Virus record (IMG/VR): IMGVR_UViG_3300032073_005220
Location: 1-64,000 of that record
Direction: 5' to 3' (one strand)
DNA length: 64,000 bases
Source of the DNA: a virus
The position numbers and the translations under genes were made by a program. Positions 1 through 64,000 of this stretch are shown piece after piece. The notes under the pieces were generated by a model that saw only the letters and a list, made by a program, of their open reading frames with translations, did not search any database and was not told where the DNA came from. How positions within the stretch are numbered: position 1 is the stretch's first letter; each line of letters opens with the position of its first letter.

Positions 1-120
1 AACAATCAATAACAATGACTACTATTTTTGGCAAAGCCATAGAAGCAGTTGTTGCTTATGTTGTATTATTTTTTTTCAGGCCAGTATGGGACAGATTGGT
101 TAAATGGTGGAACAAAGACA

Positions 121-789
121 ATGACAAATAAACTCAATAACAATCATTATGCTACATTAGTAAATGCTGCTTCAGACGCAGAAAAAAATATAGCATACTG
201 CGCTAGAGTGTCTAACCCAAACAATCAAGATAATAAAAGTATTGCTGGATTACTTAATTATTGTATTAAACATAAGCACTGGTCTATATTTGAAATGTCC
301 TTTATGACCATTGAGATTAATACCAACAGAGGAATTGCTGCACAGATATTAAGACATAGAAGTTTTACCTTTCAAGAATTTAGCCAGAGGTATGCCGATA
401 CTAGCTTATTAGAAGACCAAATACCTATACCAGATTTAAGATCACAAGATAACAAAAACAGACAAAACAGTTTAGACGATCTTGACCAAGAAGTAAAAAA
501 CAAGTACAATCTACAAATGAGAGAACTCTTTGCTAAATCAAAGGCACTGTATGACACAATGTTGGCAGACGGCATTGCTAAAGAGTGTGCTAGGTTTGTA
601 TTACCCCTATCAACTCCTACGAGATTATATATGAGTGGTAGTATCCGTAGTTGGATTCATTATATAGAACTACGAAGCGCAAACGGCACTCAAAAAGAAC
701 ATCAAGACATAGCGTTAAGTTGTAAGCATATTTTTATAACGAGATTCCCTATTATATCTGAAGCATTAGGCTGGATTAATGCTGAATGA
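121..789 (+). CDS. thyX: Flavin-dependent thymidylate synthase
   Basis: ThyX signature RHRSFTFQEFSQRY, plus ARVS, HWSIFE and ARFVLP motifs; ATG 121 preferred over the TTG at 49. Confidence 0.95.
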   Translation: MTNKLNNNHYATLVNAASDAEKNIAYCARVSNPNNQDNKSIAGLLNYCIKHKHWSIFEMSFMTIEINTNRGIAAQILRHRSFTFQEFSQRYADTSLLEDQIPIPDLRSQDNKNRQNSLDDLDQEVKNKYNLQMRELFAKSKALYDTMLADGIAKECARFVLPLSTPTRLYMSGSIRSWIHYIELRSANGTQKEHQDIALSCKHIFITRFPIISEALGWINAE

Positions 790-1456
790 TCAATTTACAA
801 ACTTAGAAGTAGATCAATTCTGGTATTACTGGAATAGGAAGTATAATAAATCTGAATATTCATACGAAAATGTGATTATTGATGAAAGTTTACTAGAATA
901 TATAGAATCATTATATAATATTAGAACCTTTTTAGATCATGGTTGTGGTTATGGCAGAATTAGTAAAGTTATTTGTGATAAATTTCCAAATATAGATATT
1001 ACAGTTAATGATATTATACCCAAAGCTATAGAGAAAACTACACAATCATTACATCGAATAAAAAACTTACACAGTGTTATCGGAGCAATAAACAATGTTT
1101 CTGGAGAATACGATTGCATTATTTCTCATAGAGTAATTCACTCCTGTCCTGATTATGAAAATATATTCACAGAAATTTACAGACTGTTAAAAAAACAAAG
1201 TAGTTGTTTTATATCAGTTAGATCATTAGACGGAGAACCGAAAGAAGAACATAGACAATATTTTAATCGAATAAACAATATTATATTTAAAAAAACTAAA
1301 GGGAGATTCACTAAGTTTTTTAAAGCAGATGAGTTTAAAGAACTTATAACTAATAATGGATTATCAATCAAACATTTTGGTAGATTCTCAGAGTTGTCTG
1401 CCAAGAGTAAAACAGAAAATAGATACCTATATGCTATATGTGAGAAAGTAAAATGA
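779..1456 (+). CDS. Class I SAM-dependent methyltransferase
   Basis: LDHGCGYG motif I; YDCIISHRVIH motif. Confidence 0.8.
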   Translation: MLNDQFTNLEVDQFWYYWNRKYNKSEYSYENVIIDESLLEYIESLYNIRTFLDHGCGYGRISKVICDKFPNIDITVNDIIPKAIEKTTQSLHRIKNLHSVIGAINNVSGEYDCIISHRVIHSCPDYENIFTEIYRLLKKQSSCFISVRSLDGEPKEEHRQYFNRINNIIFKKTKGRFTKFFKADEFKELITNNGLSIKHFGRFSELSAKSKTENRYLYAICEKVK

Positions 1457-1977
1457 TAGAAGTTGTAATTACTCCAGAAATATTTGAGGAAGCAAAAGAG
1501 AGAAACGATAAATATTATGAAAGATTTGGTAATTCTGGAACTCACAGAACCAATAAAGACAGACAAAGAATGACAGGATATTTAGCAGAGGCTTGTGTGC
1601 ATTCTGCTTTCCCTGAAATTAAATATAGCGATAACTATTTGGTAGACTTTTTACTAGATGATAGCACAATAGACTCAAAAGCACAAGGCTGTAATAGCAA
1701 ACCCTTAGATTTTTACAGCGCAACACTTTATGAGGAACAGAAAAACAGAGATGCAGACTATTATATATTTAGTAGAGTTCAAAACGATTTTTCTAAGGCA
1801 TGGATATGTGGTATAGCTTCAAAGAAAAAATTTTTTCAAATAGCAACATTAAAACATGCTGGAACTAAAACTAACAATTTTACTTATGATCAAAGTAGAT
1901 ACGAAGTACAGTACAACCAATTAGGAGATATGTATAAATTCATTAAGTGGCACAATGAAACCACAAGTAAAATATAG
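1453..1977 (+). CDS. Hypothetical phage protein, possibly PD-(D/E)XK-like
   Basis: GYLAE...DF...IDSK...ADYYIF pattern; overlapping start/stop with neighbours. Confidence 0.45.
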   Translation: MIEVVITPEIFEEAKERNDKYYERFGNSGTHRTNKDRQRMTGYLAEACVHSAFPEIKYSDNYLVDFLLDDSTIDSKAQGCNSKPLDFYSATLYEEQKNRDADYYIFSRVQNDFSKAWICGIASKKKFFQIATLKHAGTKTNNFTYDQSRYEVQYNQLGDMYKFIKWHNETTSKI

Positions 1978-2644
1978 ATACTCTAATAATTTATTAGATA
2001 TTTCAAATATAAACAAAAAAATATTTTTTCATCAATCAATATATTGTTATGCTACTAAACTCGATTTTATTTTAAACGACGAAGGTATAATATGTATAGG
2101 ATTAAAACACGATTTTATTACTAAAGAATCCACAGTCAACAAACTAAGTGTTGTCATGGCAGGTTCTATAGTGGTTAGCTTGAGTGGTTATGTTACATAT
2201 ATAGACAATCAATCTGGAACTTATAAATTCAACAAAGAAAAACTTGAAAACTCTATTGATGCGATCCACAAAACTATTGATCTAAAACATTGTTTTATTT
2301 TTGCTATACAAGAAGATGATAAATCCAAACCTAATATCTACAATAAATATTTCTTAGATCGGGATTCCTCTAATTCTTTTCCAGCAGAACCTCTCAATAT
2401 AAAGCACAGTACATATAGGGGCGATACGACTGTACCAGAATATTTTAAATATATAATTTCTGGCGAAACAATAGCAAGAGATTCTTGGATTGTAGAAAAA
2501 AATAACTTTAATGCTAAAAAGTATATTAGATTAAATGAAGATATAAAGAAAAATCCCCACATATCGGACAATGAAGAGAAGGCTAAAAATCATTTTTTAA
2601 AATTCGGTCAATATGAAGAAGGAAGAATAATTGATTGTTTTTAA
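1955..2644 (+). CDS. Hypothetical protein with toxin-like N-domain (paralog of 58040) and C-terminal F..Y...D...H...G..EGR module
   Basis: DFILNDEGIICIGLKH...AG...YIDNQSGTY; C-terminal FNAKKYIRLNEDI...NHFLKFGQYEEGR. Confidence 0.45.
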   Translation: MKPQVKYRYSNNLLDISNINKKIFFHQSIYCYATKLDFILNDEGIICIGLKHDFITKESTVNKLSVVMAGSIVVSLSGYVTYIDNQSGTYKFNKEKLENSIDAIHKTIDLKHCFIFAIQEDDKSKPNIYNKYFLDRDSSNSFPAEPLNIKHSTYRGDTTVPEYFKYIISGETIARDSWIVEKNNFNAKKYIRLNEDIKKNPHISDNEEKAKNHFLKFGQYEEGRIIDCF

Positions 2645-2672
2645 ATTCGGTGTATTTTATTCAGAATGGGCC

Positions 2673-2711
2673 TAAAGTTTGCTTGACACCTATCCGATAT
2701 TATTATATAAT
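2673..2711 (+). promoter_or_regulatory. Composite promoter: TTGACA-N17-TATAAT with nested TAAAG...CCGATA
   Basis: TAAAG 2673, TTGACA 2683, CGATA 2695, TATAAT 2706. Confidence 0.85.
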
Positions 2712-2733
2712 CGGAAGGTAGGAGATATTTATT

Positions 2734-3657
2734 ATGCGTTTTGGGTTATGTTGTATATCACTAGATTTGCAAGAATTTGAGAAACCACTCAAGTTTCAAA
2801 CTATGACATTTAAACGATTTAGCCAGCTAGATCGTGCGGACGCTTTATTAACTTTAGGCGACAGAATACTAAATAACATGGAGGTTACTAATGCTACCAT
2901 TCTGCACTGTGCAGAACACGATTATTGCTATAGGATCAGCAGTAATCTTTTTCCTCTTATTACCTATCGTGCTGCTAATATTACTCTCCGCGATCTTCCT
3001 CAATACTCTAGCATCTTACGCGAAATAGATAATATTGCATATACCATACAGCAAAACAATGTTCGTATCAGTTGTCATCCTAGCGAATTTAATGTTTTAG
3101 CCTCATCTAACACAGATGCAGTAGACAGAACAGTGACAGAATTAAATTTTTACAGTAATTTCCTTGACATGATAGGTTGTTCAGCAGACTATAATTCGCC
3201 TATGAATCTGCATATCAACAATCGGCAAGGAAGTAATGATGAGATTACACAAAGATTTATACACAATTATAATAGACTTGACAGTAATTGTCGTAACCGT
3301 ATTGTTATTGAAAACGACGATAAACCTAATTGCTGGTCTGTAAAACAACTTGTACAAGATTTTCATCCCAAAACAAATATCCCAATAACCTTCGACTATT
3401 TACATCAGGCTTGTCATCCAGACGGTTGGACAGAACAACAGGCACTAGAAGAATGTTATATGACATGGGGAGAGCATCGACCTTTATTTCATTACAGTGA
3501 AAGTTGTCGTGATCCCGACAACACGAATCCAAGAAAACACGCAGATTATGCAGAAAATACTTTCAGTACATACGGACTTGATTTTGACTTAGATATGGAA
3601 CTTAAAATGAAAGACAAAGCAATATCTAAATATTATGAAGGGATGCTTGTGGCATGA
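2734..3657 (+). CDS. uvsE: UV DNA damage endonuclease (UvsE/UvdE)
   Basis: MRFGLCC, YRISSNLFP, RISCHPSEFNVLAS, IENDD, FDYLH, HYSE, HADY and ELKMKD motifs. Confidence 0.93.
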   Translation: MRFGLCCISLDLQEFEKPLKFQTMTFKRFSQLDRADALLTLGDRILNNMEVTNATILHCAEHDYCYRISSNLFPLITYRAANITLRDLPQYSSILREIDNIAYTIQQNNVRISCHPSEFNVLASSNTDAVDRTVTELNFYSNFLDMIGCSADYNSPMNLHINNRQGSNDEITQRFIHNYNRLDSNCRNRIVIENDDKPNCWSVKQLVQDFHPKTNIPITFDYLHQACHPDGWTEQQALEECYMTWGEHRPLFHYSESCRDPDNTNPRKHADYAENTFSTYGLDFDLDMELKMKDKAISKYYEGMLVA

Positions 3658-3800
3658 GTGGGTGGTTAATTGTTTTAACTGGATTAATTTATCTGTATGT
3701 TAGTTTAGAACAAATGTATAAAGGCAATCTTGGTATGGGTATAGCTTATTTGGGATATAGCTTTTCAAATATTGGTTTATATTTATTAGCATCTAAATAG
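3654..3800 (+). CDS. Small membrane protein (48 aa)
   Basis: Not in ORF track; MSGWLIVLTGLIYLYVSLEQMYKGNLGMGIAYLGYSFSNIGLYLLASK; ATGA overlap with uvsE stop. Confidence 0.7.
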   Translation: MSGWLIVLTGLIYLYVSLEQMYKGNLGMGIAYLGYSFSNIGLYLLASK

Positions 3801-3811
3801 GAGATTATGAA

Positions 3812-4117
3812 ATGAAAGAACCCAAAAAAATACCTCTCGATCCTGAGACTCCTCAAGCAGCAAGTGTAGAAAAAATTCCTATGCCTTCAATCTATCCAGA
3901 AGCAATGTCTAATGATGTATATTCTGCAAAAAAAGATGAGGAAGTTAAAAAGTATCCTCTGAACGACAGTGTTGAAAAAGAATTGCATAACTTAATAGAA
4001 GATTCAAAACAGTATCTATCAAAAAAAGAGGCAACTCTTAATTTTATAGAAAAAGTTAAACAAAGCAAAAAAAAATATAACGAAAGATTAGAAAAAGGAA
4101 ATAAAGATTCTACTTGA
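3812..4117 (+). CDS. Hypothetical protein
   Basis: ORF with GGAG RBS upstream. Confidence 0.55.
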   Translation: MKEPKKIPLDPETPQAASVEKIPMPSIYPEAMSNDVYSAKKDEEVKKYPLNDSVEKELHNLIEDSKQYLSKKEATLNFIEKVKQSKKKYNERLEKGNKDST

Positions 4118-4141
4118 CAATGCCGATAGATATGGTATACT
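4102..4141 (+). promoter_or_regulatory. Composite promoter: TTGACA-N16-TATACT with nested TAAAG...GCCGATAG
   Basis: TAAAG 4102, TTGACA 4114, CGATA 4124, TATACT 4136. Confidence 0.8.
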
Positions 4142-4176
4142 GGTAGTATCAGTTTAATTTCACAGGAGAATTGATT

Positions 4177-4611
4177 ATGCCCAAAGGGAAAAAGACTTGC
4201 GAGAAGTGTGGACATGAATGTGGGCCAAGAGCATATATGTGTCCAGAGTGCCAACATCCTTTTATGTTTGCTGTTCAAAGCAAAGAAAAGAAAACCACTC
4301 GAATGATTAGGAAGTTCGATTGGAGAGAATTACAAAAAGGAGATAGAATTAAAGCTACCGGAGGCCCATACTCAGTAGTAGACGGCGAATATATTCCTAT
4401 GGGATGTAGAGGTAAGTTTACTGTGCTGGGTCTTGATAAGAATGGTATTATAGCTTATGGAGTAAAAGAAGGAGGCTTCTGTCATATCTGGATGGGTGAA
4501 GACGATATTTCTCCACTAACAAGGGTTCATAGAACCAAACACAGACTTGCTAAACTGCAACCAAAAGAACCTAAGAAAAACAAAAAAACTAAGACGTTGA
4601 GTATGGTGTAA
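4177..4611 (+). CDS. Zinc-ribbon protein
   Basis: CEKCG...CPECQ; basic C-terminus; AGGAG RBS. Confidence 0.65.
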   Translation: MPKGKKTCEKCGHECGPRAYMCPECQHPFMFAVQSKEKKTTRMIRKFDWRELQKGDRIKATGGPYSVVDGEYIPMGCRGKFTVLGLDKNGIIAYGVKEGGFCHIWMGEDDISPLTRVHRTKHRLAKLQPKEPKKNKKTKTLSMV

Positions 4612-4652
4612 TTATTGATACACTTATACAACATCAATATATTAAAAAGACA

Positions 4653-5021
4653 ATGAGCGAATATAGTATAACAGAGTTAGCTAATTTTGCAGAGACAGTA
4701 AGAGATTCTGCTGCTTCTAATTTGTCTGGAGGTCAATACGATACTAGGATTATAGATACTTTTATTACCATAGAACAAGTAATCAGTATAGTTAAAAAAG
4801 AAAGCCTTGGGCTTGATAATGATGGTAAGTTTATAGTTAATGGTACAATATTTGATGATGTATTTGAACAAGTCACTTCTATTATATATCAAGCAGCACT
4901 GTCTAAAGTTGCATCGCAAGATTTAATAGAGTGTGCTTGGGATGACGAAAAAAATAAAATGATTTTCTGGGTAGAAGATAATTCAAAACATAAAAAAAAT
5001 ATTGACCCCAACCCGTTTTGA
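4653..5021 (+). CDS. Hypothetical protein (paralog of 28245)
   Basis: C-terminal LIECAWDDEKNKMIFWV resembles LVESAFDEDKNDFVFWI. Confidence 0.6.
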   Translation: MSEYSITELANFAETVRDSAASNLSGGQYDTRIIDTFITIEQVISIVKKESLGLDNDGKFIVNGTIFDDVFEQVTSIIYQAALSKVASQDLIECAWDDEKNKMIFWVEDNSKHKKNIDPNPF

Positions 5022-5115
5022 TATTATTATAAATTAAATGTTGATAAGATTTTTGTAAGTGGCGACAAAATTCTTAACTTAGATTTAAAGGACAGTCACA
5101 AAAAAGGTAGATATA

Positions 5116-5337
5116 ATGACTAAGCAAGATCGTGTAATGAATTATCTTAGAAGAGGCCGTACTCTTAGCCAAGATAGTGCTTCTACTATGTTTTCTGTAG
5201 GTAATCTCAGGGCGACTATTAGCGATATTAAACCAGCTTTAAAATCAGAAGGTTTCGCTGTTGTTCGTACAACTGGAAGATATGGAGAAACCAGATATGG
5301 AGCCACAGCAATCAAGAAAAGGAAGTGCAAGAGATAA
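5116..5337 (+). CDS. Small winged-HTH DNA-binding protein
   Basis: TKQDRVMNYLRRGRTLS...FSVGNLRATISDIK; basic. Confidence 0.6.
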   Translation: MTKQDRVMNYLRRGRTLSQDSASTMFSVGNLRATISDIKPALKSEGFAVVRTTGRYGETRYGATAIKKRKCKR

Positions 5338-5457
5338 TAGAAACTAATTTTATAGCGGCCCAGTAAAGGCCAAAGGGTATATCTTATATATAAAATAGAC
5401 TTAGATAGTTAGGCTTGCTATCCCGCTATTGTTTTTATAATATTTGAAAGCGTAATT

Positions 5458-5673
5458 ATGATCCAATTACAATTATTCGACTATGACAATAAAGACATTC
5501 CACATAAACCAAAACATTGTGAATGTTGTAATAAAATTCCAGATCAGTGGATCGCCCATTATTCCCACAAGAATAAGTTCAAAGGTTGGATTTGCAATAA
5601 CTGCAAAAAAGCATGTGATTTTGTAAATAATTCTTATGACGATGCTGTAAAATTATTCAATTACCTGTATTAA
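5458..5673 (+). CDS. Small Cys-rich protein resembling an endonuclease VII-like zinc domain
   Basis: CECC...HYSHKNKFKGWICNNC. Confidence 0.4.
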   Translation: MIQLQLFDYDNKDIPHKPKHCECCNKIPDQWIAHYSHKNKFKGWICNNCKKACDFVNNSYDDAVKLFNYLY

Positions 5674-5684
5674 AATAAAAAATA

Positions 5685-5858
5685 ATGGACAAAATACATC
5701 CAGCTACTTATATACTGTGGCTTTTGCTCATGGCAAGTATAGCGACAAACTTTGTTCAAAGTTCTCAAATAATTAGACTTGAAAAAGAAATAGCGCCTGT
5801 TATAATTAGACAGAATATAGAATTTTTCGATCAAGCACCGGATGAACGTGTAATATAA
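5685..5858 (+). CDS. Small membrane or secreted protein (57 aa)
   Basis: Not in ORF track; MDKIHPATYILWLLLMASIATNF..., ends just before tmRNA. Confidence 0.5.
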   Translation: MDKIHPATYILWLLLMASIATNFVQSSQIIRLEKEIAPVIIRQNIEFFDQAPDERVI

Positions 5859-5861
5859 AAA

Positions 5862-6202
5862 GGGGGCGTACTGGTATCGACAGATAAATAGAAGTATAGA
5901 TCGCATCGACTGGTTGATCTAAAGGCCAGTGTAAAAATAGATCACATTTTAATTGCCGATACTTCTGTATTAGCACTCGCCGCTTAGGTGAGAGGGGTTA
6001 CATAAACCTTTTTACCCAATTATGTTGACTCCGATAATCGGATAGGGATGTTCCACCTAAAGTAAATGGATACAATAAGTGTAATCACTTTGACGCAGGA
6101 AAGACTGATAGTTTTGTCTGTAGTATTAATAACAACAGACTAACGATGTAGAAGTTTATGTGGAATTTATACTGGACAGGGGTTCGACTCCCCTCGCCTC
6201 CA
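5862..6202 (+). ncRNA. ssrA: tmRNA, tag (A)ADTSVLALAA
   Basis: 5' GGGGGCG pairs with 3' CGCCTCC-A including G3:U wobble; T-arm AGGGG-TTCGACT-CCCCT; tag reading frame 5955-5987 ending LAA-stop; CCA not encoded. Confidence 0.95.
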
Positions 6203-6227
6203 CTTTGTACCTTTAAATTATTGAATT

Positions 6228-8099
6228 ATGTGCGGAATACTTGCAACAAATTTTGGTAGTCTCTATCACAATATAGAGTGTTTAAGAGAACTAGAATATC
6301 GAGGCTATGATAGTACCGGATTTGTTTATGTTACAAAAATGGGGAAGGTAGGCATATATAAATCTGCTGGTAATATTAATAAACTTTTACTAACTTGCAG
6401 AGAAGATGATGTAGAAGTTGCAGCATTTATGGGACACACTAGATGGGCAACGCACGGCAAAGCTACTGATAACAATGCTCATCCTCATTTTGATATATCT
6501 GGCAGATATGCTATAGTTCAAAATGGTATAGTAGAAAACCTTAGAGATTTAAAAGAGAGATATGATCTGCAAGATAAACTAAAAAGTGATACCGACACTG
6601 AAATTATAATCAATATTGTTGCAGACAAATGTAAAGAACTCTGTTTACTGGACGCAATAGAATCGACATTTAAAGAAATCAATGGAGCAAATGCTTGCAT
6701 CATTCTAGACACACAAGAACCATCAGAATTTTATATGATTGAAAAAGGTGCTTCACTAAATATTCATGTTAATGAGATAGATGAGGGAAATCCTACTGGA
6801 ATAATTGTTTCTAGTAACTATATTAAAAATAAAAATATATGTCTAAATGGTTACGGTTTGGGCATAGGCTCTGACGACAAGATTCTTAAAATACGCAATG
6901 ACATTAATAGACATCATAAAGTATCGAGGACATTAAAAAACAATGACATATACGAAGCACCAGATAAAGGTTTCTTCGGATCGTATATGGACAAAGAAAT
7001 ACACGAACAACATACGACATTCAATAGGTTGTTAAGGGGTAGAATTAAAAACAACAAAGTATTTCTAGGAGGATTAGAAACAGAATTTAAAAATAGAGAC
7101 TGGAATAATATAAATCTAATTACTATGTTGGCTTGTGGAAGTAGTTTAAATGCTTCGAGAATAGGACAATTATATGTAGAACAATTTAGTAGAACCAGAG
7201 TATATGTAGAACAAGCAGCAGAATTTAGATATAGAAATCCTGTTTTAGAAAAAGAGTATGATTATGATACTCACAGTTCAATAGACAATGGATTAAAAGA
7301 ATTGTTCTTATTTACATCTCAATCCGGTGAAACAGCCGACACATTACAGGCATTAAAATATGTATCTGAAAATGGTTATGGCTGTAATACAATAGCGGTA
7401 TGTAATGTTGTAGGATCAGCAATAGCAGATAAATCATGGTGCGGTATTTATACTAGGGCAGGACTAGAAGTAGGAGTAGCGAGTACAAAAACATATACAA
7501 ATCAAGTTGGTGCTATGTATTTGTTAGGTTTATTTATTGCACAAAATAAAGGGGCTAGAATTGACGAACATATTCAAGAATTAGAATCTATACCAGATAA
7601 GATACAGAAGATATTAGAAGACACACAACTCTTAGACCAAATTTGGAAAGCGTGTGAATGGATAACAGATAAAGAAAGCTGTTTATTCTTAGGTAGGGGC
7701 TACAACTATCCTACAGCACTTGAAGGCGCATTAAAAATGAAAGAGTTGTCGTATATTCATGCAGAAGGCTACTCTGCTGCTGAAATGAAACACGGGCCTA
7801 TTGCGTTAATTAGTAACAAAGTACCCACTATTGCATTTGCTAACCATGATGAACAATTTGAAAAAATAGAAAGTAATATTAGAGAAATAACAGCGAGAGA
7901 TGGTAAGGTATTATTAATAACAGATAAAAGAATGGATATTGACGACATAGAACAAATAGTAATACCAGAATGTAGTCGAGAGGCTAGTCCTATACTATTA
8001 AATATTGTATCTCAACTACTATCATTAACAACTGCTAAGTTATTAGGTAGAGACGTAGACCGTCCAAGGAACTTAGCAAAAAGCGTTACTGTAGAATAA
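6228..8099 (+). CDS. glmS: Glutamine--fructose-6-phosphate aminotransferase
   Basis: MCGI, LEYRGYDS, GHTRWATHG, SQSGETADT, KHGPIALI, PRNLAKSVTVE. Confidence 0.97.
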   Translation: MCGILATNFGSLYHNIECLRELEYRGYDSTGFVYVTKMGKVGIYKSAGNINKLLLTCREDDVEVAAFMGHTRWATHGKATDNNAHPHFDISGRYAIVQNGIVENLRDLKERYDLQDKLKSDTDTEIIINIVADKCKELCLLDAIESTFKEINGANACIILDTQEPSEFYMIEKGASLNIHVNEIDEGNPTGIIVSSNYIKNKNICLNGYGLGIGSDDKILKIRNDINRHHKVSRTLKNNDIYEAPDKGFFGSYMDKEIHEQHTTFNRLLRGRIKNNKVFLGGLETEFKNRDWNNINLITMLACGSSLNASRIGQLYVEQFSRTRVYVEQAAEFRYRNPVLEKEYDYDTHSSIDNGLKELFLFTSQSGETADTLQALKYVSENGYGCNTIAVCNVVGSAIADKSWCGIYTRAGLEVGVASTKTYTNQVGAMYLLGLFIAQNKGARIDEHIQELESIPDKIQKILEDTQLLDQIWKACEWITDKESCLFLGRGYNYPTALEGALKMKELSYIHAEGYSAAEMKHGPIALISNKVPTIAFANHDEQFEKIESNIREITARDGKVLLITDKRMDIDDIEQIVIPECSREASPILLNIVSQLLSLTTAKLLGRDVDRPRNLAKSVTVE

Positions 8100-8380
8100 T
8101 GAAAATTAAAGTAATCCTAATATCGTTCTTATTGCTTTTAAACGGTATCGAAACAATTCGGCATAATCAGATACTCAGGTTTTTAATAGATGGTAGACCT
8201 AAGAGTATCATATATTTTCATTCCACATTTATGTTTACTCATATTGAAATTGAAGTAATCGAACCAGAGATAAGAAAAGATTGTGCCGCTTTTCAATCTA
8301 TTAACATATATTTTTTTTCTGATAATTTTCATTTACATCATACAATTCATTGGAGATATATTAAATTTGTAGAAACATAA
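8099..8380 (+). CDS. Hypothetical protein with N-terminal hydrophobic segment
   Basis: ORF coupled to glmS stop. Confidence 0.4.
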   Translation: MKIKVILISFLLLLNGIETIRHNQILRFLIDGRPKSIIYFHSTFMFTHIEIEVIEPEIRKDCAAFQSINIYFFSDNFHLHHTIHWRYIKFVET

Positions 8381-8428
8381 GGTGTATATTATAGTGTTGA
8401 GAAAATTATAACACTATTGGAGTTACCT

Positions 8429-8710
8429 ATGTTTAAAAAATCTAAAAGGCATTTAGCCGACAACAACATGGGATATTTAGAGCATTTTGTTTTTGCTTCT
8501 GGACATGGATTAAATTGTATTAAATCTGGATTTCTTTTAATAATACATGCTTTGATACCGGGCATTTTATCAGAAACAGGTTCTAGAATTACAAATGAAT
8601 TAAATAAAGTTTTTACAGACCAGAATGAATACCTGTCTCTTAAAACTAGAGTGGAAGCATTTAAAAAGATAGTATACCATTATCAATCAAAGTTAGCAGA
8701 CAAGAACTAA
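8429..8710 (+). CDS. DUF6356-like small protein
   Basis: HL...MGYLEHF.FA...IIHALIP...TGS pattern. Confidence 0.6.
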   Translation: MFKKSKRHLADNNMGYLEHFVFASGHGLNCIKSGFLLIIHALIPGILSETGSRITNELNKVFTDQNEYLSLKTRVEAFKKIVYHYQSKLADKN

Positions 8711-8743
8711 AGACTTGACTTTGCATTGACGATACTGTATACT
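8708..8743 (+). promoter_or_regulatory. Composite promoter: TTGACT-N17-TATACT with nested TAAAG...GACGATAC
   Basis: TAAAG 8708, TTGACT 8715, CGATA 8730, TATACT 8738. Confidence 0.8.
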
Positions 8744-8780
8744 ATACGGACAGGACTACACAAGGACTCAGGATATTATA

Positions 8781-10100
8781 ATGAACAGCACAGAATATGT
8801 TATGGCTATGGTTAATGAACTGCGTAACAACAGCGGAACAAATGCCAAACAAGAAATTATCTCTAAGTATTGTAAAGCAGGCAAAGACGAGGATAATGGA
8901 GATCAACTTCATGCTAGAAATGTATTAAATCTAGCACACAATGACTATCTTATGTATGGTTTAACAAGTGGTCAGGTTAAGAAGCGATCAGACTTATCCT
9001 TCGGAGATTGTGAACCGGGATATGGCTTGTGTCAACTGTTTAATGATTTAACGCTTCGTAGATACACAGGGCATGATGCTATTAGAATTGTTAATACTTA
9101 TATCAATAAGTTTCCTGAACAAGAAGAACTTGTCTATTGTATTCTGGACAAAGACCTAAAGACTAAGGTTGGCGTTAAACTTATTAATAAAGTTATCCCT
9201 GATTTTATTCCAGAGTTCAGTGTCGCTCTTGCAGAAAAATATCAACCTAAATTAGTGGAGTGGGAAGATGAGTGGTTTGTATCTCGTAAACTTGATGGGG
9301 TTAGATGTTTGGCTATTGTCGATCATTTTGGCAATACTACTTTCTACTCCCGAACGGGCAAAGAATTTACTACCTTGGGTGTTGTTGCCGATGGGATTGC
9401 AAGTCTTGGTTTATCTAATGTTGTGTTTGACGGGGAACTCTGTTTAATTGACGAAGATGGCAACGAAGACTTCCAAGGTATTATGAAACAACTTCGTAAG
9501 AAAGAACATACTATTGAAAATCCTTCTTATAAAATCTTTGATATGATGACGCAAGACGAGTTTAAAGCAAAGAAAAGTGATGACAATCTTTATCAAAGAT
9601 ATAAAGAACTATTGTTTACTATGGAAGATAACGAATGCCCTTGTCTATCTGTATTAGAAATGGAGATAGTAAATGACGACGAACATTTCCAAAAGTGGGT
9701 ATCTAAAGCAGATGACGATAATTGGGAAGGTGTTATGCTTCGTAAAAATGTACAATACAAAGGTAAACGTAGTAAAGATTTGTTAAAAGTAAAGACATTC
9801 CACGATGCAGAATATCAGGTGATAGATACAGAGATGGGAATGTTTCCCTTGACATTAGATGGTAAAGAATGTGAAGAGGAAATGTTGTCCTGTGTTTACA
9901 TTAAACATAAAGATCACCTTGTCAGAGTTGGTAGTGGATTTAGTATAGAGCAGAGACAATACTTTTATAAAAACCCTGATGCTATCTTAGGCAAGATTAT
10001 AACCGTACAATATTTTGAAGAGACTAAGAATCAGGAGGGAGGTATCAGTCTTAGATTTCCAACATTTAAAGTATTGCATGGTGAAATGAGAAGTGTATAA
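8781..10100 (+). CDS. lig: ATP-dependent DNA ligase
   Basis: KLDGVR adenylation motif, FDGEL, EGVMLR, LLKVK, VGSGF, LRFPTF. Confidence 0.95.
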   Translation: MNSTEYVMAMVNELRNNSGTNAKQEIISKYCKAGKDEDNGDQLHARNVLNLAHNDYLMYGLTSGQVKKRSDLSFGDCEPGYGLCQLFNDLTLRRYTGHDAIRIVNTYINKFPEQEELVYCILDKDLKTKVGVKLINKVIPDFIPEFSVALAEKYQPKLVEWEDEWFVSRKLDGVRCLAIVDHFGNTTFYSRTGKEFTTLGVVADGIASLGLSNVVFDGELCLIDEDGNEDFQGIMKQLRKKEHTIENPSYKIFDMMTQDEFKAKKSDDNLYQRYKELLFTMEDNECPCLSVLEMEIVNDDEHFQKWVSKADDDNWEGVMLRKNVQYKGKRSKDLLKVKTFHDAEYQVIDTEMGMFPLTLDGKECEEEMLSCVYIKHKDHLVRVGSGFSIEQRQYFYKNPDAILGKIITVQYFEETKNQEGGISLRFPTFKVLHGEMRSV

Positions 10101-10731
10101 GATATTTAAATATAATCAATCGGATTATCCTTTTGTAGAATATATATCAAATTTATTTGATGGTCATAAATTAGAACTATTACATAATAAAAACAAAAAA
10201 GAATATAGTTTTTTTGACAAACCTTCAAAAGACTCTGATACTTTATATCATCAAGTTTTCTATGATAAGATGAGAAGTGGATGGGAAGACTTTCTTCATA
10301 CTTACAAGTCTTTTATAAGAGAATTTATACAATCAGAAATCCAAGAACCTATTATCTATCAAAAATGGCCTACGTTTAGAGTTCATTTACCAAATAATTT
10401 AGCTGTTGGTGCTTGGCATACGGATTCTGAGTTTAATCATCCAGATGGTGAAATAAATTTTTTATTACCTATTACTAGAATGTTTGAAAGTAATACAATT
10501 ATCACCGAAAGCGAACCGGGACTAAAAGATTTTAAACAAATAGAATTGGAACCGGGAGAAGTCTTTATGTTCAATGGTAATAAATGCACTCATGGTAATT
10601 TACCAAATCGCACAGGAAAAACTAGGGTGAGTCTAGATTTTCGCGTTTTAAAAAGATCAGATTATAAAGTTGGTGAGCAAACCTCAATCACTACTGGTAC
10701 TAAGTTTATATTAGGGGAATACTATGAGTGA
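10093..10731 (+). CDS. StrG-like / 2OG-Fe(II) oxygenase-fold protein
   Basis: PTFRVH...WHTD (HxD)...HGN...TRVSLDFR. Confidence 0.7.
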   Translation: MYKIFKYNQSDYPFVEYISNLFDGHKLELLHNKNKKEYSFFDKPSKDSDTLYHQVFYDKMRSGWEDFLHTYKSFIREFIQSEIQEPIIYQKWPTFRVHLPNNLAVGAWHTDSEFNHPDGEINFLLPITRMFESNTIITESEPGLKDFKQIELEPGEVFMFNGNKCTHGNLPNRTGKTRVSLDFRVLKRSDYKVGEQTSITTGTKFILGEYYE

Positions 10732-12379
10732 TACAATTTCAATAGATGAATTTTATAAAAAGAATAGTATCGCTAAAGAATTTGATGAAGAATTTTATTC
10801 TAATGAGTACCCAGAAGTAGAAGATTTTTATCAACCATACTGCAAAGATAATGGATTTACTGAAAGACAAAGGTTATATTTTCACTGGGTAAATTATGGT
10901 AAAAATAATTTTTATTTACCTTATGAGCATTATGAAGATGTGAAAGAATATGATCCAAATATTTTATTTGAGAATATATCTGTTGTTGTCAGTTGTAAAG
11001 ACAGAGAACAAATGCTGAGTGTAAGTTTAAGGTCTTGGTTATTAAAACCACAAATTAAAGAAATTATTATTGTAGATTGGTCGTCTAAAGAAAGTTTAAA
11101 ACATCTTGAACAGATTGATAAAAGAATTAAAGTTATAAGAATAGAACAAGAAAAGTTTTATAATGCCAGTAAGCCTATTAATATTGCAATAAAAGCTGCT
11201 AAATATGAAAAAATATTAAAGATGGATGTAGACTACATACTAAATCCTTATCTTCCATTAACAAGTTTAGTCAATATATCACCGGGAGAATTTGTGGCAG
11301 GGAACTGGAATCAATACTATTTAGATAATGATCTTGGATTTATGAGAAATCTGAACGGAATTATATGTTGCCATAGAAAGTTTTTTATAGACGCAGGATT
11401 ATACAACGAAGACATTGATAATTATGGCAGAGAAGACTGTGAGATGTTTGAAAAGCTAGAGAAATTGGGAGTTGTTAGAAAAGATATTGATTTTGAATCT
11501 AATCATGTTCCAGTTTATCACAATCCTCATAGCAATCGCGTGAGAGGGCAAAATAGAAAAGACCGTAATGTAGATCGTACTATAAATTATATGAATAGAA
11601 AATACGGTCAATCAGATTTTGAATTAGTTATTAATCTATACAAAGACCCACTACCAGAAAGAACCAAAGAGATTCTAGACTGTTTAAAATTAAATTTAGA
11701 GAATAAATATATCACTAAGGTTCATATCTTTTTAGAAAATTACGAAGACTTTCCAGAGTTTTATGAATTAAAAAAAGATTATGAAGAAAAAATAATTGTA
11801 AATAATACTATACGCAGAATGTCTTTTAAAAAAATATTTGCTTATACAAATAAAAACATTATTAATACACAGTGTATAGTGGCAAATAATGATATTCTTT
11901 TTAATGACGATTTACATAAAATAAGAGGCTTGTTTCCTAGAGAGATTATTTCATTAACGAGACACGAAGAGGATGGAGGTCTATTACAAGATAGGCATAG
12001 AGATGCTTTTTGTTCTCAAGATGCTTGGATATTTACGTCACCTATGGTAGATGATTTTGAGTTATTACCAGATGATATTATCATAGGAACTTTTTATTCT
12101 GATGTCGTTTTAGATTATTGTATTTACAAATCTAAACAATATCGTGCTTGGAATCTTTGTAACGACATAATAATAAAACACTGTCATCAAACTACTGAAC
12201 ATGACCATAATACCAAAAGTACAGACGAGGCTATTGCTATTCACGATTATTATTGTGAAAAATTTGGAACACACAACTGGTATAGTCATCTAGTAGTTAC
12301 CTCTGTAGAAGATTATTGGAATAGAAAAAATGCTAATAAATTTATTAGTGACCATCAATTCGACTTAAATAGGTATTAA
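10724..12379 (+). CDS. Multidomain glycosyltransferase (GT2/GT7-like plus a second GT-A-like domain)
   Basis: IIIVDWSS, LKMDVD, GLYNEDIDNYGREDC; C-terminal VANNDI, SQDAWIF. Confidence 0.75.
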   Translation: MSDTISIDEFYKKNSIAKEFDEEFYSNEYPEVEDFYQPYCKDNGFTERQRLYFHWVNYGKNNFYLPYEHYEDVKEYDPNILFENISVVVSCKDREQMLSVSLRSWLLKPQIKEIIIVDWSSKESLKHLEQIDKRIKVIRIEQEKFYNASKPINIAIKAAKYEKILKMDVDYILNPYLPLTSLVNISPGEFVAGNWNQYYLDNDLGFMRNLNGIICCHRKFFIDAGLYNEDIDNYGREDCEMFEKLEKLGVVRKDIDFESNHVPVYHNPHSNRVRGQNRKDRNVDRTINYMNRKYGQSDFELVINLYKDPLPERTKEILDCLKLNLENKYITKVHIFLENYEDFPEFYELKKDYEEKIIVNNTIRRMSFKKIFAYTNKNIINTQCIVANNDILFNDDLHKIRGLFPREIISLTRHEEDGGLLQDRHRDAFCSQDAWIFTSPMVDDFELLPDDIIIGTFYSDVVLDYCIYKSKQYRAWNLCNDIIIKHCHQTTEHDHNTKSTDEAIAIHDYYCEKFGTHNWYSHLVVTSVEDYWNRKNANKFISDHQFDLNRY

Positions 12380-12383
12380 TATT

Positions 12384-13079
12384 ATGGTAATATCACACAG
12401 AAATAAATTTCTGTTTATACATAACGATAAATGCGCTGGTACTGCTATGCGAGAACATTTTCGTTGGAATGAAGAATTTGAAATAGACTTAATTGGTCAT
12501 TGGGGCAAAACTATGACAATAGAATTGTGGAAGGAATTTGGACACATCATGTGTGCTGTTCCACAACACTCTACCGCAATAGCGATAAAGGGCTATTTTG
12601 AATTAATGGGCTGGAACTGGGATGAATATTTTAAGTTCGGTATTGTTCGCAATCCATTTGACAGAATTGTATCTGGGTATGAATGGAGAAGGACTGTTGT
12701 GAAAGAATGGTGTGCCGACGATGAACATGGAAATAAAAACCACTTTAAAGAAATTGTATCTGAAACAGACGATGGATTCAAAAAGTTTGTCGAAAGAAAA
12801 TGCAAAAAATGGAATGGTCAAGAAAGATATTTTTATTCAAAACCACCAAAACAATGTTTAGTAGACTTTGTTGGTAGGTATGAAAACTTACAAACAGACT
12901 TTAAACACATAGTTAAAACAATCCTACCAAATGCTACAGACAAATCATGTACACTTATTAAAAAAAATAACGCAAGCATAAGAAGGAAAGATTATAGATC
13001 ATACTACGACGAAGAGACAAGAGGTATCGTCGAACAAAACCTTTCTGATGAATTAGAATTGTTAGAATATAAATATTAA
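12384..13079 (+). CDS. Sulfotransferase (Sulfotransfer_2 family)
   Basis: FIHNDKCAGT 5'-PSB, VRNPFDRIVSGY 3'-PB, DFVGRYENL. Confidence 0.85.
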   Translation: MVISHRNKFLFIHNDKCAGTAMREHFRWNEEFEIDLIGHWGKTMTIELWKEFGHIMCAVPQHSTAIAIKGYFELMGWNWDEYFKFGIVRNPFDRIVSGYEWRRTVVKEWCADDEHGNKNHFKEIVSETDDGFKKFVERKCKKWNGQERYFYSKPPKQCLVDFVGRYENLQTDFKHIVKTILPNATDKSCTLIKKNNASIRRKDYRSYYDEETRGIVEQNLSDELELLEYKY

Positions 13080-14624
13080 ATGACTATTAACCATAATTTT
13101 AAATATATGACCATTCCTTTTCCTTGTATCTATCTAAAACCAACTCAAGGTTTAGGTAATAGATTATTGATGCTAGATTCTGTATATGCTTTTGCTAGAG
13201 AATTTCAATATAGCGAAATATATCTATGTTGGGTTAAAAGCGAGGGTTTTTCTGATGAATCCTTTGGCGAATTGTTTGATTTAGATCAACTGCCTAAGAA
13301 CATATCTCTAATTGATGATAAGCAATACAATGATGCTGCTAAAGAATTTATGAATTTAGATCGCTTATTTACACAAGACCCGGATACTTTGAAGTATTCT
13401 GTAGATATAGATATAAACGAATTATTGCAATCTGTTAACACTTTTTGTTTAAACTCTTATGCGTCTATAGACTGGATATTTGGTATTCAGCTTAAACATA
13501 GAAATATGCTCTTAAAAAATTACATATATCCATCACCAGAATTACAAAAATACATAAGCCAATGTGATGTGAATAAAAATTATATAGGTGTGCATATTCG
13601 TAAGGGTGATGCTATTACTGGCCCTTGGGCTAAATACTACGAAGAATCTAAAGACGAATATTTTGAAAATATTATAAGGGCATACGCTGATGCTCCGATT
13701 TTTTTATCTACAGACTCAGAAGCAACCGAAAAATACTATACAGAAAAATTCGATAACATTGTTGTTAGCAATAAAAATTTTACAGACCCCTCTTTAACCG
13801 TAAATGACCATAAGCCACTACAAAAAGAAGCAGTAATAGATATGTTTCTGCTTTCTAAAACTAGACAAATTTATGGTACAAATTGGAGTACATTTAATGA
13901 AATATCTAGTATAATTGGACATAGTAATTTAGAATTATTAACAGATAAAACTCAAACTAATTTTAAAAGAAAAACAAATATTTCTGTAGTTACAGTTACT
14001 AAAAACAGAAATAAAATATTAAAAACATCCATAAATTCTTGGTTAATTCATGATGATATTAAAGAGATAGTTATTGTAGATTATTCATCAGATGACTTTG
14101 ATCAGGAATATTTTGAAAATTTAGACCCAAGAATCAAAATCATACAAGTTAAGGGTGAGGAATATTTTAATTTATCCAAGGCTTATAATATTGCTATAGA
14201 TAATACTTCTAATGATATGATCTTAAAACTTGATGTAGACTATATAATTAATCCTTATAATTCGTTATCTGATTTGCTGCTTATTGATAGCGATAAAAGT
14301 TTCATTACTGGATGTTGGGCTGAAAAGAGTAGAGATAATGAAATTGGTTTCTTAGAACACTTAAATGGATTTTGTTTTATTGATAAAAAACATTTAATTA
14401 AAGTTAATAAATATCAGGGCAATCAACATGGATACGGATACGATGACTGCGATTTATACAAACGGCTAGAGGGCATAGGGCTTCAAAGAATAACAATAAA
14501 ATTCAATAAAAATTTTGTTCCAATATTTCATATACCACATTCTGATGATTATAGGAGTAAGTACTATAAAAATAAAAATATAGTAGAGTCATTACAAAAA
14601 AATCAAAAAGAAACATTAAAATGA
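13080..14624 (+). CDS. Bifunctional glycosyltransferase: fucosyltransferase-like N-domain plus GT2/GT7-like C-domain
   Basis: GLGNRL, GVHIRKGD, IFLSTD, DMFLLS, STF; then IVIVDYSS, LKLDVD, GYGYDDCD. Confidence 0.8.
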   Translation: MTINHNFKYMTIPFPCIYLKPTQGLGNRLLMLDSVYAFAREFQYSEIYLCWVKSEGFSDESFGELFDLDQLPKNISLIDDKQYNDAAKEFMNLDRLFTQDPDTLKYSVDIDINELLQSVNTFCLNSYASIDWIFGIQLKHRNMLLKNYIYPSPELQKYISQCDVNKNYIGVHIRKGDAITGPWAKYYEESKDEYFENIIRAYADAPIFLSTDSEATEKYYTEKFDNIVVSNKNFTDPSLTVNDHKPLQKEAVIDMFLLSKTRQIYGTNWSTFNEISSIIGHSNLELLTDKTQTNFKRKTNISVVTVTKNRNKILKTSINSWLIHDDIKEIVIVDYSSDDFDQEYFENLDPRIKIIQVKGEEYFNLSKAYNIAIDNTSNDMILKLDVDYIINPYNSLSDLLLIDSDKSFITGCWAEKSRDNEIGFLEHLNGFCFIDKKHLIKVNKYQGNQHGYGYDDCDLYKRLEGIGLQRITIKFNKNFVPIFHIPHSDDYRSKYYKNKNIVESLQKNQKETLK

Positions 14625-15298
14625 TAATATCTCATAGAAAAAAATTTATATGGATTCATTTCCCAAAGTGCGCAGGTACTTCAATAAGAGAATTACTGCA
14701 AAACAATCCTATGTTCCAAGCGGATATTTTACCGATGTGGCACTCAAAAAGACCTATAAATTGGGAAGAAGAATATCCAAAAGTAGATACTAATTTGTGG
14801 ACGCACTCTTCTGCAAGTGATATTAAAAAGTATTTAGATGAAAGAGGATATAGGTGGGATGATTATTTTAAATTTGTTTTTATCAGAAATCCTTGGGAGA
14901 GGGCTGTTTCTGAATATGAATATTATCGACAGATTATGAACATAAAGAAAGACAAATCAGATTTTAATACCAAGATAACAGAAATGGCAATAAATAAACC
15001 ACCTCAAAATTTTATTATGAGAAATGCTGGAAGTGGATGGAGTCCACACGATTATATATTTGATGAGGATGGAAAACTAATGGTTGATTTTATTGGCAAA
15101 GTAGAGAATATAGAACAAGATTTTGAAAAAGTTGTTAAAAAAATATTGCCTTATGCTAATATAACGCAATGGAGATTGCCCCATAGGAATAAAACCACTA
15201 AAAATAAATCTTATAGAGATTACTATGACGATGAAAGTATTGAGTATATTAGTAATAGAGATTCAAAGATAGTAGAACTGGGGCAGTACAGATTTTAG
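14621..15298 (+). CDS. Sulfotransferase (Sulfotransfer_2 family), paralog of 12384
   Basis: IHFPKCAGTS, IRNPWERAVSEY, DFIGKVENI. Confidence 0.87.
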   Translation: MIISHRKKFIWIHFPKCAGTSIRELLQNNPMFQADILPMWHSKRPINWEEEYPKVDTNLWTHSSASDIKKYLDERGYRWDDYFKFVFIRNPWERAVSEYEYYRQIMNIKKDKSDFNTKITEMAINKPPQNFIMRNAGSGWSPHDYIFDEDGKLMVDFIGKVENIEQDFEKVVKKILPYANITQWRLPHRNKTTKNKSYRDYYDDESIEYISNRDSKIVELGQYRF

Positions 15299-15307
15299 CG
15301 AACAGCC

Positions 15308-15350
15308 TAAAGAAACACCTATTGACAAACCGATAATAGTAGTGTACAAT
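15308..15350 (+). promoter_or_regulatory. Composite promoter: TTGACA-N17-TACAAT with nested TAAAG...ACCGATAA
   Basis: TAAAG 15308, TTGACA 15322, CGATA 15331, TACAAT 15345. Confidence 0.8.
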
Positions 15351-15386
15351 CGTTAGTATCACAGGACTTAACTTTTGGAGACTATT

Positions 15387-16088
15387 ATGGAAACTTTGGA
15401 AACTAAACCAGTAAAGCAAACTACATATTCTCGTTTCAAAGCAGACGATTTCTTTAAGACATTCCCCACAGAAAAAATTCAAGCATACAAGGAGTACTGG
15501 GAAAGTGTACGACCACAGAATGATGGTGATATTTTTAGGCGTTATCTCTTTGCTTATTGCTCTGTTCATACAAGTTGGCAGGGGAATTGTCGTGGCTACA
15601 ATGCCATTAAGAACTACGAAGAGTGGGTTGATAACAAAGAAACACTATTAGACAAACTTAAAAATTCTGGCGTTGGTCTTTACAATAATAGAACAAAATA
15701 TATTTGGGATTTTGCGACTCAGTTTTGGAAGAATCCCAAAGACTTTTATTTAACTACTAAGAAGTATCATGTCAAAAAGAGAGATTCTATTGTAGATAAA
15801 ATTGTTGGACTTGGAATGGCTAAGGTTAGTTTTGCTTTAGAAATGATTCATCCAAATTTTGCAAGAGTTCTATGTGGAGATGTCCACCAATTAAGACTTT
15901 ACGGTATGGAGCATTTAAGTTATAATAAGAGTAAGCAAGGTAGTACGAAATATAAACGTATGGAGCAACATTGGAGTGTTAATTGCGGTAAACTTAAAGT
16001 TCCTTCCTATATCGCAAGATGCGTGTATTGGGATGCCTTGCAAGAGAAAGAAGATAGTCGTTACTGGTCTTATGTTTTAGAAGGTTAA
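15387..16088 (+). CDS. HhH DNA glycosylase, archaeal/thermophile Ogg (8-oxoG)-like
   Basis: RDSIVDKIVGLGMAKVSFAL (HhH with Lys) followed by CGDVHQLR (conserved Asp). Confidence 0.55.
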   Translation: METLETKPVKQTTYSRFKADDFFKTFPTEKIQAYKEYWESVRPQNDGDIFRRYLFAYCSVHTSWQGNCRGYNAIKNYEEWVDNKETLLDKLKNSGVGLYNNRTKYIWDFATQFWKNPKDFYLTTKKYHVKKRDSIVDKIVGLGMAKVSFALEMIHPNFARVLCGDVHQLRLYGMEHLSYNKSKQGSTKYKRMEQHWSVNCGKLKVPSYIARCVYWDALQEKEDSRYWSYVLEG

Positions 16089-16090
16089 GT

Positions 16091-16198
16091 ATGAGTCAAA
16101 ATAAAAATGGCAAAGGCGACACAAACAGGCCGAAAAGTGTATCTTATAAAAAGTGGTGTGAAAACTATGAGAAAATTTTTAGGAAAAAAAATAAATGA
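16091..16198 (+). CDS. Small basic phage protein (35 aa)
   Basis: GKGD..RP...W.ENYEKIF pattern typical of small phage ORFs; not in ORF track. Confidence 0.55.
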   Translation: MSQNKNGKGDTNRPKSVSYKKWCENYEKIFRKKNK

Positions 16199-16673
16199 AT
16201 CATACTTTACTGGATGTATTAAGCGTATGGTGGATAGTAGTGCTGGTAGATTTAAGTGTAGTGTACTTCTTTGTGAAACTAACTAAAGATAAATAAAATT
16301 GGTGTAATATTAATTATTGCATAAACTCTATAGGGAGATATAATGTCAGAATATAATATTGAGAATAATCAAAAAGCTACAGTAAAAGACATACATAAAG
16401 CAATTATTCAAGCTAATTCGATTACTAGCACTCTAGAATTAGAGAATCAGCGTATTAAATATTTGTTGAAAAATTTAAAACAAGTCGAAGAATTTGCCTC
16501 TTAGGAACCAATTATGCAAGAACTGGCTTTGATTATGTCTTTAAAAGACATATATATACTTCATGGTATGGACGTTTCCTTACTTAATAATTTAACTATC
16601 TGCTCTCTCTGAAAACACATTCGGTGTATTATTACTATAGAGTATTTGTATCTTTAGAATAATTGAGGTTAAA

Positions 16674-16853
16674 ATGAGCAAATTGCATAAAAGTAAGAAC
16701 AAAATGATATTTGGGGTTTGTGCTGGTTTAGCGGAAACTCTGGGTATTGATCCTGCAATAGTTAGAATTGGTTTTGTTGTTGGAGCATTGTGCAGCGTAA
16801 GTATTTTGTTTTGGGTCTATTTATTAATGGGTATCGTATTACCAACAGAGTAA
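16674..16853 (+). CDS. pspC: PspC-domain membrane protein (59 aa)
   Basis: Not in ORF track; MSKLHKSKNKMIFGVCAGLAETLGIDPAIVRIGF...YLLMGIVLP; GAGG RBS. Confidence 0.85.
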   Translation: MSKLHKSKNKMIFGVCAGLAETLGIDPAIVRIGFVVGALCSVSILFWVYLLMGIVLPTE

Positions 16854-16877
16854 TTTAATGCACAATAGGAGACTTCT

Positions 16878-17348
16878 ATGTTTAATAAAAAAATTCTCTA
16901 TGTTGTGCTAATTATATTACTATCTCTAATCATTAAACAGCAGGGTGGTTGTGTTGATACAGTAAAACCTAATCGCCCTGTTGACAATCCTACTCCTGTA
17001 GTTGTGGTCACACCCGAATTAGAATCAAATTTTATATATGACGACCTAGAAAAATCACAAGCACTGGCAAAATTTCACAAAAGAAAAGTGATTATAGTAT
17101 TCGGAGCAGAATGGTGTCCTTATTGCAAAAAAATAAAACAAGACTCTAAATCTATAAAACCATTCGACAAATATATAGTTTGTTTTTTAGACACAGATAA
17201 TAGAAGTGCAAACCAGAAATCTATTAATACATACAGACCAAGAAGCCTGCCAACTTCTATTTTGGTAGATAAACAAGGAAAAGAACTATCTAGAAAAATA
17301 GGATATAGGAACAAGGACTACATTAAATGGCTAAACTCTTTACCCTAA
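16878..17348 (+). CDS. Exported thioredoxin-family protein
   Basis: N-terminal hydrophobic signal; FGAEWCPYC; SLPT cis-Pro motif. Confidence 0.85.
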   Translation: MFNKKILYVVLIILLSLIIKQQGGCVDTVKPNRPVDNPTPVVVVTPELESNFIYDDLEKSQALAKFHKRKVIIVFGAEWCPYCKKIKQDSKSIKPFDKYIVCFLDTDNRSANQKSINTYRPRSLPTSILVDKQGKELSRKIGYRNKDYIKWLNSLP

Positions 17349-18136
17349 TATTTATTGTTGTATCATTCAGTATCGCTTTATGTGAAGAAAATAACAACAC
17401 TAAAGCTGTTGTAGGAATGCAACCAAGATCAATACCAATAGATATTGATATATTTGAATTAGAAGAAAAACAAAAATTAAATAAAAGTTCTGTATACAAT
17501 AGGGCTTTAAGTTGTTTTAGCAAACCTTTCGGAGATAAGCATGGAAGAAGTACTAATATTCACGAAACAGTTCATGGTATAAATAATGCTTTGAGTAATA
17601 GCAAAAGAGGATATAGAGGATTCTATTGTGGAACATCTAGAGGTTTATGGCTAAAAGAACCTGATGTAGATATGCTAGATATTATTCCAAACATACCTAA
17701 CGTATTAAGAGAGTATCGCTATTCTTTGTATTTTGTCAGTCAATTAAAATACTGGAGACAAGTAGCATTGTATCCTGTAGACGAATGGAGTGCTTATATT
17801 TGTGGTGCTGAATGTGCGGTAGACGATTATAATCAAAACATCTTGTCTAAAAGTAAGTCAGATAGTGTCTCTGGGGCTTTAGAATTTAGTATATACTGTA
17901 CTGCATTAGCAAAAGCGATTAAGGAAAAGGATAAAGAGTATTGGGATGATTATCCTCATTTTAAAAATACTATAAAGTTTTTTTTAGTTCGATCAGAAAA
18001 AGTTTTTTTTGAAGGAAGATTTATATTTCCTTCCGACAGACAAGAAAGTTTATTAGAAAAACTTCAAAACCACAATGAAGCTAAACCTATTAGAGATTTT
18101 TTAATCAAAGAATTTGATGGAGTATTTATCAAATGA
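17327..18136 (+). CDS. Secreted protein with HExxH motif (possible zincin)
   Basis: Signal peptide; HETVHGIN and downstream DEWSAY. Confidence 0.5.
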   Translation: MAKLFTLIFIVVSFSIALCEENNNTKAVVGMQPRSIPIDIDIFELEEKQKLNKSSVYNRALSCFSKPFGDKHGRSTNIHETVHGINNALSNSKRGYRGFYCGTSRGLWLKEPDVDMLDIIPNIPNVLREYRYSLYFVSQLKYWRQVALYPVDEWSAYICGAECAVDDYNQNILSKSKSDSVSGALEFSIYCTALAKAIKEKDKEYWDDYPHFKNTIKFFLVRSEKVFFEGRFIFPSDRQESLLEKLQNHNEAKPIRDFLIKEFDGVFIK

Positions 18137-18537
18137 ATAAATCTGATAGCGTATGGTACATACCTAATCTGTCTAGATTAATAGACTTACATAATGAAGC
18201 TAGAACTGATAATTCTTGGATGTGGAATCTTGATCCATTGTCTATGAATATGGATTTAATGACTTTTGCCGGTCATTGGGCTGAAGAAATGGCTAAACGT
18301 AGTAAATTAATACATAGTGATATGAAGAATATAATGTCCTTGGGTTTTTCAAGTGTTGCAGAAAATATAGCCTATGGACAAAAGACGGAAGATAAGGTTA
18401 TGAAAACTTGGTTAAAAAGTCCCGGTCATAGAAGAAATATACTAAGCAAATCTGTAGATAGTATAGGGTGTGGATTCCGTTACAGTAACTCTAATATTAT
18501 TTATTGGTGTGTTTGTTTTGGAAACAAAAAAGATTAA
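18133..18537 (+). CDS. CAP (SCP-like) domain protein
   Basis: HNEAR, AENIAYGQ, WLKSPGHRRNIL, YWCVCFG. Confidence 0.9.
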   Translation: MNKSDSVWYIPNLSRLIDLHNEARTDNSWMWNLDPLSMNMDLMTFAGHWAEEMAKRSKLIHSDMKNIMSLGFSSVAENIAYGQKTEDKVMKTWLKSPGHRRNILSKSVDSIGCGFRYSNSNIIYWCVCFGNKKD

Positions 18538-18540
18538 GAC

Positions 18541-18582
18541 TAAAGTTTTTATTGTTGACAAGACGATATGTTATGATATAAT
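18541..18582 (+). promoter_or_regulatory. Composite promoter: TTGACA-N16-TATAAT with nested TAAAGTTT...GACGATAT
   Basis: TAAAG 18541, TTGACA 18555, CGATA 18564, TATAAT 18577. Confidence 0.8.
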
Positions 18583-18616
18583 AAAATTGTTGTAAGCTGG
18601 ATATTTGGAGGAAAAA

Positions 18617-18889
18617 ATGAAAAAGGACAAGAAAAGAATCCATTGTTCTAATGAAAAATTTTTGGAAGCAGTATATTCAAGCAAGACCTACGCTGAAGTG
18701 TCTTCAAAGACAGGTCAAAGAATTACATCTACTATGGCTAGATATTCTAGAATCAAAAAGAAGTTATCAAAAAAGAATATAAAATTGCCGAGGATGGAAA
18801 GAATGACAAGAATCACCAACCTAAATGATGTAGACGATATAGTGAATATTATAAATAAATTAAAGGCCCAACATTTTGGAACTAATTAA
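18617..18889 (+). CDS. Small basic putative DNA-binding protein
   Basis: GGAGG RBS; HTH-like SKTYAEVSSKTG...MARY. Confidence 0.5.
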   Translation: MKKDKKRIHCSNEKFLEAVYSSKTYAEVSSKTGQRITSTMARYSRIKKKLSKKNIKLPRMERMTRITNLNDVDDIVNIINKLKAQHFGTN

Positions 18890-18894
18890 TATGA

Positions 18895-18968
18895 GGGGCT
18901 GTATTCCAATAGGCAGAGAAAACGGACTTAAAATCCGTACAGTGTCGGTTCGAGTCCGACCAGCCCTA
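18895..18968 (+). tRNA. tRNA-Leu(TAA), short variable loop
   Basis: GGGGCTG/CAGCCCT acceptor stem; anticodon arm ACGGA-CTTAAAA-TCCGT; T-arm GTCGG-TTCGAGT-CCGAC. Confidence 0.93.
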
Positions 18969-19019
18969 TTCAATAAATACAAAAGTGTTTTTGTTTTACC
19001 TTAACTAGAAAGATAGATA

Positions 19020-19181
19020 ATGAATAGTAAGAGTTACTTTATTGTAGCAGCGTTTGCAAGTTTTGTTTTAAGTGTTTCACTTTGGTTTCTTGGAGATCAA
19101 GCCGTTGCACAAGAACAAGGTATCTTTGTTGGCCTATGGGTTCCCAGCATCCTTGCATTAGGGAGTTATTTTAATGGATAA
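19020..19181 (+). CDS. Small two-TM membrane protein (53 aa)
   Basis: Not in ORF track; MNSKSYFIVAAFASFVLSVSLWF...GIFVGLWVPSILALG. Confidence 0.7.
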   Translation: MNSKSYFIVAAFASFVLSVSLWFLGDQAVAQEQGIFVGLWVPSILALGSYFNG

Positions 19182-19377
19182 TTTCGCACTCTTTGTGTGC
19201 GGCATTGTGGTTACGCTCATCGCAGGGATGGGCGTAATCACTTCTCAAGTCTTTTTGGGATATTTTAAATATTTAGAAACCGAAAGACTTAGGCAGCTTA
19301 AAAAAGCACAAGCACAACTACGAGAACTACAAGAACAACAGGAGAAAGAAGATGGAACGGTCAAACAGGCTGTGTAA
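19174..19377 (+). CDS. Small membrane-anchored coiled-coil protein
   Basis: N-terminal TM, charged tail; GGGAG RBS. Confidence 0.6.
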   Translation: MDNFALFVCGIVVTLIAGMGVITSQVFLGYFKYLETERLRQLKKAQAQLRELQEQQEKEDGTVKQAV

Positions 19378-19672
19378 TGCTTTTGCATTAAACACTAATA
19401 ATAAATCTGTTATTAAAGGATTTGAAATTATCACCTGTAGAGAAATGAATGACTACAATGGTGGTACTATGATACAAGAATTAAAAACAGCAGAAGATTT
19501 TTTAGATACTGACGAGTTTGGTTTAGATGAGCCGTTCTATAGAATATTCTCCATATATAAAAAAGACTACTATAAAAGCAGAAAAGCAATAGCGGATTTT
19601 TATGATATAAAAGAGGCTATGCTTTTTATAGAAGAACTAACAGGAAGTCCCGTTCACATATATTCATACTAA
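19352..19672 (+). CDS. Hypothetical protein
   Basis: ORF with AGGAG RBS, overlapping the previous gene. Confidence 0.55.
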   Translation: MERSNRLCNAFALNTNNKSVIKGFEIITCREMNDYNGGTMIQELKTAEDFLDTDEFGLDEPFYRIFSIYKKDYYKSRKAIADFYDIKEAMLFIEELTGSPVHIYSY

Positions 19673-19676
19673 TACC

Positions 19677-20714
19677 ATGCGTAAAAAAATATTGCTTACA
19701 GGCGGCGCAGGATTTATTGGTCATCATTTTGTTGACTATATATTAACACATACTAATTATGATATAATCACCTTAGACAGATTAGACTACAGCGGTAATC
19801 TTAATAGGCTGCATGAAGTTACAAGCGAATTAAACAGATTAGAACGCAAGAGAGTCACTACTATATTCCATGATCTCAAGGCTCCTATTAATTCTCAAAT
19901 TTCTAAATCTATAGGAGATAATATATCTTATATAATTCACATGGCAGCAGGCAGTCATGTAGATAGGAGTATATCAAACCCTTTAGAATTTGTAATGGAT
20001 AATGTTGTAGGTACAGTAAATATACTAGATTATGCTAAAACTTGCGATAATCTTGAGAGATTTATATATTTTTCGACAGACGAAGTATTCGGCCCTGCCC
20101 CAAATAATATAAAATACAAAGAAAACGATAGATATAATTCTACCAATCCTTACAGTGCCTCAAAAGCTGGTGGAGAAGAATTGGTTGTAGCTTATGAAAA
20201 TACATACGGTCTGCCTTGCTACATTACTCATACAATGAATGTATTTGGCGAAAGACAGCATCCAGAAAAATTTATACCTATGTGTATATCTAATATACTT
20301 AGCGAGAAAACAGTAACAATACATAGCAATCCTGAAAAGACTAACGCAGGATCAAGGCATTATATACATGCTAAAGATGTCGCTGATGCTGTTTGGTTTT
20401 TAATGAATTATGATGAGCATAAATTAAAAGTTCAAGATTTTGGTGGGGCAAAGTGCCATAAGTTTAATATTGTTGGGTCAAAAGAAATAGATAATTTAGA
20501 ATTAGCGAATATGATAGCTACTCATCAAAACAAAAAACTAAAATATGAAATGGTAGATTTTCATACGGCTAGACCGGGGCATGATTTAAGGTATGCTTTA
20601 GACGGAAATAAAATGAAAAAGATGGGATGGAAACCTTCTTGTGTAGATAATAGGCTTGGGGAAGTTGTAGATTGGACTATAAATAATGACAGATGGCTTT
20701 TTAATAATTCCTAA
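19677..20714 (+). CDS. rmlB: dTDP-glucose 4,6-dehydratase
   Basis: TGGAGFIG, AAGSHVDRSI, STDEVFG, YSASK, RPGHDLRY. Confidence 0.9.
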   Translation: MRKKILLTGGAGFIGHHFVDYILTHTNYDIITLDRLDYSGNLNRLHEVTSELNRLERKRVTTIFHDLKAPINSQISKSIGDNISYIIHMAAGSHVDRSISNPLEFVMDNVVGTVNILDYAKTCDNLERFIYFSTDEVFGPAPNNIKYKENDRYNSTNPYSASKAGGEELVVAYENTYGLPCYITHTMNVFGERQHPEKFIPMCISNILSEKTVTIHSNPEKTNAGSRHYIHAKDVADAVWFLMNYDEHKLKVQDFGGAKCHKFNIVGSKEIDNLELANMIATHQNKKLKYEMVDFHTARPGHDLRYALDGNKMKKMGWKPSCVDNRLGEVVDWTINNDRWLFNNS

Positions 20715-20814
20715 CAAATTTCTAACATGCCGGAAATATTGAAAAGGGTATTATACAGCATCAAGGCTAACTGTAGCCTCTCGCCAAACTTCCCCATATA
20801 AGAGGAATTTAATA

Positions 20815-21774
20815 ATGAAAAATCGCAAAGGTTTTACTCTCATCGAATTACTGGTAGTTATTGCAATCATCGGCGTTTTAGTTGGATTATTATTACCTGC
20901 TGTTCAACAGGCTAGAGAAGCAGCACGAAGAATGTCATGTGCAAATAATTTAAAACAGCAAGGACTTGCTATGCACACATACATGGATGCACAAAGATAC
21001 TTTCCTGCTGCTGCATGGACTATAGATTCTGCTGGATCATCTCCTACTGGTAATCGTTCTGGTACAGAACATAGTTGGAGAGCATTCGTTCTTGCTAATT
21101 TAGAGCAAGGTAATACTGGTTATGACTTTAATAAAAACTGGTGGGAAAATACTCAGGCTATCTCTTTGAACGCATCTGTATTTATATGTCCAACAGCAGT
21201 TCCTCCTAATGGTGGTTATGCTAATATTGATGGGCCTACCAGAGATAGCGATAGTGCTGCACCAAGTTTAAATCCTAATAATCTTGGATATACAGATTAT
21301 GAAGTATTTACTGGCGTTAAAGATAAAATCTTTCCTGCTGCTAGCGATCCTTATGCGGCGAAGGATCGTAATGAAGGATGTTTAATTAAAGATGCTGTTA
21401 CTAGAGATGCTCATATTAGAGATGGGTTTTCTAATACTCTTATGATTGTAGAGTGTGCAAGTAGACCTGATGTTTATAAAGCAAGTAATGGTAGATCGCC
21501 AACAGGTGATACTAACCAGTGCATTGGTTGGGCAGATTCATTAGGGCCATTTAAATTACATGGTGTTGATTCTAATGGAGATAAATGTAAGAACTGTGCT
21601 GGTAATGTACCTTTTAATGTAATTAATGATGGTGAAGCATATAGTATGCACCCCGGCGTAATGAATTGCGTATATGCAGATGGTTCTACTAGAACTATTA
21701 ATGATAATGTAGATTTAAGAGCATTTGCTGCTGCTATTACCCGTGCAGGTGGAGAAGTACAAACCATTGATTAA
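20815..21774 (+). CDS. DUF1559 prepilin-type N-terminal cleavage/methylation protein (planctomycete family)
   Basis: [43 protein letters not shown]; DGFSNT; H-X9-DG motif [12 protein letters not shown]. Confidence 0.95.
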
Positions 21775-21952
21775 AAACAAAAGTTCTTGGATTATTATTG
21801 GGTTACTCTTTTTATATCTAATGATGCTTCTCTCTGTTCCAAGGGGAGAAGTATCTGATATGGAGAAAGTTAGACAGTGGAAACCTAGAGATTTTTATTT
21901 GGTCTACAAAATGTGGACTGATGAGGAATACAGGAATGTAAATGGTAAATAA
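21725..21952 (+). CDS. Small membrane protein (start uncertain)
   Basis: TM segment [15 protein letters not shown]. Confidence 0.4.
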
Positions 21953-22508
21953 CGATTATTTGGTTGATATGAGTTGGTGCGACTCTGGTGGATATTGTGA
22001 CTTTATGCCCATCAGAGGAGAAAATAATCTAGGATTTAAAAGTTTTAAAACAAAAAACAGGGCATTAGAATCTATAGATAATCAACTAAAATTAGCCGCA
22101 TTTGATCTTGCTCCGAGGGTCGCCACAGACCTGTGTAAAATTCCATACTCTTATGACCCAGAACTTTTAAAACATTGGAATCCAGAAGAAACTGTGACCT
22201 CTTGGGGCTATGTGACAGAGAAGGCTATGCTTGTTGATGTAGATGATACTCCTTATAATAAACTGCAATCTCTTGTGGATAATGTAAGAGATAAAACAGG
22301 ATTAAAGTTTTGGGATTGCCATTGGACGAATATCGGATATATTAAAAGAGGGCGTAGAAAATTATTAGTATGTATAGATACAGGTGCAGAAAGTTTCACA
22401 CCATATTGTAATGCTTGGGGCTATGAAGAACCGGGGCCAAAATGTCCATACTGCGACAAGTATCAATGTTATTGTTCTGTGGCTTTAACCCATGAGGATT
22501 GTGTTTGA
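21942..22508 (+). CDS. Minimal protein-kinase-like fold protein
   Basis: SGGYC Gly loop, GFK Lys, DCHWTN catalytic loop, CIDTG (DFG-like), C-terminal CPYC. Confidence 0.55.
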   Translation: MVNNDYLVDMSWCDSGGYCDFMPIRGENNLGFKSFKTKNRALESIDNQLKLAAFDLAPRVATDLCKIPYSYDPELLKHWNPEETVTSWGYVTEKAMLVDVDDTPYNKLQSLVDNVRDKTGLKFWDCHWTNIGYIKRGRRKLLVCIDTGAESFTPYCNAWGYEEPGPKCPYCDKYQCYCSVALTHEDCV

Positions 22509-23398
22509 TGAAATATGTTGTGACGGGTGGTGCTGGATTTATTGGTTCTAATTTAGTAGATAAGCTATTGTCTGAAGATCATAAAGTTATTATTATGGAT
22601 AATCTTTCTACCGGCAATATAAATAATCTTAGTGAAAAAGCCCGCGAATCTTTTATATATAAAGATGTTGCTATGGCTTTGCCTCAAGAATTAAATAGAA
22701 TTTGTGAAGATGTTAATGGTATATTTCACATGGCAGCATTGCCAAGTGTGCAATTCTCTATAGAAAATCCTATGAAAACCATTAATTCAAATTTAATATC
22801 TACCATTAAAATGCTGGAAGTGGCGAGAAAAAATTCTGCTAAATTTGTTTACAGTGGCTCATGCTCTTGTTATGGTAATGCTGATGAAATTCCCACGAAC
22901 GAGAAAGAAAGCATAAAACCTCTAAGTCCTTATGCCTTAAATAAATATCAGGGAGAAGAGTATTGTCAAATGTATTCTAAAATTTATAACTTAAATACTG
23001 TGTGTTTAAGATATTTTAATGTTTACGGATGTAGAATGACCAGTATTGGAGCATACAAAAGTGTTCTTAGTGTATTTTTAGACGCTTACGATAAAAAACA
23101 ACCACTAAATATAGTAAACGATGGTGAACAAAGAAGAGATTTCGTGCATGTATCGGATGTTATATCTGCAAATATAAATGCTATGAATTGTTCTGATCAA
23201 TTAAATATGCCTATAAATATAGGTTCTGGTAAGAATTATTCAGTAAACGAAATAGCTGATTTATTTGGTACAACAAAGAAATATGGAGAAAAAAGAATAG
23301 AACCAAAAGCAACCTTGGCAAATATATCTATAGCTAAAGATGTGTTAAAATGGCAACCTAAAACTAAATTAGAACAATGGATAAAGGAGCAATTATAA
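22508..23398 (+). CDS. NAD-dependent nucleotide-sugar epimerase (GalE/WbpP-like)
   Basis: TGGAGFIG, YALNK (YxxxK), LRYFNVYG, RDFVHVSD. Confidence 0.88.
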   Translation: MKYVVTGGAGFIGSNLVDKLLSEDHKVIIMDNLSTGNINNLSEKARESFIYKDVAMALPQELNRICEDVNGIFHMAALPSVQFSIENPMKTINSNLISTIKMLEVARKNSAKFVYSGSCSCYGNADEIPTNEKESIKPLSPYALNKYQGEEYCQMYSKIYNLNTVCLRYFNVYGCRMTSIGAYKSVLSVFLDAYDKKQPLNIVNDGEQRRDFVHVSDVISANINAMNCSDQLNMPINIGSGKNYSVNEIADLFGTTKKYGEKRIEPKATLANISIAKDVLKWQPKTKLEQWIKEQL

Positions 23399-23703
23399 TG
23401 CCTTATATTAAAGAGAATGCTAGAAAAGAATTAGATGACTGTATAGAATCTATGGTAGATTGTTTGACTCACGGTAATGAAGAATTAACAAGTGAGGAAT
23501 TTGCTGTTATTTGTGGGGAAATTAACTATACTTTTAGTAGAATAATAGCCAAAACTATTGGTCAAGTATCTTATACTAAAATTGCTATCGCTACTGGTGT
23601 ATTAGAGAATATAAAGCAAGAACTATACAGACGCATGGCATCTCCGTATGAAGACAAAAAAATTGTAGAAAATGGAGATATCAAAGAATACAAGGCCATT
23701 TAA
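23398..23703 (+). CDS. Conserved phage protein (DUF6899-like)
   Basis: MPYIK...GEINY...ELYRR...PYEDKKI.ENGDI. Confidence 0.65.
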   Translation: MPYIKENARKELDDCIESMVDCLTHGNEELTSEEFAVICGEINYTFSRIIAKTIGQVSYTKIAIATGVLENIKQELYRRMASPYEDKKIVENGDIKEYKAI

Positions 23704-24008
23704 TGGATACAGATAATCAAAAGCTACAAAAATCCATACTAGATAATAAAAAGAGTATACAAGATATACAAAAAGATAATAAAGATATTAAAAAAATACT
23801 ATCTAAGATAGAAAGAAATCTTTCTTTACTCGTCAATAAAATACAAGAGTTTGAAATTGTGTTTGATGCTGCTGAAATTATAGAAGAAGAAATAGAGCGA
23901 CAAATGGAGGATTATAATACGGAATGGTCTCCTTATGATGATGAGGATTTTAAACCAGAAGAATACGAAGATTACGATGCTGACGACGACAACACTCATG
24001 GATTTTGA
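23703..24008 (+). CDS. Coiled-coil protein with acidic tail
   Basis: Heptad-like N-terminus; D/E-rich C-terminus. Confidence 0.55.
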   Translation: MDTDNQKLQKSILDNKKSIQDIQKDNKDIKKILSKIERNLSLLVNKIQEFEIVFDAAEIIEEEIERQMEDYNTEWSPYDDEDFKPEEYEDYDADDDNTHGF

Positions 24009-24081
24009 GGATTGGTTTGAAATAGAAGATGAAGATTTAGAGTATCCTTTTCTTCCTTGTTGCGATTCAATTTGGATAGAA

Positions 24082-24123
24082 TAAAGATTAATGCTTGACA
24101 ACATCTATAGACGATGATATACT
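24082..24123 (+). promoter_or_regulatory. rIIA promoter: TTGACA-N17-TATACT with TAAAG and degenerate CTATA
   Basis: TAAAG 24082, TTGACA 24095, CTATA 24105, TATACT 24118. Confidence 0.8.
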
Positions 24124-24162
24124 TAGGCTATCACAGGACAATAACTTTTTGGAGACTATTAG

Positions 24163-26808
24163 ATGAAACTTGCAGATCGTACAGTTGAAATTCACTCAAA
24201 CGGTGTTGATGCTAGTAATCAGTTCAGCATTGCACAAACCAGCAAAATGTTTAAGATTTTGTCAGATTCATTATATTCTGACAAGGTAATGGCAGTTATT
24301 CGTGAACTGTCTACAAATGCCAACGATGCCCACGTTGCATCAGGCAATAGGAACCCTTTCAAGGTCAGCTTACCTACACAAGCCAACCCTAACTTTACGG
24401 TGAGAGATTATGGTACTGGATTATCTCAAGAAGATATGGAAGAACTCTATACAACTTATGGGGCTAGTAACAAGAATGACAGTAACGATTTTACTGGTTG
24501 TCTTGGTCTTGGTTCTAAGAGTCCATTTGCTTACACTAAAAGTTTTAGCACAACTTCTTTCTTCAATGGCAAAGCGTACAATTACATAGCGGCTATGGAC
24601 GAAGGCGGCGTTCCTAGTTTGAGTTTGTTCGGAGTCGCTGAAACTGATGAGCCTAATGGTCTTGAAATTAGTTTTGCAGTAAAGCAAAGTGACTTCCAAG
24701 AGTTTACTAATAAGTCTAAGAGAATATTCCATTACTTTAAGACTAAGCCAATGATGGAGGGTGGTACTTGTAATCTTCTTCAGAACCATGCGTATTCTCA
24801 TACTAATACTATTATAGAAGGGACTAACTGGCGTGTTGGTAGAATCTCTGATAATGACGACAAGTATCCTAGCACATATAACAGTCCCGGTGCTGGTATT
24901 GTGGCTATCATGGGTAATATTGCATACCCAGTAGATTCCGATAAGATTATCGGCAAAGAAGAACAACAGCAAAAGAGTGACGCTATCCAAAGATGGAACA
25001 GAGCGTTTAAGAAAGCAGACGTAGATAACTGGACTAACTTAGTCAAAGAGATTCTAAACTCTGGCATGTATCTTGAAATTACCTGCGACATTGGTGAACT
25101 AGAGATGGATGTTAGTAGAGAAGGTCTACAGTATACTAAGTCTGTTATTAAGACTCTTAGAGAAAAGACTCAAGACATTTATCTGCAACTCAAGAGCAAT
25201 ATGTCAACTAAGGTTGAAGAGTGTACTAATCTTGTAGATGCTTACCAGACATATTATAAGCTGGCTGATATTGCTGGTGGATATACCGCTGGTGCAGAGT
25301 GGGTCGATCCAGAAGGCAAGCAACACGATCTGTCTGCTGGTGAAGATTTGGATTATAAATTGGGTAAGCACAAACAGTTGTATGTTATTAATTATCGTAC
25401 TGCTAGTCATCGTTCTAAGAGAATGTTATATCTAACAGATAAAATCCATCACGAAAGTCTACAGGGTAGATCGTCTAATTATTGGGATAATAAGCGTAAG
25501 AGTAATCCTCTAGCCTTCTTTGTCTGCGATACTAGAAGTCCTGAGACTGCCAAGAAGATTGCTATTAGATATTGTAATCAGAATGATTGTATGGCATATC
25601 TTATGGTTGACACTCAAAATCCAGCAGAAGATTCTGGTGAGGGTTTCGCTAAACTTATCAAAGATATTGGTGGAGAAGAGAACGTCAAGAATATCTCTGA
25701 GTACCGTAGTCTGCTGCAATCTAGCACCAAGGGAAGAACTGGCACTGGTGCTGGTATGATTAGTAAGGACGAAATCTTTCTGCTAAAAAGTTCTAAAGAT
25801 TATCATACAGATGAGTGTTCTGATCTTAGCGGCAATAATCTTAATGACTCTAATATACTTAGTGAATTAAGTGATAGTCTGGTAGAAGGACTAGAAGATG
25901 CTGAACGAGTAATCTATGTTCCTATTACTAGATATAAGTCTGTTAGTCCTTATCCCGATCTTCATAAGATTTATAGTCTATCAAGTAAAGACAATGTTTT
26001 AGGTAGTGTGCTATTCAAGAGATATAATATCTATGCTATCAAACAAAGTTCAGTAGCCAAACTACAAAAGCAAGGTATCAATCTGGTTTGCTTTAACAAA
26101 TGGTTTAAGAGCAAGGCTGCAAAAATGTCTAAGAAATTAAGAGAAGAAGTAGGTAAGTATGATGCAGTCATAAACTACTGTGACAAAGAGTATTCTACTT
26201 CAGATTTTAAGAAGCAAAGAAGTTGGAGTAGTCAGCCTGAGCGTTCAGATAGAGTTGTAATGGCTAATCTTTTAAATATCTATGGTCTTGACTACAAAGA
26301 CTATATTAAAAATGAGACAGTCACTAAGGCTATGGATGAATGGCTACTTATGTACTACTTTGCTCAGGTTGCAAATAGTGAATACTTTAATCTTAGAGTA
26401 TTTAGTAGACAAAGACTTGAACAGCATGTAAATAACATAGCAAGTGAATACAATATCGTAGAAGACGCAAAGGATATTCACACCAAGATTCTTAAACTAG
26501 ACAATATGCTTTGTGAATTTAAGAAACTATATGGTTACGAAGAATTGCCATCTGGTAAGAAATCACGTAGTCAGGCAATCATCAAGACCCTGCCTAAGAT
26601 GGATGCTCTTAGAAAAATTCTTAAAGGTGCTATTGACAGTTCACCGATACTAAAGTATATTGTTAGTGGTAACGATGAGTTGGATATTGAGAAGATCAAA
26701 AATGCTGCTCCTACAGATATTCACAACAATGGTTACTATGGTCGAGACAAATGGTTTGACAATGTTGAACTCAGCGAACTGAGAACAGCAGTAGGAAATT
26801 TGGTTTAA
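24163..26808 (+). CDS. rIIA: RIIA-like protein (GHKL/Hsp90-like ATPase N-domain)
   Basis: LSDSLYSDK..VIRELSTNA.DAH, RDYGTGLS, GLGSKSPFAYT, SREGL; adjacent to rIIB. Confidence 0.9.
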   Translation: MKLADRTVEIHSNGVDASNQFSIAQTSKMFKILSDSLYSDKVMAVIRELSTNANDAHVASGNRNPFKVSLPTQANPNFTVRDYGTGLSQEDMEELYTTYGASNKNDSNDFTGCLGLGSKSPFAYTKSFSTTSFFNGKAYNYIAAMDEGGVPSLSLFGVAETDEPNGLEISFAVKQSDFQEFTNKSKRIFHYFKTKPMMEGGTCNLLQNHAYSHTNTIIEGTNWRVGRISDNDDKYPSTYNSPGAGIVAIMGNIAYPVDSDKIIGKEEQQQKSDAIQRWNRAFKKADVDNWTNLVKEILNSGMYLEITCDIGELEMDVSREGLQYTKSVIKTLREKTQDIYLQLKSNMSTKVEECTNLVDAYQTYYKLADIAGGYTAGAEWVDPEGKQHDLSAGEDLDYKLGKHKQLYVINYRTASHRSKRMLYLTDKIHHESLQGRSSNYWDNKRKSNPLAFFVCDTRSPETAKKIAIRYCNQNDCMAYLMVDTQNPAEDSGEGFAKLIKDIGGEENVKNISEYRSLLQSSTKGRTGTGAGMISKDEIFLLKSSKDYHTDECSDLSGNNLNDSNILSELSDSLVEGLEDAERVIYVPITRYKSVSPYPDLHKIYSLSSKDNVLGSVLFKRYNIYAIKQSSVAKLQKQGINLVCFNKWFKSKAAKMSKKLREEVGKYDAVINYCDKEYSTSDFKKQRSWSSQPERSDRVVMANLLNIYGLDYKDYIKNETVTKAMDEWLLMYYFAQVANSEYFNLRVFSRQRLEQHVNNIASEYNIVEDAKDIHTKILKLDNMLCEFKKLYGYEELPSGKKSRSQAIIKTLPKMDALRKILKGAIDSSPILKYIVSGNDELDIEKIKNAAPTDIHNNGYYGRDKWFDNVELSELRTAVGNLV
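26622..26661 (+). promoter_or_regulatory. rIIB promoter inside the 3' end of rIIA: TTGACA-N17-TATATT with nested TAAAG...ACCGATAC
   Basis: TAAAG 26622, TTGACA 26633, CGATA 26645, TATATT 26656. Confidence 0.7.
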
Positions 26809-26832
26809 GGTTTTTATCACAGGAGTTTAATT

Positions 26833-27672
26833 ATGAGTGTTCCTTTTATGTGGGTTGACGGTAACTTAACGGTGATCTTAAAAAATAAGGCTCACCAAGT
26901 AATTCCAGATCATACTAATTACAAGTTGATTTTGGAAGCACTACCAACAGCAACAGAAGATGAGTTGCTAGAACTGGTAGATATTGAAAAAGCTATTGCT
27001 ACTTTTAGTCAAGGACAAGTATCAATCGTAAATGGTAAAGTAATGTTTGAGGGCGAAGAAGTTCATGGTAGTATCAGTAAGAGAATTATAGAATTTATGA
27101 GTAAAGGCTTACCTTTTCAGCCTCTTGTAAATTTCTTAGAGAATCTTATGAAAAACCCAAGTATGCAGAGTCAGCAAGAACTGTATGATTTCTTGGAACA
27201 TGAGAATCTACCTGTTACTGAAGACGGATGCTTCCTTGCATACAAAGCAGTCAACAGTGACTTTAAAGACAAGTGGAGAGGAACATTCGACAATAAGGTT
27301 GGTCAGGTCTGCGAAATGCGTCGAGCAAAGGTAGACGACAATAGAGGTAGAGGATGTTCTGCTGGACTTCATGCCGGGGCATTAAACTATGTTGCAAATT
27401 ATGGGAGCGTGGACGCTGGTGACAATATTGTGATTGTTAAAATCAACCCTGAAGATGTTGTCAGTGTTCCTAGCGATTGCAACTGTGAAAAACTTCGCAC
27501 TTGCAAGTATGAAGTAGTCGGTCTTTATCAAGGAGAATTGCCAAAGCCTCTTTATAAGGCTGAGTTTGAGGCAGATTCTTACGTTGATGAAGATGAGTAC
27601 TCAACAGTTTATGACGAGTATGATGAAGACTACTGGGATCAGTTTGAAGACGAAGACGATGAAGAATTTTGA
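26833..27672 (+). CDS. rIIB: RIIB-like protein
   Basis: NPS...LYDFL...TEDGCFLAYK, CSAGLH, VKINPEDVVSVP.D...KLRTCKYEV. Confidence 0.93.
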   Translation: MSVPFMWVDGNLTVILKNKAHQVIPDHTNYKLILEALPTATEDELLELVDIEKAIATFSQGQVSIVNGKVMFEGEEVHGSISKRIIEFMSKGLPFQPLVNFLENLMKNPSMQSQQELYDFLEHENLPVTEDGCFLAYKAVNSDFKDKWRGTFDNKVGQVCEMRRAKVDDNRGRGCSAGLHAGALNYVANYGSVDAGDNIVIVKINPEDVVSVPSDCNCEKLRTCKYEVVGLYQGELPKPLYKAEFEADSYVDEDEYSTVYDEYDEDYWDQFEDEDDEEF

Positions 27673-27675
27673 TAG

Positions 27676-27740
27676 TCTGTGATTTCCTGTGATAGTAGGT
27701 GAGCAATTAGGGCTAAGGTGGTTCGATCCCACCACACCTC
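27676..27740 (+). ncRNA. Candidate small RNA: antisense box TCCTGTGATAG followed by a tRNA-like mini-domain
   Basis: T-arm GGTGG-TTCGATC-CCACC (27717-27733) enclosed by AGGTG/CACCT; no anticodon arm. Confidence 0.45.
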
Positions 27741-27820
27741 TTTAGTAAGGTTGATTATATATTTTTACGGGGTATTATAAGATAGTCAGATTCGTTTCTA
27801 TACCGTATGAGGCATGTGTT

Positions 27821-28237
27821 ATGTACGATCCAGACCCAGAACATTATGAATATGATGACGATGACTTTCAAAATTATCCGCATGAATATAATGAGCATGG
27901 CTATCCTAAAAATTTTAAATTTGATTGGAGTGCTTGGGAGTCTTGGTTAATGGACGCTATAAAAGATATTCAAGAAGATAATAATAGTTGGTATCTTGGA
28001 CATTATAAAGCAGAAGAAGAAAAGAGTAGCGACAAAAAATCATCAACTGGTGGGTCTTTGAACAATAAATATTTTATATATTTAGGAAGTAATAGTTTTA
28101 AAGAGCCAATATGGAAAACAAAGTATTTTGTTGTTGATAAAATACAACAAGAATATAACGCTCATATATCAGCCCACGCGAAACACTTTTTATTACAACC
28201 ACAATATTACAAATCAATGTTCGACATACTGAACTAG
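27821..28237 (+). CDS. Hypothetical protein
   Basis: ORF with acidic N-terminus; GAGG RBS. Confidence 0.55.
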   Translation: MYDPDPEHYEYDDDDFQNYPHEYNEHGYPKNFKFDWSAWESWLMDAIKDIQEDNNSWYLGHYKAEEEKSSDKKSSTGGSLNNKYFIYLGSNSFKEPIWKTKYFVVDKIQQEYNAHISAHAKHFLLQPQYYKSMFDILN

Positions 28238-28244
28238 GAAAAAA

Positions 28245-28646
28245 ATGCAAGATGAATGGCTAGACATAGTTAACTTAGATAAGTTGGTTAACTTTAGCAG
28301 AAAAGTTGTTTACGCTAATTTAGGAGAGGAGTACAGTGATGTCTCCGATGCTGGTTTTTTGGAGTTGGTAGAAAACATGCCAGAAGATCAAATGTCAGAG
28401 TTAGATAATCTTCTGTCTATGCCAGAAGCAAGGGCCATATTCAAACCATTTGTTAAACACAAAAGAAATAAAAAAACATTGAGCGTTAAGGTAACTATGT
28501 TAGAGTCAGACTATGATAATGTTTTAAGACAACTGAGTGAAAGAATGATATCTAATATCGTCAGAAACTTGGTCAAGAAAGGATTAGTTGAATCTGCATT
28601 TGACGAAGATAAGAATGATTTTGTTTTTTGGATTAAAAAAGATTGA
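28245..28646 (+). CDS. Hypothetical protein (paralog of 4653)
   Basis: Shared N-terminal L.NF...V and C-terminal motif. Confidence 0.6.
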   Translation: MQDEWLDIVNLDKLVNFSRKVVYANLGEEYSDVSDAGFLELVENMPEDQMSELDNLLSMPEARAIFKPFVKHKRNKKTLSVKVTMLESDYDNVLRQLSERMISNIVRNLVKKGLVESAFDEDKNDFVFWIKKD

Positions 28647-28663
28647 AAGAAATTGGAGCAAAA

Positions 28664-29563
28664 ATGTCTAATTGTGTTCGTCCGTCAACATTCGACGGCA
28701 TTGTGGGTCAGCAGGACGTTGTTCAACGCTTGAGGATCATCGTAGCTGGCTGTAAAAAAACTAGGCAAGCTATGTCTCATACTTTAATAGACGGGCCTCC
28801 CGGCCTTGGTAAGACTACCATAGCTAGTGCCATAGCTAAAGAGATGGATGTGAATCTATATACTGTGAATGCGGCAAATATTAGAAGTATAAAACATATT
28901 ATTCCATACTTGATGGGTTTAGAGGGACGATCTGTATTGTTTATTGATGAAATTCACAGACTTCCTAAATTGGTAGAAGAATTTTTATATCCCGTGATGG
29001 AAGATTATCGTATGGATATTCTTACTGATGGAAAACCTGAAACTATTGATCTTCCTGTGTTTACGTTAGTAGGTGCTACAACAAGTGGCGGCAGTTTAAG
29101 TCAGCCTTTCTATGATAGGTTTGTTATTAAAGAACATCTAAAGTTTTACTCTGCTGAAGAGTTAGCTAAACTAGCAGGATCAAATGCTGACAAGATTGGA
29201 GTTGATGTGTCTCCAGAACAAATGATTCAGATAGCTAGAAGAAGCAAAGGTACTCCCAGGATTTTAAACGCAAGACTACAATGGTATAGAAATTACACTT
29301 CTTTTTATGAAGATAAAGAATGTACTATGGACGATGTGTTTAGTAGTCAGGGCATAGACGAAAACGGCTTTGATTGCAATGACAACTCGTATCTACAAGT
29401 TTTAAAAAATAACAGAGGTAATCCTTTGGGTATCAAAAGTATATCTTCAATGACCGGCATAGCTATGGAAACTATTGAAAATAATATAGAGCCTTACATG
29501 GTCAGAATGGGATATGTTGTTAGAACTCAAAAGGGTAGAGTAGTAGGGAATGGTTGTCCATGA
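28664..29563 (+). CDS. ruvB: Holliday junction branch-migration ATPase RuvB
   Basis: RPSTF, GPPGLGKTT, LFIDEIHRL, LYPVMED, GATT, GTPR, IEPY, RTQKGR. Confidence 0.93.
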   Translation: MSNCVRPSTFDGIVGQQDVVQRLRIIVAGCKKTRQAMSHTLIDGPPGLGKTTIASAIAKEMDVNLYTVNAANIRSIKHIIPYLMGLEGRSVLFIDEIHRLPKLVEEFLYPVMEDYRMDILTDGKPETIDLPVFTLVGATTSGGSLSQPFYDRFVIKEHLKFYSAEELAKLAGSNADKIGVDVSPEQMIQIARRSKGTPRILNARLQWYRNYTSFYEDKECTMDDVFSSQGIDENGFDCNDNSYLQVLKNNRGNPLGIKSISSMTGIAMETIENNIEPYMVRMGYVVRTQKGRVVGNGCP

Positions 29564-30183
29564 AAAAAACTATAGTTATAACTGGCTGCGGAGGTAGATT
29601 AGGTCAACAATTTATAAGCTGTTATCAAAATACTTATAATATATACGGCATATCTACTAAAGACAAGAGAAATAATTTACAGTACAACCACATTAATAGA
29701 GGTCTTGGTATGTACAATGAAATTATTGATAGCATTCCAGACATAGACTGTTGGATTAATAATGCTTATTCATACAATATGATAGACCCTAAAAAATATG
29801 ATCATGGTTTTTTGCAAGAAATCCATGTTGGACTAGTAGTTCCTTATGAATCATCTTGCTATCTATATAAAACTTGGGAGAGTAAAGCTGATTGGTCTGC
29901 AAACAAAAGCATATTAAATATTTCTAGTATAGCAGGTATTAATTTTTATGATATTATTCAAACCACTTATGGGGCTTGTAAGTCTGGAATGAACAGGATG
30001 ACTATAGACCTAGCTAAATCTTTTGCTGGAAAAATAAGAGTTAATGCTATCTGTCCTAACAGTTTCCCCTATTACGTTACTTATGAAACCATTCTTAGTA
30101 GTATGCAAAACTTTATAGAAGGTAAAGAAACAGCTACCTTGCACGTTCTAGACCAGAATAATAACTATAAAATAAACGGCTAA
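29560..30183 (+). CDS. Short-chain dehydrogenase/reductase
   Basis: TGCGGRLG, INNA, NISS, YGACK, IRVNAICP. Confidence 0.85.
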   Translation: MKKTIVITGCGGRLGQQFISCYQNTYNIYGISTKDKRNNLQYNHINRGLGMYNEIIDSIPDIDCWINNAYSYNMIDPKKYDHGFLQEIHVGLVVPYESSCYLYKTWESKADWSANKSILNISSIAGINFYDIIQTTYGACKSGMNRMTIDLAKSFAGKIRVNAICPNSFPYYVTYETILSSMQNFIEGKETATLHVLDQNNNYKING

Positions 30184-30256
30184 ATTTAGCCATATTCTAC
30201 TATCTGATTGCTCCATAAATGCACCTTTTCGGTGTATTTTTTTTTGGAGATATATA

Positions 30257-30562
30257 ATGTCAAATACTTTAGAAATATTACTGATAATAACTTTAGCCAT
30301 ATTAATTTTTAGTGCTGGTCTATATGTTGGTAGATTTATGAACAATAGTCATACAGAAACCAAACCCTCTAGCTTTTTGAAAAGCCAAGGTAGAAAGAAT
30401 ACTGGTCAAAATAGCAATATAGAAATTGATGATACAAAAGTGGTTTTAAAAGTAGACACAGGTGGTATGGAGAAAAAATTTGACAAAATGACAGAATCTA
30501 AAAGTGTCAAAAATGATATTTCTAGTTCTGTAAACAAACTTAAAAGCATGAAAGGTAAATAA
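30257..30562 (+). CDS. Single-pass membrane protein
   Basis: N-terminal TM; IEIDDTKVV; basic C-terminal helix; stop abuts the actin-like gene. Confidence 0.65.
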   Translation: MSNTLEILLIITLAILIFSAGLYVGRFMNNSHTETKPSSFLKSQGRKNTGQNSNIEIDDTKVVLKVDTGGMEKKFDKMTESKSVKNDISSSVNKLKSMKGK

Positions 30563-30563
30563 T

Positions 30564-31565
30564 ATGATAGGTCTTGATGTCGGCACAAGTTTTATTGTTG
30601 CTTCTTCTTACAATGGAGATAAAATCGAGTTTAATGACTTTAGAGATGCCTTTTATGTAATTAAACCAACCACACCTATTGCTACAAAGATGGTAGAAAA
30701 AGGTCTGAAGGGTAAAATATTTATTAAAGATACAGATGGTTCTTTTGTGATACTAGGAAAAGACGCTATAGAAAAAGCAGTAGAAAGAAATGAAACTGCT
30801 CGCCGCCCTATGTATAGAGGCGTAGTATCTGTTAAAGAAAAAGACGCGAAAAGAATATTGGCTTATATACTAAAAGAAGTTGTAGGTCAAGCAAGCGAAC
30901 CTAACGAAAAGCTGGTTTTCTGTGTTCCTGCGCAGCCAGTGGATCAAGAAGATGATGATTTTGACGTAGGCTATCATGAGGATGTAGTAAAGACTATCTT
31001 ATCAGAAGTTGGATATGATGCTAGGTCAGTAAACGAAGCTGAAGCATTATGTTATTCTGAATTAGAAGATAGCGATTATACCGGGATTGGTATTAGTTGT
31101 GGGGCAGGTATGACAAATGTTTGTGTCATGCTTAACGGCGAACCAACCGTAGTCTTTAGTACAACAAAGTCAGGTGATTGGGTAGACCGTATGAGTGCTG
31201 TAGCTACCGGAGAACCAGATAGCGTTGTTCAGGTTGAGAAAGAAGGTGGTGGTTTTAAAGTAGGCGAACCAAATGATAGTCCTGTATTAAGTGCGGTAGC
31301 ATCTTATTACGACAGACTAGTAGAGTATACAGCCAAACAATTATCTTCAGCTTTAGCTGGACACAAATCGTTACCTAAATTTAAAAATGCTATTAAAGTT
31401 GTAGTTGCTGGTGGCACATCACAGGCAGATGGATACATTGAGAAACTTCATGAGAAATTATTAGCAGCAGAATTCCCTTTAGAGATAGAAGTAGTCAAGC
31501 ACGCCGCCGATCCACTTCATTCTGTATCCAAGGGGTGTTTAATTGCTGCTAGTATACTAGAGTAA
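30564..31565 (+). CDS. Actin-fold ATPase (MreB/MamK/FtsA superfamily)
   Basis: IGLDVGT phosphate-1, RRPM..GV, NEAEA, GAGMTN phosphate-2, VAGGTS adenosine motif, SVSKG. Confidence 0.8.
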   Translation: MIGLDVGTSFIVASSYNGDKIEFNDFRDAFYVIKPTTPIATKMVEKGLKGKIFIKDTDGSFVILGKDAIEKAVERNETARRPMYRGVVSVKEKDAKRILAYILKEVVGQASEPNEKLVFCVPAQPVDQEDDDFDVGYHEDVVKTILSEVGYDARSVNEAEALCYSELEDSDYTGIGISCGAGMTNVCVMLNGEPTVVFSTTKSGDWVDRMSAVATGEPDSVVQVEKEGGGFKVGEPNDSPVLSAVASYYDRLVEYTAKQLSSALAGHKSLPKFKNAIKVVVAGGTSQADGYIEKLHEKLLAAEFPLEIEVVKHAADPLHSVSKGCLIAASILE

Positions 31566-31575
31566 GTAATTATGT

Positions 31576-32256
31576 ATGGTAAATTTACTTGAAAATCCAT
31601 TTAATTTTTTTCAACACATATACTGTATATCTTTACCTCAATCCTCAGATAGAAAAACAACCATATCCAAACATTTTGAAAATTTAAAAATAAAAGATAG
31701 AGTTGAATTTATATATGTCGATGCTCCTGCTGGAAATTTTAAAAATACAAATTTCAAAAAAGCAGGAGTATTAGGATGCTCTTTAAGTCATATGAAAGCC
31801 GTATACGACGCAGTTGACAAACAATATGATAACTGCTTAATTATAGAAGATGATGCTTTTTTTAGTCAAGACTACCATTGGAGAATGATTGCTGGATTAT
31901 CCGAATTACCAAAAGATTGGGATATACTGTATTTTGGAGGTAGTCCTCATGAGAAATTAATACCAATGTCTTCTCAATTATCTAAATCGGGAGCAATGCT
32001 TGGTACTATAGCTTATGCATTAAATGCTAAATACTATAACAAAATTTTAAATTCGTATTTCGGTGATATTGGCAAAAAATTTCCTGCATGTTGTGCCGAT
32101 AATATTTTAAAAAATCTAAACAAACAAAATAAATCATATACTTTTGATCCTTATATGTGTGAGACACACGAAGGTATTAGTTTGATAGAAAATAGACACA
32201 CATCATATCATAACTATATTCATGGAATATGGCAAATACACAGTCAAAGAATGTAG
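31576..32256 (+). CDS. GT25-family glycosyltransferase
   Basis: YCISL...DR, GCSLSH, LIIEDDA, WDILYFG. Confidence 0.82.
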   Translation: MVNLLENPFNFFQHIYCISLPQSSDRKTTISKHFENLKIKDRVEFIYVDAPAGNFKNTNFKKAGVLGCSLSHMKAVYDAVDKQYDNCLIIEDDAFFSQDYHWRMIAGLSELPKDWDILYFGGSPHEKLIPMSSQLSKSGAMLGTIAYALNAKYYNKILNSYFGDIGKKFPACCADNILKNLNKQNKSYTFDPYMCETHEGISLIENRHTSYHNYIHGIWQIHSQRM

Positions 32257-32264
32257 GTAGTCAT

Positions 32265-32954
32265 ATGCAAGACACATCTAGCCATCCAAGCCCTTTTAGT
32301 TTTTTTGCTCACATTTACTGTATCTCTTTACCAAGATCAAAGGAAAGAAAACAATTTGCGTCTGAACACTTCAAGGAATTAGGTATAGAGAATAAAGTTA
32401 AATGGATATTTGCAGAACCTCCGTATGGAGATTTTAGTAAAACCAACTTTAAAAAAGCTGGCATATTAGGAGCTTCTTTAAGTCACATGAGAGCCATATA
32501 TGATTCAGTCTCTAATATGTATAGTAACTGTTTAATACTAGAAGATGACATTTTTTTTAGTGAAGATTATTTTAATAGAATGAATATTGGACTATCTGAA
32601 TTGCCAGATGATTGGGATATTTTATATCTAGGAGGCAGTCCTAAAGACAAATTGATTCCAGTGTCTTCTGAGTTATCCAAGCCAGAAAATATGCTTGGAG
32701 CAATAGCCTATGCAATAAATTTTGAACATCAAAAAAGAATTTTAAACCAATATTTCAAAAAGATTACATCTAACTTTCCAGAAAATTGCGCAGATAATAT
32801 CATCAACGATTTGAATAATTCATGCAATAGTTATACATTCGATCCTTATGTATGTGAAACCCACAATGGGTATAGCGAAGTACAAAACGCACACAGAGCA
32901 TGGCAGCAGCATATTCGTGGTTATTGGGAAAAGGCCAGTACAAGATATGAATAA
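32265..32954 (+). CDS. GT25-family glycosyltransferase (tandem paralog)
   Basis: Colinear with 31576: TNFKKAG.LG.SLSHM, LILEDD, WDILY, YTFDPY.CETH. Confidence 0.82.
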   Translation: MQDTSSHPSPFSFFAHIYCISLPRSKERKQFASEHFKELGIENKVKWIFAEPPYGDFSKTNFKKAGILGASLSHMRAIYDSVSNMYSNCLILEDDIFFSEDYFNRMNIGLSELPDDWDILYLGGSPKDKLIPVSSELSKPENMLGAIAYAINFEHQKRILNQYFKKITSNFPENCADNIINDLNNSCNSYTFDPYVCETHNGYSEVQNAHRAWQQHIRGYWEKASTRYE

Positions 32955-33510
32955 AGAAATATTATTATCGAACATAGTAGAACATAAAAATATCGCAATA
33001 GTCGGTAATGCATTGTCTTTATTTAATAAAAATTATGGGCCTGAAATAGATAGTTGCAATATTGTATGTAGAATTAATGCAGGAGGTCTCATAATAGACA
33101 CAAAACAACAAGGAAGCAAAACTGATATATGGGCATATAATACTTTTGGGCTAATTACTGATAGTGTTTATTATAAAGGAGATATATTCTTTATACATCT
33201 GTGGAGGTCTCGAAGACAAACAAAAGAAAGTAAAATATTCACCGATTATTTTTATAGTATACATATGTTAGATCTTTTAATTAATAAACTAAACAGCAAT
33301 AATCCTAGTAGCGGATTAATGTTGATTGATCTTCTTTGTTATTTTAAACCTAAGTCTATTAAATTATTTGGTTTTGATTGGAATGAAACGCCGACATACT
33401 ATCATGACAATAACAAGCGGTGTCATAAGTATCCTCATAATTTTGAATTAGAAAGACGGTTTATACAAAACAATTACATTGCAAAAAACTTAGTAACAGT
33501 AATGGAGTAG
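32947..33510 (+). CDS. GT29 (sialyltransferase)-like protein
   Basis: IAIVGNA...GPEIDS...VCRIN...GSKTD (sialyl motif L-like), PSSG, LFGFD, H...E. Confidence 0.7.
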   Translation: MNKEILLSNIVEHKNIAIVGNALSLFNKNYGPEIDSCNIVCRINAGGLIIDTKQQGSKTDIWAYNTFGLITDSVYYKGDIFFIHLWRSRRQTKESKIFTDYFYSIHMLDLLINKLNSNNPSSGLMLIDLLCYFKPKSIKLFGFDWNETPTYYHDNNKRCHKYPHNFELERRFIQNNYIAKNLVTVME

Positions 33511-33513
33511 ATT

Positions 33514-33834
33514 ATGAATTTATTATCTATATTTAGAAAAGAAGTAAGATATGCCGTCAGATCGCCGGGATGGTCTGCACTACGAAAGAAACATATAGAA
33601 AAACAACCATGTTGTCAGGCATGTGGGTCTTGTAAAAGACCGGAAGTGCATCATATTGTGCCGGTTCATCTAGACCCATCAAAAGAGCTAGACCCTGATA
33701 ATCTTATAACTTTATGCGATAAATACTGTCATTTCCTTTTCGGCCATTTAATGAATTATAAAAGCTGGAATACTAATGTTATAGAAGATTCTAAGGTGTA
33801 TTATAATAAGGTTAAAAATAAACCCTTCAAATAA
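33514..33834 (+). CDS. HNH endonuclease
   Basis: CQACG..EVHHIVP...NLITLC...CH...GH. Confidence 0.85.
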   Translation: MNLLSIFRKEVRYAVRSPGWSALRKKHIEKQPCCQACGSCKRPEVHHIVPVHLDPSKELDPDNLITLCDKYCHFLFGHLMNYKSWNTNVIEDSKVYYNKVKNKPFK

Positions 33835-33853
33835 TAATGAAAGGGGTATTGAG

Positions 33854-34636
33854 ATGAAATACCTTATTGTAGCAATACTATTGCTTTTGCCTATTCAGGC
33901 TTATTGCGGAACTATTGACCCTACCGTTTCTGACGCTAAATATTTAGAGTACGGAGAGAAATATGAGTGTGTTTTACCCATATTAGGAGTCATGAATAAT
34001 GATTTAAATGCGCAGTTTAGGGGGTCTTGCGTAGTCATAGATGAATATCACATACTAACTGCTGCTCATGTTGTACACAATTCCATAACTCAGCATGTAA
34101 TATATAAAAATGAAGCATATCCTTGCTCAATCGTAGCTGTTCACGGAGATTATAAGTCCGGTGTTATGGGCAAAAACGATATTGCTATAGCTAGATTGCA
34201 AAGACCAATAAAATTAGACTTTTATCCCGAATTGTATAAAGACAGAGACGAAGTTGATAAAGTCTGCGGCCTTTCTGGGTTCGGTCATCACGGAGATTTT
34301 AATAGTGGATGGATTATGAGTACTTTTGATAATCAAAGAAGGGCTGGATCGAATATTATTGACGGAGTAAGCAAGAATGTATTACAGTACTCTGTACACT
34401 CAGGAGATAAAACAGAATTAGAGTTTTTAATATGTCCGGGAGATAGCGGAGGAGGTTTATTTATAGATAAAAAATTAGCAGGTATACACTCTTATGTTTC
34501 TGCCACTGATGGTAAGGGAGATTCTGATTATGGAGATATTGGTTGTAGCACAAGAGTAAGTGATTATGTAGAGTGGATAGAAAAAGTTAAAACAGTGCTT
34601 AGTGAAGCTATAAAAGCAGCCAAAGCAGCACAATGA
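33854..34636 (+). CDS. Secreted trypsin-like serine protease (S1)
   Basis: Signal peptide; LTAAHV, DIA, GDSGGG catalytic triad. Confidence 0.9.
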   Translation: MKYLIVAILLLLPIQAYCGTIDPTVSDAKYLEYGEKYECVLPILGVMNNDLNAQFRGSCVVIDEYHILTAAHVVHNSITQHVIYKNEAYPCSIVAVHGDYKSGVMGKNDIAIARLQRPIKLDFYPELYKDRDEVDKVCGLSGFGHHGDFNSGWIMSTFDNQRRAGSNIIDGVSKNVLQYSVHSGDKTELEFLICPGDSGGGLFIDKKLAGIHSYVSATDGKGDSDYGDIGCSTRVSDYVEWIEKVKTVLSEAIKAAKAAQ

Positions 34637-34637
34637 T

Positions 34638-35237
34638 TTACGAAATTCTTTCCATCAGACCATAACACTGTATAAATTTACATCTATTCATATAGATTTG
34701 ACGAAGCATATACAATTTTTCCCATTGAGAGTTGTGAAACTTAGTGGATATCTTAGAATTGAATCCAACTAATATTATCTCGTCACGATAATTTTTAATA
34801 TCCATAAAGTATTCGTATGCTATCATTCCAGTACTTATGTTTTTACCAGATGGATAACCTATCTTATTTCTTATGCTTGTTTTATTTGAATCTAGAATTC
34901 CTAGCTTATCATCATCAAAACGATATTTGTCTATTTCTCTTTGATAAAATCTTTTTGAAATTTCAGACATATAAGAAGGATGTGTATGGAAATATATCTT
35001 TTTAAATAATTCTTGATCCTGTTTTAATTGCTTTATATTTGCGTATGCTTCTTTACCGTGTTTTCTCTCTGCTGTTTTCCTGGATATACAGATTTTATTA
35101 TCATAGTCAAGCACTTCTTGGAACCTCAGAGGCCATAGATAATTAAATAAAACTAGTAAGTTTTCTCCGTCTAATTCTAATTTATCAATAGACTGTTGTG
35201 TAATGTCTGTGTTATTAGCTATAATGTAATATTTCAT
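34638..35237 (-). CDS. Divergent GT29-like protein
   Basis: YIIANN, ISTG, ILVGF, H....EK pattern. Confidence 0.45.
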   Translation of the reverse strand: MKYYIIANNTDITQQSIDKLELDGENLLVLFNYLWPLRFQEVLDYDNKICISRKTAERKHGKEAYANIKQLKQDQELFKKIYFHTHPSYMSEISKRFYQREIDKYRFDDDKLGILDSNKTSIRNKIGYPSGKNISTGMIAYEYFMDIKNYRDEIILVGFNSKISTKFHNSQWEKLYMLRQIYMNRCKFIQCYGLMERIS

Positions 35238-35845
35238 GAATGACACGCCCAATTAGTTTCGTGAGGCTTAGGTTTTCCGTGATAACATATAACACTGGCT
35301 TCTTTTGGCTCTTTGTTTTTACAGTGCAGCTTAAAAGAAACCACAGAATTTGCTTTGAGTTTTTGAAAGAGTAAAAGTACAGGACTAAGAATAGGAGCTA
35401 TAAAATCCTGATCTCCTCTAAAATTTTCCATCCAATGCGAAGGATCTTTGATCCATTTATTCCAAACAATTCCTCTATATTTTTCTGGAAGCCACATAAC
35501 ACCAGACCCTATATCTGTGTGAAACGGAGCAATCATAATCGGAAAAGGATTATTAAAACACATGTCGTATATATCTTGTAAGTTATTACAAATAACTGTG
35601 TCTAAATCAAAATACAAAATATCTCCTTTGATGTCCGGCCTAAATAATTCCATTTTAGACCACCATCCAGGCCAGTTATATTTTAATGGCGTAGTAGTGT
35701 CTGGGTTATTGGATAAGCAAACGAAATTAATTTCTATATTATCTGGTGTGTGTTTTTCTATACCTGCTTGTAATCTTTTTATATATTCTATGTTGTATAC
35801 ATTGCTGGGTTCTTTTAATACGAAATAAATAATTATGTTCTTCAT
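35234..35845 (-). CDS. GT8-like glycosyltransferase
   Basis: WPGWWSKMELFRP, YFDLD (DxD), GDQDF, YHGKPKP. Confidence 0.75.
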   Translation of the reverse strand: MKNIIIYFVLKEPSNVYNIEYIKRLQAGIEKHTPDNIEINFVCLSNNPDTTTPLKYNWPGWWSKMELFRPDIKGDILYFDLDTVICNNLQDIYDMCFNNPFPIMIAPFHTDIGSGVMWLPEKYRGIVWNKWIKDPSHWMENFRGDQDFIAPILSPVLLLFQKLKANSVVSFKLHCKNKEPKEASVICYHGKPKPHETNWACHS

Positions 35846-36192
35846 GTGTCTATACTTTTCCCGCAGCTCTCTCTGATAATATCTTCCCCGTCTAATTCTA
35901 CAAAATACATTTCTAAAGCCAATGTATCTTCTAAAGCAGAAAACCTGTGTAGTAATCCTGGAGTTACACAAGTACTCTGTCCATCAGTTATTATAGTTTG
36001 ATCAACTAGGTCATAATCCTTCTGCCAAACTTCTATTTTAAGCTTTCCTTTTTCTACATAAAATACATTGTGCTTATGCAGGTGATAATGTTTTGAGCAC
36101 ATATAGCCTTTATTCACTTCTATACGATGCACAGCAACATTATTTTTATCAAACAGACATTCTGTATTACCCCAAATTTTTCCTTGTATCAT
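35842..36192 (-). CDS. Cupin (sugar isomerase-like)
   Basis: GKIWG, SKHYH..K.N.FYVEKG, HRF.A. Confidence 0.75.
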   Translation of the reverse strand: MIQGKIWGNTECLFDKNNVAVHRIEVNKGYMCSKHYHLHKHNVFYVEKGKLKIEVWQKDYDLVDQTIITDGQSTCVTPGLLHRFSALEDTLALEMYFVELDGEDIIRESCGKSIDT

Positions 36193-36253
36193 ATTGTCAA
36201 CCTTTAGTGTATACTAATTATAACTACATTATAATGACCAAAGGAGATAACTA

Positions 36254-37177
36254 ATGTTTTTTAGCCGCAAAGATTCTTTTCTTTTTCCTTATGTAAAAGA
36301 AGACATATATTCAAATTTCGCAAATCGTCAAGAAGTTCCTTGGTCAATAGGACAATATAATATACCCCGTTTATGGGGCAAATATACCGGAAGAAATGTA
36401 GTAGTTGCTGTCATTGATAGTGGTTGTCAGCTAGATCATCCAGATTTAAAGGAGAACTACATAGAAGGCTATAATACCATAAATAAGAATAAAGATCCTA
36501 TGGACGAAAATGGTCACGGTACTCATGTCGCTGGTACAATAGCAGCTATGAATAATCATCAGGGGGTTGTTGGAGTAGCGCCTGATACAAAAATTATGCC
36601 TATTAAAGTATTTGATAAAAGCGGCTCAGGATCAACAGCTAACGTGGCTAGTGCTGTAGAGTGGGCTGGTAAAAATGGAGCAGATATTATTTGTATGTCT
36701 TTAGGGTCAAAACATGGTAGTAGACATTTAGAAAAAGCAATTACGGGAGCATTAAACAGAGGCGCTGTGTGTTTCTGTGCTGCTGGTAATTCTGGAGAAA
36801 AAACTGACATACTTTATCCAGCCAAATTTGAGTTAACCGTTAGCACAGGAGCTATAGATATAAATCAAAATAGAACACTATTTAGTTGTAGTGGAGAAGA
36901 GTTAGACTTTTTAGCGCCCGGAGCAGATATATTAAGTACTATGATGAATGGTCGTTACGCTGTTATGAGTGGTACTAGCATGGCAAACCCATACGTGGTT
37001 GGGTGTGCGGCATTACTTTGTGAGTGGGCTAAGAAGCACAGAATTAAATTAACAACAGCCGATGATTATATTGGGCATCTCAAAAAGTATACTACGTCTT
37101 TAAAAAATGCAAAGTATAAAAATAATAAATCTTATGAGGGTAATGGAATATTAGACCCAAGAAAATTTAATTTTTAG
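36254..37177 (+). CDS. Subtilisin-like S8 serine protease
   Basis: IDSG, HGTHVAG, AAGN, SGTSMA. Confidence 0.95.
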   Translation: MFFSRKDSFLFPYVKEDIYSNFANRQEVPWSIGQYNIPRLWGKYTGRNVVVAVIDSGCQLDHPDLKENYIEGYNTINKNKDPMDENGHGTHVAGTIAAMNNHQGVVGVAPDTKIMPIKVFDKSGSGSTANVASAVEWAGKNGADIICMSLGSKHGSRHLEKAITGALNRGAVCFCAAGNSGEKTDILYPAKFELTVSTGAIDINQNRTLFSCSGEELDFLAPGADILSTMMNGRYAVMSGTSMANPYVVGCAALLCEWAKKHRIKLTTADDYIGHLKKYTTSLKNAKYKNNKSYEGNGILDPRKFNF

Positions 37178-37487
37178 TTTTCTCTTGATTTTTATAGTAA
37201 GAAAAATATGGTGTTTGTTGAGGGTCAACACCCAACCACTGTAATACCATAACGGCTATTCGTCGTTCTTTCTGTATTTCTCGATACTCAGATCTATCAG
37301 CGTCATAAACATCATTGTATATTGTCTGATGCTGATATTGTACTTGATTATGAGTAGTCAAGCGACTTCCGTTGTTAGCGAAGTTCATGAATCTGCCCAT
37401 ACTATTACCAACCATTTGTTGAGCAAAAACATTACTCGAACAACAAATTACAAAAACTGTTAATAAAATTTTTCTAAACATAGCCAA
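37167..37487 (-). CDS. Secreted hypothetical protein
   Basis: Signal peptide ending VFA. Confidence 0.5.
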   Translation of the reverse strand: MAMFRKILLTVFVICCSSNVFAQQMVGNSMGRFMNFANNGSRLTTHNQVQYQHQTIYNDVYDADRSEYREIQKERRIAVMVLQWLGVDPQQTPYFSYYKNQEKTKN

Positions 37488-37549
37488 TCTTTCTTTTGAA
37501 GTATATAACTATTTATAGTAACCTACCTCTGTGATTCGAGCAAGGTCGT

Positions 37550-38500
37550 TTATGCTTGGAAATTATTCTTAAAAAGTTTGTAAAAACATTTCTCATTTTC
37601 ATCTATGTCGTAGTAAGCAGGATCTCCTTTTATATCATGCCACCACTGAGAGAAGTAGAACTTATTGTATAAATGTGGATGTTTTAAAGCCACACACGAA
37701 AGCAATTCTTCTTCTAGAGTAACAACATCATTATCTAGACATATCTGTAGTCCTTCATCGAAATCTTTATGTACAGAGTTTATAGAATTAGGATCTCCTC
37801 CAAATAAACCTCCTACTATATAATCTATATGTTTATGTCCTAGAGGTGCTATTAACTCTTTAATTCTAGGTCTTATAGGCATTTCTTCTTTTATTATTGT
37901 TAGAAATTTTTCTTTATAATTAGATAGAAACTTACCCATGTTAGGAGTAAAAATACTAGATTTATTTTCTGGATAATACAACTCAGGTCTGTTCTCTTGT
38001 TTGCTGAATTTTTCTCTGCCTCCAAATTTTTCAGGGAAAATACCGTGGTGAAATAACCCACCGTCTATCCAAAAAAAACTATTAGAGTTGTAAGTGTTAG
38101 TATTAACCGCTTCGTTTAACCAGTAAAGCTTAGATAGACACAGAGTATGATTTCTGTCATTATATGTGTAAGGAATATCTGATTTTAATCTATCTTCAAA
38201 AAACCATCCAGAATTTCTTTTTATCTCTAATATTCTAGAGCCATATTGAAAATCATTAAGATTTTGTATTATAATCTTATAATCGCCAGATCGGTGTTTC
38301 CTCATAAACTTATCTAATTTGCCAAAGACTTTTTCGTGCGTATATATAATAATAGGTAAATCTAATTTTAATATATTTAAGAAAGGAGGTGAATAAAAAT
38401 CAAAACACCACCCTCTCCCTCCTATAATTTCATCGTAGCTGTGGTGGTATAATGCTGTAACTAAAGTAGCTTTACTTTCTGTTGTTTTTACAGTATCCAT
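37550..38500 (-). CDS. HtrL/WlaTC-like glycosyltransferase
   Basis: TLVTALY, SK, FFWIDGG, GGLFGG, EE. Confidence 0.65.
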   Translation of the reverse strand: MDTVKTTESKATLVTALYHHSYDEIIGGRGWCFDFYSPPFLNILKLDLPIIIYTHEKVFGKLDKFMRKHRSGDYKIIIQNLNDFQYGSRILEIKRNSGWFFEDRLKSDIPYTYNDRNHTLCLSKLYWLNEAVNTNTYNSNSFFWIDGGLFHHGIFPEKFGGREKFSKQENRPELYYPENKSSIFTPNMGKFLSNYKEKFLTIIKEEMPIRPRIKELIAPLGHKHIDYIVGGLFGGDPNSINSVHKDFDEGLQICLDNDVVTLEEELLSCVALKHPHLYNKFYFSQWWHDIKGDPAYYDIDENEKCFYKLFKNNFQA

Positions 38501-39191
38501 AATTCATTAACCTTACAGGTAGACTCTGATTAATATATAAACGCCAATTGTATGTCATAAGATAATGATTATCTATAACTTGTCCACGATTGATTGTTGA
38601 AGGATCAGCAATTTGAGTTACAATAGGAAGATTTCCGCAAAAACAATTAAAATTTGGATAGATATAATCATTAAAAAATGCATCTATAGCATTCATCATT
38701 CCGTCATTATTCCACTTATTAAAAACTAAGGGCCATTTTAAAACTTCTTGAAGAATAGATTTTTTATATATTACAGCACTGACTCCATATATTTTTGTGT
38801 GTTTTTCTTGTTTAGGCGGTAAGTCTCTTAGACTAATTAAACAATCTTCTCTATCCATCTTTAATGGCCTGTGTATACTAGGAGCTAAATGAAACATGTC
38901 CCATTCAACATTATCTAAAGCCTTTAAGCAATCTTGTAAATGTTGTTTTGCGTGAGGCATAAAAAATATATCATCTTCACATACAAGTAAATAATCCAAA
39001 TCTTTTTCTATTCCTAATAATGCAACAGCCATATGACTTTTGGCACAGCCTATGTAACCACCTGTGTCAATTCCTGGAAATCTAATATAGTCCCATTTCA
39101 TATATTCAAATTCTTTTACTATATGATTCCATCTGTCTGGTCTATTGTCTAGATTGATAATAAATTTATTAATGTTGTTAATATCAATCAT
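38472..39191 (-). CDS. GT25-family glycosyltransferase
   Basis: IINLDNRPDR, GCAKSH, VCEDD. Confidence 0.8.
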   Translation of the reverse strand: MIDINNINKFIINLDNRPDRWNHIVKEFEYMKWDYIRFPGIDTGGYIGCAKSHMAVALLGIEKDLDYLLVCEDDIFFMPHAKQHLQDCLKALDNVEWDMFHLAPSIHRPLKMDREDCLISLRDLPPKQEKHTKIYGVSAVIYKKSILQEVLKWPLVFNKWNNDGMMNAIDAFFNDYIYPNFNCFCGNLPIVTQIADPSTINRGQVIDNHYLMTYNWRLYINQSLPVRLMNYGYCKNNRK

Positions 39192-39192
39192 T

Positions 39193-40464
39193 TTAAAGCA
39201 ATCCTGTAATCGGAGCAGCCCAGCCTTGAGATTCACTATGGGCCCATACTATCCAACTGTTTGGTTTAATCTCCGTCTGGAACTCCCTCCATACTTTACA
39301 GTAACCGTCAGGATCTGTTTTCATTCTATGAATTTCGTCTTTGTTGGCATCTTGCCTGTATATGTCGTTGCCTTTTTCGTCTTTGAAAGCCACACACCAA
39401 AAATCGTAATCTTGCAAAGGAACCTGCTCGAAAGAGATGTCAATACAGTGTCTGAATATGGATAAAAGACAACCATAAAACTCTTCGTCTGATACGTCAT
39501 TATTTATATTGGGAGCTACTTTATCTTTGGTCTGAGGACTTATAGCTCTTTTCTTGAAACACAACCCAGCGTATTTTTCATACTCTAAAAGAGTTCTCTC
39601 TGTACCAAATCCATACTCTAAAAAATCTTCATCCTGTTTTTCTCCGTCCATGCCAAAAAGTTTTCTGTTTCTTAGATGAGACCTGTCGTTTGTTACATGC
39701 CAATTATAATGATCATCCCAATGTTTGGTTCTTCCTTTTCTTGTATATTCATGCCAACATATAACTTGGTTGGGATGAAATAAATCGTATCCATGAGTAA
39801 AAGCTCTAGCGGCAATACTAATTTCTTCTCCGTGAAAATACATATTGGGGTCATGTCTAACTTCTTTAGCAAAGGAACCTAAAGAAAAAGCAAAATGAGC
39901 ACTATAAAATCTAGCTGGCAAAGGCTTACTAGAATCGTCATAGGAATCAAATGTGGCAGGAAGGAAGAACACAGCGCCTTCCGGAATAAATCTATCAAAA
40001 TTCATTTTCCAAGGTAGGTTAACCCTGCTTCCTGGATCGTTATCTGGATCAAAACTAGGTATATAAGCTGTTATCAAAGGTTTTTTATATCCATCTTTCT
40101 GCAAGCCTTTAAGCATATCTTTCAGCTTGGTGTCCCAATCCTTAACAAATCTATGATGACTATCTAGTTGTAAAGTATAATCTTCATTATCATACAAAGA
40201 CTGAACCGCATTTCTTGCCCAGCACACCCCTTTGGCTTTTTTGTAGTCAATCTCTATAATCTTAACTCTTTTGTCATCTTTATATTCGTCTAAATTATCC
40301 CATTCGTCATCGACACATCTTTGCCAAGCGATACCGACATTAATATCCTCTGGATGGTCAGCATTAGCAAACATATCTCTGAGTGTCGGCAATAGTTGGG
40401 GGTCTCTATAAGAAGCTATCTGTATAAATATTTTTTCTGGTTTATTTTTATTGGCATTGCTCAT
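39193..40464 (-). CDS. GT60 polypeptide GlcNAc-transferase (Skp1 Gnt1-like)
   Basis: IFIQIASYRDP, GVCWAR, LQLDSHHRF..WD, FHGEEI, GYDLF.P, H.Y.R. Confidence 0.85.
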   Translation of the reverse strand: MSNANKNKPEKIFIQIASYRDPQLLPTLRDMFANADHPEDINVGIAWQRCVDDEWDNLDEYKDDKRVKIIEIDYKKAKGVCWARNAVQSLYDNEDYTLQLDSHHRFVKDWDTKLKDMLKGLQKDGYKKPLITAYIPSFDPDNDPGSRVNLPWKMNFDRFIPEGAVFFLPATFDSYDDSSKPLPARFYSAHFAFSLGSFAKEVRHDPNMYFHGEEISIAARAFTHGYDLFHPNQVICWHEYTRKGRTKHWDDHYNWHVTNDRSHLRNRKLFGMDGEKQDEDFLEYGFGTERTLLEYEKYAGLCFKKRAISPQTKDKVAPNINNDVSDEEFYGCLLSIFRHCIDISFEQVPLQDYDFWCVAFKDEKGNDIYRQDANKDEIHRMKTDPDGYCKVWREFQTEIKPNSWIVWAHSESQGWAAPITGLL

Positions 40465-40499
40465 GATTACTATGTCCTGTATATCCTTTTAAATTTAGG

Positions 40500-41108
40500 T
40501 TATAGCTCTATAATAGCTCTATTAGAATAATTAGCTAGAAAATCTTTGTCTTCTTCTGTGATGTCTAAAGTGTAGATAGGTACGTATGAATTTGCCCTCT
40601 TCTTTTTTATATAAATACCATAATCGTATCTTAAACAATATAGGTCAAAATCTCTATATAGACTTAAGAATTTTTCATTATTGAGATCAGATTGTATATG
40701 AATCTCATATTGATTGCCAAATTGAGCATCTTGTTCAGCATTAAAAGGTACTCCTACAATAATATCTTCACAACTGTTGTTAAATTTATCTAAAGTATTT
40801 ATAGCATCAACATAAGATATATGCTCTATTACATCTCCAAAAATTGCTAATTGATATTTTGTTAAATCTATATCTAATGAAATAACATTTTTGTTAAAAA
40901 TATTTCTATACTTATCTTTTAAATTAAACTTAGATATATATTTTTCAAATACTTCTACGGCATCTATGTTTCTGTATCCTAATGGATACAACGTATCGTA
41001 ATAAGTACCAGCACCAGCACCAATATCAATGATATTAGATTCAGTATTAATATATTTACAAATATATTCTATTGTTTGTTCTTTAAATATTGATGTGCTA
41101 GTAGGCAT
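40500..41108 (-). CDS. Class I SAM methyltransferase
   Basis: IDIGAGAG, AVE, GDVIEH. Confidence 0.8.
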   Translation of the reverse strand: MPTSTSIFKEQTIEYICKYINTESNIIDIGAGAGTYYDTLYPLGYRNIDAVEVFEKYISKFNLKDKYRNIFNKNVISLDIDLTKYQLAIFGDVIEHISYVDAINTLDKFNNSCEDIIVGVPFNAEQDAQFGNQYEIHIQSDLNNEKFLSLYRDFDLYCLRYDYGIYIKKKRANSYVPIYTLDITEEDKDFLANYSNRAIIEL

Positions 41109-42736
41109 CAGTTCTCTCTTCTTTCAGATTTTTTATAATGCTCTGTTCTATTATGCGTAATTGGACTAGCTAATAATATAGCAGAATTTACCTTCTCTTC
41201 TTTGGTCAGAGTATATATATGACTCATCCATGTCTGCTCGTAAGGGTGTTGCCATTTTGTGTCTAAGAACATTTTCTCGTTGCCCTCTCTACTGATTATG
41301 TGGGGCCAATTACAATAGTAGATTTCTCCTTCAGCATATGGTATTCTATTCAGTTGTTTTATACAATTAAACTGAGTAAGCGGCCTTTTATGTGTTTCTC
41401 CAAAATATAAGAATCTTTTATCCTGAGGTACATTATGCCAACTCCATTGTTCGCTATTGTTTCCATAGAATTCACTAAAGCTCATTTTTAAAAAGTCGTA
41501 TTTCTCTTTATCCATTATTTTAACAATAGTTCTAAGCAGATTTTTTACTTCCTTCCTAAACCCAAAATTACAATATCCAGTAAAGTCCAAAAGCATATCA
41601 TCTTCAAAAAACATCATATACTTATCATCAGAATCTCCAAAATCTTCAGCAGCAAACTGTCTTGATCCACAAATACCCATATTGCCTTTTTTCACCTGTT
41701 GAAAACCATAGGTATTACATATATTGTTGTAGTCCAAGTCGTATTCCGGTTTGGTGCTATTATTTATTAGTATTTTTTGCGTTTTGTTTAAAAAGTCTGA
41801 ATCTTTTTCTTCAAAAGATTTTATTACAGAATTAAGCTGTTTAGGTGAATTATAAGTGTTTATATAAAGTCTAACAGTGCTGGGTACATTACTGTTCATT
41901 ATTACTGGTTTTTTATGGTTCTTTATATCTTCAAAAAACTTAAAAACTAAGCCGTCTCCATTTATGTCGAATAATTGTATATCCTTATTTAACTTGGCTA
42001 TTATAGAGAATATACTTTCTTCCGTGCCCATATAACCATTATTAAGAGTGTCATTTAATAGTTGATAGTATTCTCCGTTAATACTTGATATGCTACTTTT
42101 ACTTCCTCCAAAAAAACCTCCCCTACATACATGTTCGACCTCTGTTCCGCATATTCTATTCATCTCTTTAATATCAAACCCATGAATCTCTGAATTTGTT
42201 TTATAAGGATATCTTATAAACATAAAAGAATCTACCATATCTTCTAGCTTATCAAGAACTTTATCATGACTAAAATAGCCAGGATGTACTGTGTTGTTTA
42301 TGCCAGCATCAATCCAATAGAAGAAATCAGAGTCAAATATATTCATTATGCTTGCATTATGCAGAAAAAACATCTTGCTCATTACTACAGGATTGTACAT
42401 TTGCAGCATAGCTTGCGTACTTCCCGATAGCCAGCCAACTTGATTAAGCCATTCCTTGCTGTTTCTTATTCTTTCTATCTGCTTACAGAAAGGAAAGAAG
42501 TCTGAACAAAAATCTTCCACTTCATGCTTTATCCAAAAAATCTTATCTTTTCTTATGTTTTTTATCTCTTCTTTTATAGATTCAGATGAAAATACAATTA
42601 TGTTTGTATCTTTAGTTGATTCTAATAATTTAGATAAATTTTCTAGATATGTAGAAAAACTCCTAGACCAATCCTTATCTAGACTAGACCTGCCCAGATC
42701 CCATAGTCCAGTAACTAGGGTTGTTTTAGATGACAT
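41108..42736 (-). CDS. HtrL-like domain fused to a GT-A-like domain
   Basis: TLVTGLWD, SKMF, YWIDAG, GGFFGG, GTEE; second domain FFEDD. Confidence 0.65.
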   Translation of the reverse strand: MSSKTTLVTGLWDLGRSSLDKDWSRSFSTYLENLSKLLESTKDTNIIVFSSESIKEEIKNIRKDKIFWIKHEVEDFCSDFFPFCKQIERIRNSKEWLNQVGWLSGSTQAMLQMYNPVVMSKMFFLHNASIMNIFDSDFFYWIDAGINNTVHPGYFSHDKVLDKLEDMVDSFMFIRYPYKTNSEIHGFDIKEMNRICGTEVEHVCRGGFFGGSKSSISSINGEYYQLLNDTLNNGYMGTEESIFSIIAKLNKDIQLFDINGDGLVFKFFEDIKNHKKPVIMNSNVPSTVRLYINTYNSPKQLNSVIKSFEEKDSDFLNKTQKILINNSTKPEYDLDYNNICNTYGFQQVKKGNMGICGSRQFAAEDFGDSDDKYMMFFEDDMLLDFTGYCNFGFRKEVKNLLRTIVKIMDKEKYDFLKMSFSEFYGNNSEQWSWHNVPQDKRFLYFGETHKRPLTQFNCIKQLNRIPYAEGEIYYCNWPHIISREGNEKMFLDTKWQHPYEQTWMSHIYTLTKEEKVNSAILLASPITHNRTEHYKKSERREN

Positions 42737-42921
42737 ATAAGTACGTACTTAGTTAAAGGTATTAATGCTCCGGCTCTGCATAAATATTAATGTAAAATCA
42801 CGGTCAGTCAAGTATGAAAATTATCATGCGTTTTTTTATATTCGTCTTGACTTTGGGTTTTTAATAAATACTATAAAAATAGTTATTTTGTTTTTACTAA
42901 AAGACTTAAAGAAACAGAAAA

Positions 42922-43104
42922 ATGGAAAAAGAAGACAAGAAAAGCATGAGGAAAGCAAAAATAGACAAAAAAAGGAAGGACAAATATCCAACCTCAGACG
43001 GCATGGAACATAAGGCCAAAGTACAGAGTAAGAGAAATAGGCAAGTAGAAGATGATGAGTGGGAAGAATGGGAAGATTGGAATAGGTTTTATAATCACAA
43101 ATGA
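42922..43104 (+). CDS. Small charged hypothetical protein
   Basis: First gene after the divergent TTGACT promoter region. Confidence 0.5.
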   Translation: MEKEDKKSMRKAKIDKKRKDKYPTSDGMEHKAKVQSKRNRQVEDDEWEEWEDWNRFYNHK

Positions 43105-43343
43105 AATATATAGAAGAAATAGAACCTGGACAATCATTTGTATATCAAGAGGATAATTTCTTGATGACTTCCGATTTCAAGAAAAGTGGAGACAGGCTTT
43201 CAATAAGCCTTACGAACGGGGTTAGTAGATGGATGGGTGCTTCTGAGACAGTAGATTTGGTAGTTTTATATACAATAGATGAAGAGAGTAATTTAAAACA
43301 TATCAGAAAAGAAGACGCTAATGATCCTAATAAGAATATCTAA
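43101..43343 (+). CDS. Hypothetical protein
   Basis: ATGA-type coupling with the previous gene. Confidence 0.55.
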   Translation: MKYIEEIEPGQSFVYQEDNFLMTSDFKKSGDRLSISLTNGVSRWMGASETVDLVVLYTIDEESNLKHIRKEDANDPNKNI

Positions 43344-43572
43344 TTTCATTAAATCATTATCTTTTCATGTTTGGGCAGGATTTCCTAAATGTAATCAAGA
43401 ACAAATTTCCAATAGACTTAACATATGCCTTAGTTGCGAAGACTTTAGTAAAGAATATTCTATGTGTAATATTTGTGGATGTAATATTACAGATAAGAAA
43501 GAATTTTTTAATAAATTAGCATGGGCTGATCAAGAATGCCCTGTAGGTAAATGGAAAAAAGAAATAAAATAA
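43321..43572 (+). CDS. Cys-rich small protein (DUF6171-like)
   Basis: R..IC.SC...C.ICGC...K......CP.GKW. Confidence 0.65.
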   Translation: MILIRISNFIKSLSFHVWAGFPKCNQEQISNRLNICLSCEDFSKEYSMCNICGCNITDKKEFFNKLAWADQECPVGKWKKEIK

Positions 43573-43573
43573 T

Positions 43574-44113
43574 ATGAAAACAAAACAACAAGCCAATAAA
43601 AGAAAAAACTATGTATATAATAGTAAACATAATTTATTCAGTATTGCTCGCCAGCAAATAGAATGTGACGCTAATGGGTGTCATGTTATTATAATTAATA
43701 TATGCAATTCTCAACATATTCATGTTAACGCTTTTAATAAAAAAATATATAATAATTACCCTTTAGTACTTGCTAACAGAGAAGCCGCAGGAAGAATAAA
43801 CTTAGGTAAATGCCAAACTATATTAGTCGATAAAAATAAAGAATATGACCACAAGCTTTACGTTACAAATCTATATGCTTGCTCTGGGAAGAAGACTTCT
43901 AATAATAGAACAATCAACTATTATGCTTTAGCTCTTAGCCTACATCACTTAGCTAATTTTATCAGATCTGAAATACACAATTCTGAAAATAAGACTTTTA
44001 GGGTATTTATAGATAAAAAATGCCTAGCTTTTACTGGTTGCAACTGGTCGTTTGTAGATGACTTGTTAGACGATATCATGCCAGATATCGAGGTAGAGGT
44101 ATATGATCAATAA
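43574..44113 (+). CDS. Degenerate macrodomain-like protein
   Basis: IINICN, YPLV, LGKCQ, VTNLYA, INYYAL...L, W..V..LL pattern, but lacking the Gly-rich loops. Confidence 0.45.
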   Translation: MKTKQQANKRKNYVYNSKHNLFSIARQQIECDANGCHVIIINICNSQHIHVNAFNKKIYNNYPLVLANREAAGRINLGKCQTILVDKNKEYDHKLYVTNLYACSGKKTSNNRTINYYALALSLHHLANFIRSEIHNSENKTFRVFIDKKCLAFTGCNWSFVDDLLDDIMPDIEVEVYDQ

Positions 44114-44993
44114 CAATATTGAATATCTCAAACAACATCCTTATGTAAGTGATGATATCAGCATAGATATCAACGAAGGGCCCTTTCCCCATATCGTCAT
44201 AAATAATCTCTTAAAAGATGAGATATACGAAATGGTATCTAGTAACTTCATGGACATGATAGGAAGAACAAAACCTTACAAAGATCTTCCAGGAGCAGTG
44301 CATGATTATGCTGCTTATATATACGGTCTAAAAAAAGAAGACTGTAAATATGGTTATGATTTTTTTGTAGATGATATTTGGAAAAATTTTAATATGATGA
44401 CATTTGGCATACTTGTAAATAAATATATAGCAATGAGCGTCCATTGGCACGAAGCTCCTGCAAAAGCTGGATTTATACATAACGACTATAATGTATGTTC
44501 TGTTATTGACGAAGGACCAACCGACTTTACTTTAACTGGTAACTGCTATTATTCTGATGATACGGCCCACAGAACTCCTCAGGCTCAAAAAATATCCAGA
44601 AGCATAGCTATCCTATATTATTTAAATAATGAACCCACAAAAAAAAATGATGGAGGCACTGGTATATATACAAATTATAAATTCCACAGCAAAGTAAAAG
44701 ATATCCCGGCTAAGAACAATTCCATATTTGTTTTTGCAGTGCAACCAAATTCTTATCACGGATTTTCTGGCGCAAATTTTAACAGATCAGCTATGGTACA
44801 ATGGTTTCATTCTAGTCCTGCCTACATGGTTAGTAAATATAAATCTTTAATGAAACAAAGACAAGATACCTATGGTTGTGGTTTTGAGCGTTGGCAACCA
44901 AACGAAATGATGTGGGACATCAGAAACGATCCTGAATATAAAAAATATTTTCCAAATCAAAATTTAACATTAGAACAATTATTAAACTCATGA
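44103..44993 (+). CDS. 2OG-Fe(II) oxygenase (prolyl-hydroxylase-like)
   Basis: PFPHIVINN, HND (HxD), LYYLN, GGT, SYHG, R. Confidence 0.78.
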   Translation: MINNNIEYLKQHPYVSDDISIDINEGPFPHIVINNLLKDEIYEMVSSNFMDMIGRTKPYKDLPGAVHDYAAYIYGLKKEDCKYGYDFFVDDIWKNFNMMTFGILVNKYIAMSVHWHEAPAKAGFIHNDYNVCSVIDEGPTDFTLTGNCYYSDDTAHRTPQAQKISRSIAILYYLNNEPTKKNDGGTGIYTNYKFHSKVKDIPAKNNSIFVFAVQPNSYHGFSGANFNRSAMVQWFHSSPAYMVSKYKSLMKQRQDTYGCGFERWQPNEMMWDIRNDPEYKKYFPNQNLTLEQLLNS

Positions 44994-45850
44994 ATAGACA
45001 GATACTGTTTCTTGCTGATGAATTTGCTTCAGACTCAACAGGAGGTGCTGAACTGACAACTGAAGCAGTTATTAATGACAGTCCTTCAGATGTTGACATG
45101 ATTATGGTTCGAACATCAGAGCTAAATATAGATATAATTAATAAATTCAAAGACAACAAATGGATTATAGGTAATTTTTTTGGTCTCAATCCAGATCATA
45201 TGATACATTTGATGTCTAAGAAAATAGATTATTCTATCATTGAATATGATTATAAATATTGCGTTATGCGTATTCCTAAATTACACAAAAAACTACACGG
45301 AGAATGTTGTGAAGAAAGCGTAAGAGGACAACTTATATCTTTATTTATGTCTCTTTCTCAAAGTCTGTGGTATATGTCTAGTGGGCAAAAAAACTGGTAC
45401 GAGCAACAGTTCCCTGCTCTTAAAAAAGCTAATAGTTATGTACTAGGCTCTCTGTTAGAACAAAAAACTATTGATTATATCAATACTCTGGACTGTTTAA
45501 ATAAAAACGATACATATATGATACAAGACCATCCTCACATATTGAAAGGAACAAAAGCAGGTATAGAATTAGCTCAAATTAAAAATTTAAAATATGAATT
45601 GTTTGGGTCTATGAAATCAGAACCTCACCACGAGGTTTTACAAAAATTTGCAAAAGCTAAAGGGTTAATATTTGTTCCTACAGAATTCGATACTTGTCCA
45701 AGAATCACAATAGAAGCGAAGCTATTAGGTTGCGACTTGATACTCGGAGAAAATGTCCAGCATAAAGACGAAGAGTGGTTTAATAAAAATAATACGGACA
45801 TTGTCAATCATATGAAAAATAGAAGTAAGTTTTTCTGGGAGAGAATTTAA
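44990..45850 (+). CDS. GT-B glycosyltransferase (GT4-like)
   Basis: GGAELT, KG, DTCPRITIEAKLLGC. Confidence 0.65.
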   Translation: MNRQILFLADEFASDSTGGAELTTEAVINDSPSDVDMIMVRTSELNIDIINKFKDNKWIIGNFFGLNPDHMIHLMSKKIDYSIIEYDYKYCVMRIPKLHKKLHGECCEESVRGQLISLFMSLSQSLWYMSSGQKNWYEQQFPALKKANSYVLGSLLEQKTIDYINTLDCLNKNDTYMIQDHPHILKGTKAGIELAQIKNLKYELFGSMKSEPHHEVLQKFAKAKGLIFVPTEFDTCPRITIEAKLLGCDLILGENVQHKDEEWFNKNNTDIVNHMKNRSKFFWERI

Positions 45851-46266
45851 TGATACATATATATTCCAAAGTAGAACCAAATACTTTATTACATATTATT
45901 AATAATGGAGATCCTGCAGAAAATAGAGTGGATATTATTCCTGAGAATAATTTTCTACAGTGCTCATGTTTAAAACACGATAAAGGCAAAACTTTTGTGC
46001 CTCACTATCATATCAAAAAAGAAAGACACTACAAGGAACAAATAGCCCAGGAATCTTGGATAGTAATTAGGGGTAGAGTTAAATGTATCTTGTATGATTT
46101 GGATAATACGATTATTGCAGAACATATACTAGAAGAAGGGCATGCTAGTTTTACTTTAGCTGGCGGACACAATTATGAATTTCTAGAAGACAATAGTCTT
46201 GTTTATGAATATAAAACAGGACCATACGAAGGACAAGAACTAGACAAGAGGTTCATTAATGATTAA
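45850..46266 (+). CDS. Cupin (WbuC-like)
   Basis: PHYH, QESW, GGH, EYKTGPY. Confidence 0.7.
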   Translation: MIHIYSKVEPNTLLHIINNGDPAENRVDIIPENNFLQCSCLKHDKGKTFVPHYHIKKERHYKEQIAQESWIVIRGRVKCILYDLDNTIIAEHILEEGHASFTLAGGHNYEFLEDNSLVYEYKTGPYEGQELDKRFIND

Positions 46267-46336
46267 AATAAATATGAGATGTGTTTGGATTTATATTAAT
46301 TCTGGAGATTATGATTGCTGGGAGCGCATTAAATGA
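46259..46336 (+). pseudogene. Possible remnant of a methyltransferase N-terminus
   Basis: 25-aa ORF MIKINMRCVWIYINSGDYDC coupled to both neighbours; resembles a decayed K.N.GCG...W..ID start. Confidence 0.25.
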
Positions 46337-46923
46337 TCGACAACTCTGTAAAAATATTTGAACAAAAAATTGCAGACTTTTATGGTTGTCCATATGCTAT
46401 AGCTGTTGATTGTTGTACTCATGGAATAGAATTGTGTTTGAGATATACAAACACTTTACATTACACTACCCCCAAAAGAACATATGTTTCTATTCCCATG
46501 CTTGCCAATAAATTAGGTATAGATTTTACTTGGGAAGAATTGGCTTGGGAAGACTATTACTTTTTAGGGAATACCAATATCATAGACGCCGCAGTAAATT
46601 GGAAAGCTAATAGTTATATATCTAATACATTTATGTGCTTAAGTTTTCAATTTCAAAAACATTTGAGCTTGGGTAGAGGAGGTATGATATTAACAGATAA
46701 TATAAAGGCTTGCACAGCTCTTAAAAAAATGTCGTACGACGGAAGACTACCCGACATTCCTTGGAGAGAACAAAATATTGACAGTATGGGATATCATTAC
46801 TACATGACACCAGAAACAGCTAAGCTAGGACTAGAAAAACTGCCTGAAGCCATAGAGAGAAAACCTAAAAAATGGACATTAGAGGAGTGGCCTGATTTAA
46901 CTCAAATGGAGATTTTCAAGTGA
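46333..46923 (+). CDS. Short DegT/DnrJ-family PLP aminotransferase
   Basis: FE...A...AVDCCTHG, DAA, SFQFQKHL..GRGG. Confidence 0.75.
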   Translation: MIDNSVKIFEQKIADFYGCPYAIAVDCCTHGIELCLRYTNTLHYTTPKRTYVSIPMLANKLGIDFTWEELAWEDYYFLGNTNIIDAAVNWKANSYISNTFMCLSFQFQKHLSLGRGGMILTDNIKACTALKKMSYDGRLPDIPWREQNIDSMGYHYYMTPETAKLGLEKLPEAIERKPKKWTLEEWPDLTQMEIFK

Positions 46924-47891
46924 AAAAAGCACTAATAACCGGCATCAATGGTCAAGACGGAAGCTATTTAACAGAATATCTTTTGTCTTTAGGCTATGAA
47001 GTTCATGGAATAGTAAGAAGACATTCTGTTGCAGAAAATCAAAATTATAGATTACTTAAACACGATATCGACAACAGTATCCATACACACTATGGAGATT
47101 TGACCGATTATTCGTCATTGGTAAGAATTACTTCCGAAGTCTCTCCTGATGAAATATATAATTTAGCAGCGATGAGCCATGTAAGGATTAGCTTTGATGT
47201 CCCTTCGTATACTATTCAGTCTAATGCTCTAGGCGTTTTAAATATGCTTGAAATTTATAAAACACTATGTCCAGCAGCTAAATTTTATCAAGCCTCATCA
47301 TCTGAAATGTTTGGTAATTCTGTAGACGATGATGGGATACAAAGACTTACAACCTCTATGAATCCTGTTAGTCCCTATGGGTGTTCTAAAGTGCTTGGGT
47401 ATAATTTAGTTAGACATTATAGACACGCTTATGGACTACATGCATGTAATGGTATTTTATTTAATCACGAATCTCCCAGAAGAGGCTCTAACTTTGTTAC
47501 CAACAAAGTAATAAAAACCGCAGTTGAAATTAAAAAAGGACTAGCAACGCAGCTAGAATTAGGGAATATGGATTCTTCTAGAGATTGGGGTCATTCCAAA
47601 GACTATGTTAGAGCTATGCATATGATATTAAATCACGATAAGCCTGATGATTTTATCGTATCTACAGGAGAAACTCATTCTGTGCGAGAATTATGCGATA
47701 TAGTTTTCTCTAAATTAGACATGAACTACAAGGATTTTGTGATACAAAACCCTAAATACATGAGACCAGAAGAATTAAAATATCTTAAAGGAGATCCCAC
47801 AAAAGCTAGAACTGTTTTAAAATGGGAACCAGAATATACTTTTGATAGCATGATAGATGAGATGATAGAAAGATGGGAGAAAGAACTATGA
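46920..47891 (+). CDS. gmd: GDP-mannose 4,6-dehydratase
   Basis: ITGINGQDGSYL, YQASSSEMFG, GILFNHESPRRG, RDWGH. Confidence 0.95.
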   Translation: MKKALITGINGQDGSYLTEYLLSLGYEVHGIVRRHSVAENQNYRLLKHDIDNSIHTHYGDLTDYSSLVRITSEVSPDEIYNLAAMSHVRISFDVPSYTIQSNALGVLNMLEIYKTLCPAAKFYQASSSEMFGNSVDDDGIQRLTTSMNPVSPYGCSKVLGYNLVRHYRHAYGLHACNGILFNHESPRRGSNFVTNKVIKTAVEIKKGLATQLELGNMDSSRDWGHSKDYVRAMHMILNHDKPDDFIVSTGETHSVRELCDIVFSKLDMNYKDFVIQNPKYMRPEELKYLKGDPTKARTVLKWEPEYTFDSMIDEMIERWEKEL

Positions 47892-48730
47892 ATAAACGGC
47901 TTTGTATCTTACAAATAACGCCAGAAAAACCCAATCCAGTGCATATAAGTTATTTTAAAGACAAGCCTGATTGTGACTTTTTCTTTTTAACACACGATGC
48001 CGAGCATCCAGATGCTTTAAAATTTTGCCCAAACACAGTATGGTCGGAAACAAGAAATATAATTGTTGAATCGGTACCAAAAAAATATGATTATTATGGT
48101 TTTGTAGATTATGATTGGACTATTAATAGCAGGTCTAATTTAAGCCCACGCGACCAAATTTTAGAAGATTTAGACTGGAATCCAGCTGTGCTGACGTACT
48201 ATCCCGGTAAAGGTCTATCCACCCCATATGCAACTGATACCGAATACTTAAATAGTAGAGAAAGATCTTGCATACCTTTTACTCATGCTAGCTTTAAAAT
48301 GATACATCACAGTTTGTTAAACTGGTTTTTTCCTATGCATACAAAATATCGAGTAGATATAGACGGCTGCCATATGTTTAATATACAAGAAATTCCTTTT
48401 TTAAAAAATGTTATCTGTAGTCATAAAATGACTTATGACAACGATGTTTCTGTTGCAGGAGCATACAATAAGAACCCAGCCTTTGCCAAGCAGGGAATGG
48501 ACCAAATGTGGAAAGACATATCTACATCATATAAACACATGGATGCATTAAGGTCAGCTAATTACGACTTAAACGACTCTTTGAGTATTAAATATTTTTA
48601 TGTTAACCTTTTTAAGCAATTAAATATATCTCCGGAAAAAAGTCCAGGTGATGTGAATTATTTAGATGTTGCTAGAATATCTCAACATTTTGACATCGAG
48701 CATCCGTGGATCGCTTCTCACATAAGATAA
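47888..48730 (+). CDS. Hypothetical protein, possible GT-A
   Basis: WSETRN, YYGFVDYD (DxD); inside the glycan operon. Confidence 0.45.
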   Translation: MNKRLCILQITPEKPNPVHISYFKDKPDCDFFFLTHDAEHPDALKFCPNTVWSETRNIIVESVPKKYDYYGFVDYDWTINSRSNLSPRDQILEDLDWNPAVLTYYPGKGLSTPYATDTEYLNSRERSCIPFTHASFKMIHHSLLNWFFPMHTKYRVDIDGCHMFNIQEIPFLKNVICSHKMTYDNDVSVAGAYNKNPAFAKQGMDQMWKDISTSYKHMDALRSANYDLNDSLSIKYFYVNLFKQLNISPEKSPGDVNYLDVARISQHFDIEHPWIASHIR

Positions 48731-48746
48731 TAAGAATAGAAAGACT

Positions 48747-49766
48747 ATGAATACAAAACTAAAAAATAAAGATCAGGTAATTAATCTACTTAATAATATA
48801 GCTTTTAACGACTTAAAAACAAACTATAACCCTTGGCTTGCTATTACAGATAATATTAATCAACAAACAGGAAATAGTCTAACTACATCAGAATGTGTTG
48901 ATATATACCAAAAAAATAACAATACTTCTTTATTTATCAAAGCTTCTAACACTAACACAAAGCTTTTATCATATCTTGAAAATAAAACTGTTGCTTTAGT
49001 TGGACCGGCCCCCTATCTTATTGGGCAAAAAAAGGGAGCTATTATTGATCAATACGATATTGTTGTTAGGATTCAACACGGTATACCTAATGAAATTGAT
49101 TATGGCTCTAGGACAGATATAATTCAAAGTTGTTTAAATATAAATTATGGACCTCCATTAGTAAAATACTTACAAACATTATCTGAAGATAAAAAATCTA
49201 AATTTATTATCTGTAACGACACTGCTAGCGAACCAAAAGCTAATGGTCAGTGGGCCTTTGTCGATGAAGTTTATGAAAAACAATTTACAGAATTAGGCAT
49301 ACCCCTAGTTCATTTACACAACTCGGATGGAACTTGGGATAGGTGGGCTTTATACTGGGAGATGTATCCCAAAGCCCATACAGAAAGGTTTCCGAACGGT
49401 CGGACTCAATCTAATTCAGAAAATTTTAATTCTGGATATGGTGCAATAAATATGATATTAAGATATCCAGTAAAAGAACTTGCCGCATTCGGTTTAGACT
49501 TCTATAATACAGGAGTTCCGCAAGATGATAAAGGTAAGTACAACAGTCAATATACTGATACTTATGGAAAATCTGGAACACCATTCGGACCTTGTCACGG
49601 GTTACATGATCAGCTATCTCAAATGATGCATTGTAAGAATGTTTTAATGAGAGATCCTAGATTCGTATTGGATGAAGATGTTAAAAGTAAACTTATGTCC
49701 GAAAATGTTGCTAATAGAATTGCAAATTTTGTAAAATTACCTAAAAAACAAAACGAGACTAGATAA
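48747..49766 (+). CDS. GT29-like glycosyltransferase
   Basis: VALVGPA...IDQYDIVVRI...GSRTD, NSG, FGLDFY, H. Confidence 0.65.
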   Translation: MNTKLKNKDQVINLLNNIAFNDLKTNYNPWLAITDNINQQTGNSLTTSECVDIYQKNNNTSLFIKASNTNTKLLSYLENKTVALVGPAPYLIGQKKGAIIDQYDIVVRIQHGIPNEIDYGSRTDIIQSCLNINYGPPLVKYLQTLSEDKKSKFIICNDTASEPKANGQWAFVDEVYEKQFTELGIPLVHLHNSDGTWDRWALYWEMYPKAHTERFPNGRTQSNSENFNSGYGAINMILRYPVKELAAFGLDFYNTGVPQDDKGKYNSQYTDTYGKSGTPFGPCHGLHDQLSQMMHCKNVLMRDPRFVLDEDVKSKLMSENVANRIANFVKLPKKQNETR

Positions 49767-50191
49767 TGAATCTCAATTCCGATGCAGATTTAAATAATGT
49801 TTTAAAAAAAGATGGCGTGCCAGTGTCAGAGCTTGCTAAATATGAAAATATTGATACGATAAGCCTAGAGCAATTACGAGCAGATTTAGGTCTTGGGTCA
49901 TGGGCTGCTAGAATAGCTTATAACGATTTATTTGGAGGTGTTGTAATACAACAACAGCCGGGAGAAGGAAATAGAAAGCATTTTCATCCTGATGCCGACG
50001 AAAATTGGGTAATATTAGACGGAGAGTGGGAATGGTGGATAGAGGGTGTTGGTACTAAAGTGGTAAGGACTAACGACATTATAGTAGTACCTAAAAATAC
50101 ATGGCATCACATTAAATGCGTAGGAACTAAACCCGGTGTTAGATATGCTATTACAAGACCAGATGTAAATCATGTGTATGAAAATGAGTGA
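49766..50191 (+). CDS. Cupin domain protein
   Basis: HFHPDADENW.ILDG, VPKNTWH. Confidence 0.8.
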   Translation: MNLNSDADLNNVLKKDGVPVSELAKYENIDTISLEQLRADLGLGSWAARIAYNDLFGGVVIQQQPGEGNRKHFHPDADENWVILDGEWEWWIEGVGTKVVRTNDIIVVPKNTWHHIKCVGTKPGVRYAITRPDVNHVYENE

Positions 50192-50897
50192 TATTAATTT
50201 TGATTTTAAAGATAAAATTGTATTAGTTTTTGGCGGAAGTAAAGGTATTGGCAAAGAAGTTTGTGAGCAATTTTTGCGACACAACGCAAAAGTATATTGC
50301 ATATCTAGAACTAATCCTTTTATCTCAAATGTAAACTTTATACAATGTGATATTTCCAAAGAGTCTGACATATCTAATGTGTTTAGTCGTTTCAATAAAG
50401 TTGATTTTGTGATTAATGTTGCTGGTACTAACTTATGTCAACCAATAGAGAATATAAGCATAGAAGAATGGGATAGACTTATGTCTATAAATTTAAGGTC
50501 TTTCTTTATCATTTGTAAGCAGTCTGTAAAACTAATGAAGCCTTTTAACTACGGTAGAATTGTTAATGTTTCTTCTATTGCGGGTAGAAATAAAAGTATT
50601 GTTAGCGGTGTCCATTATACTGCCAGTAAATATGGTGTTATCGGATTAACAAAACAGTTAGCTAACGAAGTTTCTCAATTTAATATATTAGTTAATTCTG
50701 TTTGTCCTAGTCAAACAATGACACAAATGCTAAAAGAATCAATGTCAAATAAACAAAGAGAAAAATTAGAACAATCAATACCAGTAAAAAAAATAGCTTC
50801 CACAAAAGAGCAGGCTATGCCTATATTGTTTTTATGTTCTAGTGCCGCTTCTTATATAGCTGGCACAACATTAGATGTTAATGGAGGACAGCTATAA
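50184..50897 (+). CDS. Short-chain dehydrogenase/reductase
   Basis: GGSKGIG, NVAG, NVSS, YTASK, VNGG. Confidence 0.9.
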   Translation: MSDINFDFKDKIVLVFGGSKGIGKEVCEQFLRHNAKVYCISRTNPFISNVNFIQCDISKESDISNVFSRFNKVDFVINVAGTNLCQPIENISIEEWDRLMSINLRSFFIICKQSVKLMKPFNYGRIVNVSSIAGRNKSIVSGVHYTASKYGVIGLTKQLANEVSQFNILVNSVCPSQTMTQMLKESMSNKQREKLEQSIPVKKIASTKEQAMPILFLCSSAASYIAGTTLDVNGGQL

Positions 50898-51574
50898 TGT
50901 CTAGAAATATTGATATCAATGTATTAATTGCGGTAAGAGCTGGATCAAAAAGAGTGCCTAATAAAAATATTAGATCTTTCGGCAACACCAATATGTTATC
51001 TGCAAAAGTAAAGCAAACTTTATCTTTGAAAGATGTAAGAAAGGTTGTGGTTACTTCAGATAGTGAAGAGATGCTTGATATAGCTAGTGATTTAGGTGCA
51101 TATCCTATGAAAAGAGATCCCTACTATGCTAGTGATTCTGTTCCTATGGGCGATGTTTATGTTCATCTAGCATCTATCATGGATTGTAAAGATATATTAT
51201 GGACCCCTGTTACAAGTCCTTTGGTCTCTAAAGAAACTATAGAGTCATGTATTGACATATACAAAAACCAAGAACAATATGATTCCGTAGTTACTACGAA
51301 CATAATACAAGAATACATGTGGCTTGATGGTAAAGCAATTAATTATGATCCCAAGAATCATCCTCGGTCACAAGATTTGCCTAAAATTTATGCATTAAAT
51401 TTTGCTGTTAATATTTTATCTAGAGAAACCATGATTAAAAATAAGAATATTCTGGGAGATAACTTTTATTCATACATGATAGACGACATAGAGTCTGTAG
51501 ATGTGGATACAGAATTTGATTTCAAAATAGCAGAAATGCTATATAACAATAAGGCGACATATGAAAAATCTTAA
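50897..51574 (+). CDS. CMP-ulosonic acid synthetase (NeuA/KdsB-family cytidylyltransferase)
   Basis: AVRAGSKRVPNKN, TSP, RSQDLP, DVDTEFDF. Confidence 0.9.
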   Translation: MSRNIDINVLIAVRAGSKRVPNKNIRSFGNTNMLSAKVKQTLSLKDVRKVVVTSDSEEMLDIASDLGAYPMKRDPYYASDSVPMGDVYVHLASIMDCKDILWTPVTSPLVSKETIESCIDIYKNQEQYDSVVTTNIIQEYMWLDGKAINYDPKNHPRSQDLPKIYALNFAVNILSRETMIKNKNILGDNFYSYMIDDIESVDVDTEFDFKIAEMLYNNKATYEKS

Positions 51575-52493
51575 AGTATTTATAGTAACATATAAAAGAT
51601 CTGACGTTTTAAATAGAACTCTTAATACCTTATTTCATCAAACAGATTTTTTAACAATACCAAACACCCAAGTAAATATTATCAACAATCACTCTGATTT
51701 TTATTTAGATCCTGCATTCTCTAGTCAAGTAAACGTTATACATAATAATACCAGGCCTGATTGGGACACAGGGAATTTAGCTAGAAATTGGAATGAGTCT
51801 TTGCTTCATGGTTTTAAAGACTTAAAAAATCCTGATGCTAATATTGTTACAACAATGCAGAACGATATTGTGTTAAGTAAGCATTGGGCTAGCAATCTGA
51901 TGAAAATGCATGAAAAATATACATTTATAACTGGACATTTTGGAGATAACATTGTAAGCTACCAACCGGAAGCGGTAAAGAAAATAGGAATGTGGGATGA
52001 AAGATATTTAACTCCTGTTAATAAAGAAGCAGATTATTTTATTAGGGCATTAATTTATAATAAAAATAAATCATTAATTAACGATAAAGCTCATGGTAGA
52101 TTACTAAATGCAAAAGACGCCTTAGAATTGGACAGTAGTGCATATTTAGGAAACGAACCCGATTGGAGAAATGAATTTAAAGACAAAGAAAACACTAGAG
52201 AAGGATGGTATCATACTTCTCAAATATTTTACTGGAAATGGAAAGACACTTGGAAAACACAACCAAGTTACTACGGTTGGTTAACAAGATGGTCACAAGA
52301 TTTTATAAATAATCCCCCATCTCCACCAAAAGTACCAAACTTTGTGCAATATGCCTATTTTGAAAAAGATATTGAACTTAAAGATAAAAACTATGTTGGT
52401 TGGCGTAAAGGAGATTGCTGGCTAGATGCTAATAAATGTTGTGACATAGATATTCATCCCTTTAAAGCGGGGAAAAGATTTAGAGATGATTAA
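51561..52493 (+). CDS. GT2-like glycosyltransferase
   Basis: IVTYKR, LARNWN, QND, IGMWDERY...EADY. Confidence 0.6.
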   Translation: MKNLKVFIVTYKRSDVLNRTLNTLFHQTDFLTIPNTQVNIINNHSDFYLDPAFSSQVNVIHNNTRPDWDTGNLARNWNESLLHGFKDLKNPDANIVTTMQNDIVLSKHWASNLMKMHEKYTFITGHFGDNIVSYQPEAVKKIGMWDERYLTPVNKEADYFIRALIYNKNKSLINDKAHGRLLNAKDALELDSSAYLGNEPDWRNEFKDKENTREGWYHTSQIFYWKWKDTWKTQPSYYGWLTRWSQDFINNPPSPPKVPNFVQYAYFEKDIELKDKNYVGWRKGDCWLDANKCCDIDIHPFKAGKRFRDD

Positions 52494-53853
52494 GCTAATA
52501 ATTTTTGATTTAGACGGAGTATTAGTAGATGCAAGAGAGTTGCATTACGAAGCTTTAAATGCTGCATTAGAATATATTGATAAGAAATATGTTATAAATA
52601 GACAGGAGCATTTGTCTACTTACGACGGTCTTTCTACCACTAAAAAACTGCAGATGCTTACAAAAGAAAAGCATTTACCTCAAAATTTACATCACGAAAT
52701 ATGGAAGCTCAAACAAGAAAAAACATTAGATATTATCCGTGATTTTCAACCTGACCTAAGGATTATTGCCCTATTAAAGAATTTGAAACAACAAGGTATA
52801 ACGGTCGCATGCGCTACGAATTCTATTAGGGACACGGCAAAATTACAGTTAATAAAGAAAGGTTTTTTTGAGCATATTGATTTTATGTATTCTAATCAAG
52901 ATGTGAATAAGCCTAAGCCTAGTTCAGAAATATATCTCAGATGTATGCTAAAAGCAGATGTTGACCCACAAGAAACAGTAATTGTAGAAGACTCTCATCA
53001 CGGCAGAAAAGCAGCTATTAATAGCGGAGGACATTTGTGTGCTGTCAAAAATAGTACTGATGTCACACAAGATAAAATACAAAATTTTATAAATAAAATC
53101 AACAAACAAGCCACCATAAAACCCAAGTGGCAGGGAGGCAAGATGAATGTACTTATTCCTATGGCCGGTGCTGGATCAAGATTTGAACAAGCAGGTTATA
53201 CTTTCCCCAAACCTCTAATTGAGGTTAAAGGCAAACCAATGATACAGTTGGTAGTTGATAGTCTTAATATTGATGCTAGGCACATATTCGTGGTACAAGA
53301 ATCTCATTATGAAAAATATAACTTAAAACACTTGTTAAATCTAATATCTCCAAACTGTGAAGTTGTGTGCGTGAATGGAGTAACGGAAGGAGCAGCTTGC
53401 ACAACCTTGCTTGCTAAAAAGTTTATAGACAATAATGAACCTCTTGTGTTCGCTAATTCAGATCAGTTTTTAGATTGGGATAGTAATGAATTTATGTATT
53501 CTATGGAAGCCGACGAAATTGATGGAGGCATGCTGACCTTTACAGCCACTCATCCCAAATGGAGTTTTGCTAAATTAAATGACGACGGTTTTGTTACTGA
53601 AGTAGCAGAGAAAAAACCGATCAGTGATATTGCAACAGTCGGAGTTTATTATTGGAAACGTGGAGCTGATTATGTAAAATATGCCGAACAAATGATCAGA
53701 GAAAATATTAGAGTGAATAACGAGTTTTATGTATGTCCTGTGTTTAATGAGGCTATTAAAGATGGTAAGAAAATCAAAACTTTCCATTTTGATGGTATGT
53801 GGGGCATAGGTACTCCTGAAGATTTAGATATATTCAATAAAGAATATAAGTGA
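52486..53853 (+). CDS. HAD phosphatase fused to a sugar-phosphate nucleotidyltransferase
   Basis: FDLDGVL, KPKP, VEDS; then IPMAGAGSRF...PKPLI, GTPEDL. Confidence 0.88.
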   Translation: MIKLIIFDLDGVLVDARELHYEALNAALEYIDKKYVINRQEHLSTYDGLSTTKKLQMLTKEKHLPQNLHHEIWKLKQEKTLDIIRDFQPDLRIIALLKNLKQQGITVACATNSIRDTAKLQLIKKGFFEHIDFMYSNQDVNKPKPSSEIYLRCMLKADVDPQETVIVEDSHHGRKAAINSGGHLCAVKNSTDVTQDKIQNFINKINKQATIKPKWQGGKMNVLIPMAGAGSRFEQAGYTFPKPLIEVKGKPMIQLVVDSLNIDARHIFVVQESHYEKYNLKHLLNLISPNCEVVCVNGVTEGAACTTLLAKKFIDNNEPLVFANSDQFLDWDSNEFMYSMEADEIDGGMLTFTATHPKWSFAKLNDDGFVTEVAEKKPISDIATVGVYYWKRGADYVKYAEQMIRENIRVNNEFYVCPVFNEAIKDGKKIKTFHFDGMWGIGTPEDLDIFNKEYK

Positions 53854-54650
53854 AAATCATTAAAAAAAAAATAGCTATATTACTAACTGGATTTGTAAGA
53901 AATTGGAAAGATACAATAAATAATCTTATTGTAAATTTTGTAAGTAAAAATGACGAGAGATTTGAATTCGATTTATATGGAGTAACTTATAATATAACAG
54001 ATGACTATACTCAGGACACTAGCTATAAAAGACATGTAGATTTACAAGAAATTAATTCCTTAACAGAAGAATATGCATTTAAAGACTTAGAAGTATTAAA
54101 TTATAGAAAAACATTAAATAAAATACTTTGGGACAATCAACAAATAATATCTCTAATTGAGGATTATATAGATGTGGAATACAAGATAGAAACAATTTTA
54201 ATGCAATGCTTTTGCATACAGCTTGCTTATAATAAAATACAACACAAGAAATATGATTTTGTCATGAGAAGTAGGTTTGATGTTAATCATATACAAAGTA
54301 CAATTATTCAAGAAGAAGGAATCGCAAATAATGAAATTGGATGTCTGTCAAGACCTAGCAGCCAAAATTTTGTAGACCATGTTGTTTTTGGTACTCAACA
54401 AAATTTGAGAATATTTTGTAATACTTATTCTAATCTACAAACAGAAAACTTTATTACTAATTATAAAATTAAATTTGTAGAAGACGCTTTTTTAAATACC
54501 TTATTGATGAATAAAATTAAAATTAAGATTTTGCCATGGATTTGTAGTGTTCAAAGGCGCACTCCATGCATCATCTGTGAAAGAGAAGGAACTAAAGACG
54601 AATTGTTTTTATTTGACATACGTAAGTTCAACTTAGATGAAACGAGTTAA
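53850..54650 (+). CDS. Hypothetical glycan-associated protein
   Basis: IAILLTGFVR, YDFVMRSRFD, DHVVFG. Confidence 0.55.
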   Translation: MKIIKKKIAILLTGFVRNWKDTINNLIVNFVSKNDERFEFDLYGVTYNITDDYTQDTSYKRHVDLQEINSLTEEYAFKDLEVLNYRKTLNKILWDNQQIISLIEDYIDVEYKIETILMQCFCIQLAYNKIQHKKYDFVMRSRFDVNHIQSTIIQEEGIANNEIGCLSRPSSQNFVDHVVFGTQQNLRIFCNTYSNLQTENFITNYKIKFVEDAFLNTLLMNKIKIKILPWICSVQRRTPCIICEREGTKDELFLFDIRKFNLDETS

Positions 54651-54654
54651 TCCA

Positions 54655-55350
54655 ATGAAATTAAAAGATTTAGAAATTATAGACGCAAATCAACATTTAT
54701 TTGATAGCTTTAATGACTTTATACTGAGTAGTGATACGAAGGTCTTTGGCAAACTACTTGCTAGATGCTTATTGTTGAATCAGGTTAAAGACATTCCTGG
54801 AGATATTGTAGAGTGTGGAGTATTTAAAGGAACGGGTCTTATGACATTTCTAAAAGCTAAAAGATTCTTATGTCCTAACGGACATAAAAAAGTTATCGGC
54901 TTTGATTTCTTTAATTCAGATGGGCTACTAAAAAGTCTCGACGGAATAGACAAAAAAGCTATGTCTACTTTATTTAAAGGTAGAAATTATGAGCACAAAA
55001 ATAAACACGAAGAAATATTATATCAATATATTTTAAATTGTGGTTTTGCAGAACATGAGTTTGAGCTGGTGTCTGGTGATATAACTAAGACATCGCATGA
55101 ATACATTAAAGATAAACCTGGATTCAGAATATCTTTATTGTATATTGATCTAGATTTAGATGTGCCAAGTTATGAAACACTAAATGCTCTCTGGGACAGA
55201 GTATCTAGAGGAGGTGTTGTCGTCTTCGATGAATATGCTTTTCATAAATGGTCTGAAGCTGACGGGGTCGACAGATTCTTTAAGGATAAAAACATTACAA
55301 TTAAAACCCTAGACTATATATGTCCAACAGCATATGTAATAAAATCATGA
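54655..55350 (+). CDS. TylF/MycF-family O-methyltransferase
   Basis: GDIVECGVFKG, GFD, YIDLD, GGVVVFDEY. Confidence 0.85.
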   Translation: MKLKDLEIIDANQHLFDSFNDFILSSDTKVFGKLLARCLLLNQVKDIPGDIVECGVFKGTGLMTFLKAKRFLCPNGHKKVIGFDFFNSDGLLKSLDGIDKKAMSTLFKGRNYEHKNKHEEILYQYILNCGFAEHEFELVSGDITKTSHEYIKDKPGFRISLLYIDLDLDVPSYETLNALWDRVSRGGVVVFDEYAFHKWSEADGVDRFFKDKNITIKTLDYICPTAYVIKS

Positions 55351-55817
55351 ATAAAATATTAATATCTCATAGGGGAAATATATTTGGCTCAAAACCCGAA
55401 CAAGAAAATAAGCCCGAATATATTCTTAAAGCGATATCAAACGGTTTTGATGTAGAAATAGATATATGGAATTCTAAGGATAAATTATTTCTAGGACATG
55501 ATAATCCTGAGACTAATATAAATAAAGATTTTTTATTACAAAACAGACAATATCTTTGGTGTCACGCTAAAAATCTTACAGCTTTAGAAAAATTACTGGA
55601 CATGGGTATGACTTGCTTTTGGCATCAAGAAGATTATTATACCTTAACTAGCAATAACTATATATGGACCTATCCAGATCAATCAGTTGGAAGTAACTCT
55701 ATATGGGTAATGCCAGAAATGGCTGGTATTAATGAAACACAAACAGATTTATATCTATCAAATTGCATCGGAATATGTTCTGATTTTATAGGAGAGTATA
55801 TATGGACAAAACAATAG
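55347..55817 (+). CDS. PLC/GDPD-like phosphodiesterase-fold protein
   Basis: ISHRGN, ENKP, DVEID, LGHD, HAKN, GICSD. Confidence 0.75.
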   Translation: MNKILISHRGNIFGSKPEQENKPEYILKAISNGFDVEIDIWNSKDKLFLGHDNPETNINKDFLLQNRQYLWCHAKNLTALEKLLDMGMTCFWHQEDYYTLTSNNYIWTYPDQSVGSNSIWVMPEMAGINETQTDLYLSNCIGICSDFIGEYIWTKQ

Positions 55818-56506
55818 TAGTAATGGGTAATGGTCCGTCATTGAAAGATTTAGATTGGGATCTACTCAAAGGCGTCGACACCTTTGGCTTAAATTCAGCT
55901 TATAGGGCTTATGAAAAAATGAACTGGTACCCTACATATCATGGTTGTTTTGACTATATAGTTACCGATTGTCACAGGCAAAACTTCACTCACCTAATCA
56001 ATACGGGTAGAATTAAAAATCATTTTTATATTCGTAATATATCTAATGCTTCTAACTTTACTCACATTAATCTACAACCTTGGAAAACCACACACAAGAT
56101 CAATAAATCTCCTGATGATTTCTCTTCTTTTCGGGATAATGGTAATAGTGGCACAAATGCGTGTTCTGTTAGTATGTGTTTAGGTTATAAAAATATAATA
56201 CTTGTCGGGGTGGATTGTAATTATGTTGAGCATGTAGACGGGTCTACTGGTGACGGACAGGGAGGTTTAAAGATGTTCAAAACTCCTGAAACAAATCCCA
56301 ATTATTGGTTTGATGATTACCAACAGGAAGGAGACAGATATAATGTCCCTAGAGGCGAGGTATTTCACAAACCTGCTTGGAACGACTTCTCTCAACTTGC
56401 TAAAGATAACGGCATTAATGTAGTCAATTCCAGCCCGATATCAACCTTAGAGTGTTTCAATAAGGTCTCGCTAGAACAGGCTGTTGCACAATATGTAAAA
56501 ACTTAA
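55802..56506 (+). CDS. DUF115/Maf/GT42-like ulosonate transferase candidate
   Basis: VMGNGPSL, FGLN, GYKNIILVGVD. Confidence 0.6.
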   Translation: MDKTIVVMGNGPSLKDLDWDLLKGVDTFGLNSAYRAYEKMNWYPTYHGCFDYIVTDCHRQNFTHLINTGRIKNHFYIRNISNASNFTHINLQPWKTTHKINKSPDDFSSFRDNGNSGTNACSVSMCLGYKNIILVGVDCNYVEHVDGSTGDGQGGLKMFKTPETNPNYWFDDYQQEGDRYNVPRGEVFHKPAWNDFSQLAKDNGINVVNSSPISTLECFNKVSLEQAVAQYVKT

Positions 56507-56584
56507 TAAAATTCTTGCATAGACATATAGAAAAAACCATCTATAATAAACTAGATATCTAAACCAGAAAAAGAGGACTTTAAA

Positions 56585-57313
56585 ATGATATTATCTTGGC
56601 AGCAAATACCTTCTGTTACTGTTTCTGAAATTATGTGTAAAGGTTTTGATGGAGTTGTTCTTGATACTGAACACGGTAGTTTTAATACGGAAACTATTAA
56701 TAATTGCATACAGGTAATTAAATTAGCAGGCAAGAAAGCTTTCGTCAGATTAACAGAAGTTTCACCCACCAATATCAGATCGTGTCTTGATTCTGGCTGT
56801 GATGGTCTTATTTTTTCAACAGTAGAGACTGTTGACCAATGCGAAGCCATTAAAAACTGTTGCTACTTCCCTCCAAAAGGCAAGAGAGGTCTTGGACTAT
56901 CAAGAGAAAATATGTGGGGAGAAAAAAATCAATTAGTAAGTAGTGGACCAATTATTGTTCCTCAGATAGAATCTAAATTAGGTATTGAAAATATAGAAAA
57001 AATTAAAAGCTATGGATTTGACTTTCATCTTATTGGTCCGTATGATTTATCTTTAAGTTTAGAAATACCTGGCGACTTTAAACACGAAAAATTTCAAGAA
57101 GCTATTAAGACTATGAGAGATAGTATTCCTAATGATAAAATGGCCATACATATCCCTAAGGATCTTGACGCTTGGAATTTATGGCAGTCCGAAATGGAAG
57201 AATGGCTGAACTATTCAGATTATGGAATGCTATGCATAGGTATGGATACTATAGCTATCTTCCAGTATAATAAAGTAAATTTATCTAAAGTCAAAAAGAA
57301 CGCTGGTCGATAG
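56585..57313 (+). CDS. HpcH/HpaI class II pyruvate aldolase
   Basis: LDTEHG, VR, PPKGKRG, QIES, IGPYDLS. Confidence 0.88.
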   Translation: MILSWQQIPSVTVSEIMCKGFDGVVLDTEHGSFNTETINNCIQVIKLAGKKAFVRLTEVSPTNIRSCLDSGCDGLIFSTVETVDQCEAIKNCCYFPPKGKRGLGLSRENMWGEKNQLVSSGPIIVPQIESKLGIENIEKIKSYGFDFHLIGPYDLSLSLEIPGDFKHEKFQEAIKTMRDSIPNDKMAIHIPKDLDAWNLWQSEMEEWLNYSDYGMLCIGMDTIAIFQYNKVNLSKVKKNAGR

Positions 57314-57361
57314 AATAATATAGAAACTTCTCTTGACTTTGCAGCATCCTTGCTGTATAAT
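57286..57361 (+). promoter_or_regulatory. Tandem promoters: TAAAG...GTCGATAG, then TTGACT-N17-TATAAT with palindromic spacer
   Basis: TAAAG 57286, CGATA 57308; TTGACT 57333, TATAAT 57356; CAGCA-tcct-TGCTG in the spacer. Confidence 0.75.
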
Positions 57362-57380
57362 ATCTTATAAAGGGTGTTAC

Positions 57381-57506
57381 ATGTTAGAAATTTGTATTAT
57401 TATTGCTATGTTTGCTGGGCTTCTCGACGGCATCAAGAAGTTAAAATCTCCTCCAAAGATAAAGTCTTCCAATAATCTTATAGAGTATTTATTTATAGAC
57501 TACTAA
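57381..57506 (+). CDS. Small membrane protein (41 aa)
   Basis: Not in ORF track; MLEICIIIAMFAGLLDG...; TAATG overlap with the next gene. Confidence 0.45.
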   Translation: MLEICIIIAMFAGLLDGIKKLKSPPKIKSSNNLIEYLFIDY

Positions 57507-58036
57507 TGAATAGACTAAAAAATCAAAGAGTTTACTTGGCTGGCGCAATAGATCGCGTTTACGATAAAGGTAGAGGCTGGAGAGAAGAAATATCTCCATT
57601 CTTAGAGTCTTTAGGAGTTGTAGTATTTAATCCTATTACAAAACCAACAGAAATAGGTTTAGAGGATAGCGATACCCATTTAGTAAAATCTAAACTGAAA
57701 AAGAATAAAAGATATGACGAACTCAGCTCTATGATGAAAATTATTAGATCTGTAGATCTTAGATTGGTAGATATAAGTGATTTGTTGATTGTAAACTTAG
57801 ATTTAGATATTCACCCTTGCGGCACTTATGAAGAAATTTTCTGGGCAAATAGGCAGAAGAAACCGATTATAATACACATGGTACAGGGTAAAGAACATGC
57901 TCCTGATTGGCTTTTTGGTACAGTGCCTCATCAAATGATATATTCTGATTGGAACGATATTTATGGATATCTAGAACACATAAACTCTTCTGAAAACATT
58001 AACACCTACAATAGATGGTATTTTTTTAATATATAA
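57506..58036 (+). CDS. Nucleoside 2-deoxyribosyltransferase-like / nucleotide hydrolase
   Basis: VYLAG...WR...FNP...DL..V..SD...GTYEE. Confidence 0.75.
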   Translation: MNRLKNQRVYLAGAIDRVYDKGRGWREEISPFLESLGVVVFNPITKPTEIGLEDSDTHLVKSKLKKNKRYDELSSMMKIIRSVDLRLVDISDLLIVNLDLDIHPCGTYEEIFWANRQKKPIIIHMVQGKEHAPDWLFGTVPHQMIYSDWNDIYGYLEHINSSENINTYNRWYFFNI

Positions 58037-58039
58037 ATT

Positions 58040-58621
58040 ATGAAACATGTAACTAATCAAGAAGTATATAATTATATTTATAGATACCCAACAGATGAGT
58101 TATCTCTAAATGCTTTTAGAAATATTGATAAGAAAAACTTTAGTACAGAGAATAATGAGGAATGGGAAGAATGTAAACAGTTTATAGATAAACATTTACC
58201 ATATGCTCTCTGTCCACAACCATATGTTAGACATCCTTTGTATGCTTTATCTCCAGCGTCTGTAGCAGGAAGGAGACAGTATTGTGTCCTTGATTTTAAA
58301 ACTGAAAACGACAAAATTATTTTACTTGGAGATACAATATATCACGGCAGCGATATGTCTAAACAGCTTATAGACTATATTATTAGTCCAGAAGGAGAAT
58401 TAATTCTTGGCAGAAAACATTTTTGGCTAACTGTGGAAGCAGGACTTACATTCGTACATGGCGCTGGTCGAGTAATCATAGCGCAGAATGGTGAAATTTC
58501 CTATATAGATAACCACTCTGGCCATTTCCAGCCCGATATATCTAAATTTAGGAAAAGTTTAAAAACTTTATCACATCTAAAGATAAGAGAAATTAACGAG
58601 TGGAATTATGAAAATCCTTGA
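58040..58621 (+). CDS. Protein with toxin-like H...AG...IDN.SGH.P domain
   Basis: GRKH...GAG...YIDNHSGHFQP. Confidence 0.5.
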   Translation: MKHVTNQEVYNYIYRYPTDELSLNAFRNIDKKNFSTENNEEWEECKQFIDKHLPYALCPQPYVRHPLYALSPASVAGRRQYCVLDFKTENDKIILLGDTIYHGSDMSKQLIDYIISPEGELILGRKHFWLTVEAGLTFVHGAGRVIIAQNGEISYIDNHSGHFQPDISKFRKSLKTLSHLKIREINEWNYENP

Positions 58622-59717
58622 AGATAAAAAACTAGACTTTGACGATGTTTTAATCAGACCCAAAAGATCTACACTTAAAAGCAGGTCTGAAGTTTTGTTA
58701 AACAGAAAAATGAGATTCCCTCACTCTAATAGAGAATTAGATTGTGTTCCGGTCATTGCTGCTAACATGGACACTACCGGATCATTTTCTATGAACGATA
58801 CCCTTTCACAGTTTGATTGCATAACCTGCCTGCATAAACACTACACGGTTGAACAATTGCTTAGATATTTTAGGAATAAAAAACCATACGCTTTTTATTC
58901 TACAGGAATCTCTGAAACAGACATAGATAAACTTACATGCGTATATGATAAATTACAAGTTAAGCCGAACCTATGTATTGATGTGGCCAATGGCTACAGT
59001 GAAAGATTTGTTACTACAATAAAACGAATTAGAGATTGGTATCCCGATATTATTATTATGGCAGGAAATGTTGTTACTCCAGAAATAACAGAAGAGTTAA
59101 TATTTCATGGTGGTGTTGATATAGTAAAAGTAGGAATAGGATCAGGAAGTGTTTGTACTACCAGACTTAAAACTGGAGTAGGCTACCCTCAACTATCTGC
59201 CATAATGGAATGTGGAGATGCTGCTCATGGATTAAATGGACATATTTGTAGTGATGGAGGATGCAAAACTCCTGCCGACGTATGCAAAGCATTTGGAGCC
59301 AATGCAGATTTTGTAATGTTGGGAGGCATGTTGGCAGGTACCGACTGTTGTGAAGGAGAATGGAAATATGAATATAGATGCCATACAGCAGGCGAAGACG
59401 ACAGACGTAATCAAGAGTGGTGGCAACCTTATGATCCCGGCTATCTAACAGATAAAAGGAAAGTGTCTCTGTCTTTTTATGGCATGAGCAGTAAGGAGGC
59501 TATGATTAAACACAATGGAGGCGTGGCCGATTATAGAACGAGCGAAGGCAAATGTGTTGCAATACCATACAAAGGAACAACTAAAGATTGCATTCAAGAT
59601 GTTCTTGGAGGTATTAGAAGTGCTTGCACTTATGTTGGAGCAAATAAGCTGAAAGATTTCAGCAAAAAAACAACTTTTATCAAAGTCAACAATACTCACA
59701 ATAAGGTTTTTTCATGA
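58608..59717 (+). CDS. guaC: GMP reductase
   Basis: LDFDDVLIRPKRSTL, ANMDT, IDVANGYSE, GIGSGSVCTTR, FYGMSS, SEGK. Confidence 0.93.
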   Translation: MKILEDKKLDFDDVLIRPKRSTLKSRSEVLLNRKMRFPHSNRELDCVPVIAANMDTTGSFSMNDTLSQFDCITCLHKHYTVEQLLRYFRNKKPYAFYSTGISETDIDKLTCVYDKLQVKPNLCIDVANGYSERFVTTIKRIRDWYPDIIIMAGNVVTPEITEELIFHGGVDIVKVGIGSGSVCTTRLKTGVGYPQLSAIMECGDAAHGLNGHICSDGGCKTPADVCKAFGANADFVMLGGMLAGTDCCEGEWKYEYRCHTAGEDDRRNQEWWQPYDPGYLTDKRKVSLSFYGMSSKEAMIKHNGGVADYRTSEGKCVAIPYKGTTKDCIQDVLGGIRSACTYVGANKLKDFSKKTTFIKVNNTHNKVFS

Positions 59718-60772
59718 ATATGCACGTTATGGCCCCTATAGCACAAACAGGATATGGTTATGTTAGTATCAATATTATAAAATCTTTAGTTAAGAATAAT
59801 CACAACTTATCTATAACTCCAATAGGAGGTTCCATAGGAGCAGAGTCTCAAGAAGAATTTGATTTGTTTAAAGATTGTTACGGAAAACTCCCGGATTACG
59901 ATGAGTCTGTATTAAAAATTTGGCATCAATTTGATTTATTACAAACAGTCGGAAGAGGTAAATATTTTGCTTTACCTTTCTTTGAAGTTGATACTTTCAA
60001 CAAAAGAGAACAATATCACTTAAATTTTCCAGACGAACTAATAGTGTCCTGTCAATGGGCAAAACAAGTTATAGAAAATAACAACATAAGTAAACCAGTA
60101 AATGTCGTCCCTATGGGTGTTGACACCACTATATTTAGACCTAGACCAAAGCAAGACCTATCTGATAAATACGTTTTTGCCACGGTAGGAAAGTGGGAAA
60201 AGAGAAAGTGTCACGATACTATTATTGATTGTTTTAATAAAGCATTTTCAACAGAAGATAATGTTGAACTGTGGTTGCTAACACAAAATCCTTTCCTCAA
60301 TGAGGAAGCTGAAAAGTTTTGGCTAGAAAAAGTAACCAATAGCCCTTTAAGAGATAAGATACAAGTATATAAGAGGTTAGACACTCATGAGTCTGTCGCT
60401 GAATTCATGTCTCAAACAGACTGTGGAATATATTTATCTCGCGGAGAAGGTTGGAATATGGAGTTGTTAGAAGCAATGGCTATGAATAAGCCTGTAATCG
60501 CAAGTAATTTTTCTGCACATACAGAATATTGCAATAATGATAATTCTATGTTAGTCGATATAGATGAGCTAGAGGAAGCCAATGACGGTAAATGGTTTTT
60601 TGGAGGATCTAAATGGGCCAAAATAGGACAGAATCAAATAGATCAAACAGTTGATCACATGAGAAGGTGTTATAAAGAGAGGATTAAGACTAACGAATCT
60701 GGCTTAAATACAGCGAGATCTCTAACTTGGTCAAATACCTCTGAGCAAATAGCTAAAATCATGGGAGGCTAG
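59714..60772 (+). CDS. GT4-family glycosyltransferase
   Basis: TGYG, GVD, GKWEKRK, EGWNMELLEAMA. Confidence 0.85.
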   Translation: MNMHVMAPIAQTGYGYVSINIIKSLVKNNHNLSITPIGGSIGAESQEEFDLFKDCYGKLPDYDESVLKIWHQFDLLQTVGRGKYFALPFFEVDTFNKREQYHLNFPDELIVSCQWAKQVIENNNISKPVNVVPMGVDTTIFRPRPKQDLSDKYVFATVGKWEKRKCHDTIIDCFNKAFSTEDNVELWLLTQNPFLNEEAEKFWLEKVTNSPLRDKIQVYKRLDTHESVAEFMSQTDCGIYLSRGEGWNMELLEAMAMNKPVIASNFSAHTEYCNNDNSMLVDIDELEEANDGKWFFGGSKWAKIGQNQIDQTVDHMRRCYKERIKTNESGLNTARSLTWSNTSEQIAKIMGG

Positions 60773-60821
60773 TTTTTTAGAGGTGTATAATATATTATAC
60801 AGTTTATATATAGGAGACGTT

Positions 60822-61340
60822 ATGCCTTTACCATCAAAAAAAGATTCAGAGAAAAAATCAGAGTTCATGCAACAGTGCATGAGTAGTCCTAAAATGAAAA
60901 AAGAGTTTTCAGATACTCAACAGAGACTAGTTGTTTGCATTAAACAATCTCAAGCCTCTGAAGAAATGTTGGTAGAAAAAGTTTGCGACCAGCTATATTA
61001 TATGGGCGCTTGCTGGAATGAAGAATGGAATGAATTTACACAAGATATTATACTGTCTGGAGATGGAGTAATAGATGAAGAAGGTAAAAGTTTAGGTGCA
61101 GAGTATCAGGGCAGAAAAGTTACCTTGAATAAACCTTTTAGAACTCCTGATGGACCAAAAAAGAGAAGTGTTTATGTCAAAAACGACAAAGGCAATGTGG
61201 TTAAAGTCAATTTTGGTGATCCTAATATGAAGATTAAAAAGTCTGATCCAGCACGACGCAAAAGTTTTAGAGCTAGGCATAATTGTAGTAATCCTGGCCC
61301 TAAATGGAAGGCCAGATACTGGTCTTGTAAGGCGTGGTGA
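60822..61340 (+). CDS. Conserved phage protein with basic C-terminal domain
   Basis: AEYQGRKVTLNKPFR...VNFGDPNM...RRKSFRARH.C...ARYWSC. Confidence 0.65.
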   Translation: MPLPSKKDSEKKSEFMQQCMSSPKMKKEFSDTQQRLVVCIKQSQASEEMLVEKVCDQLYYMGACWNEEWNEFTQDIILSGDGVIDEEGKSLGAEYQGRKVTLNKPFRTPDGPKKRSVYVKNDKGNVVKVNFGDPNMKIKKSDPARRKSFRARHNCSNPGPKWKARYWSCKAW

Positions 61341-61341
61341 T

Positions 61342-62019
61342 ATGTCAAATATTATTAAACACACTTCAGACATTTTTGAATTAGACGCTTTACAATACGC
61401 ACAAGGATTTAATTACGATAAATCTATATATCAAAGAGTTGAGTTTGCTGAATTAGAAGATATAAATTTATTTGATATAGTTCAGGCTCCTCTTAGAAAT
61501 TCAAGCGACGAGACTAAGAGGGAAATTAATGATATTCTTAAAATTACACAAAACAGAACTCCCGAAGAAATAGAACTAGTTCATAAGGTTGATTCTGATC
61601 CTCTGCTTTTATATTATCCTGTAATTGATCGACTAAATATGGTCTTAGACTTAAAAGCATTTAATACTATGTATTATCATTCTCTTTCTGAAATGGTTGA
61701 CCATTTGAAGTTTTATTACAATAGACCTAGACCATACCAATTAGCTAATATATTATCTGTAAACATCAATAGAATTATTACTAAAACACATAAAACGCCT
61801 TCCTATCCTAGCGGACATACTATGTATGCTGCTTTGGCCTCAGAAATGCTTTCAGATAAATATCCACAACATAAGGCAGAGTTGCAAAAGTTATCATTAA
61901 TGACCGGACACGCAAGAGTATTACAAGGAGTTCACTACCCTTCAGATAATATTGCTAGTATCAAAATTGTAAATAAAATTTTCCCTAATATTAAAAAGTA
62001 TTTTATGGAGCAAGGCTAA
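61342..62019 (+). CDS. PAP2 / acid phosphatase-family protein
   Basis: K..YNRPRP, SYPSGH, R...GVHYPSD. Confidence 0.85.
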   Translation: MSNIIKHTSDIFELDALQYAQGFNYDKSIYQRVEFAELEDINLFDIVQAPLRNSSDETKREINDILKITQNRTPEEIELVHKVDSDPLLLYYPVIDRLNMVLDLKAFNTMYYHSLSEMVDHLKFYYNRPRPYQLANILSVNINRIITKTHKTPSYPSGHTMYAALASEMLSDKYPQHKAELQKLSLMTGHARVLQGVHYPSDNIASIKIVNKIFPNIKKYFMEQG

Positions 62020-62020
62020 C

Positions 62021-62464
62021 ATGAATTATAAAGAAATCTTTAACAATATACAAAATCAAATATCCGAAAACAAGGAAGAGGAAAATACTAAAGATACCAA
62101 ACTGGAACAATACAAAAAAGATTTTTTAGATATGAATGTAGGTTCTCTTAATGCCATAATGAATCATGCTAAGTCTATTCTAGAGTCACTTGATGATGAG
62201 TCCATAAAAGAAAACTTGACAGAAAGCTGGTTACAGGGTAAAATTGCAGTAACAGAAGATTACATGCGAACAATTCATGATTTTGTAAAGTATGCGTCTT
62301 CAAATGACGATGATACTAAAGCGACCAATCGACCTGGATTATGGGAAAACATTAGAAGAAAGAAACAAAGGGAAGGAGACAATTATAAACCAGCCAAACC
62401 CGGCGATCCAGACAGACCAACGCCAGAGCAACTGAAAAGAGCTCAAAAGAAAAAGAAAAAATAA
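62021..62464 (+). CDS. Hypothetical phage protein
   Basis: W.QGKI..; GLWENIRRKK basic tail. Confidence 0.55.
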   Translation: MNYKEIFNNIQNQISENKEEENTKDTKLEQYKKDFLDMNVGSLNAIMNHAKSILESLDDESIKENLTESWLQGKIAVTEDYMRTIHDFVKYASSNDDDTKATNRPGLWENIRRKKQREGDNYKPAKPGDPDRPTPEQLKRAQKKKKK

Positions 62465-62501
62465 CTTATAACTATATTTAATTTAAAAAGGATTTAAAAG
62501 G

Positions 62502-63092
62502 ATGGATAAACAATTTGACTCTTTGGACACTTATATACAACTAGCGAAGAAAACCATTTCTAAGTTTGCTCCCAAATTTTATAATGGACTAGCTGCTGAA
62601 ATGCTTTCTAATGAAGATGCTATTTCTGATATAGCTACGGCTATTATGTCTGCTGATTGGAAATTTGATTCAAATAGAGTAGGTCCAACAGGTTTGAAAA
62701 AAACTCAATACTCGTATAGAAATCAGTGCGTTATATGGGCTATGAAAACTTATGTTACCCATAAGTATAAACAAAAAACTCATTCAAGTTTAGATTATGA
62801 CATAGGAGATAAAGACACCTTGTCTAAAACTATTCCAGACCATAAAAGTTCCGACCCTTTCGATATTATTATGGAAAAAGAAGAAAAACAAAATCTTAAA
62901 CAAAACCTAGAAGATATATTAGAATCTGATATCTTAAATGATAAACAAAGAAATCAAATCAAAATGTATTACTACGAAGGCAATACTTTGTCTCAAATAG
63001 GGAAAAAGTTTGGAGTCTCCAGAGAAGCGGTACGTCAAAACATTAAACGTGGGCTACAAAATATTAGAAAACTAGAAAAATGCTATTGTTAA
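62502..63092 (+). CDS. Phage RNA polymerase sigma-like factor
   Basis: Region 4 HTH TLSQIGKKFGVSREAVRQ; region-2-like A..KFD...YSY...WA. Confidence 0.75.
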   Translation: MDKQFDSLDTYIQLAKKTISKFAPKFYNGLAAEMLSNEDAISDIATAIMSADWKFDSNRVGPTGLKKTQYSYRNQCVIWAMKTYVTHKYKQKTHSSLDYDIGDKDTLSKTIPDHKSSDPFDIIMEKEEKQNLKQNLEDILESDILNDKQRNQIKMYYYEGNTLSQIGKKFGVSREAVRQNIKRGLQNIRKLEKCYC

Positions 63093-63496
63093 AAAATATA
63101 TATAATTATTTAGTTAATATTGTGTTCGGACAAACTATATCTCATCAAAAGAACTCAAATGGAGTCTCTTTTTATATAGACTCTAAAAACAATATAATGA
63201 TGAATGTAGACATATCTGATCCAGACACTTTGTCTTTAGAAGAAATAAATAATGACGCAGAAAAAACCGCTCAAGTAATTACTTCTATTATTAATGGAGA
63301 CATGAATACTCAAATATTAAAATTTATTAAGAAATCTGCTAAGACAACAGAGACTAGCCCTAACAGTAATCTCTTTTTCCAAAATGTTTTATCTTATCAC
63401 GAAATGCAACAAAAAGAAAAGCTTGATAATATCAAGAGTGCTCTTTATGATAAAGTGGTAATTAGACCGTCGGAAGCTTTTAATAGATATGTTTAA
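63080..63496 (+). CDS. Hypothetical protein
   Basis: Overlapping ORF. Confidence 0.5.
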   Translation: MLLLKNIYNYLVNIVFGQTISHQKNSNGVSFYIDSKNNIMMNVDISDPDTLSLEEINNDAEKTAQVITSIINGDMNTQILKFIKKSAKTTETSPNSNLFFQNVLSYHEMQQKEKLDNIKSALYDKVVIRPSEAFNRYV

Positions 63497-63935
63497 TACT
63501 GAAGACATAGATGACAGAGAAAATATTATTGTGTGGGAGAAATGGATAGATCCTTATTTGCAGACTATACAAGATTCTGTGCCCACGGGAGACGAAGACG
63601 ATGAAGATTTAGAAGAAGAGTATTTAGAAGATGAAGAAGAGTTAGAAGAATACGGCGCTGTAGACAAACTAGGTAAGTTTAGAGCCATCGCAACACCTAT
63701 GGGTATTATCCCTATTAATGAATCTACTGCAAGCGGTAAGATATTTAACTTTTGGGTTGGTCATACAAATTTTGATATAACTAATGCCTTAGCCTTAATA
63801 ATAGAGGAAACACCAGGGGTAGAAACTCTGGACGTTTTTACAAGATATAGGTTTCGGATTGGTATAGGCAAAGCTTTTCATGATTCTAAAGTAATGAGAG
63901 ACATTAATTCAAGAGTATATAATTATTTAATATGA
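63489..63935 (+). CDS. Conserved phage hypothetical protein
   Basis: WEKW.DP, FNFWVGHTNFDI, GVE.L....RYRFRIG.GK.F. Confidence 0.6.
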   Translation: MFNTEDIDDRENIIVWEKWIDPYLQTIQDSVPTGDEDDEDLEEEYLEDEEELEEYGAVDKLGKFRAIATPMGIIPINESTASGKIFNFWVGHTNFDITNALALIIEETPGVETLDVFTRYRFRIGIGKAFHDSKVMRDINSRVYNYLI

Positions 63936-64000
63936 CACAAATCAACAACGAGTCAGACCTATACAACATTCACAACTTATGCATAGATGCAAAAAGTAGA
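63932..64000 (+). CDS. Start of the next gene (truncated by the window edge)
   Basis: ATG overlapping the previous stop; MTQINNESDLYNIHNLCIDAKSR. Confidence 0.4.
   Translation, partial: MTQINNESDLYNIHNLCIDAKSR

Follow-up and report, generated by a model that had tools for sequence, protein, structure and literature searches.

A family-conserved two-box signal, TAAAG...CGATA, in the early promoters of an uncultured large marine phage

Early transcription in phages is generally taken to rely on the housekeeping sigma factor of the host. Class 3 flagellar promoters are read by sigma-28 factors, namely FliA in E. coli, Salmonella and Pseudomonas, SigD in Bacillus, WhiG in Streptomyces and sigma-28 in Chlamydia. 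Promoters served by two sigma factors, overlapping or in tandem, are known from the flagellar class 2/3 operons of enterobacteria and from Chlamydia, with its tandem sigma-66/sigma-28 promoters. In phage T4, MotA-dependent middle promoters are also present at early genes. As for extracytoplasmic-function (ECF) sigma factors, their promoters typically have a CG-initial -10 and a -35 about 16-17 nt before it.

The window studied here (the whole stretch of DNA that was analysed, 64,000 nucleotides) is the first part of a 157,014-bp contig of an uncultured large marine phage. Its early promoters contain a two-box signal, TAAAG...CGATA, that is real and conserved in the phage family. This element resembles class 3 flagellar promoters in its -35 (TAAAG with a pyrimidine before and A/T-rich bases after it) and in its -10 (CGATA-A with an extended -10 G upstream) (PMC12784957), and it is likewise asymmetric, bipartite and directed towards genes, with one nucleotide of play in the gap. 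It differs from them in that the gap is 17-18 nt and not 16, the base before CGATA is C or A and not always C, and the element lies within the sigma-70 promoters of early genes and not before motility genes. As at the known two-sigma promoters, one gene would putatively be startable by two holoenzymes, under broader expression conditions; unlike there, the two box sets are interdigitated within about 40 nt, in a virus, and the nested layout is repeated, at 6 promoters in the contig and at about 16-19 in relatives. T4 offers a further parallel, as a second, differently recognized start signal (putative in our phage) lies near a host-type promoter and expression can go on after the first mode ends. 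T4 middle promoters, however, keep the sigma-70 -10 and replace only the -35, at a fixed distance, while in our phage both boxes differ and are not tied to one register with the sigma-70 boxes.

Occurrence of the element in the contig

Eight exact TAAAG-N17/18-CGATA matches were found in the contig, all on the + strand, where 0.35 were expected from 100 dinucleotide shuffles (shuffle maximum 3). The 22-23 nt spacing singled out by an earlier note on this DNA is thus enriched over shuffled sequence. When all gaps between N5 and N40 were tallied over the whole contig, N17 accounted for five matches and N18 for three, against 0-2 for each other gap, and the - strand held no TAAAG-N17/18-CGATA. 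One-mismatch variants are about at background level (27 besides the 8 perfect ones on the + strand, with about 19 expected per strand at up to one mismatch). The same note had described the signal as genome-wide, which is not the case: every copy falls within the initial 58 kb, with none in the structural half of the contig (64-157 kb).

The window also contains 23 matches to the sigma-70 promoter pattern, where 13 are expected, and those that are intergenic and on the + strand are near consensus, with a TTGACA-like -35, a spacer of 17 +/- 1, a TATAAT-like -10 and a gene downstream. Six elements (2673, 4102, 8708, 15308, 18541 and 26622) are interleaved with TTGAC(A/T)-N17/18-TAnnnT promoters. 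The sites are as follows.

2673-2711, + strand: nested promoter before the UvdE gene (2734); TAAAG 2673-2677, CGATA 2695-2699; sigma-70 -35 2683-2688, -10 2706-2711 (+ strand)
4102-4141, + strand: nested promoter before ORF 4171-4611; TAAAG 4102-4106, CGATA 4124-4128; sigma-70 -35 4114-4119, -10 4136-4141 (+ strand)
8708-8743, + strand: nested promoter before the ATP-dependent DNA ligase gene (8781); TAAAG 8708-8712, CGATA 8730-8734; sigma-70 -35 8715-8720, -10 8738-8743 (+ strand)
15308-15350, + strand: nested promoter before the 8-oxoguanine glycosylase-like gene (15375); TAAAG 15308-15312, CGATA 15331-15335; sigma-70 -35 15322-15327, -10 15345-15350 (+ strand)
18541-18582, + strand: nested promoter before ORF 18605-18889 and tRNA-Leu (18895-18968); TAAAG 18541-18545, CGATA 18564-18568; sigma-70 -35 18555-18560, -10 18577-18582 (+ strand)
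26622-26661, + strand: nested promoter in the 3' end of rIIA, before rIIB (26833); TAAAG 26622-26626, CGATA 26645-26649; sigma-70 -35 26633-26638, -10 26656-26661 (+ strand)
24082-24123, + strand: rIIA promoter of sigma-70 type, with TAAAG upstream and CTATA instead of CGATA
57286-57312, + strand: stand-alone TAAAG-N17-CGATA in the 3' end of an HpcH-like aldolase gene
57333-57361, + strand: sigma-70 promoter 47 nt downstream of the 57286 pair and separate from it
2400-2426, + strand: perfect TAAAG-N17-CGATA within ORF 1955-2644, with no sigma-70 partner

At the six interleaved sites, in the order given above, the TAAAG-to-CGATA offset is 22, 22, 22, 23, 23 and 23, and the TAAAG-to-TTGAC offset is 10, 12, 7, 14, 14 and 11, which confirms the reported pattern of a fixed 22-23 nt offset with a -35 wandering over 7-14 nt. 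All eight sites listed in the note are present at the coordinates given there, and the genes were correctly assigned (UvdE, ATP-dependent ligase, 8-oxoguanine glycosylase, rIIA/rIIB, tRNA-Leu and the IMPDH/GMP-reductase-domain gene). The list lacked the perfect match at 2400, inside an ORF, and included two sites, 24082 and 57286, that are not conserved. Another upstream motif, GGTGTAWW, is over-represented in this genome: GGTGTA precedes 12 gene starts, where 1.4 are expected, and the GGTGTA-type motif is also found upstream of structural genes.

Conservation, coupling and orientation in the phage family

In relatives at 55-96% rIIA protein identity the box pair is kept, with compensating shifts in orthologous promoters, the total gap staying constant while the -35 box moves. 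The family has 246 unique sigma-70-like promoter strings, 68 of which carry both boxes, in 73 box pairs. The two offsets add up to 22 or 23 in 67 of these 73 pairs, although individually they range over 7-14 and 9-15, and at least 10 different register combinations give the same total gap. Over all of IMG/VR, gaps of N16, N17, N18, N19 and N20 were counted 14, 28, 50, 3 and 5 times, respectively; the 14 N16 matches mostly lack a correctly spaced -10 hexamer and look fortuitous. In relatives retrieved by homology, a co-directional TTGAC (-35) lies inside 73 unique elements and an inverted one inside none. In the records of three relatives, elements on the gene strand and on the other strand number 20 and 4, 23 and 3, and 9 and 0. 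Every conserved copy overlays the core of a sigma-70 promoter and none is conserved alone or in tandem; in some relatives it is the sigma-70 -10 box, and not the -35, that lies between the two boxes. The family contigs span 30-46% GC and many habitats, and the gap shift is constant throughout. The boxes are as conserved as the sigma-70 hexamers, even at 55% protein identity, whereas the bases around and between them vary freely. These data support the earlier claim that TAAAG...CGATA is an independent bipartite element whose spacing is fixed; they also show that it is always co-directional with the overlapped sigma-70 promoter and that it is conserved in the family.

Individual sites were compared in the same way. 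In the orthologs of the UvdE promoter (L103, L105, L106, L107 and L123) both boxes are kept with a total gap of 17/18, and the -35 has moved by 1-2 nt. Among distinct orthologous sequences, site 4102 retains CGATA in 11 of 11 and TAAAG in 10 of 11, and site 15308 retains CGATA in 8 of 8 and TAAAG in 6 of 8. The ligase promoter has its -35 at 7 or 10 nt from the TAAAG start in relatives, with a constant TAAAG-CGATA gap of 17/18. Site 26622 is a less secure member, since it lies inside coding sequence and in L019, L026 and L030 (54-68% rIIA protein identity) CGATG replaces CGATA, the sigma-70 boxes being kept.

Three candidates were rejected as conserved members on comparison with relatives. In 12 orthologs of the rIIA promoter (24082) both boxes are mostly absent and the spacer differs, and a CGATG-n extended -10 is conserved beside the -10 hexamer. 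At 57286, only those relatives that are closest in this part, with 94-97% DNA identity, have retained the pair; L127, whose aligned region is 84% identical in DNA, has lost it. This pair is probably a chance match or a recent copy. The sigma-70 promoter downstream of it (57333-57361) serves an operon holding the IMPDH/GMP-reductase-domain gene and a sigma gene. For 2400, an ortholog was sought in the relatives and none was recovered, and this is probably a chance match.

Likeness to sigma-28 promoters and candidate readers

We built a consensus from 113 family sites less than 80% identical, TAAAG being invariant by selection, and obtained Y-TAAAG-W-T-T ... G-(C/A)-CGATA-A. The base before TAAAG is C in 53 sites and T in 43 (96 of 113 together), and A/T-rich bases follow it. 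Upstream of CGATA, a G stands two bases away in 91 of 113 sites, and C (57) or A (37) one base away in 94 of 113; an A directly follows CGATA in 68 of 113. The published sigma-28 boxes are TCTAAAG and GCCGATAA (PMC12784957). Our element matches both the sigma-28 -35 (TAAAG, extended as TCTAAAG and then followed by T-rich bases) and the -10, GCCGATAA with its extended -10 GC. The spacing does not match: sigma-28 promoters have 16 nt from TAAAG to CGATA, i.e. TAAA-N15-GCCGATAA, with 17 as a minor class, whereas the phage family has N18 at 71 sites, N17 at 42 and N16 at almost none. The gap is N16 in the P. aeruginosa fliC promoter, in 4 of 4 Massilia promoters and in 4 of 4 sigma-28-like promoters upstream of flagellin in Planctomycetota. 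In 201 Gammaproteobacteria, N16, N17 and N18 occur about 50, 25 and 3 times, where the background is roughly 7 for each gap, so that N18, the commonest gap in the phage family, is at background level there, and in 121 Alphaproteobacteria the sigma-28 pattern is at or under control level. The phage boxes are 1-2 bases wider apart than in natural sigma-28 promoters, and the sigma-28 consensus invoked in the earlier note stands for the boxes, extended -10 G included (PMC12784957), and fails for the gap, N17/18 against a natural N16 with N17 in the minority.

The planctomycete host proposed for this phage has no support, and the Planctomycetota promoters are N16. GlmS and Gmd share only 39-52% identity with any bacterium, no relative was found in GTDB genomes, and a tmRNA BLAST search gave a match limited to the universal 3' end. 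The scenario of an infection that starts in either the swarmer or the sessile cells of a dimorphic host is pure inference.

The phage has a sigma factor of its own, which had been put forward as another possible reader.

62502-63092, + strand: sigma-70-family sigma factor P0001, 196 aa (TIGR02937, 59 bits; Sigma70_r4)

This protein scores 27.6 bits against FliA_WhiG (TIGR02479), whose curated cut-off is 189.6, and its region 4.2 reads SREAVRQ, close to the aligned TRERIRQ of RpoD, where four FliAs from four phyla have SESRVSQ. By score and by region 4.2 contact residues it falls outside the FliA/WhiG family. Moreover, its ortholog in G324 is a pseudogene with frameshifts and stops. The proposal therefore finds no backing. 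A second sigma-like gene of the family, a 212-aa ORF in L374 (Sigma70_r2, 24.1 bits), may also encode the reader; 11 of 14 records contain it, with 33-66% identity, and it sits behind a GGTGTA-type motif. No region 4 was detectable in the L374-type protein. Its gene is absent from our contig but may lie in an unassembled part, since the two contig ends correspond to positions in relatives that are separated by about 52-60 kb.

Our preferred reading, held tentatively, is that the element is a second promoter, nested in the first, for an alternative sigma factor that would most likely be of FliA type and come from the host. Each strong early promoter would then consist of two interleaved same-strand promoters: a near-consensus sigma-70 promoter (-35, 17-bp spacer, -10), and one with the -35 Y-TAAAG and the -10 G-(C/A)-CGATA-A, including the extended -10 G, at a fixed gap of 17-18 nt and in almost any register to the sigma-70 boxes. 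RNA polymerase carrying a sigma of sigma-28-type specificity, for which a FliA-like group-3 sigma from the host is the likeliest candidate, would start upstream of the sigma-70 start, by about 7-13 nt, where the -35 lies between the boxes, and about 10 nt downstream of it where, as in some relatives, the -10 does. The genes for DNA repair, ligase, rIIB and tRNA could be fired by either holoenzyme. The spacing- and strand-specific enrichment, the coupled offsets and the strict orientation support a second promoter, and the match to the published boxes (PMC12784957) supports a sigma-28-type reader. In addition, GGTGTAWW offers itself as the motif of the phage's own sigma(s), leaving TAAAG...CGATA for a host factor. 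Against a host FliA speak the N16 of natural sigma-28 promoters compared with N17/18 in the phage, the Alphaproteobacteria at or below control, and the fact that the element is never conserved stand-alone. FliA is absent from many abundant low-GC marine bacteria, which also counts against it.

It is possible, though we consider it unlikely, that a phage-encoded sigma reads the element, the early genes passing from host sigma-70 to the phage sigma later in infection and the sigma-28-like boxes at shifted spacing being the family's own promoter code. The +1/+2 spacing stays constant over contigs from many habitats and with 30-46% GC, which is easier to reconcile with a phage-encoded reader than with many different host sigmas, the L374-type gene is conserved family-wide and may have escaped assembly here, and a CG-initial -10 is typical of ECF promoters. 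However, the 62502 protein has a sigma-70-type region 4.2, not the pattern shared by the four FliAs, and is broken in G324, which still keeps about 19 elements. The L374-type protein, without a detectable region 4, would more plausibly read the GGTGTA-type motif, which precedes its own gene and also structural genes, and the structural half has no element. Such a promoter code, with sigma-28 look-alike boxes set 1-2 bp wider for a phage sigma-like reader, would build a hand-over from host sigma-70 to phage sigma into every early promoter and avoid cross-talk with the host flagellar regulon.

We find it improbable that the boxes are instead the site of a non-sigma regulator, such as a phage protein that shuts off early promoters or a host factor, lying across the sigma-70 promoter and blocking or modulating it. 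Every conserved copy does overlap a sigma-70 promoter core, none standing alone or in tandem, and an occlusion-type repressor could accept a free register. But the site has neither dyad nor direct-repeat symmetry, the boxes being unrelated in either orientation, as is not expected for the operator of a dimeric repressor; a gap that can vary by one nucleotide is a typical trait of sigma promoters and an unusual one in operators; and it would have to be by coincidence that three parts match a known sigma consensus. The invariant orientation (73:0), which an occluding operator does not need, is together with the free register what an independent promoter predicts. Very improbable, finally, is an element without function of its own, its boxes inherited from one ancestral promoter cassette copied around the genome. 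The promoters do share other features, e.g. a common leader right after the -10, and many of the family sites are orthologs or paralogs, so that the counts are not independent, but a copied cassette accounts poorly for at least 10 register combinations with one total gap, for the compensating shifts in orthologs, or for boxes as conserved as the sigma-70 hexamers among free surrounding bases down to 55% protein identity.

Implications for early transcription in the phage family

The element is short and sharply defined, and genomes of this widespread aquatic phage family carry it at about 20 promoters each, which makes it easy to test in vitro; the spacing shift of 1-2 bp offers a clean way to tell a host reader from a phage reader. 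It could also mark early regions in metagenomic phage contigs. If a second holoenzyme does fire the same promoters, the start of infection would be wired either to the state of the host cell (motility, in the case of a FliA reader) or to a sigma factor made by the phage. To our knowledge, either wiring would be a compact regulatory design not described for phages.

A fixed-gap box pair in early promoters of the contig

The window covers the first 64 kb of one IMG/VR virus record (157,014 bp, 33% GC). Its protein products include ThyX, UvdE, an 8-oxoguanine glycosylase-like protein, an ATP-dependent ligase, GlmS, rIIA, rIIB and an IMPDH/GMP-reductase-domain protein, and it also carries many glycan-pathway genes, a tRNA-Leu and a tmRNA. 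The features discussed here are the following.

2673, 4102, 8708, 15308, 18541 and 26622, + strand: nested TAAAG/CGATA elements
4142-4170, 8744-8780, 15351-15374 and 24124-24162: common leader that opens with TATCACAGGA or a near variant
5862-6205: phage-borne one-piece tmRNA (Rfam 106.9 bits; tag peptide ADTSVLALAA)
62502-63092: gene of P0001, a sigma-70-family sigma factor

The earlier note had listed eight sites with a TAAAG and a CGATA box at sigma-70 promoters, and 8/8 were found in the sequence. A search for TAAAG-N17/18-CGATA, where N gives the nucleotides between the boxes, yielded eight exact matches, all on the + strand, against 0.35 expected. The histogram of gaps from N5 to N40 over the whole contig gave five pairs at N17 and three at N18, with 0-2 at each other gap; the - strand of the whole contig has no TAAAG/CGATA pair at N17/18, and one-mismatch variants occur at background level only. 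Six of the eight exact matches interleave with near-consensus sigma-70 promoters. In all six, as previously described, the TAAAG-to-CGATA offset is 22 or 23, and the sigma-70 -35 box lies anywhere from 7 to 14 nt past the start of TAAAG. By our own arithmetic, six of six in two adjacent gap values has P ~4e-5, assuming ~11 sterically possible values. The element is not distributed genome-wide as had been claimed, all copies being confined to 2.4-57.3 kb. Elsewhere in the contig (~102553-102580, locus L002), a sigma-70 promoter carries CGATA in its spacer and a second TTGAC in the place of TAAAG, 23 nt upstream of CGATA.

The TATCACAGGA leader begins ~5-7 nt past the sigma-70 -10 box, so that its position follows the sigma-70 start and not the nested element.

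Conservation and anatomy across the phage family

Close cultured phages were not found in the phage collection (0 megablast matches; best rIIA match 33%), and relatives were collected from IMG/VR with three query proteins, giving 41 rIIA loci (54-97% identity), 22 ligase loci and 7 loci for ORF 56585. Both boxes are kept in orthologous promoters, even in the clade at 55-57%. Among relatives, the intervening bases of the UvdE promoter change from 5+7 to 6+6 with the total gap unchanged, and, counted from the start of TAAAG, the -35 box of the ligase promoter begins at 7 or 10 nt depending on the lineage, with a gap of 17/18 throughout. Both boxes occur in 68 of the family's 246 unique sigma-70-like promoter strings; these contain 73 box pairs, and 67 of the pairs have offsets that add up to 22 or 23, through ten register combinations. 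A blind IMG/VR scan for TAAAG, TTGACA and CGATA with free gaps returned at least 118 stretches. In loci retrieved from the matches listed, the total gap was distributed N16:17:18:19:20 = 14:28:50:3:5, where chance would give a nearly flat distribution from 16 to 20; the N16 matches mostly have no -10 hexamer and look like chance occurrences. Element-bearing contigs range from 30 to 46% GC.

Three sites do not belong to the conserved set. At the rIIA promoter site, 24082, the spacers of 12 orthologs differ; there (24095-24123) and in the orthologs, CGATG-n abutting the -10 hexamer, a TG-type extended -10, is conserved in place of the nested element. The 57286 pair, which stands alone, is no longer present at 84% DNA identity, and the pair at 2400 has no ortholog among the fetched relatives.

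A consensus was drawn from 113 sites, each <80% identical to the others. C or T precedes TAAAG in 96/113, and A/T-rich bases follow it. CGATA is preceded directly by C or A (94/113), has G two bases upstream (91/113, against a 20% G background) and is followed directly by A in 68/113. The idea that the -10-like box is a weak -10 for sigma-70 or sigma-S was rejected, since such promoters are marked neither by an invariant C and G nor by a G two positions before the box.

Restricting the count to loci obtained by homology leaves 73 unique elements with a co-directional -35 box inside and no inverted one; an antisense match occurs once, at the 57286 site. Whole records of relatives hold ~16-19 real copies, all on the early-gene strand, while the reversed-pattern control gives 2-4. 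The records of two relatives, G323 and G324, also show a second register, in which TAAAG is followed by a -10 hexamer, often TG-extended, then 2-3 nt and CGATA; a nested start would here fall downstream of the sigma-70 start.

The element is real, directional and functional-looking, most plausibly a second promoter lying within each early promoter. It can take almost any position across the sigma-70 core; such freedom of register combined with a constant direction is to be expected of an independent promoter. Were the element the site of a non-sigma regulator, an occluding operator would need no fixed direction, yet the element always points the same way, and we consider this reading rather improbable. 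That the element has no separate function seems to us very improbable indeed.

Candidate readers of the element and the host

In a Pseudomonas structure paper, the sigma-28 promoter carries TCTAAAG at -36 to -30 and GCCGATAA at -15 to -8, GC being the extended -10, and 16 nt separate TAAAG and CGATA (PMC12784957). The sigma-28 consensus proposed for the element is matched in all three sub-elements but not in spacing: natural sigma-28 promoters mostly use N16, whereas the gap of the phage family is 1-2 nt longer, and those natural promoters make practically no use of N18, the family's commonest class. In Massilia, 4/4 matches to the sigma-28 pattern were at N16, three of them within ~180 nt on one contig. 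A usable spacing histogram came only from a more specific pattern over 201 Gammaproteobacteria, with 92 matches distributed N14:15:16:17:18:19 = 6:7:50:25:3:1 (our count from coordinates) over a background of ~7 per gap, a rough sum of control columns; one genome flagged as unpublished, G146, contributes three N16 matches, and N16 is 47 without it. The same pattern was at or below control in 121 Alphaproteobacteria, and per-genome counts with loose sigma-28 patterns were at control level and uninformative. Four N16-N18 matches in G003, a FliA-bearing Thiotrichales MAG, were set aside (genome ~47-51% GC; no flagellar gene downstream). A full-text search found, in the texts searched, no description of sigma-28-type promoters in phage early regions.

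We tentatively favour a host FliA-type sigma as the reader, at somewhat below even probability. A phage-encoded sigma-like protein is a less probable reader, and on balance unlikely: the N17/18 spacing, constant over a broad family, leaves room for it, but the boxes themselves are sigma-28-like. The earlier note had offered P0001 in this role, which its features disfavour. A generic member of the sigma-70 family (TIGR02937 59 bits, region 4 clear), P0001 scores 27.6 bits against the FliA/WhiG model, below the cut-off of 189.6. When aligned with four FliAs (Thiotrichales, Massilia, Planctomycetaceae, Brachyspira) and one RpoD, its region 4.2 shows the DNA-contact residues in the RpoD pattern, a different pattern being common to 4/4 FliAs. 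In G324 (194,787 bp), the P0001 homolog (L358, G324:103472-106672) is a pseudogene spread over three frames with in-frame stops, and the genes beside it match at 68-79% DNA identity; rIIA and ligase are intact there and ~19 elements are kept. The absence of P0001 from G323 was discarded as proof that the elements are independent of it, because the G323 contig ends there and the whole 48-95 kb equivalent is lacking, so that only the G324 pseudogene counts as an argument.

Nothing was found in support of the planctomycete host proposed previously. Of 30 Planctomycetota flagellin loci, 26 have no recognisable sigma-28 box, and the recognisable motifs in flagellin upstream regions are at N16, the canonical gap, in 4/4 cases. 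The flagellin loci L381, L400 and L406, whose sigma-28-like motifs have this gap, are at 33-38% GC, so low-GC members of the phylum exist. A Bacteroidota host is disfavoured by the strong Shine-Dalgarno sites and consensus sigma-70 boxes of the phage, which we take to be foreign to that phylum. As host markers, GlmS (best bacterial matches 39%, Bacteroidota and Ignavibacteria) and Gmd (up to 52%, spread over many phyla) were rejected as too distant. No relative of rIIA turned up in 185,579 species genomes, and BLAST of the tmRNA against 300 Gammaproteobacteria matched only the 30-nt tRNA-like end.

A second sigma-like gene and the GGTGTA motif

The contig ends (window 1-776 and L005:10000-13014) are separated by ~52 kb when mapped on G324 and by ~60 kb on G323. 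A stretch is therefore probably missing, and the 157-kb record is probably incomplete despite a CheckV estimate of 100%. In relatives, this stretch holds ~12 more nested promoters and a second sigma-like gene, of which the contig as assembled has no copy. The product (212 aa), conserved across the family and found in 11/14 records, reaches the Pfam threshold for Sigma70_r2, has a Cys-rich middle part and shows no detectable region 4.

L374:1459-2097 (G323): second sigma-like gene, also in G324, G317 (two copies), G314, G307, G310, G311 and G313
Window 2649, 4605, 8381, 16301, 16623, 30231, 33795 and 60782: GGTGTA followed by A/T-rich bases
Contig 64538, 65274, 65951, 69732 and 85606 (+) and 129323 (-): the same motif beyond the window

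No word is more enriched upstream of genes than GGTGTAWW, and 12 gene starts have GGTGTA upstream of them (1.4 expected), mostly at 26-127 nt from the called start. Two copies, at 60782 and 65951, directly adjoin the called start, and those starts may need reassigning. GGTGTAWW precedes early, middle and structural genes in the contig, and GGTGTA is also found upstream of the operon of the second sigma-like gene in two relatives (L374, L375). The GGTGTA-type motif is a candidate for a second class of promoters and may be what a phage sigma reads, and we infer that GGTGTAWW would be a more natural target of such a sigma than the nested element.

Follow-up and report, generated by a model that had tools for sequence, protein, structure and literature searches.

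The sequence that follows the rIIB gene of this phage is probably best explained (we put the probability near 0.58) by two separate elements: a movable anti-leader box that would dampen rIIA(B) translation, and a small tRNA-elbow mimic that would act as punctuation. Comparison with relatives demonstrates conservation of the box, its exclusive relocation, fixed codons, covariation of its flanks, and covariation in the structure of the mimic.

The window analyzed here is the first 64 kb of the 157,014-nt virus record IMGVR_UViG_3300032073_005220, a genome that also contains a tmRNA and a tRNA-Leu. The phage family is uncultured and common in marine and fresh water; there is no close cultured relative, and the closest deposited phage rIIB has 44% identity. 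SBP_bac_10 (DUF1559) and DUF1501 are families typical of Planctomycetota, and because the first is encoded in the window and the second is carried by one relative, we infer that the host is likely a planctomycete. Matches to Flavobacteriales and Alphaproteobacteria genome bins fell on short contigs and were set aside for host assignment. Genes and leaders relevant to the analysis are as follows.

4114..4176, + strand: promoter and leader of a 144-aa early gene (4177), with the box over the Shine-Dalgarno (SD) sequence
8715..8780, + strand: DNA ligase promoter and leader, with four GGA repeats at 8745-8780 of the same family as the box
From 8781, + strand: DNA ligase gene (PF01068)
15322..15386, + strand: glycosylase promoter and leader, a near-copy of the rIIA leader and the rank 2 target in the window
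From 15387, + strand: 8-oxoguanine glycosylase gene (PF22175)
20905-21717: SBP_bac_10 (DUF1559) gene
24095..24123, + strand: rIIA promoter, sigma-70-type, TTGACA-17-TATACT, 11/12 consensus, kept in relatives
24129..24162, + strand: rIIA leader with +1 box and SD, the main predicted target
24163..26808, + strand: rIIA gene, 881 aa (phrog_612, E 3e-109)
26815..26832, + strand: rIIB leader box, overlapping the SD in the window
26833..27672, + strand: rIIB gene, 279 aa (phrog_609, E 5e-71; PF26926), stop codon at 27670-27672
27821..28237, + strand: downstream gene, 138 aa, function unknown, with a hypervariable linker at about 28010-28045
28643: RuvB gene

The leader box and its reversed partner

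Forward copies of the box, TATCACAGGA, occur on the plus strand at 15357, 24129, and 26815, all three within 5′ leaders, and TCACAGGA is found at 4160. The positions that an earlier note on this DNA had given for the box, its reversed copy, a partial copy, and the T arm of a tRNA-like module are all correct. A genome-wide count of the box and its complement, which that note had suggested, returned four copies only (three forward and one reversed, with no others in the 157,014 nt), compared to 0.18–0.32 copies of the 10-mer expected per strand under Markov orders 1–4. The rIIA and glycosylase copies come after sigma-70-type promoters.

Among relatives, CACAGG lies within the first 14 nt of 65 of the 74 distinct rIIA leaders. 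For rIIB, 88 of 90 distinct leaders contain CACRGG, whereas only 70 contain GGA (lost in 20); in some relatives the rIIB box stands apart from the SD, or at the +1 of rIIB’s own promoter. A promoter followed by CACAGG was found in 13 of 14 genomes (vs. one control match), and CACAGG or CACGGG is over-represented in leaders close to a promoter (20/135 vs. 17/805). The box-led genes that recur across relatives are rIIA, rIIB, ligase, the 4177 homologue, whose leader keeps CACAGGAG in 7 of 10 readable relatives, and a 235-aa gene. Judged from these leaders, the box is old within the family, and CACAGG is the mark of a conserved early gene set (rIIA, rIIB, ligase, 4177), in line with the regulon of early mRNAs suggested in the earlier note. 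The glycosylase, which it had counted as a member of the regulon, has to be dropped: its leader lacks CACAGG in 11 of 11 relatives, so this copy of the box is specific to the window’s strain.

The leaders are also rich in repeated GGA motifs, one of them over the SD. All four repeats in the window’s ligase leader keep GGA, not CACAGG, and the ligase leaders of marine-clade relatives have tandem CACAGG boxes that mirror tandem copies after the rIIB stop. No CsrA gene was found among 14 phage genomes.

The elements between rIIB and the downstream gene are the following.

27670..27695, + strand: two-armed anti-leader element at the rIIB 3′ end
27697..27743, + strand: tRNA-elbow mimic, with an acceptor-like stem (27697-27701/27735-27739), a D-like hairpin (27702-27714), a T arm (27717-27733), and a short U tail
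27751..27778, + strand: weak promoter-like site of the downstream gene (9/12, chance level alone), at the same position in relatives

Arm 1 of the anti-leader element, TGATAGTCT (27670–27678), consists of the rIIB stop codon plus the six bases that follow it, and complements the SD-to-AUG stretch of rIIA (24153–24161) as well as that of the glycosylase. Arm 2, TCCTGTGATAG (27685–27695), starts at the 13th base past the rIIB stop and complements the +1 box at 24128–24138; the first one or two bases of this 11-nt match are probably upstream of the sigma-70 start site. A partial reverse copy, TCTGTGAT, is present at 27676. Neither the stop-codon arm nor the set of four GGA repeats in the ligase leader had been remarked on in the earlier note.

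The two-armed duplex of the element with the leader has a predicted energy of −22.8 kcal/mol. When 21,325 segments of 27 nt were scored against the rIIA leader the element was the best, narrowly (−24.0 vs. −23.8 kcal/mol), and because this lead is only 0.2 kcal/mol, the case rests on relatives. No minus-strand promoter was found ahead of the reversed box. A long hairpin at 27668–27790 (z −2.9) was considered and rejected, as it is not conserved and the sequence of its 3′ arm corresponds in relatives to the promoter region of the downstream gene; many marine relatives have a clearer TTGAC...TATAAT at the position of the downstream-gene promoter, inside a terminator-like hairpin. Contigs assembled from RNA runs, which are strandless and carry neither ends nor level, cover the rIIB 3′ region, one of them spanning 27499–28089.

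Placement of the antisense box and pairing across relatives

The relatives compared are rIIA/rIIB loci with 73–97% rIIB identity, of which 150 are distinct downstream of the stop. A full box after the stop is present in 17 of these loci and a partial one in 9, all in one clade. A duplex scan of the 130 nt past the stop detected no general pairing across relatives, because the box is usually further downstream, where a wider scan found it: with few exceptions, the remaining relatives carry this reversed sequence within their counterpart of the 27821 gene. In most relatives it thus lies within coding sequence 0.2–2.0 kb past the stop, on the far side of the mimic, and is encoded (though not in the window) by the linker as F-P-V-N/S. 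The downstream copy is always reversed relative to the leader box. The 138-aa downstream protein could be placed in no family, and its ESM Atlas scores are 0.80 or less.

Placement was counted in the 128 loci with a readable downstream gene (108 with no post-stop copy, 14 with a full copy, 6 with a partial copy). An in-frame coding copy is present in 106 of the 108 loci that have no post-stop copy, in none of the 14 with a full copy, and in two of the six with a partial copy; the other four retain nothing beyond the partial copy. The two exceptions, L031 and L072, have neither copy, and their rIIA leaders have no box; in L031 the stop is immediately followed by a novel 14-bp sequence complementary to the leader of that locus. 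The earlier note had made its proposal depend on conservation of the complement in relatives, and conserved it is, either after the stop or in the codons of the downstream gene.

Within the coding copy, the Pro and Val codons are always CCT and GTG, without one synonymous change in 82 distinct contexts, against a background in the same genes of 234 CCT among 776 Pro codons (30%) and 89 GTG among 533 Val codons (17%). Locus L080, which has a post-stop copy, retains E-P-V-S in changed codons. On a tree of the downstream gene built without the linker, losses of the coding copy fall into at least three separate groups. Since the two positions are linked, the 14 loci should not be read as 14 events, and at least three groups is the fair count; Fisher p-values, which ignore relatedness, were set aside. 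The comparison supports nucleotide-level selection on the antisense partner of the leader box across the family.

Own vs. cross pairing with the rIIA leader (centered, 32 thinned lineages) amounted to −1.47 kcal/mol, compared to −0.02 kcal/mol (sd 0.42, minimum −0.82) when 36 coding windows of these loci served as controls; with the rIIB leader it was −1.16 kcal/mol. The 5′ flank of the element scored −20.2 vs. −14.3 for shuffled sequence (29/30) against the part of the rIIA leader beyond the box, whereas promoter DNA upstream of the +1 showed no pairing excess (−16.0 vs. −16.5). The own-vs-cross effect in the flank test is modest (21/30 lineages, p 0.025, the lineages being related). Element flanks also track bulged, peculiar features of the rIIA leader (L389, L270, L322, L073), with doubled boxes in both partners in L270, L322, and L282, and an unusual SD in L389 that is matched over 11 nt. 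Flank positions 7, 9, and 10 interchange A and G, which suits G-U wobble; however, reverse-complement pairing scores about equal to sense pairing for rIIA, so the G-U asymmetry is no proof of an RNA level.

The rIIA leader is the top-ranked leader target in four of seven genomes, including the diverged L031 type; it ranks 15th and 20th in two others, and a third has no rIIA score, as the gene caller missed rIIA. With a mutated rIIA box, the ligase leader takes first place, and there is a core mismatch in L001 and L002. In the window, and in several relatives as well, the predicted pairing extends as far as the SD. Because the flanks co-vary with the rIIA leader and complementarity stops near the +1, sequence comparison favors RNA-RNA pairing. 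Pairing with the rIIAB leaders, which the earlier note had offered as an alternative, is the best fit; for rIIA, pairing exceeds the own-vs-cross and control statistics.

The tRNA-elbow mimic

The module that follows the anti-leader element in the window has GG in its D-like loop and a T arm with a UUCGA loop on a 5-bp stem, and has neither an anticodon arm nor CCA. A mimic is present after rIIB in 111 of the 150 distinct loci (99/102 of those below 84% identity, 12/48 in the marine clade). Across relatives its size is 44–112 nt; in place of an anticodon arm there may be nothing at all, or as much as a nested junction that holds additional T loops. CCA follows none of the 57 distinct parsed modules, and U runs follow most. 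A pattern scan placed the mimic after rIIB in every distinct context, one chance match aside, and a covariance model found a single copy per genome besides the real tRNAs and the tmRNA. Loose pattern scans of viral contigs returned mostly ordinary tRNAs or chance matches.

In the window’s short class of mimic, 93.6% of cells are paired, five pairs are changed on both sides, and none of 500 shuffles scored as high; these figures come from an alignment fitted to the model, and slid controls were far lower. The T, acceptor, and D stems each occur with several pair types, and the D-stem variants are compensatory. Folding stability alone does not distinguish the module from shuffles (z −0.76), so it is covariation in relatives that identifies the mimic as a real conserved structure, and the tRNA-like module recognized in the earlier note is borne out by these compensatory changes.

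Two known identities were tried and rejected. The T arm fits a tRNA gene, but a conserved anticodon arm with a 7-nt loop is absent, and the mimic gave no ARAGORN call and no Rfam match at either gathering or E-value thresholds; the sole weak Rfam tRNA match among 16 relatives reached 23.1 bits against a cut-off of 29. A Y RNA is likewise not indicated, as a Ro60/TROVE gene is nearby in 0 of 5 genomes and there is no Rfam match; the Y RNA motif GNCGAAN0-1G is absent from the window’s module, and the one place with a comparable word is the nested L079 variant. A literature search found no description of either element, although the mimic may be among the unnamed candidates of Fremin et al. (PMC10690425). 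The mimics apparently constitute an undescribed family of phage tRNA mimics.

Box and mimic were treated in the earlier note as one RNA of 65–70 nt, an antisense stretch fused to a tRNA-like part. As a conserved unit this does not hold, since most relatives have the box well beyond the mimic. Adjacency is confined to 15 distinct loci of the window’s clade; many close marine relatives have the box and no mimic, and two loci have a post-stop box and no mimic. Freshwater relatives have the box 0.25–2.0 kb past the stop, on the other side of the mimic, and in marine relatives that lack the mimic, the box is either behind a promoter-containing hairpin or directly co-transcribed. Neither promoter nor terminator separates rIIB from the box in L007 and L020, where pairing in cis is plausible, as it is in the window; in other loci the two are separated by a promoter/terminator or by the mimic. 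Post-stop copies are often tandem, with a period of 9–10 bp.

Mechanism, alternatives, and known systems

We propose that the anti-leader box, with a CCUGUG core and U-rich flanks, is borne on RNA made downstream of rIIB, the carrier being the 3′ UTR in the window’s clade and the coding sequence of the next gene in most relatives. Its main predicted partner is the start of the rIIA message, over the stretch that runs from the +1 box through the SD; the rIIB leader would be a weaker partner, and pairing would probably also occur in trans with other CACAGG-led early messages such as that of DNA ligase. Transcription of the box 3.5–5.5 kb after the rIIA start, or from the downstream promoter, would produce delayed negative feedback, in which ribosomes load first, until the duplex forms, shuts off further loading, and perhaps attracts RNase III. 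Pairing in the cell, repression as its effect, the division between cis and trans, and any cleavage at the mimic are what we infer from the conserved sequence features. The box probably acts both in cis and in trans, given that it is found in all these differing places, and trans action would be required in many marine relatives, where a terminator-like hairpin stands between rIIB and the coding copy.

The mimic is read as a separate mark because either element persists without the other beside it. It would most likely be an RNase P/Z-type processing site, or else a stabilizing or terminating 3′ structure. The window’s acceptor stem has five clean pairs; seven acceptor-stem pairs are a major RNase P determinant (PMC4201824), which counts against the RNase P reading. 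An extended version of the model, possible though rather doubtful, is a protein-free early timer: one movable box would act in trans on all CACAGG-led messages, and host RNase P, by cutting or sparing a mascRNA-like mimic, would determine if the box is set free or left attached to the rII message.

Repression is not the only effect that pairing might have. It could be protective or activating, either shielding the rIIA 5′ end from decay or displacing a host CsrA-type repressor from the GGA repeats, one of which is over the SD. The window’s ligase leader, in keeping GGA rather than CACAGG in its four repeats, is in line with this, as is the likely planctomycete host, from a phylum that has CsrA (PMC10729762). 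We nevertheless consider it unlikely, as rIIB leaders keep CACRGG much better than GGA (88 vs. 70 of 90), none of the 14 phage genomes has a CsrA gene, and pairing that extends to the SD, as predicted for the window and several relatives, usually represses. Somewhat less likely again is the discrete RNA of 65–70 nt, with the antisense part fused to a stabilizing mimic and silencing an early regulon in trans. The two parts are indeed adjacent in the 15 loci of the window’s clade, tandem antisense copies match the tandem boxes in ligase leaders, and the promoter-proximal enrichment (20/135 vs. 17/805) would suit a regulon; yet fusion is limited to this one clade, the box elsewhere being 0.2–2.0 kb off in coding sequence, and an RNase P cut would fall between the parts. 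Such an RNA could be a clade-specific form of the mechanism we prefer. Thus the antisense partner, the leader set, and the mimic survive from the interpretation in the earlier note, and fusion as a unit and the glycosylase do not.

The box might alternatively be a protein site on DNA that works in either orientation, such as an operator at the +1 with distant auxiliary sites for looping, or a packaging mark. This would account for copies at the promoter +1 in 13 of 14 genomes and for tandem post-stop copies with a 9–10 bp period, and with a movable, invertible site, exclusive placement and fixed codons would be expected too. However, every downstream copy is in the reverse orientation, its flanks follow bulged features of the rIIA leader, the match ends near the +1, the A/G interchange in the flank suits G-U wobble, and no candidate binding protein was identified, all of which makes this reading, also raised in the earlier note, improbable. 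Least credible, and in our view very improbable, is that there is no regulation at all, the coding copy being a conserved F-P-V peptide and the post-stop copy a chance match or a fold-back duplication of the leader. Template switching does yield short inverted duplications, and the element's lead over other 27-nt segments, scored against the rIIA leader, is as small as 0.2 kcal/mol, but a peptide would not explain zero synonymous changes in 82 contexts, nor why it is lost or recoded exactly where a post-stop copy is present, nor why it sits in an otherwise hypervariable linker.

For the two-element model we prefer, the box mechanism is by analogy most likely like that of the icaR 3′ UTR or the hok fold-back. 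Control of T7 genes 1.1 and 1.2 by RNase III, the subject of work by Saito and Richardson in 1981, reportedly also has a 3′ part pairing with a 5′ translation region. [quoted passage not shown] Here too the motif past the stop is short and rich in pyrimidines, and is complementary to the region where translation of the same message or transcription unit starts. Unlike icaR, the predicted phage interaction is seeded not at the SD but in the ten bases that open the transcript; the partners lie 3.5–5.5 kb apart across a two-gene operon, several targets are predicted, and the downstream motif is found in a 3′ UTR in some lineages and in the codons of another gene in others. In the hok mRNA, the 3′ part folds back onto the translation region at the 5′ end, with an effect that can be switched by processing at the 3′ end (PMC3868564, PMC5502269). 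Unlike hok or T7, the phage locus has neither a toxin-antitoxin pair nor an RNase III stem-loop, and its candidate processing signal is a tRNA mimic. Leaders targeted by CsrA/RsmA (PMC10729762) have a similar arrangement of repeated GGA with one copy over the SD, but in phage rIIB leaders CACRGG is better kept than GGA, and a complementary partner is under selection.

Diverse phages use rII genes against Rex-type exclusion (PMC11879866), and our literature search found no antisense control of them. The exchange of a regulatory RNA sequence between a 3′ UTR and the codons of another gene is a natural experiment that is rarely so clean: codons are freed once a second copy exists, which reveals a hidden second code in phage coding sequence, and the family supplies exact compensatory pairs.

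The mimic resembles YrlA (PMC4201824), a tRNA-elbow mimic with T and D arms that is found in phages too, but differs from it in having the tRNA arm order and an acceptor stem formed from two ends, and no Ro60 was found in five genomes. The mascRNA and menRNA of MALAT1 and NEAT1 are vertebrate nuclear RNAs cut by RNases P and Z behind a triple helix (PMC9777231). They share with the phage mimic a small tRNA-like fold of similar size at a transcript 3′ end, no encoded CCA, and a reduced anticodon region; in contrast to them, the mimic has no Rfam match, no triple helix was seen, and cleavage is hypothetical. By this analogy, tRNA-like punctuation of 3′ ends may have a bacterial counterpart in the phage mimics.

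Hairpins and antisense words downstream of rIIB

Among the marine relatives that lack the tRNA-elbow mimic, seven (L010, L328, L330, L340, L349, L352, L550; L-numbers denote the loci of relatives of the window phage) carry a GC-rich hairpin no more than 90 nt past the rIIB stop, the loop of which holds a word such as ATAGTCTCC that complements the rIIA Shine-Dalgarno (SD) region. In three more of this group (L008, L028, L551) the hairpin's 3' arm is additionally complementary to the box, the CACAGG-type word near the +1 of the rIIA leader. In the relatives' downstream gene (the homologue of window 27821..28237), a second conserved word, YCCAA, lies 18-22 nt 3' of the antisense box; it is often TCTCCAA, the complement of the rIIA SD region, and its third-position C is fixed.

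In five further relatives (L005, L011, L013, L024, L046), rIIB is followed by a terminator-like hairpin with a sigma-70 promoter inside its 5' arm. Judging from this arrangement, read-through RNA could terminate at the hairpin, while newly started transcripts could escape it.

The tRNA mimic and tRNA-like genes in relatives

Nested mimics of 102-112 nt, each with two or three T-loop-like hairpins, follow rIIB in L064, L067, L079, L372, L373 and L379. Directly 3' of the mimic in L058, L069, L075, L297 and others stands another conserved element, roughly TTGA-N-TGAT...CCCAATAT; in freshwater relatives it is followed by an inserted gene encoding some 349 aa. Matches of the mimic covariance model also include tRNA-like genes in L625, L629 and L634 that have an unusual loop word, CTCTTATAAG.

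Early promoters, other genes and the ligase leader

A CCGAT/CGAT word lies within the spacer of the window's early promoters at 2683, 4114, 8715, 15322, 18555 and 24095, and is also kept in relatives. Three other features of the window are as follows:

5862-6203, phage tmRNA, tag ADTSVLALAA
8745-8780, leader of the DNA ligase gene, GGA repeated four times
20815-21774, SBP_bac_10/DUF1559 pilin-like gene

We take the pilin-like gene to be a marker for a planctomycete host. Ligase leaders of relatives contain tandem CAGGA in up to four copies, and the repeats of the window's own leader resemble a CsrA-type array.
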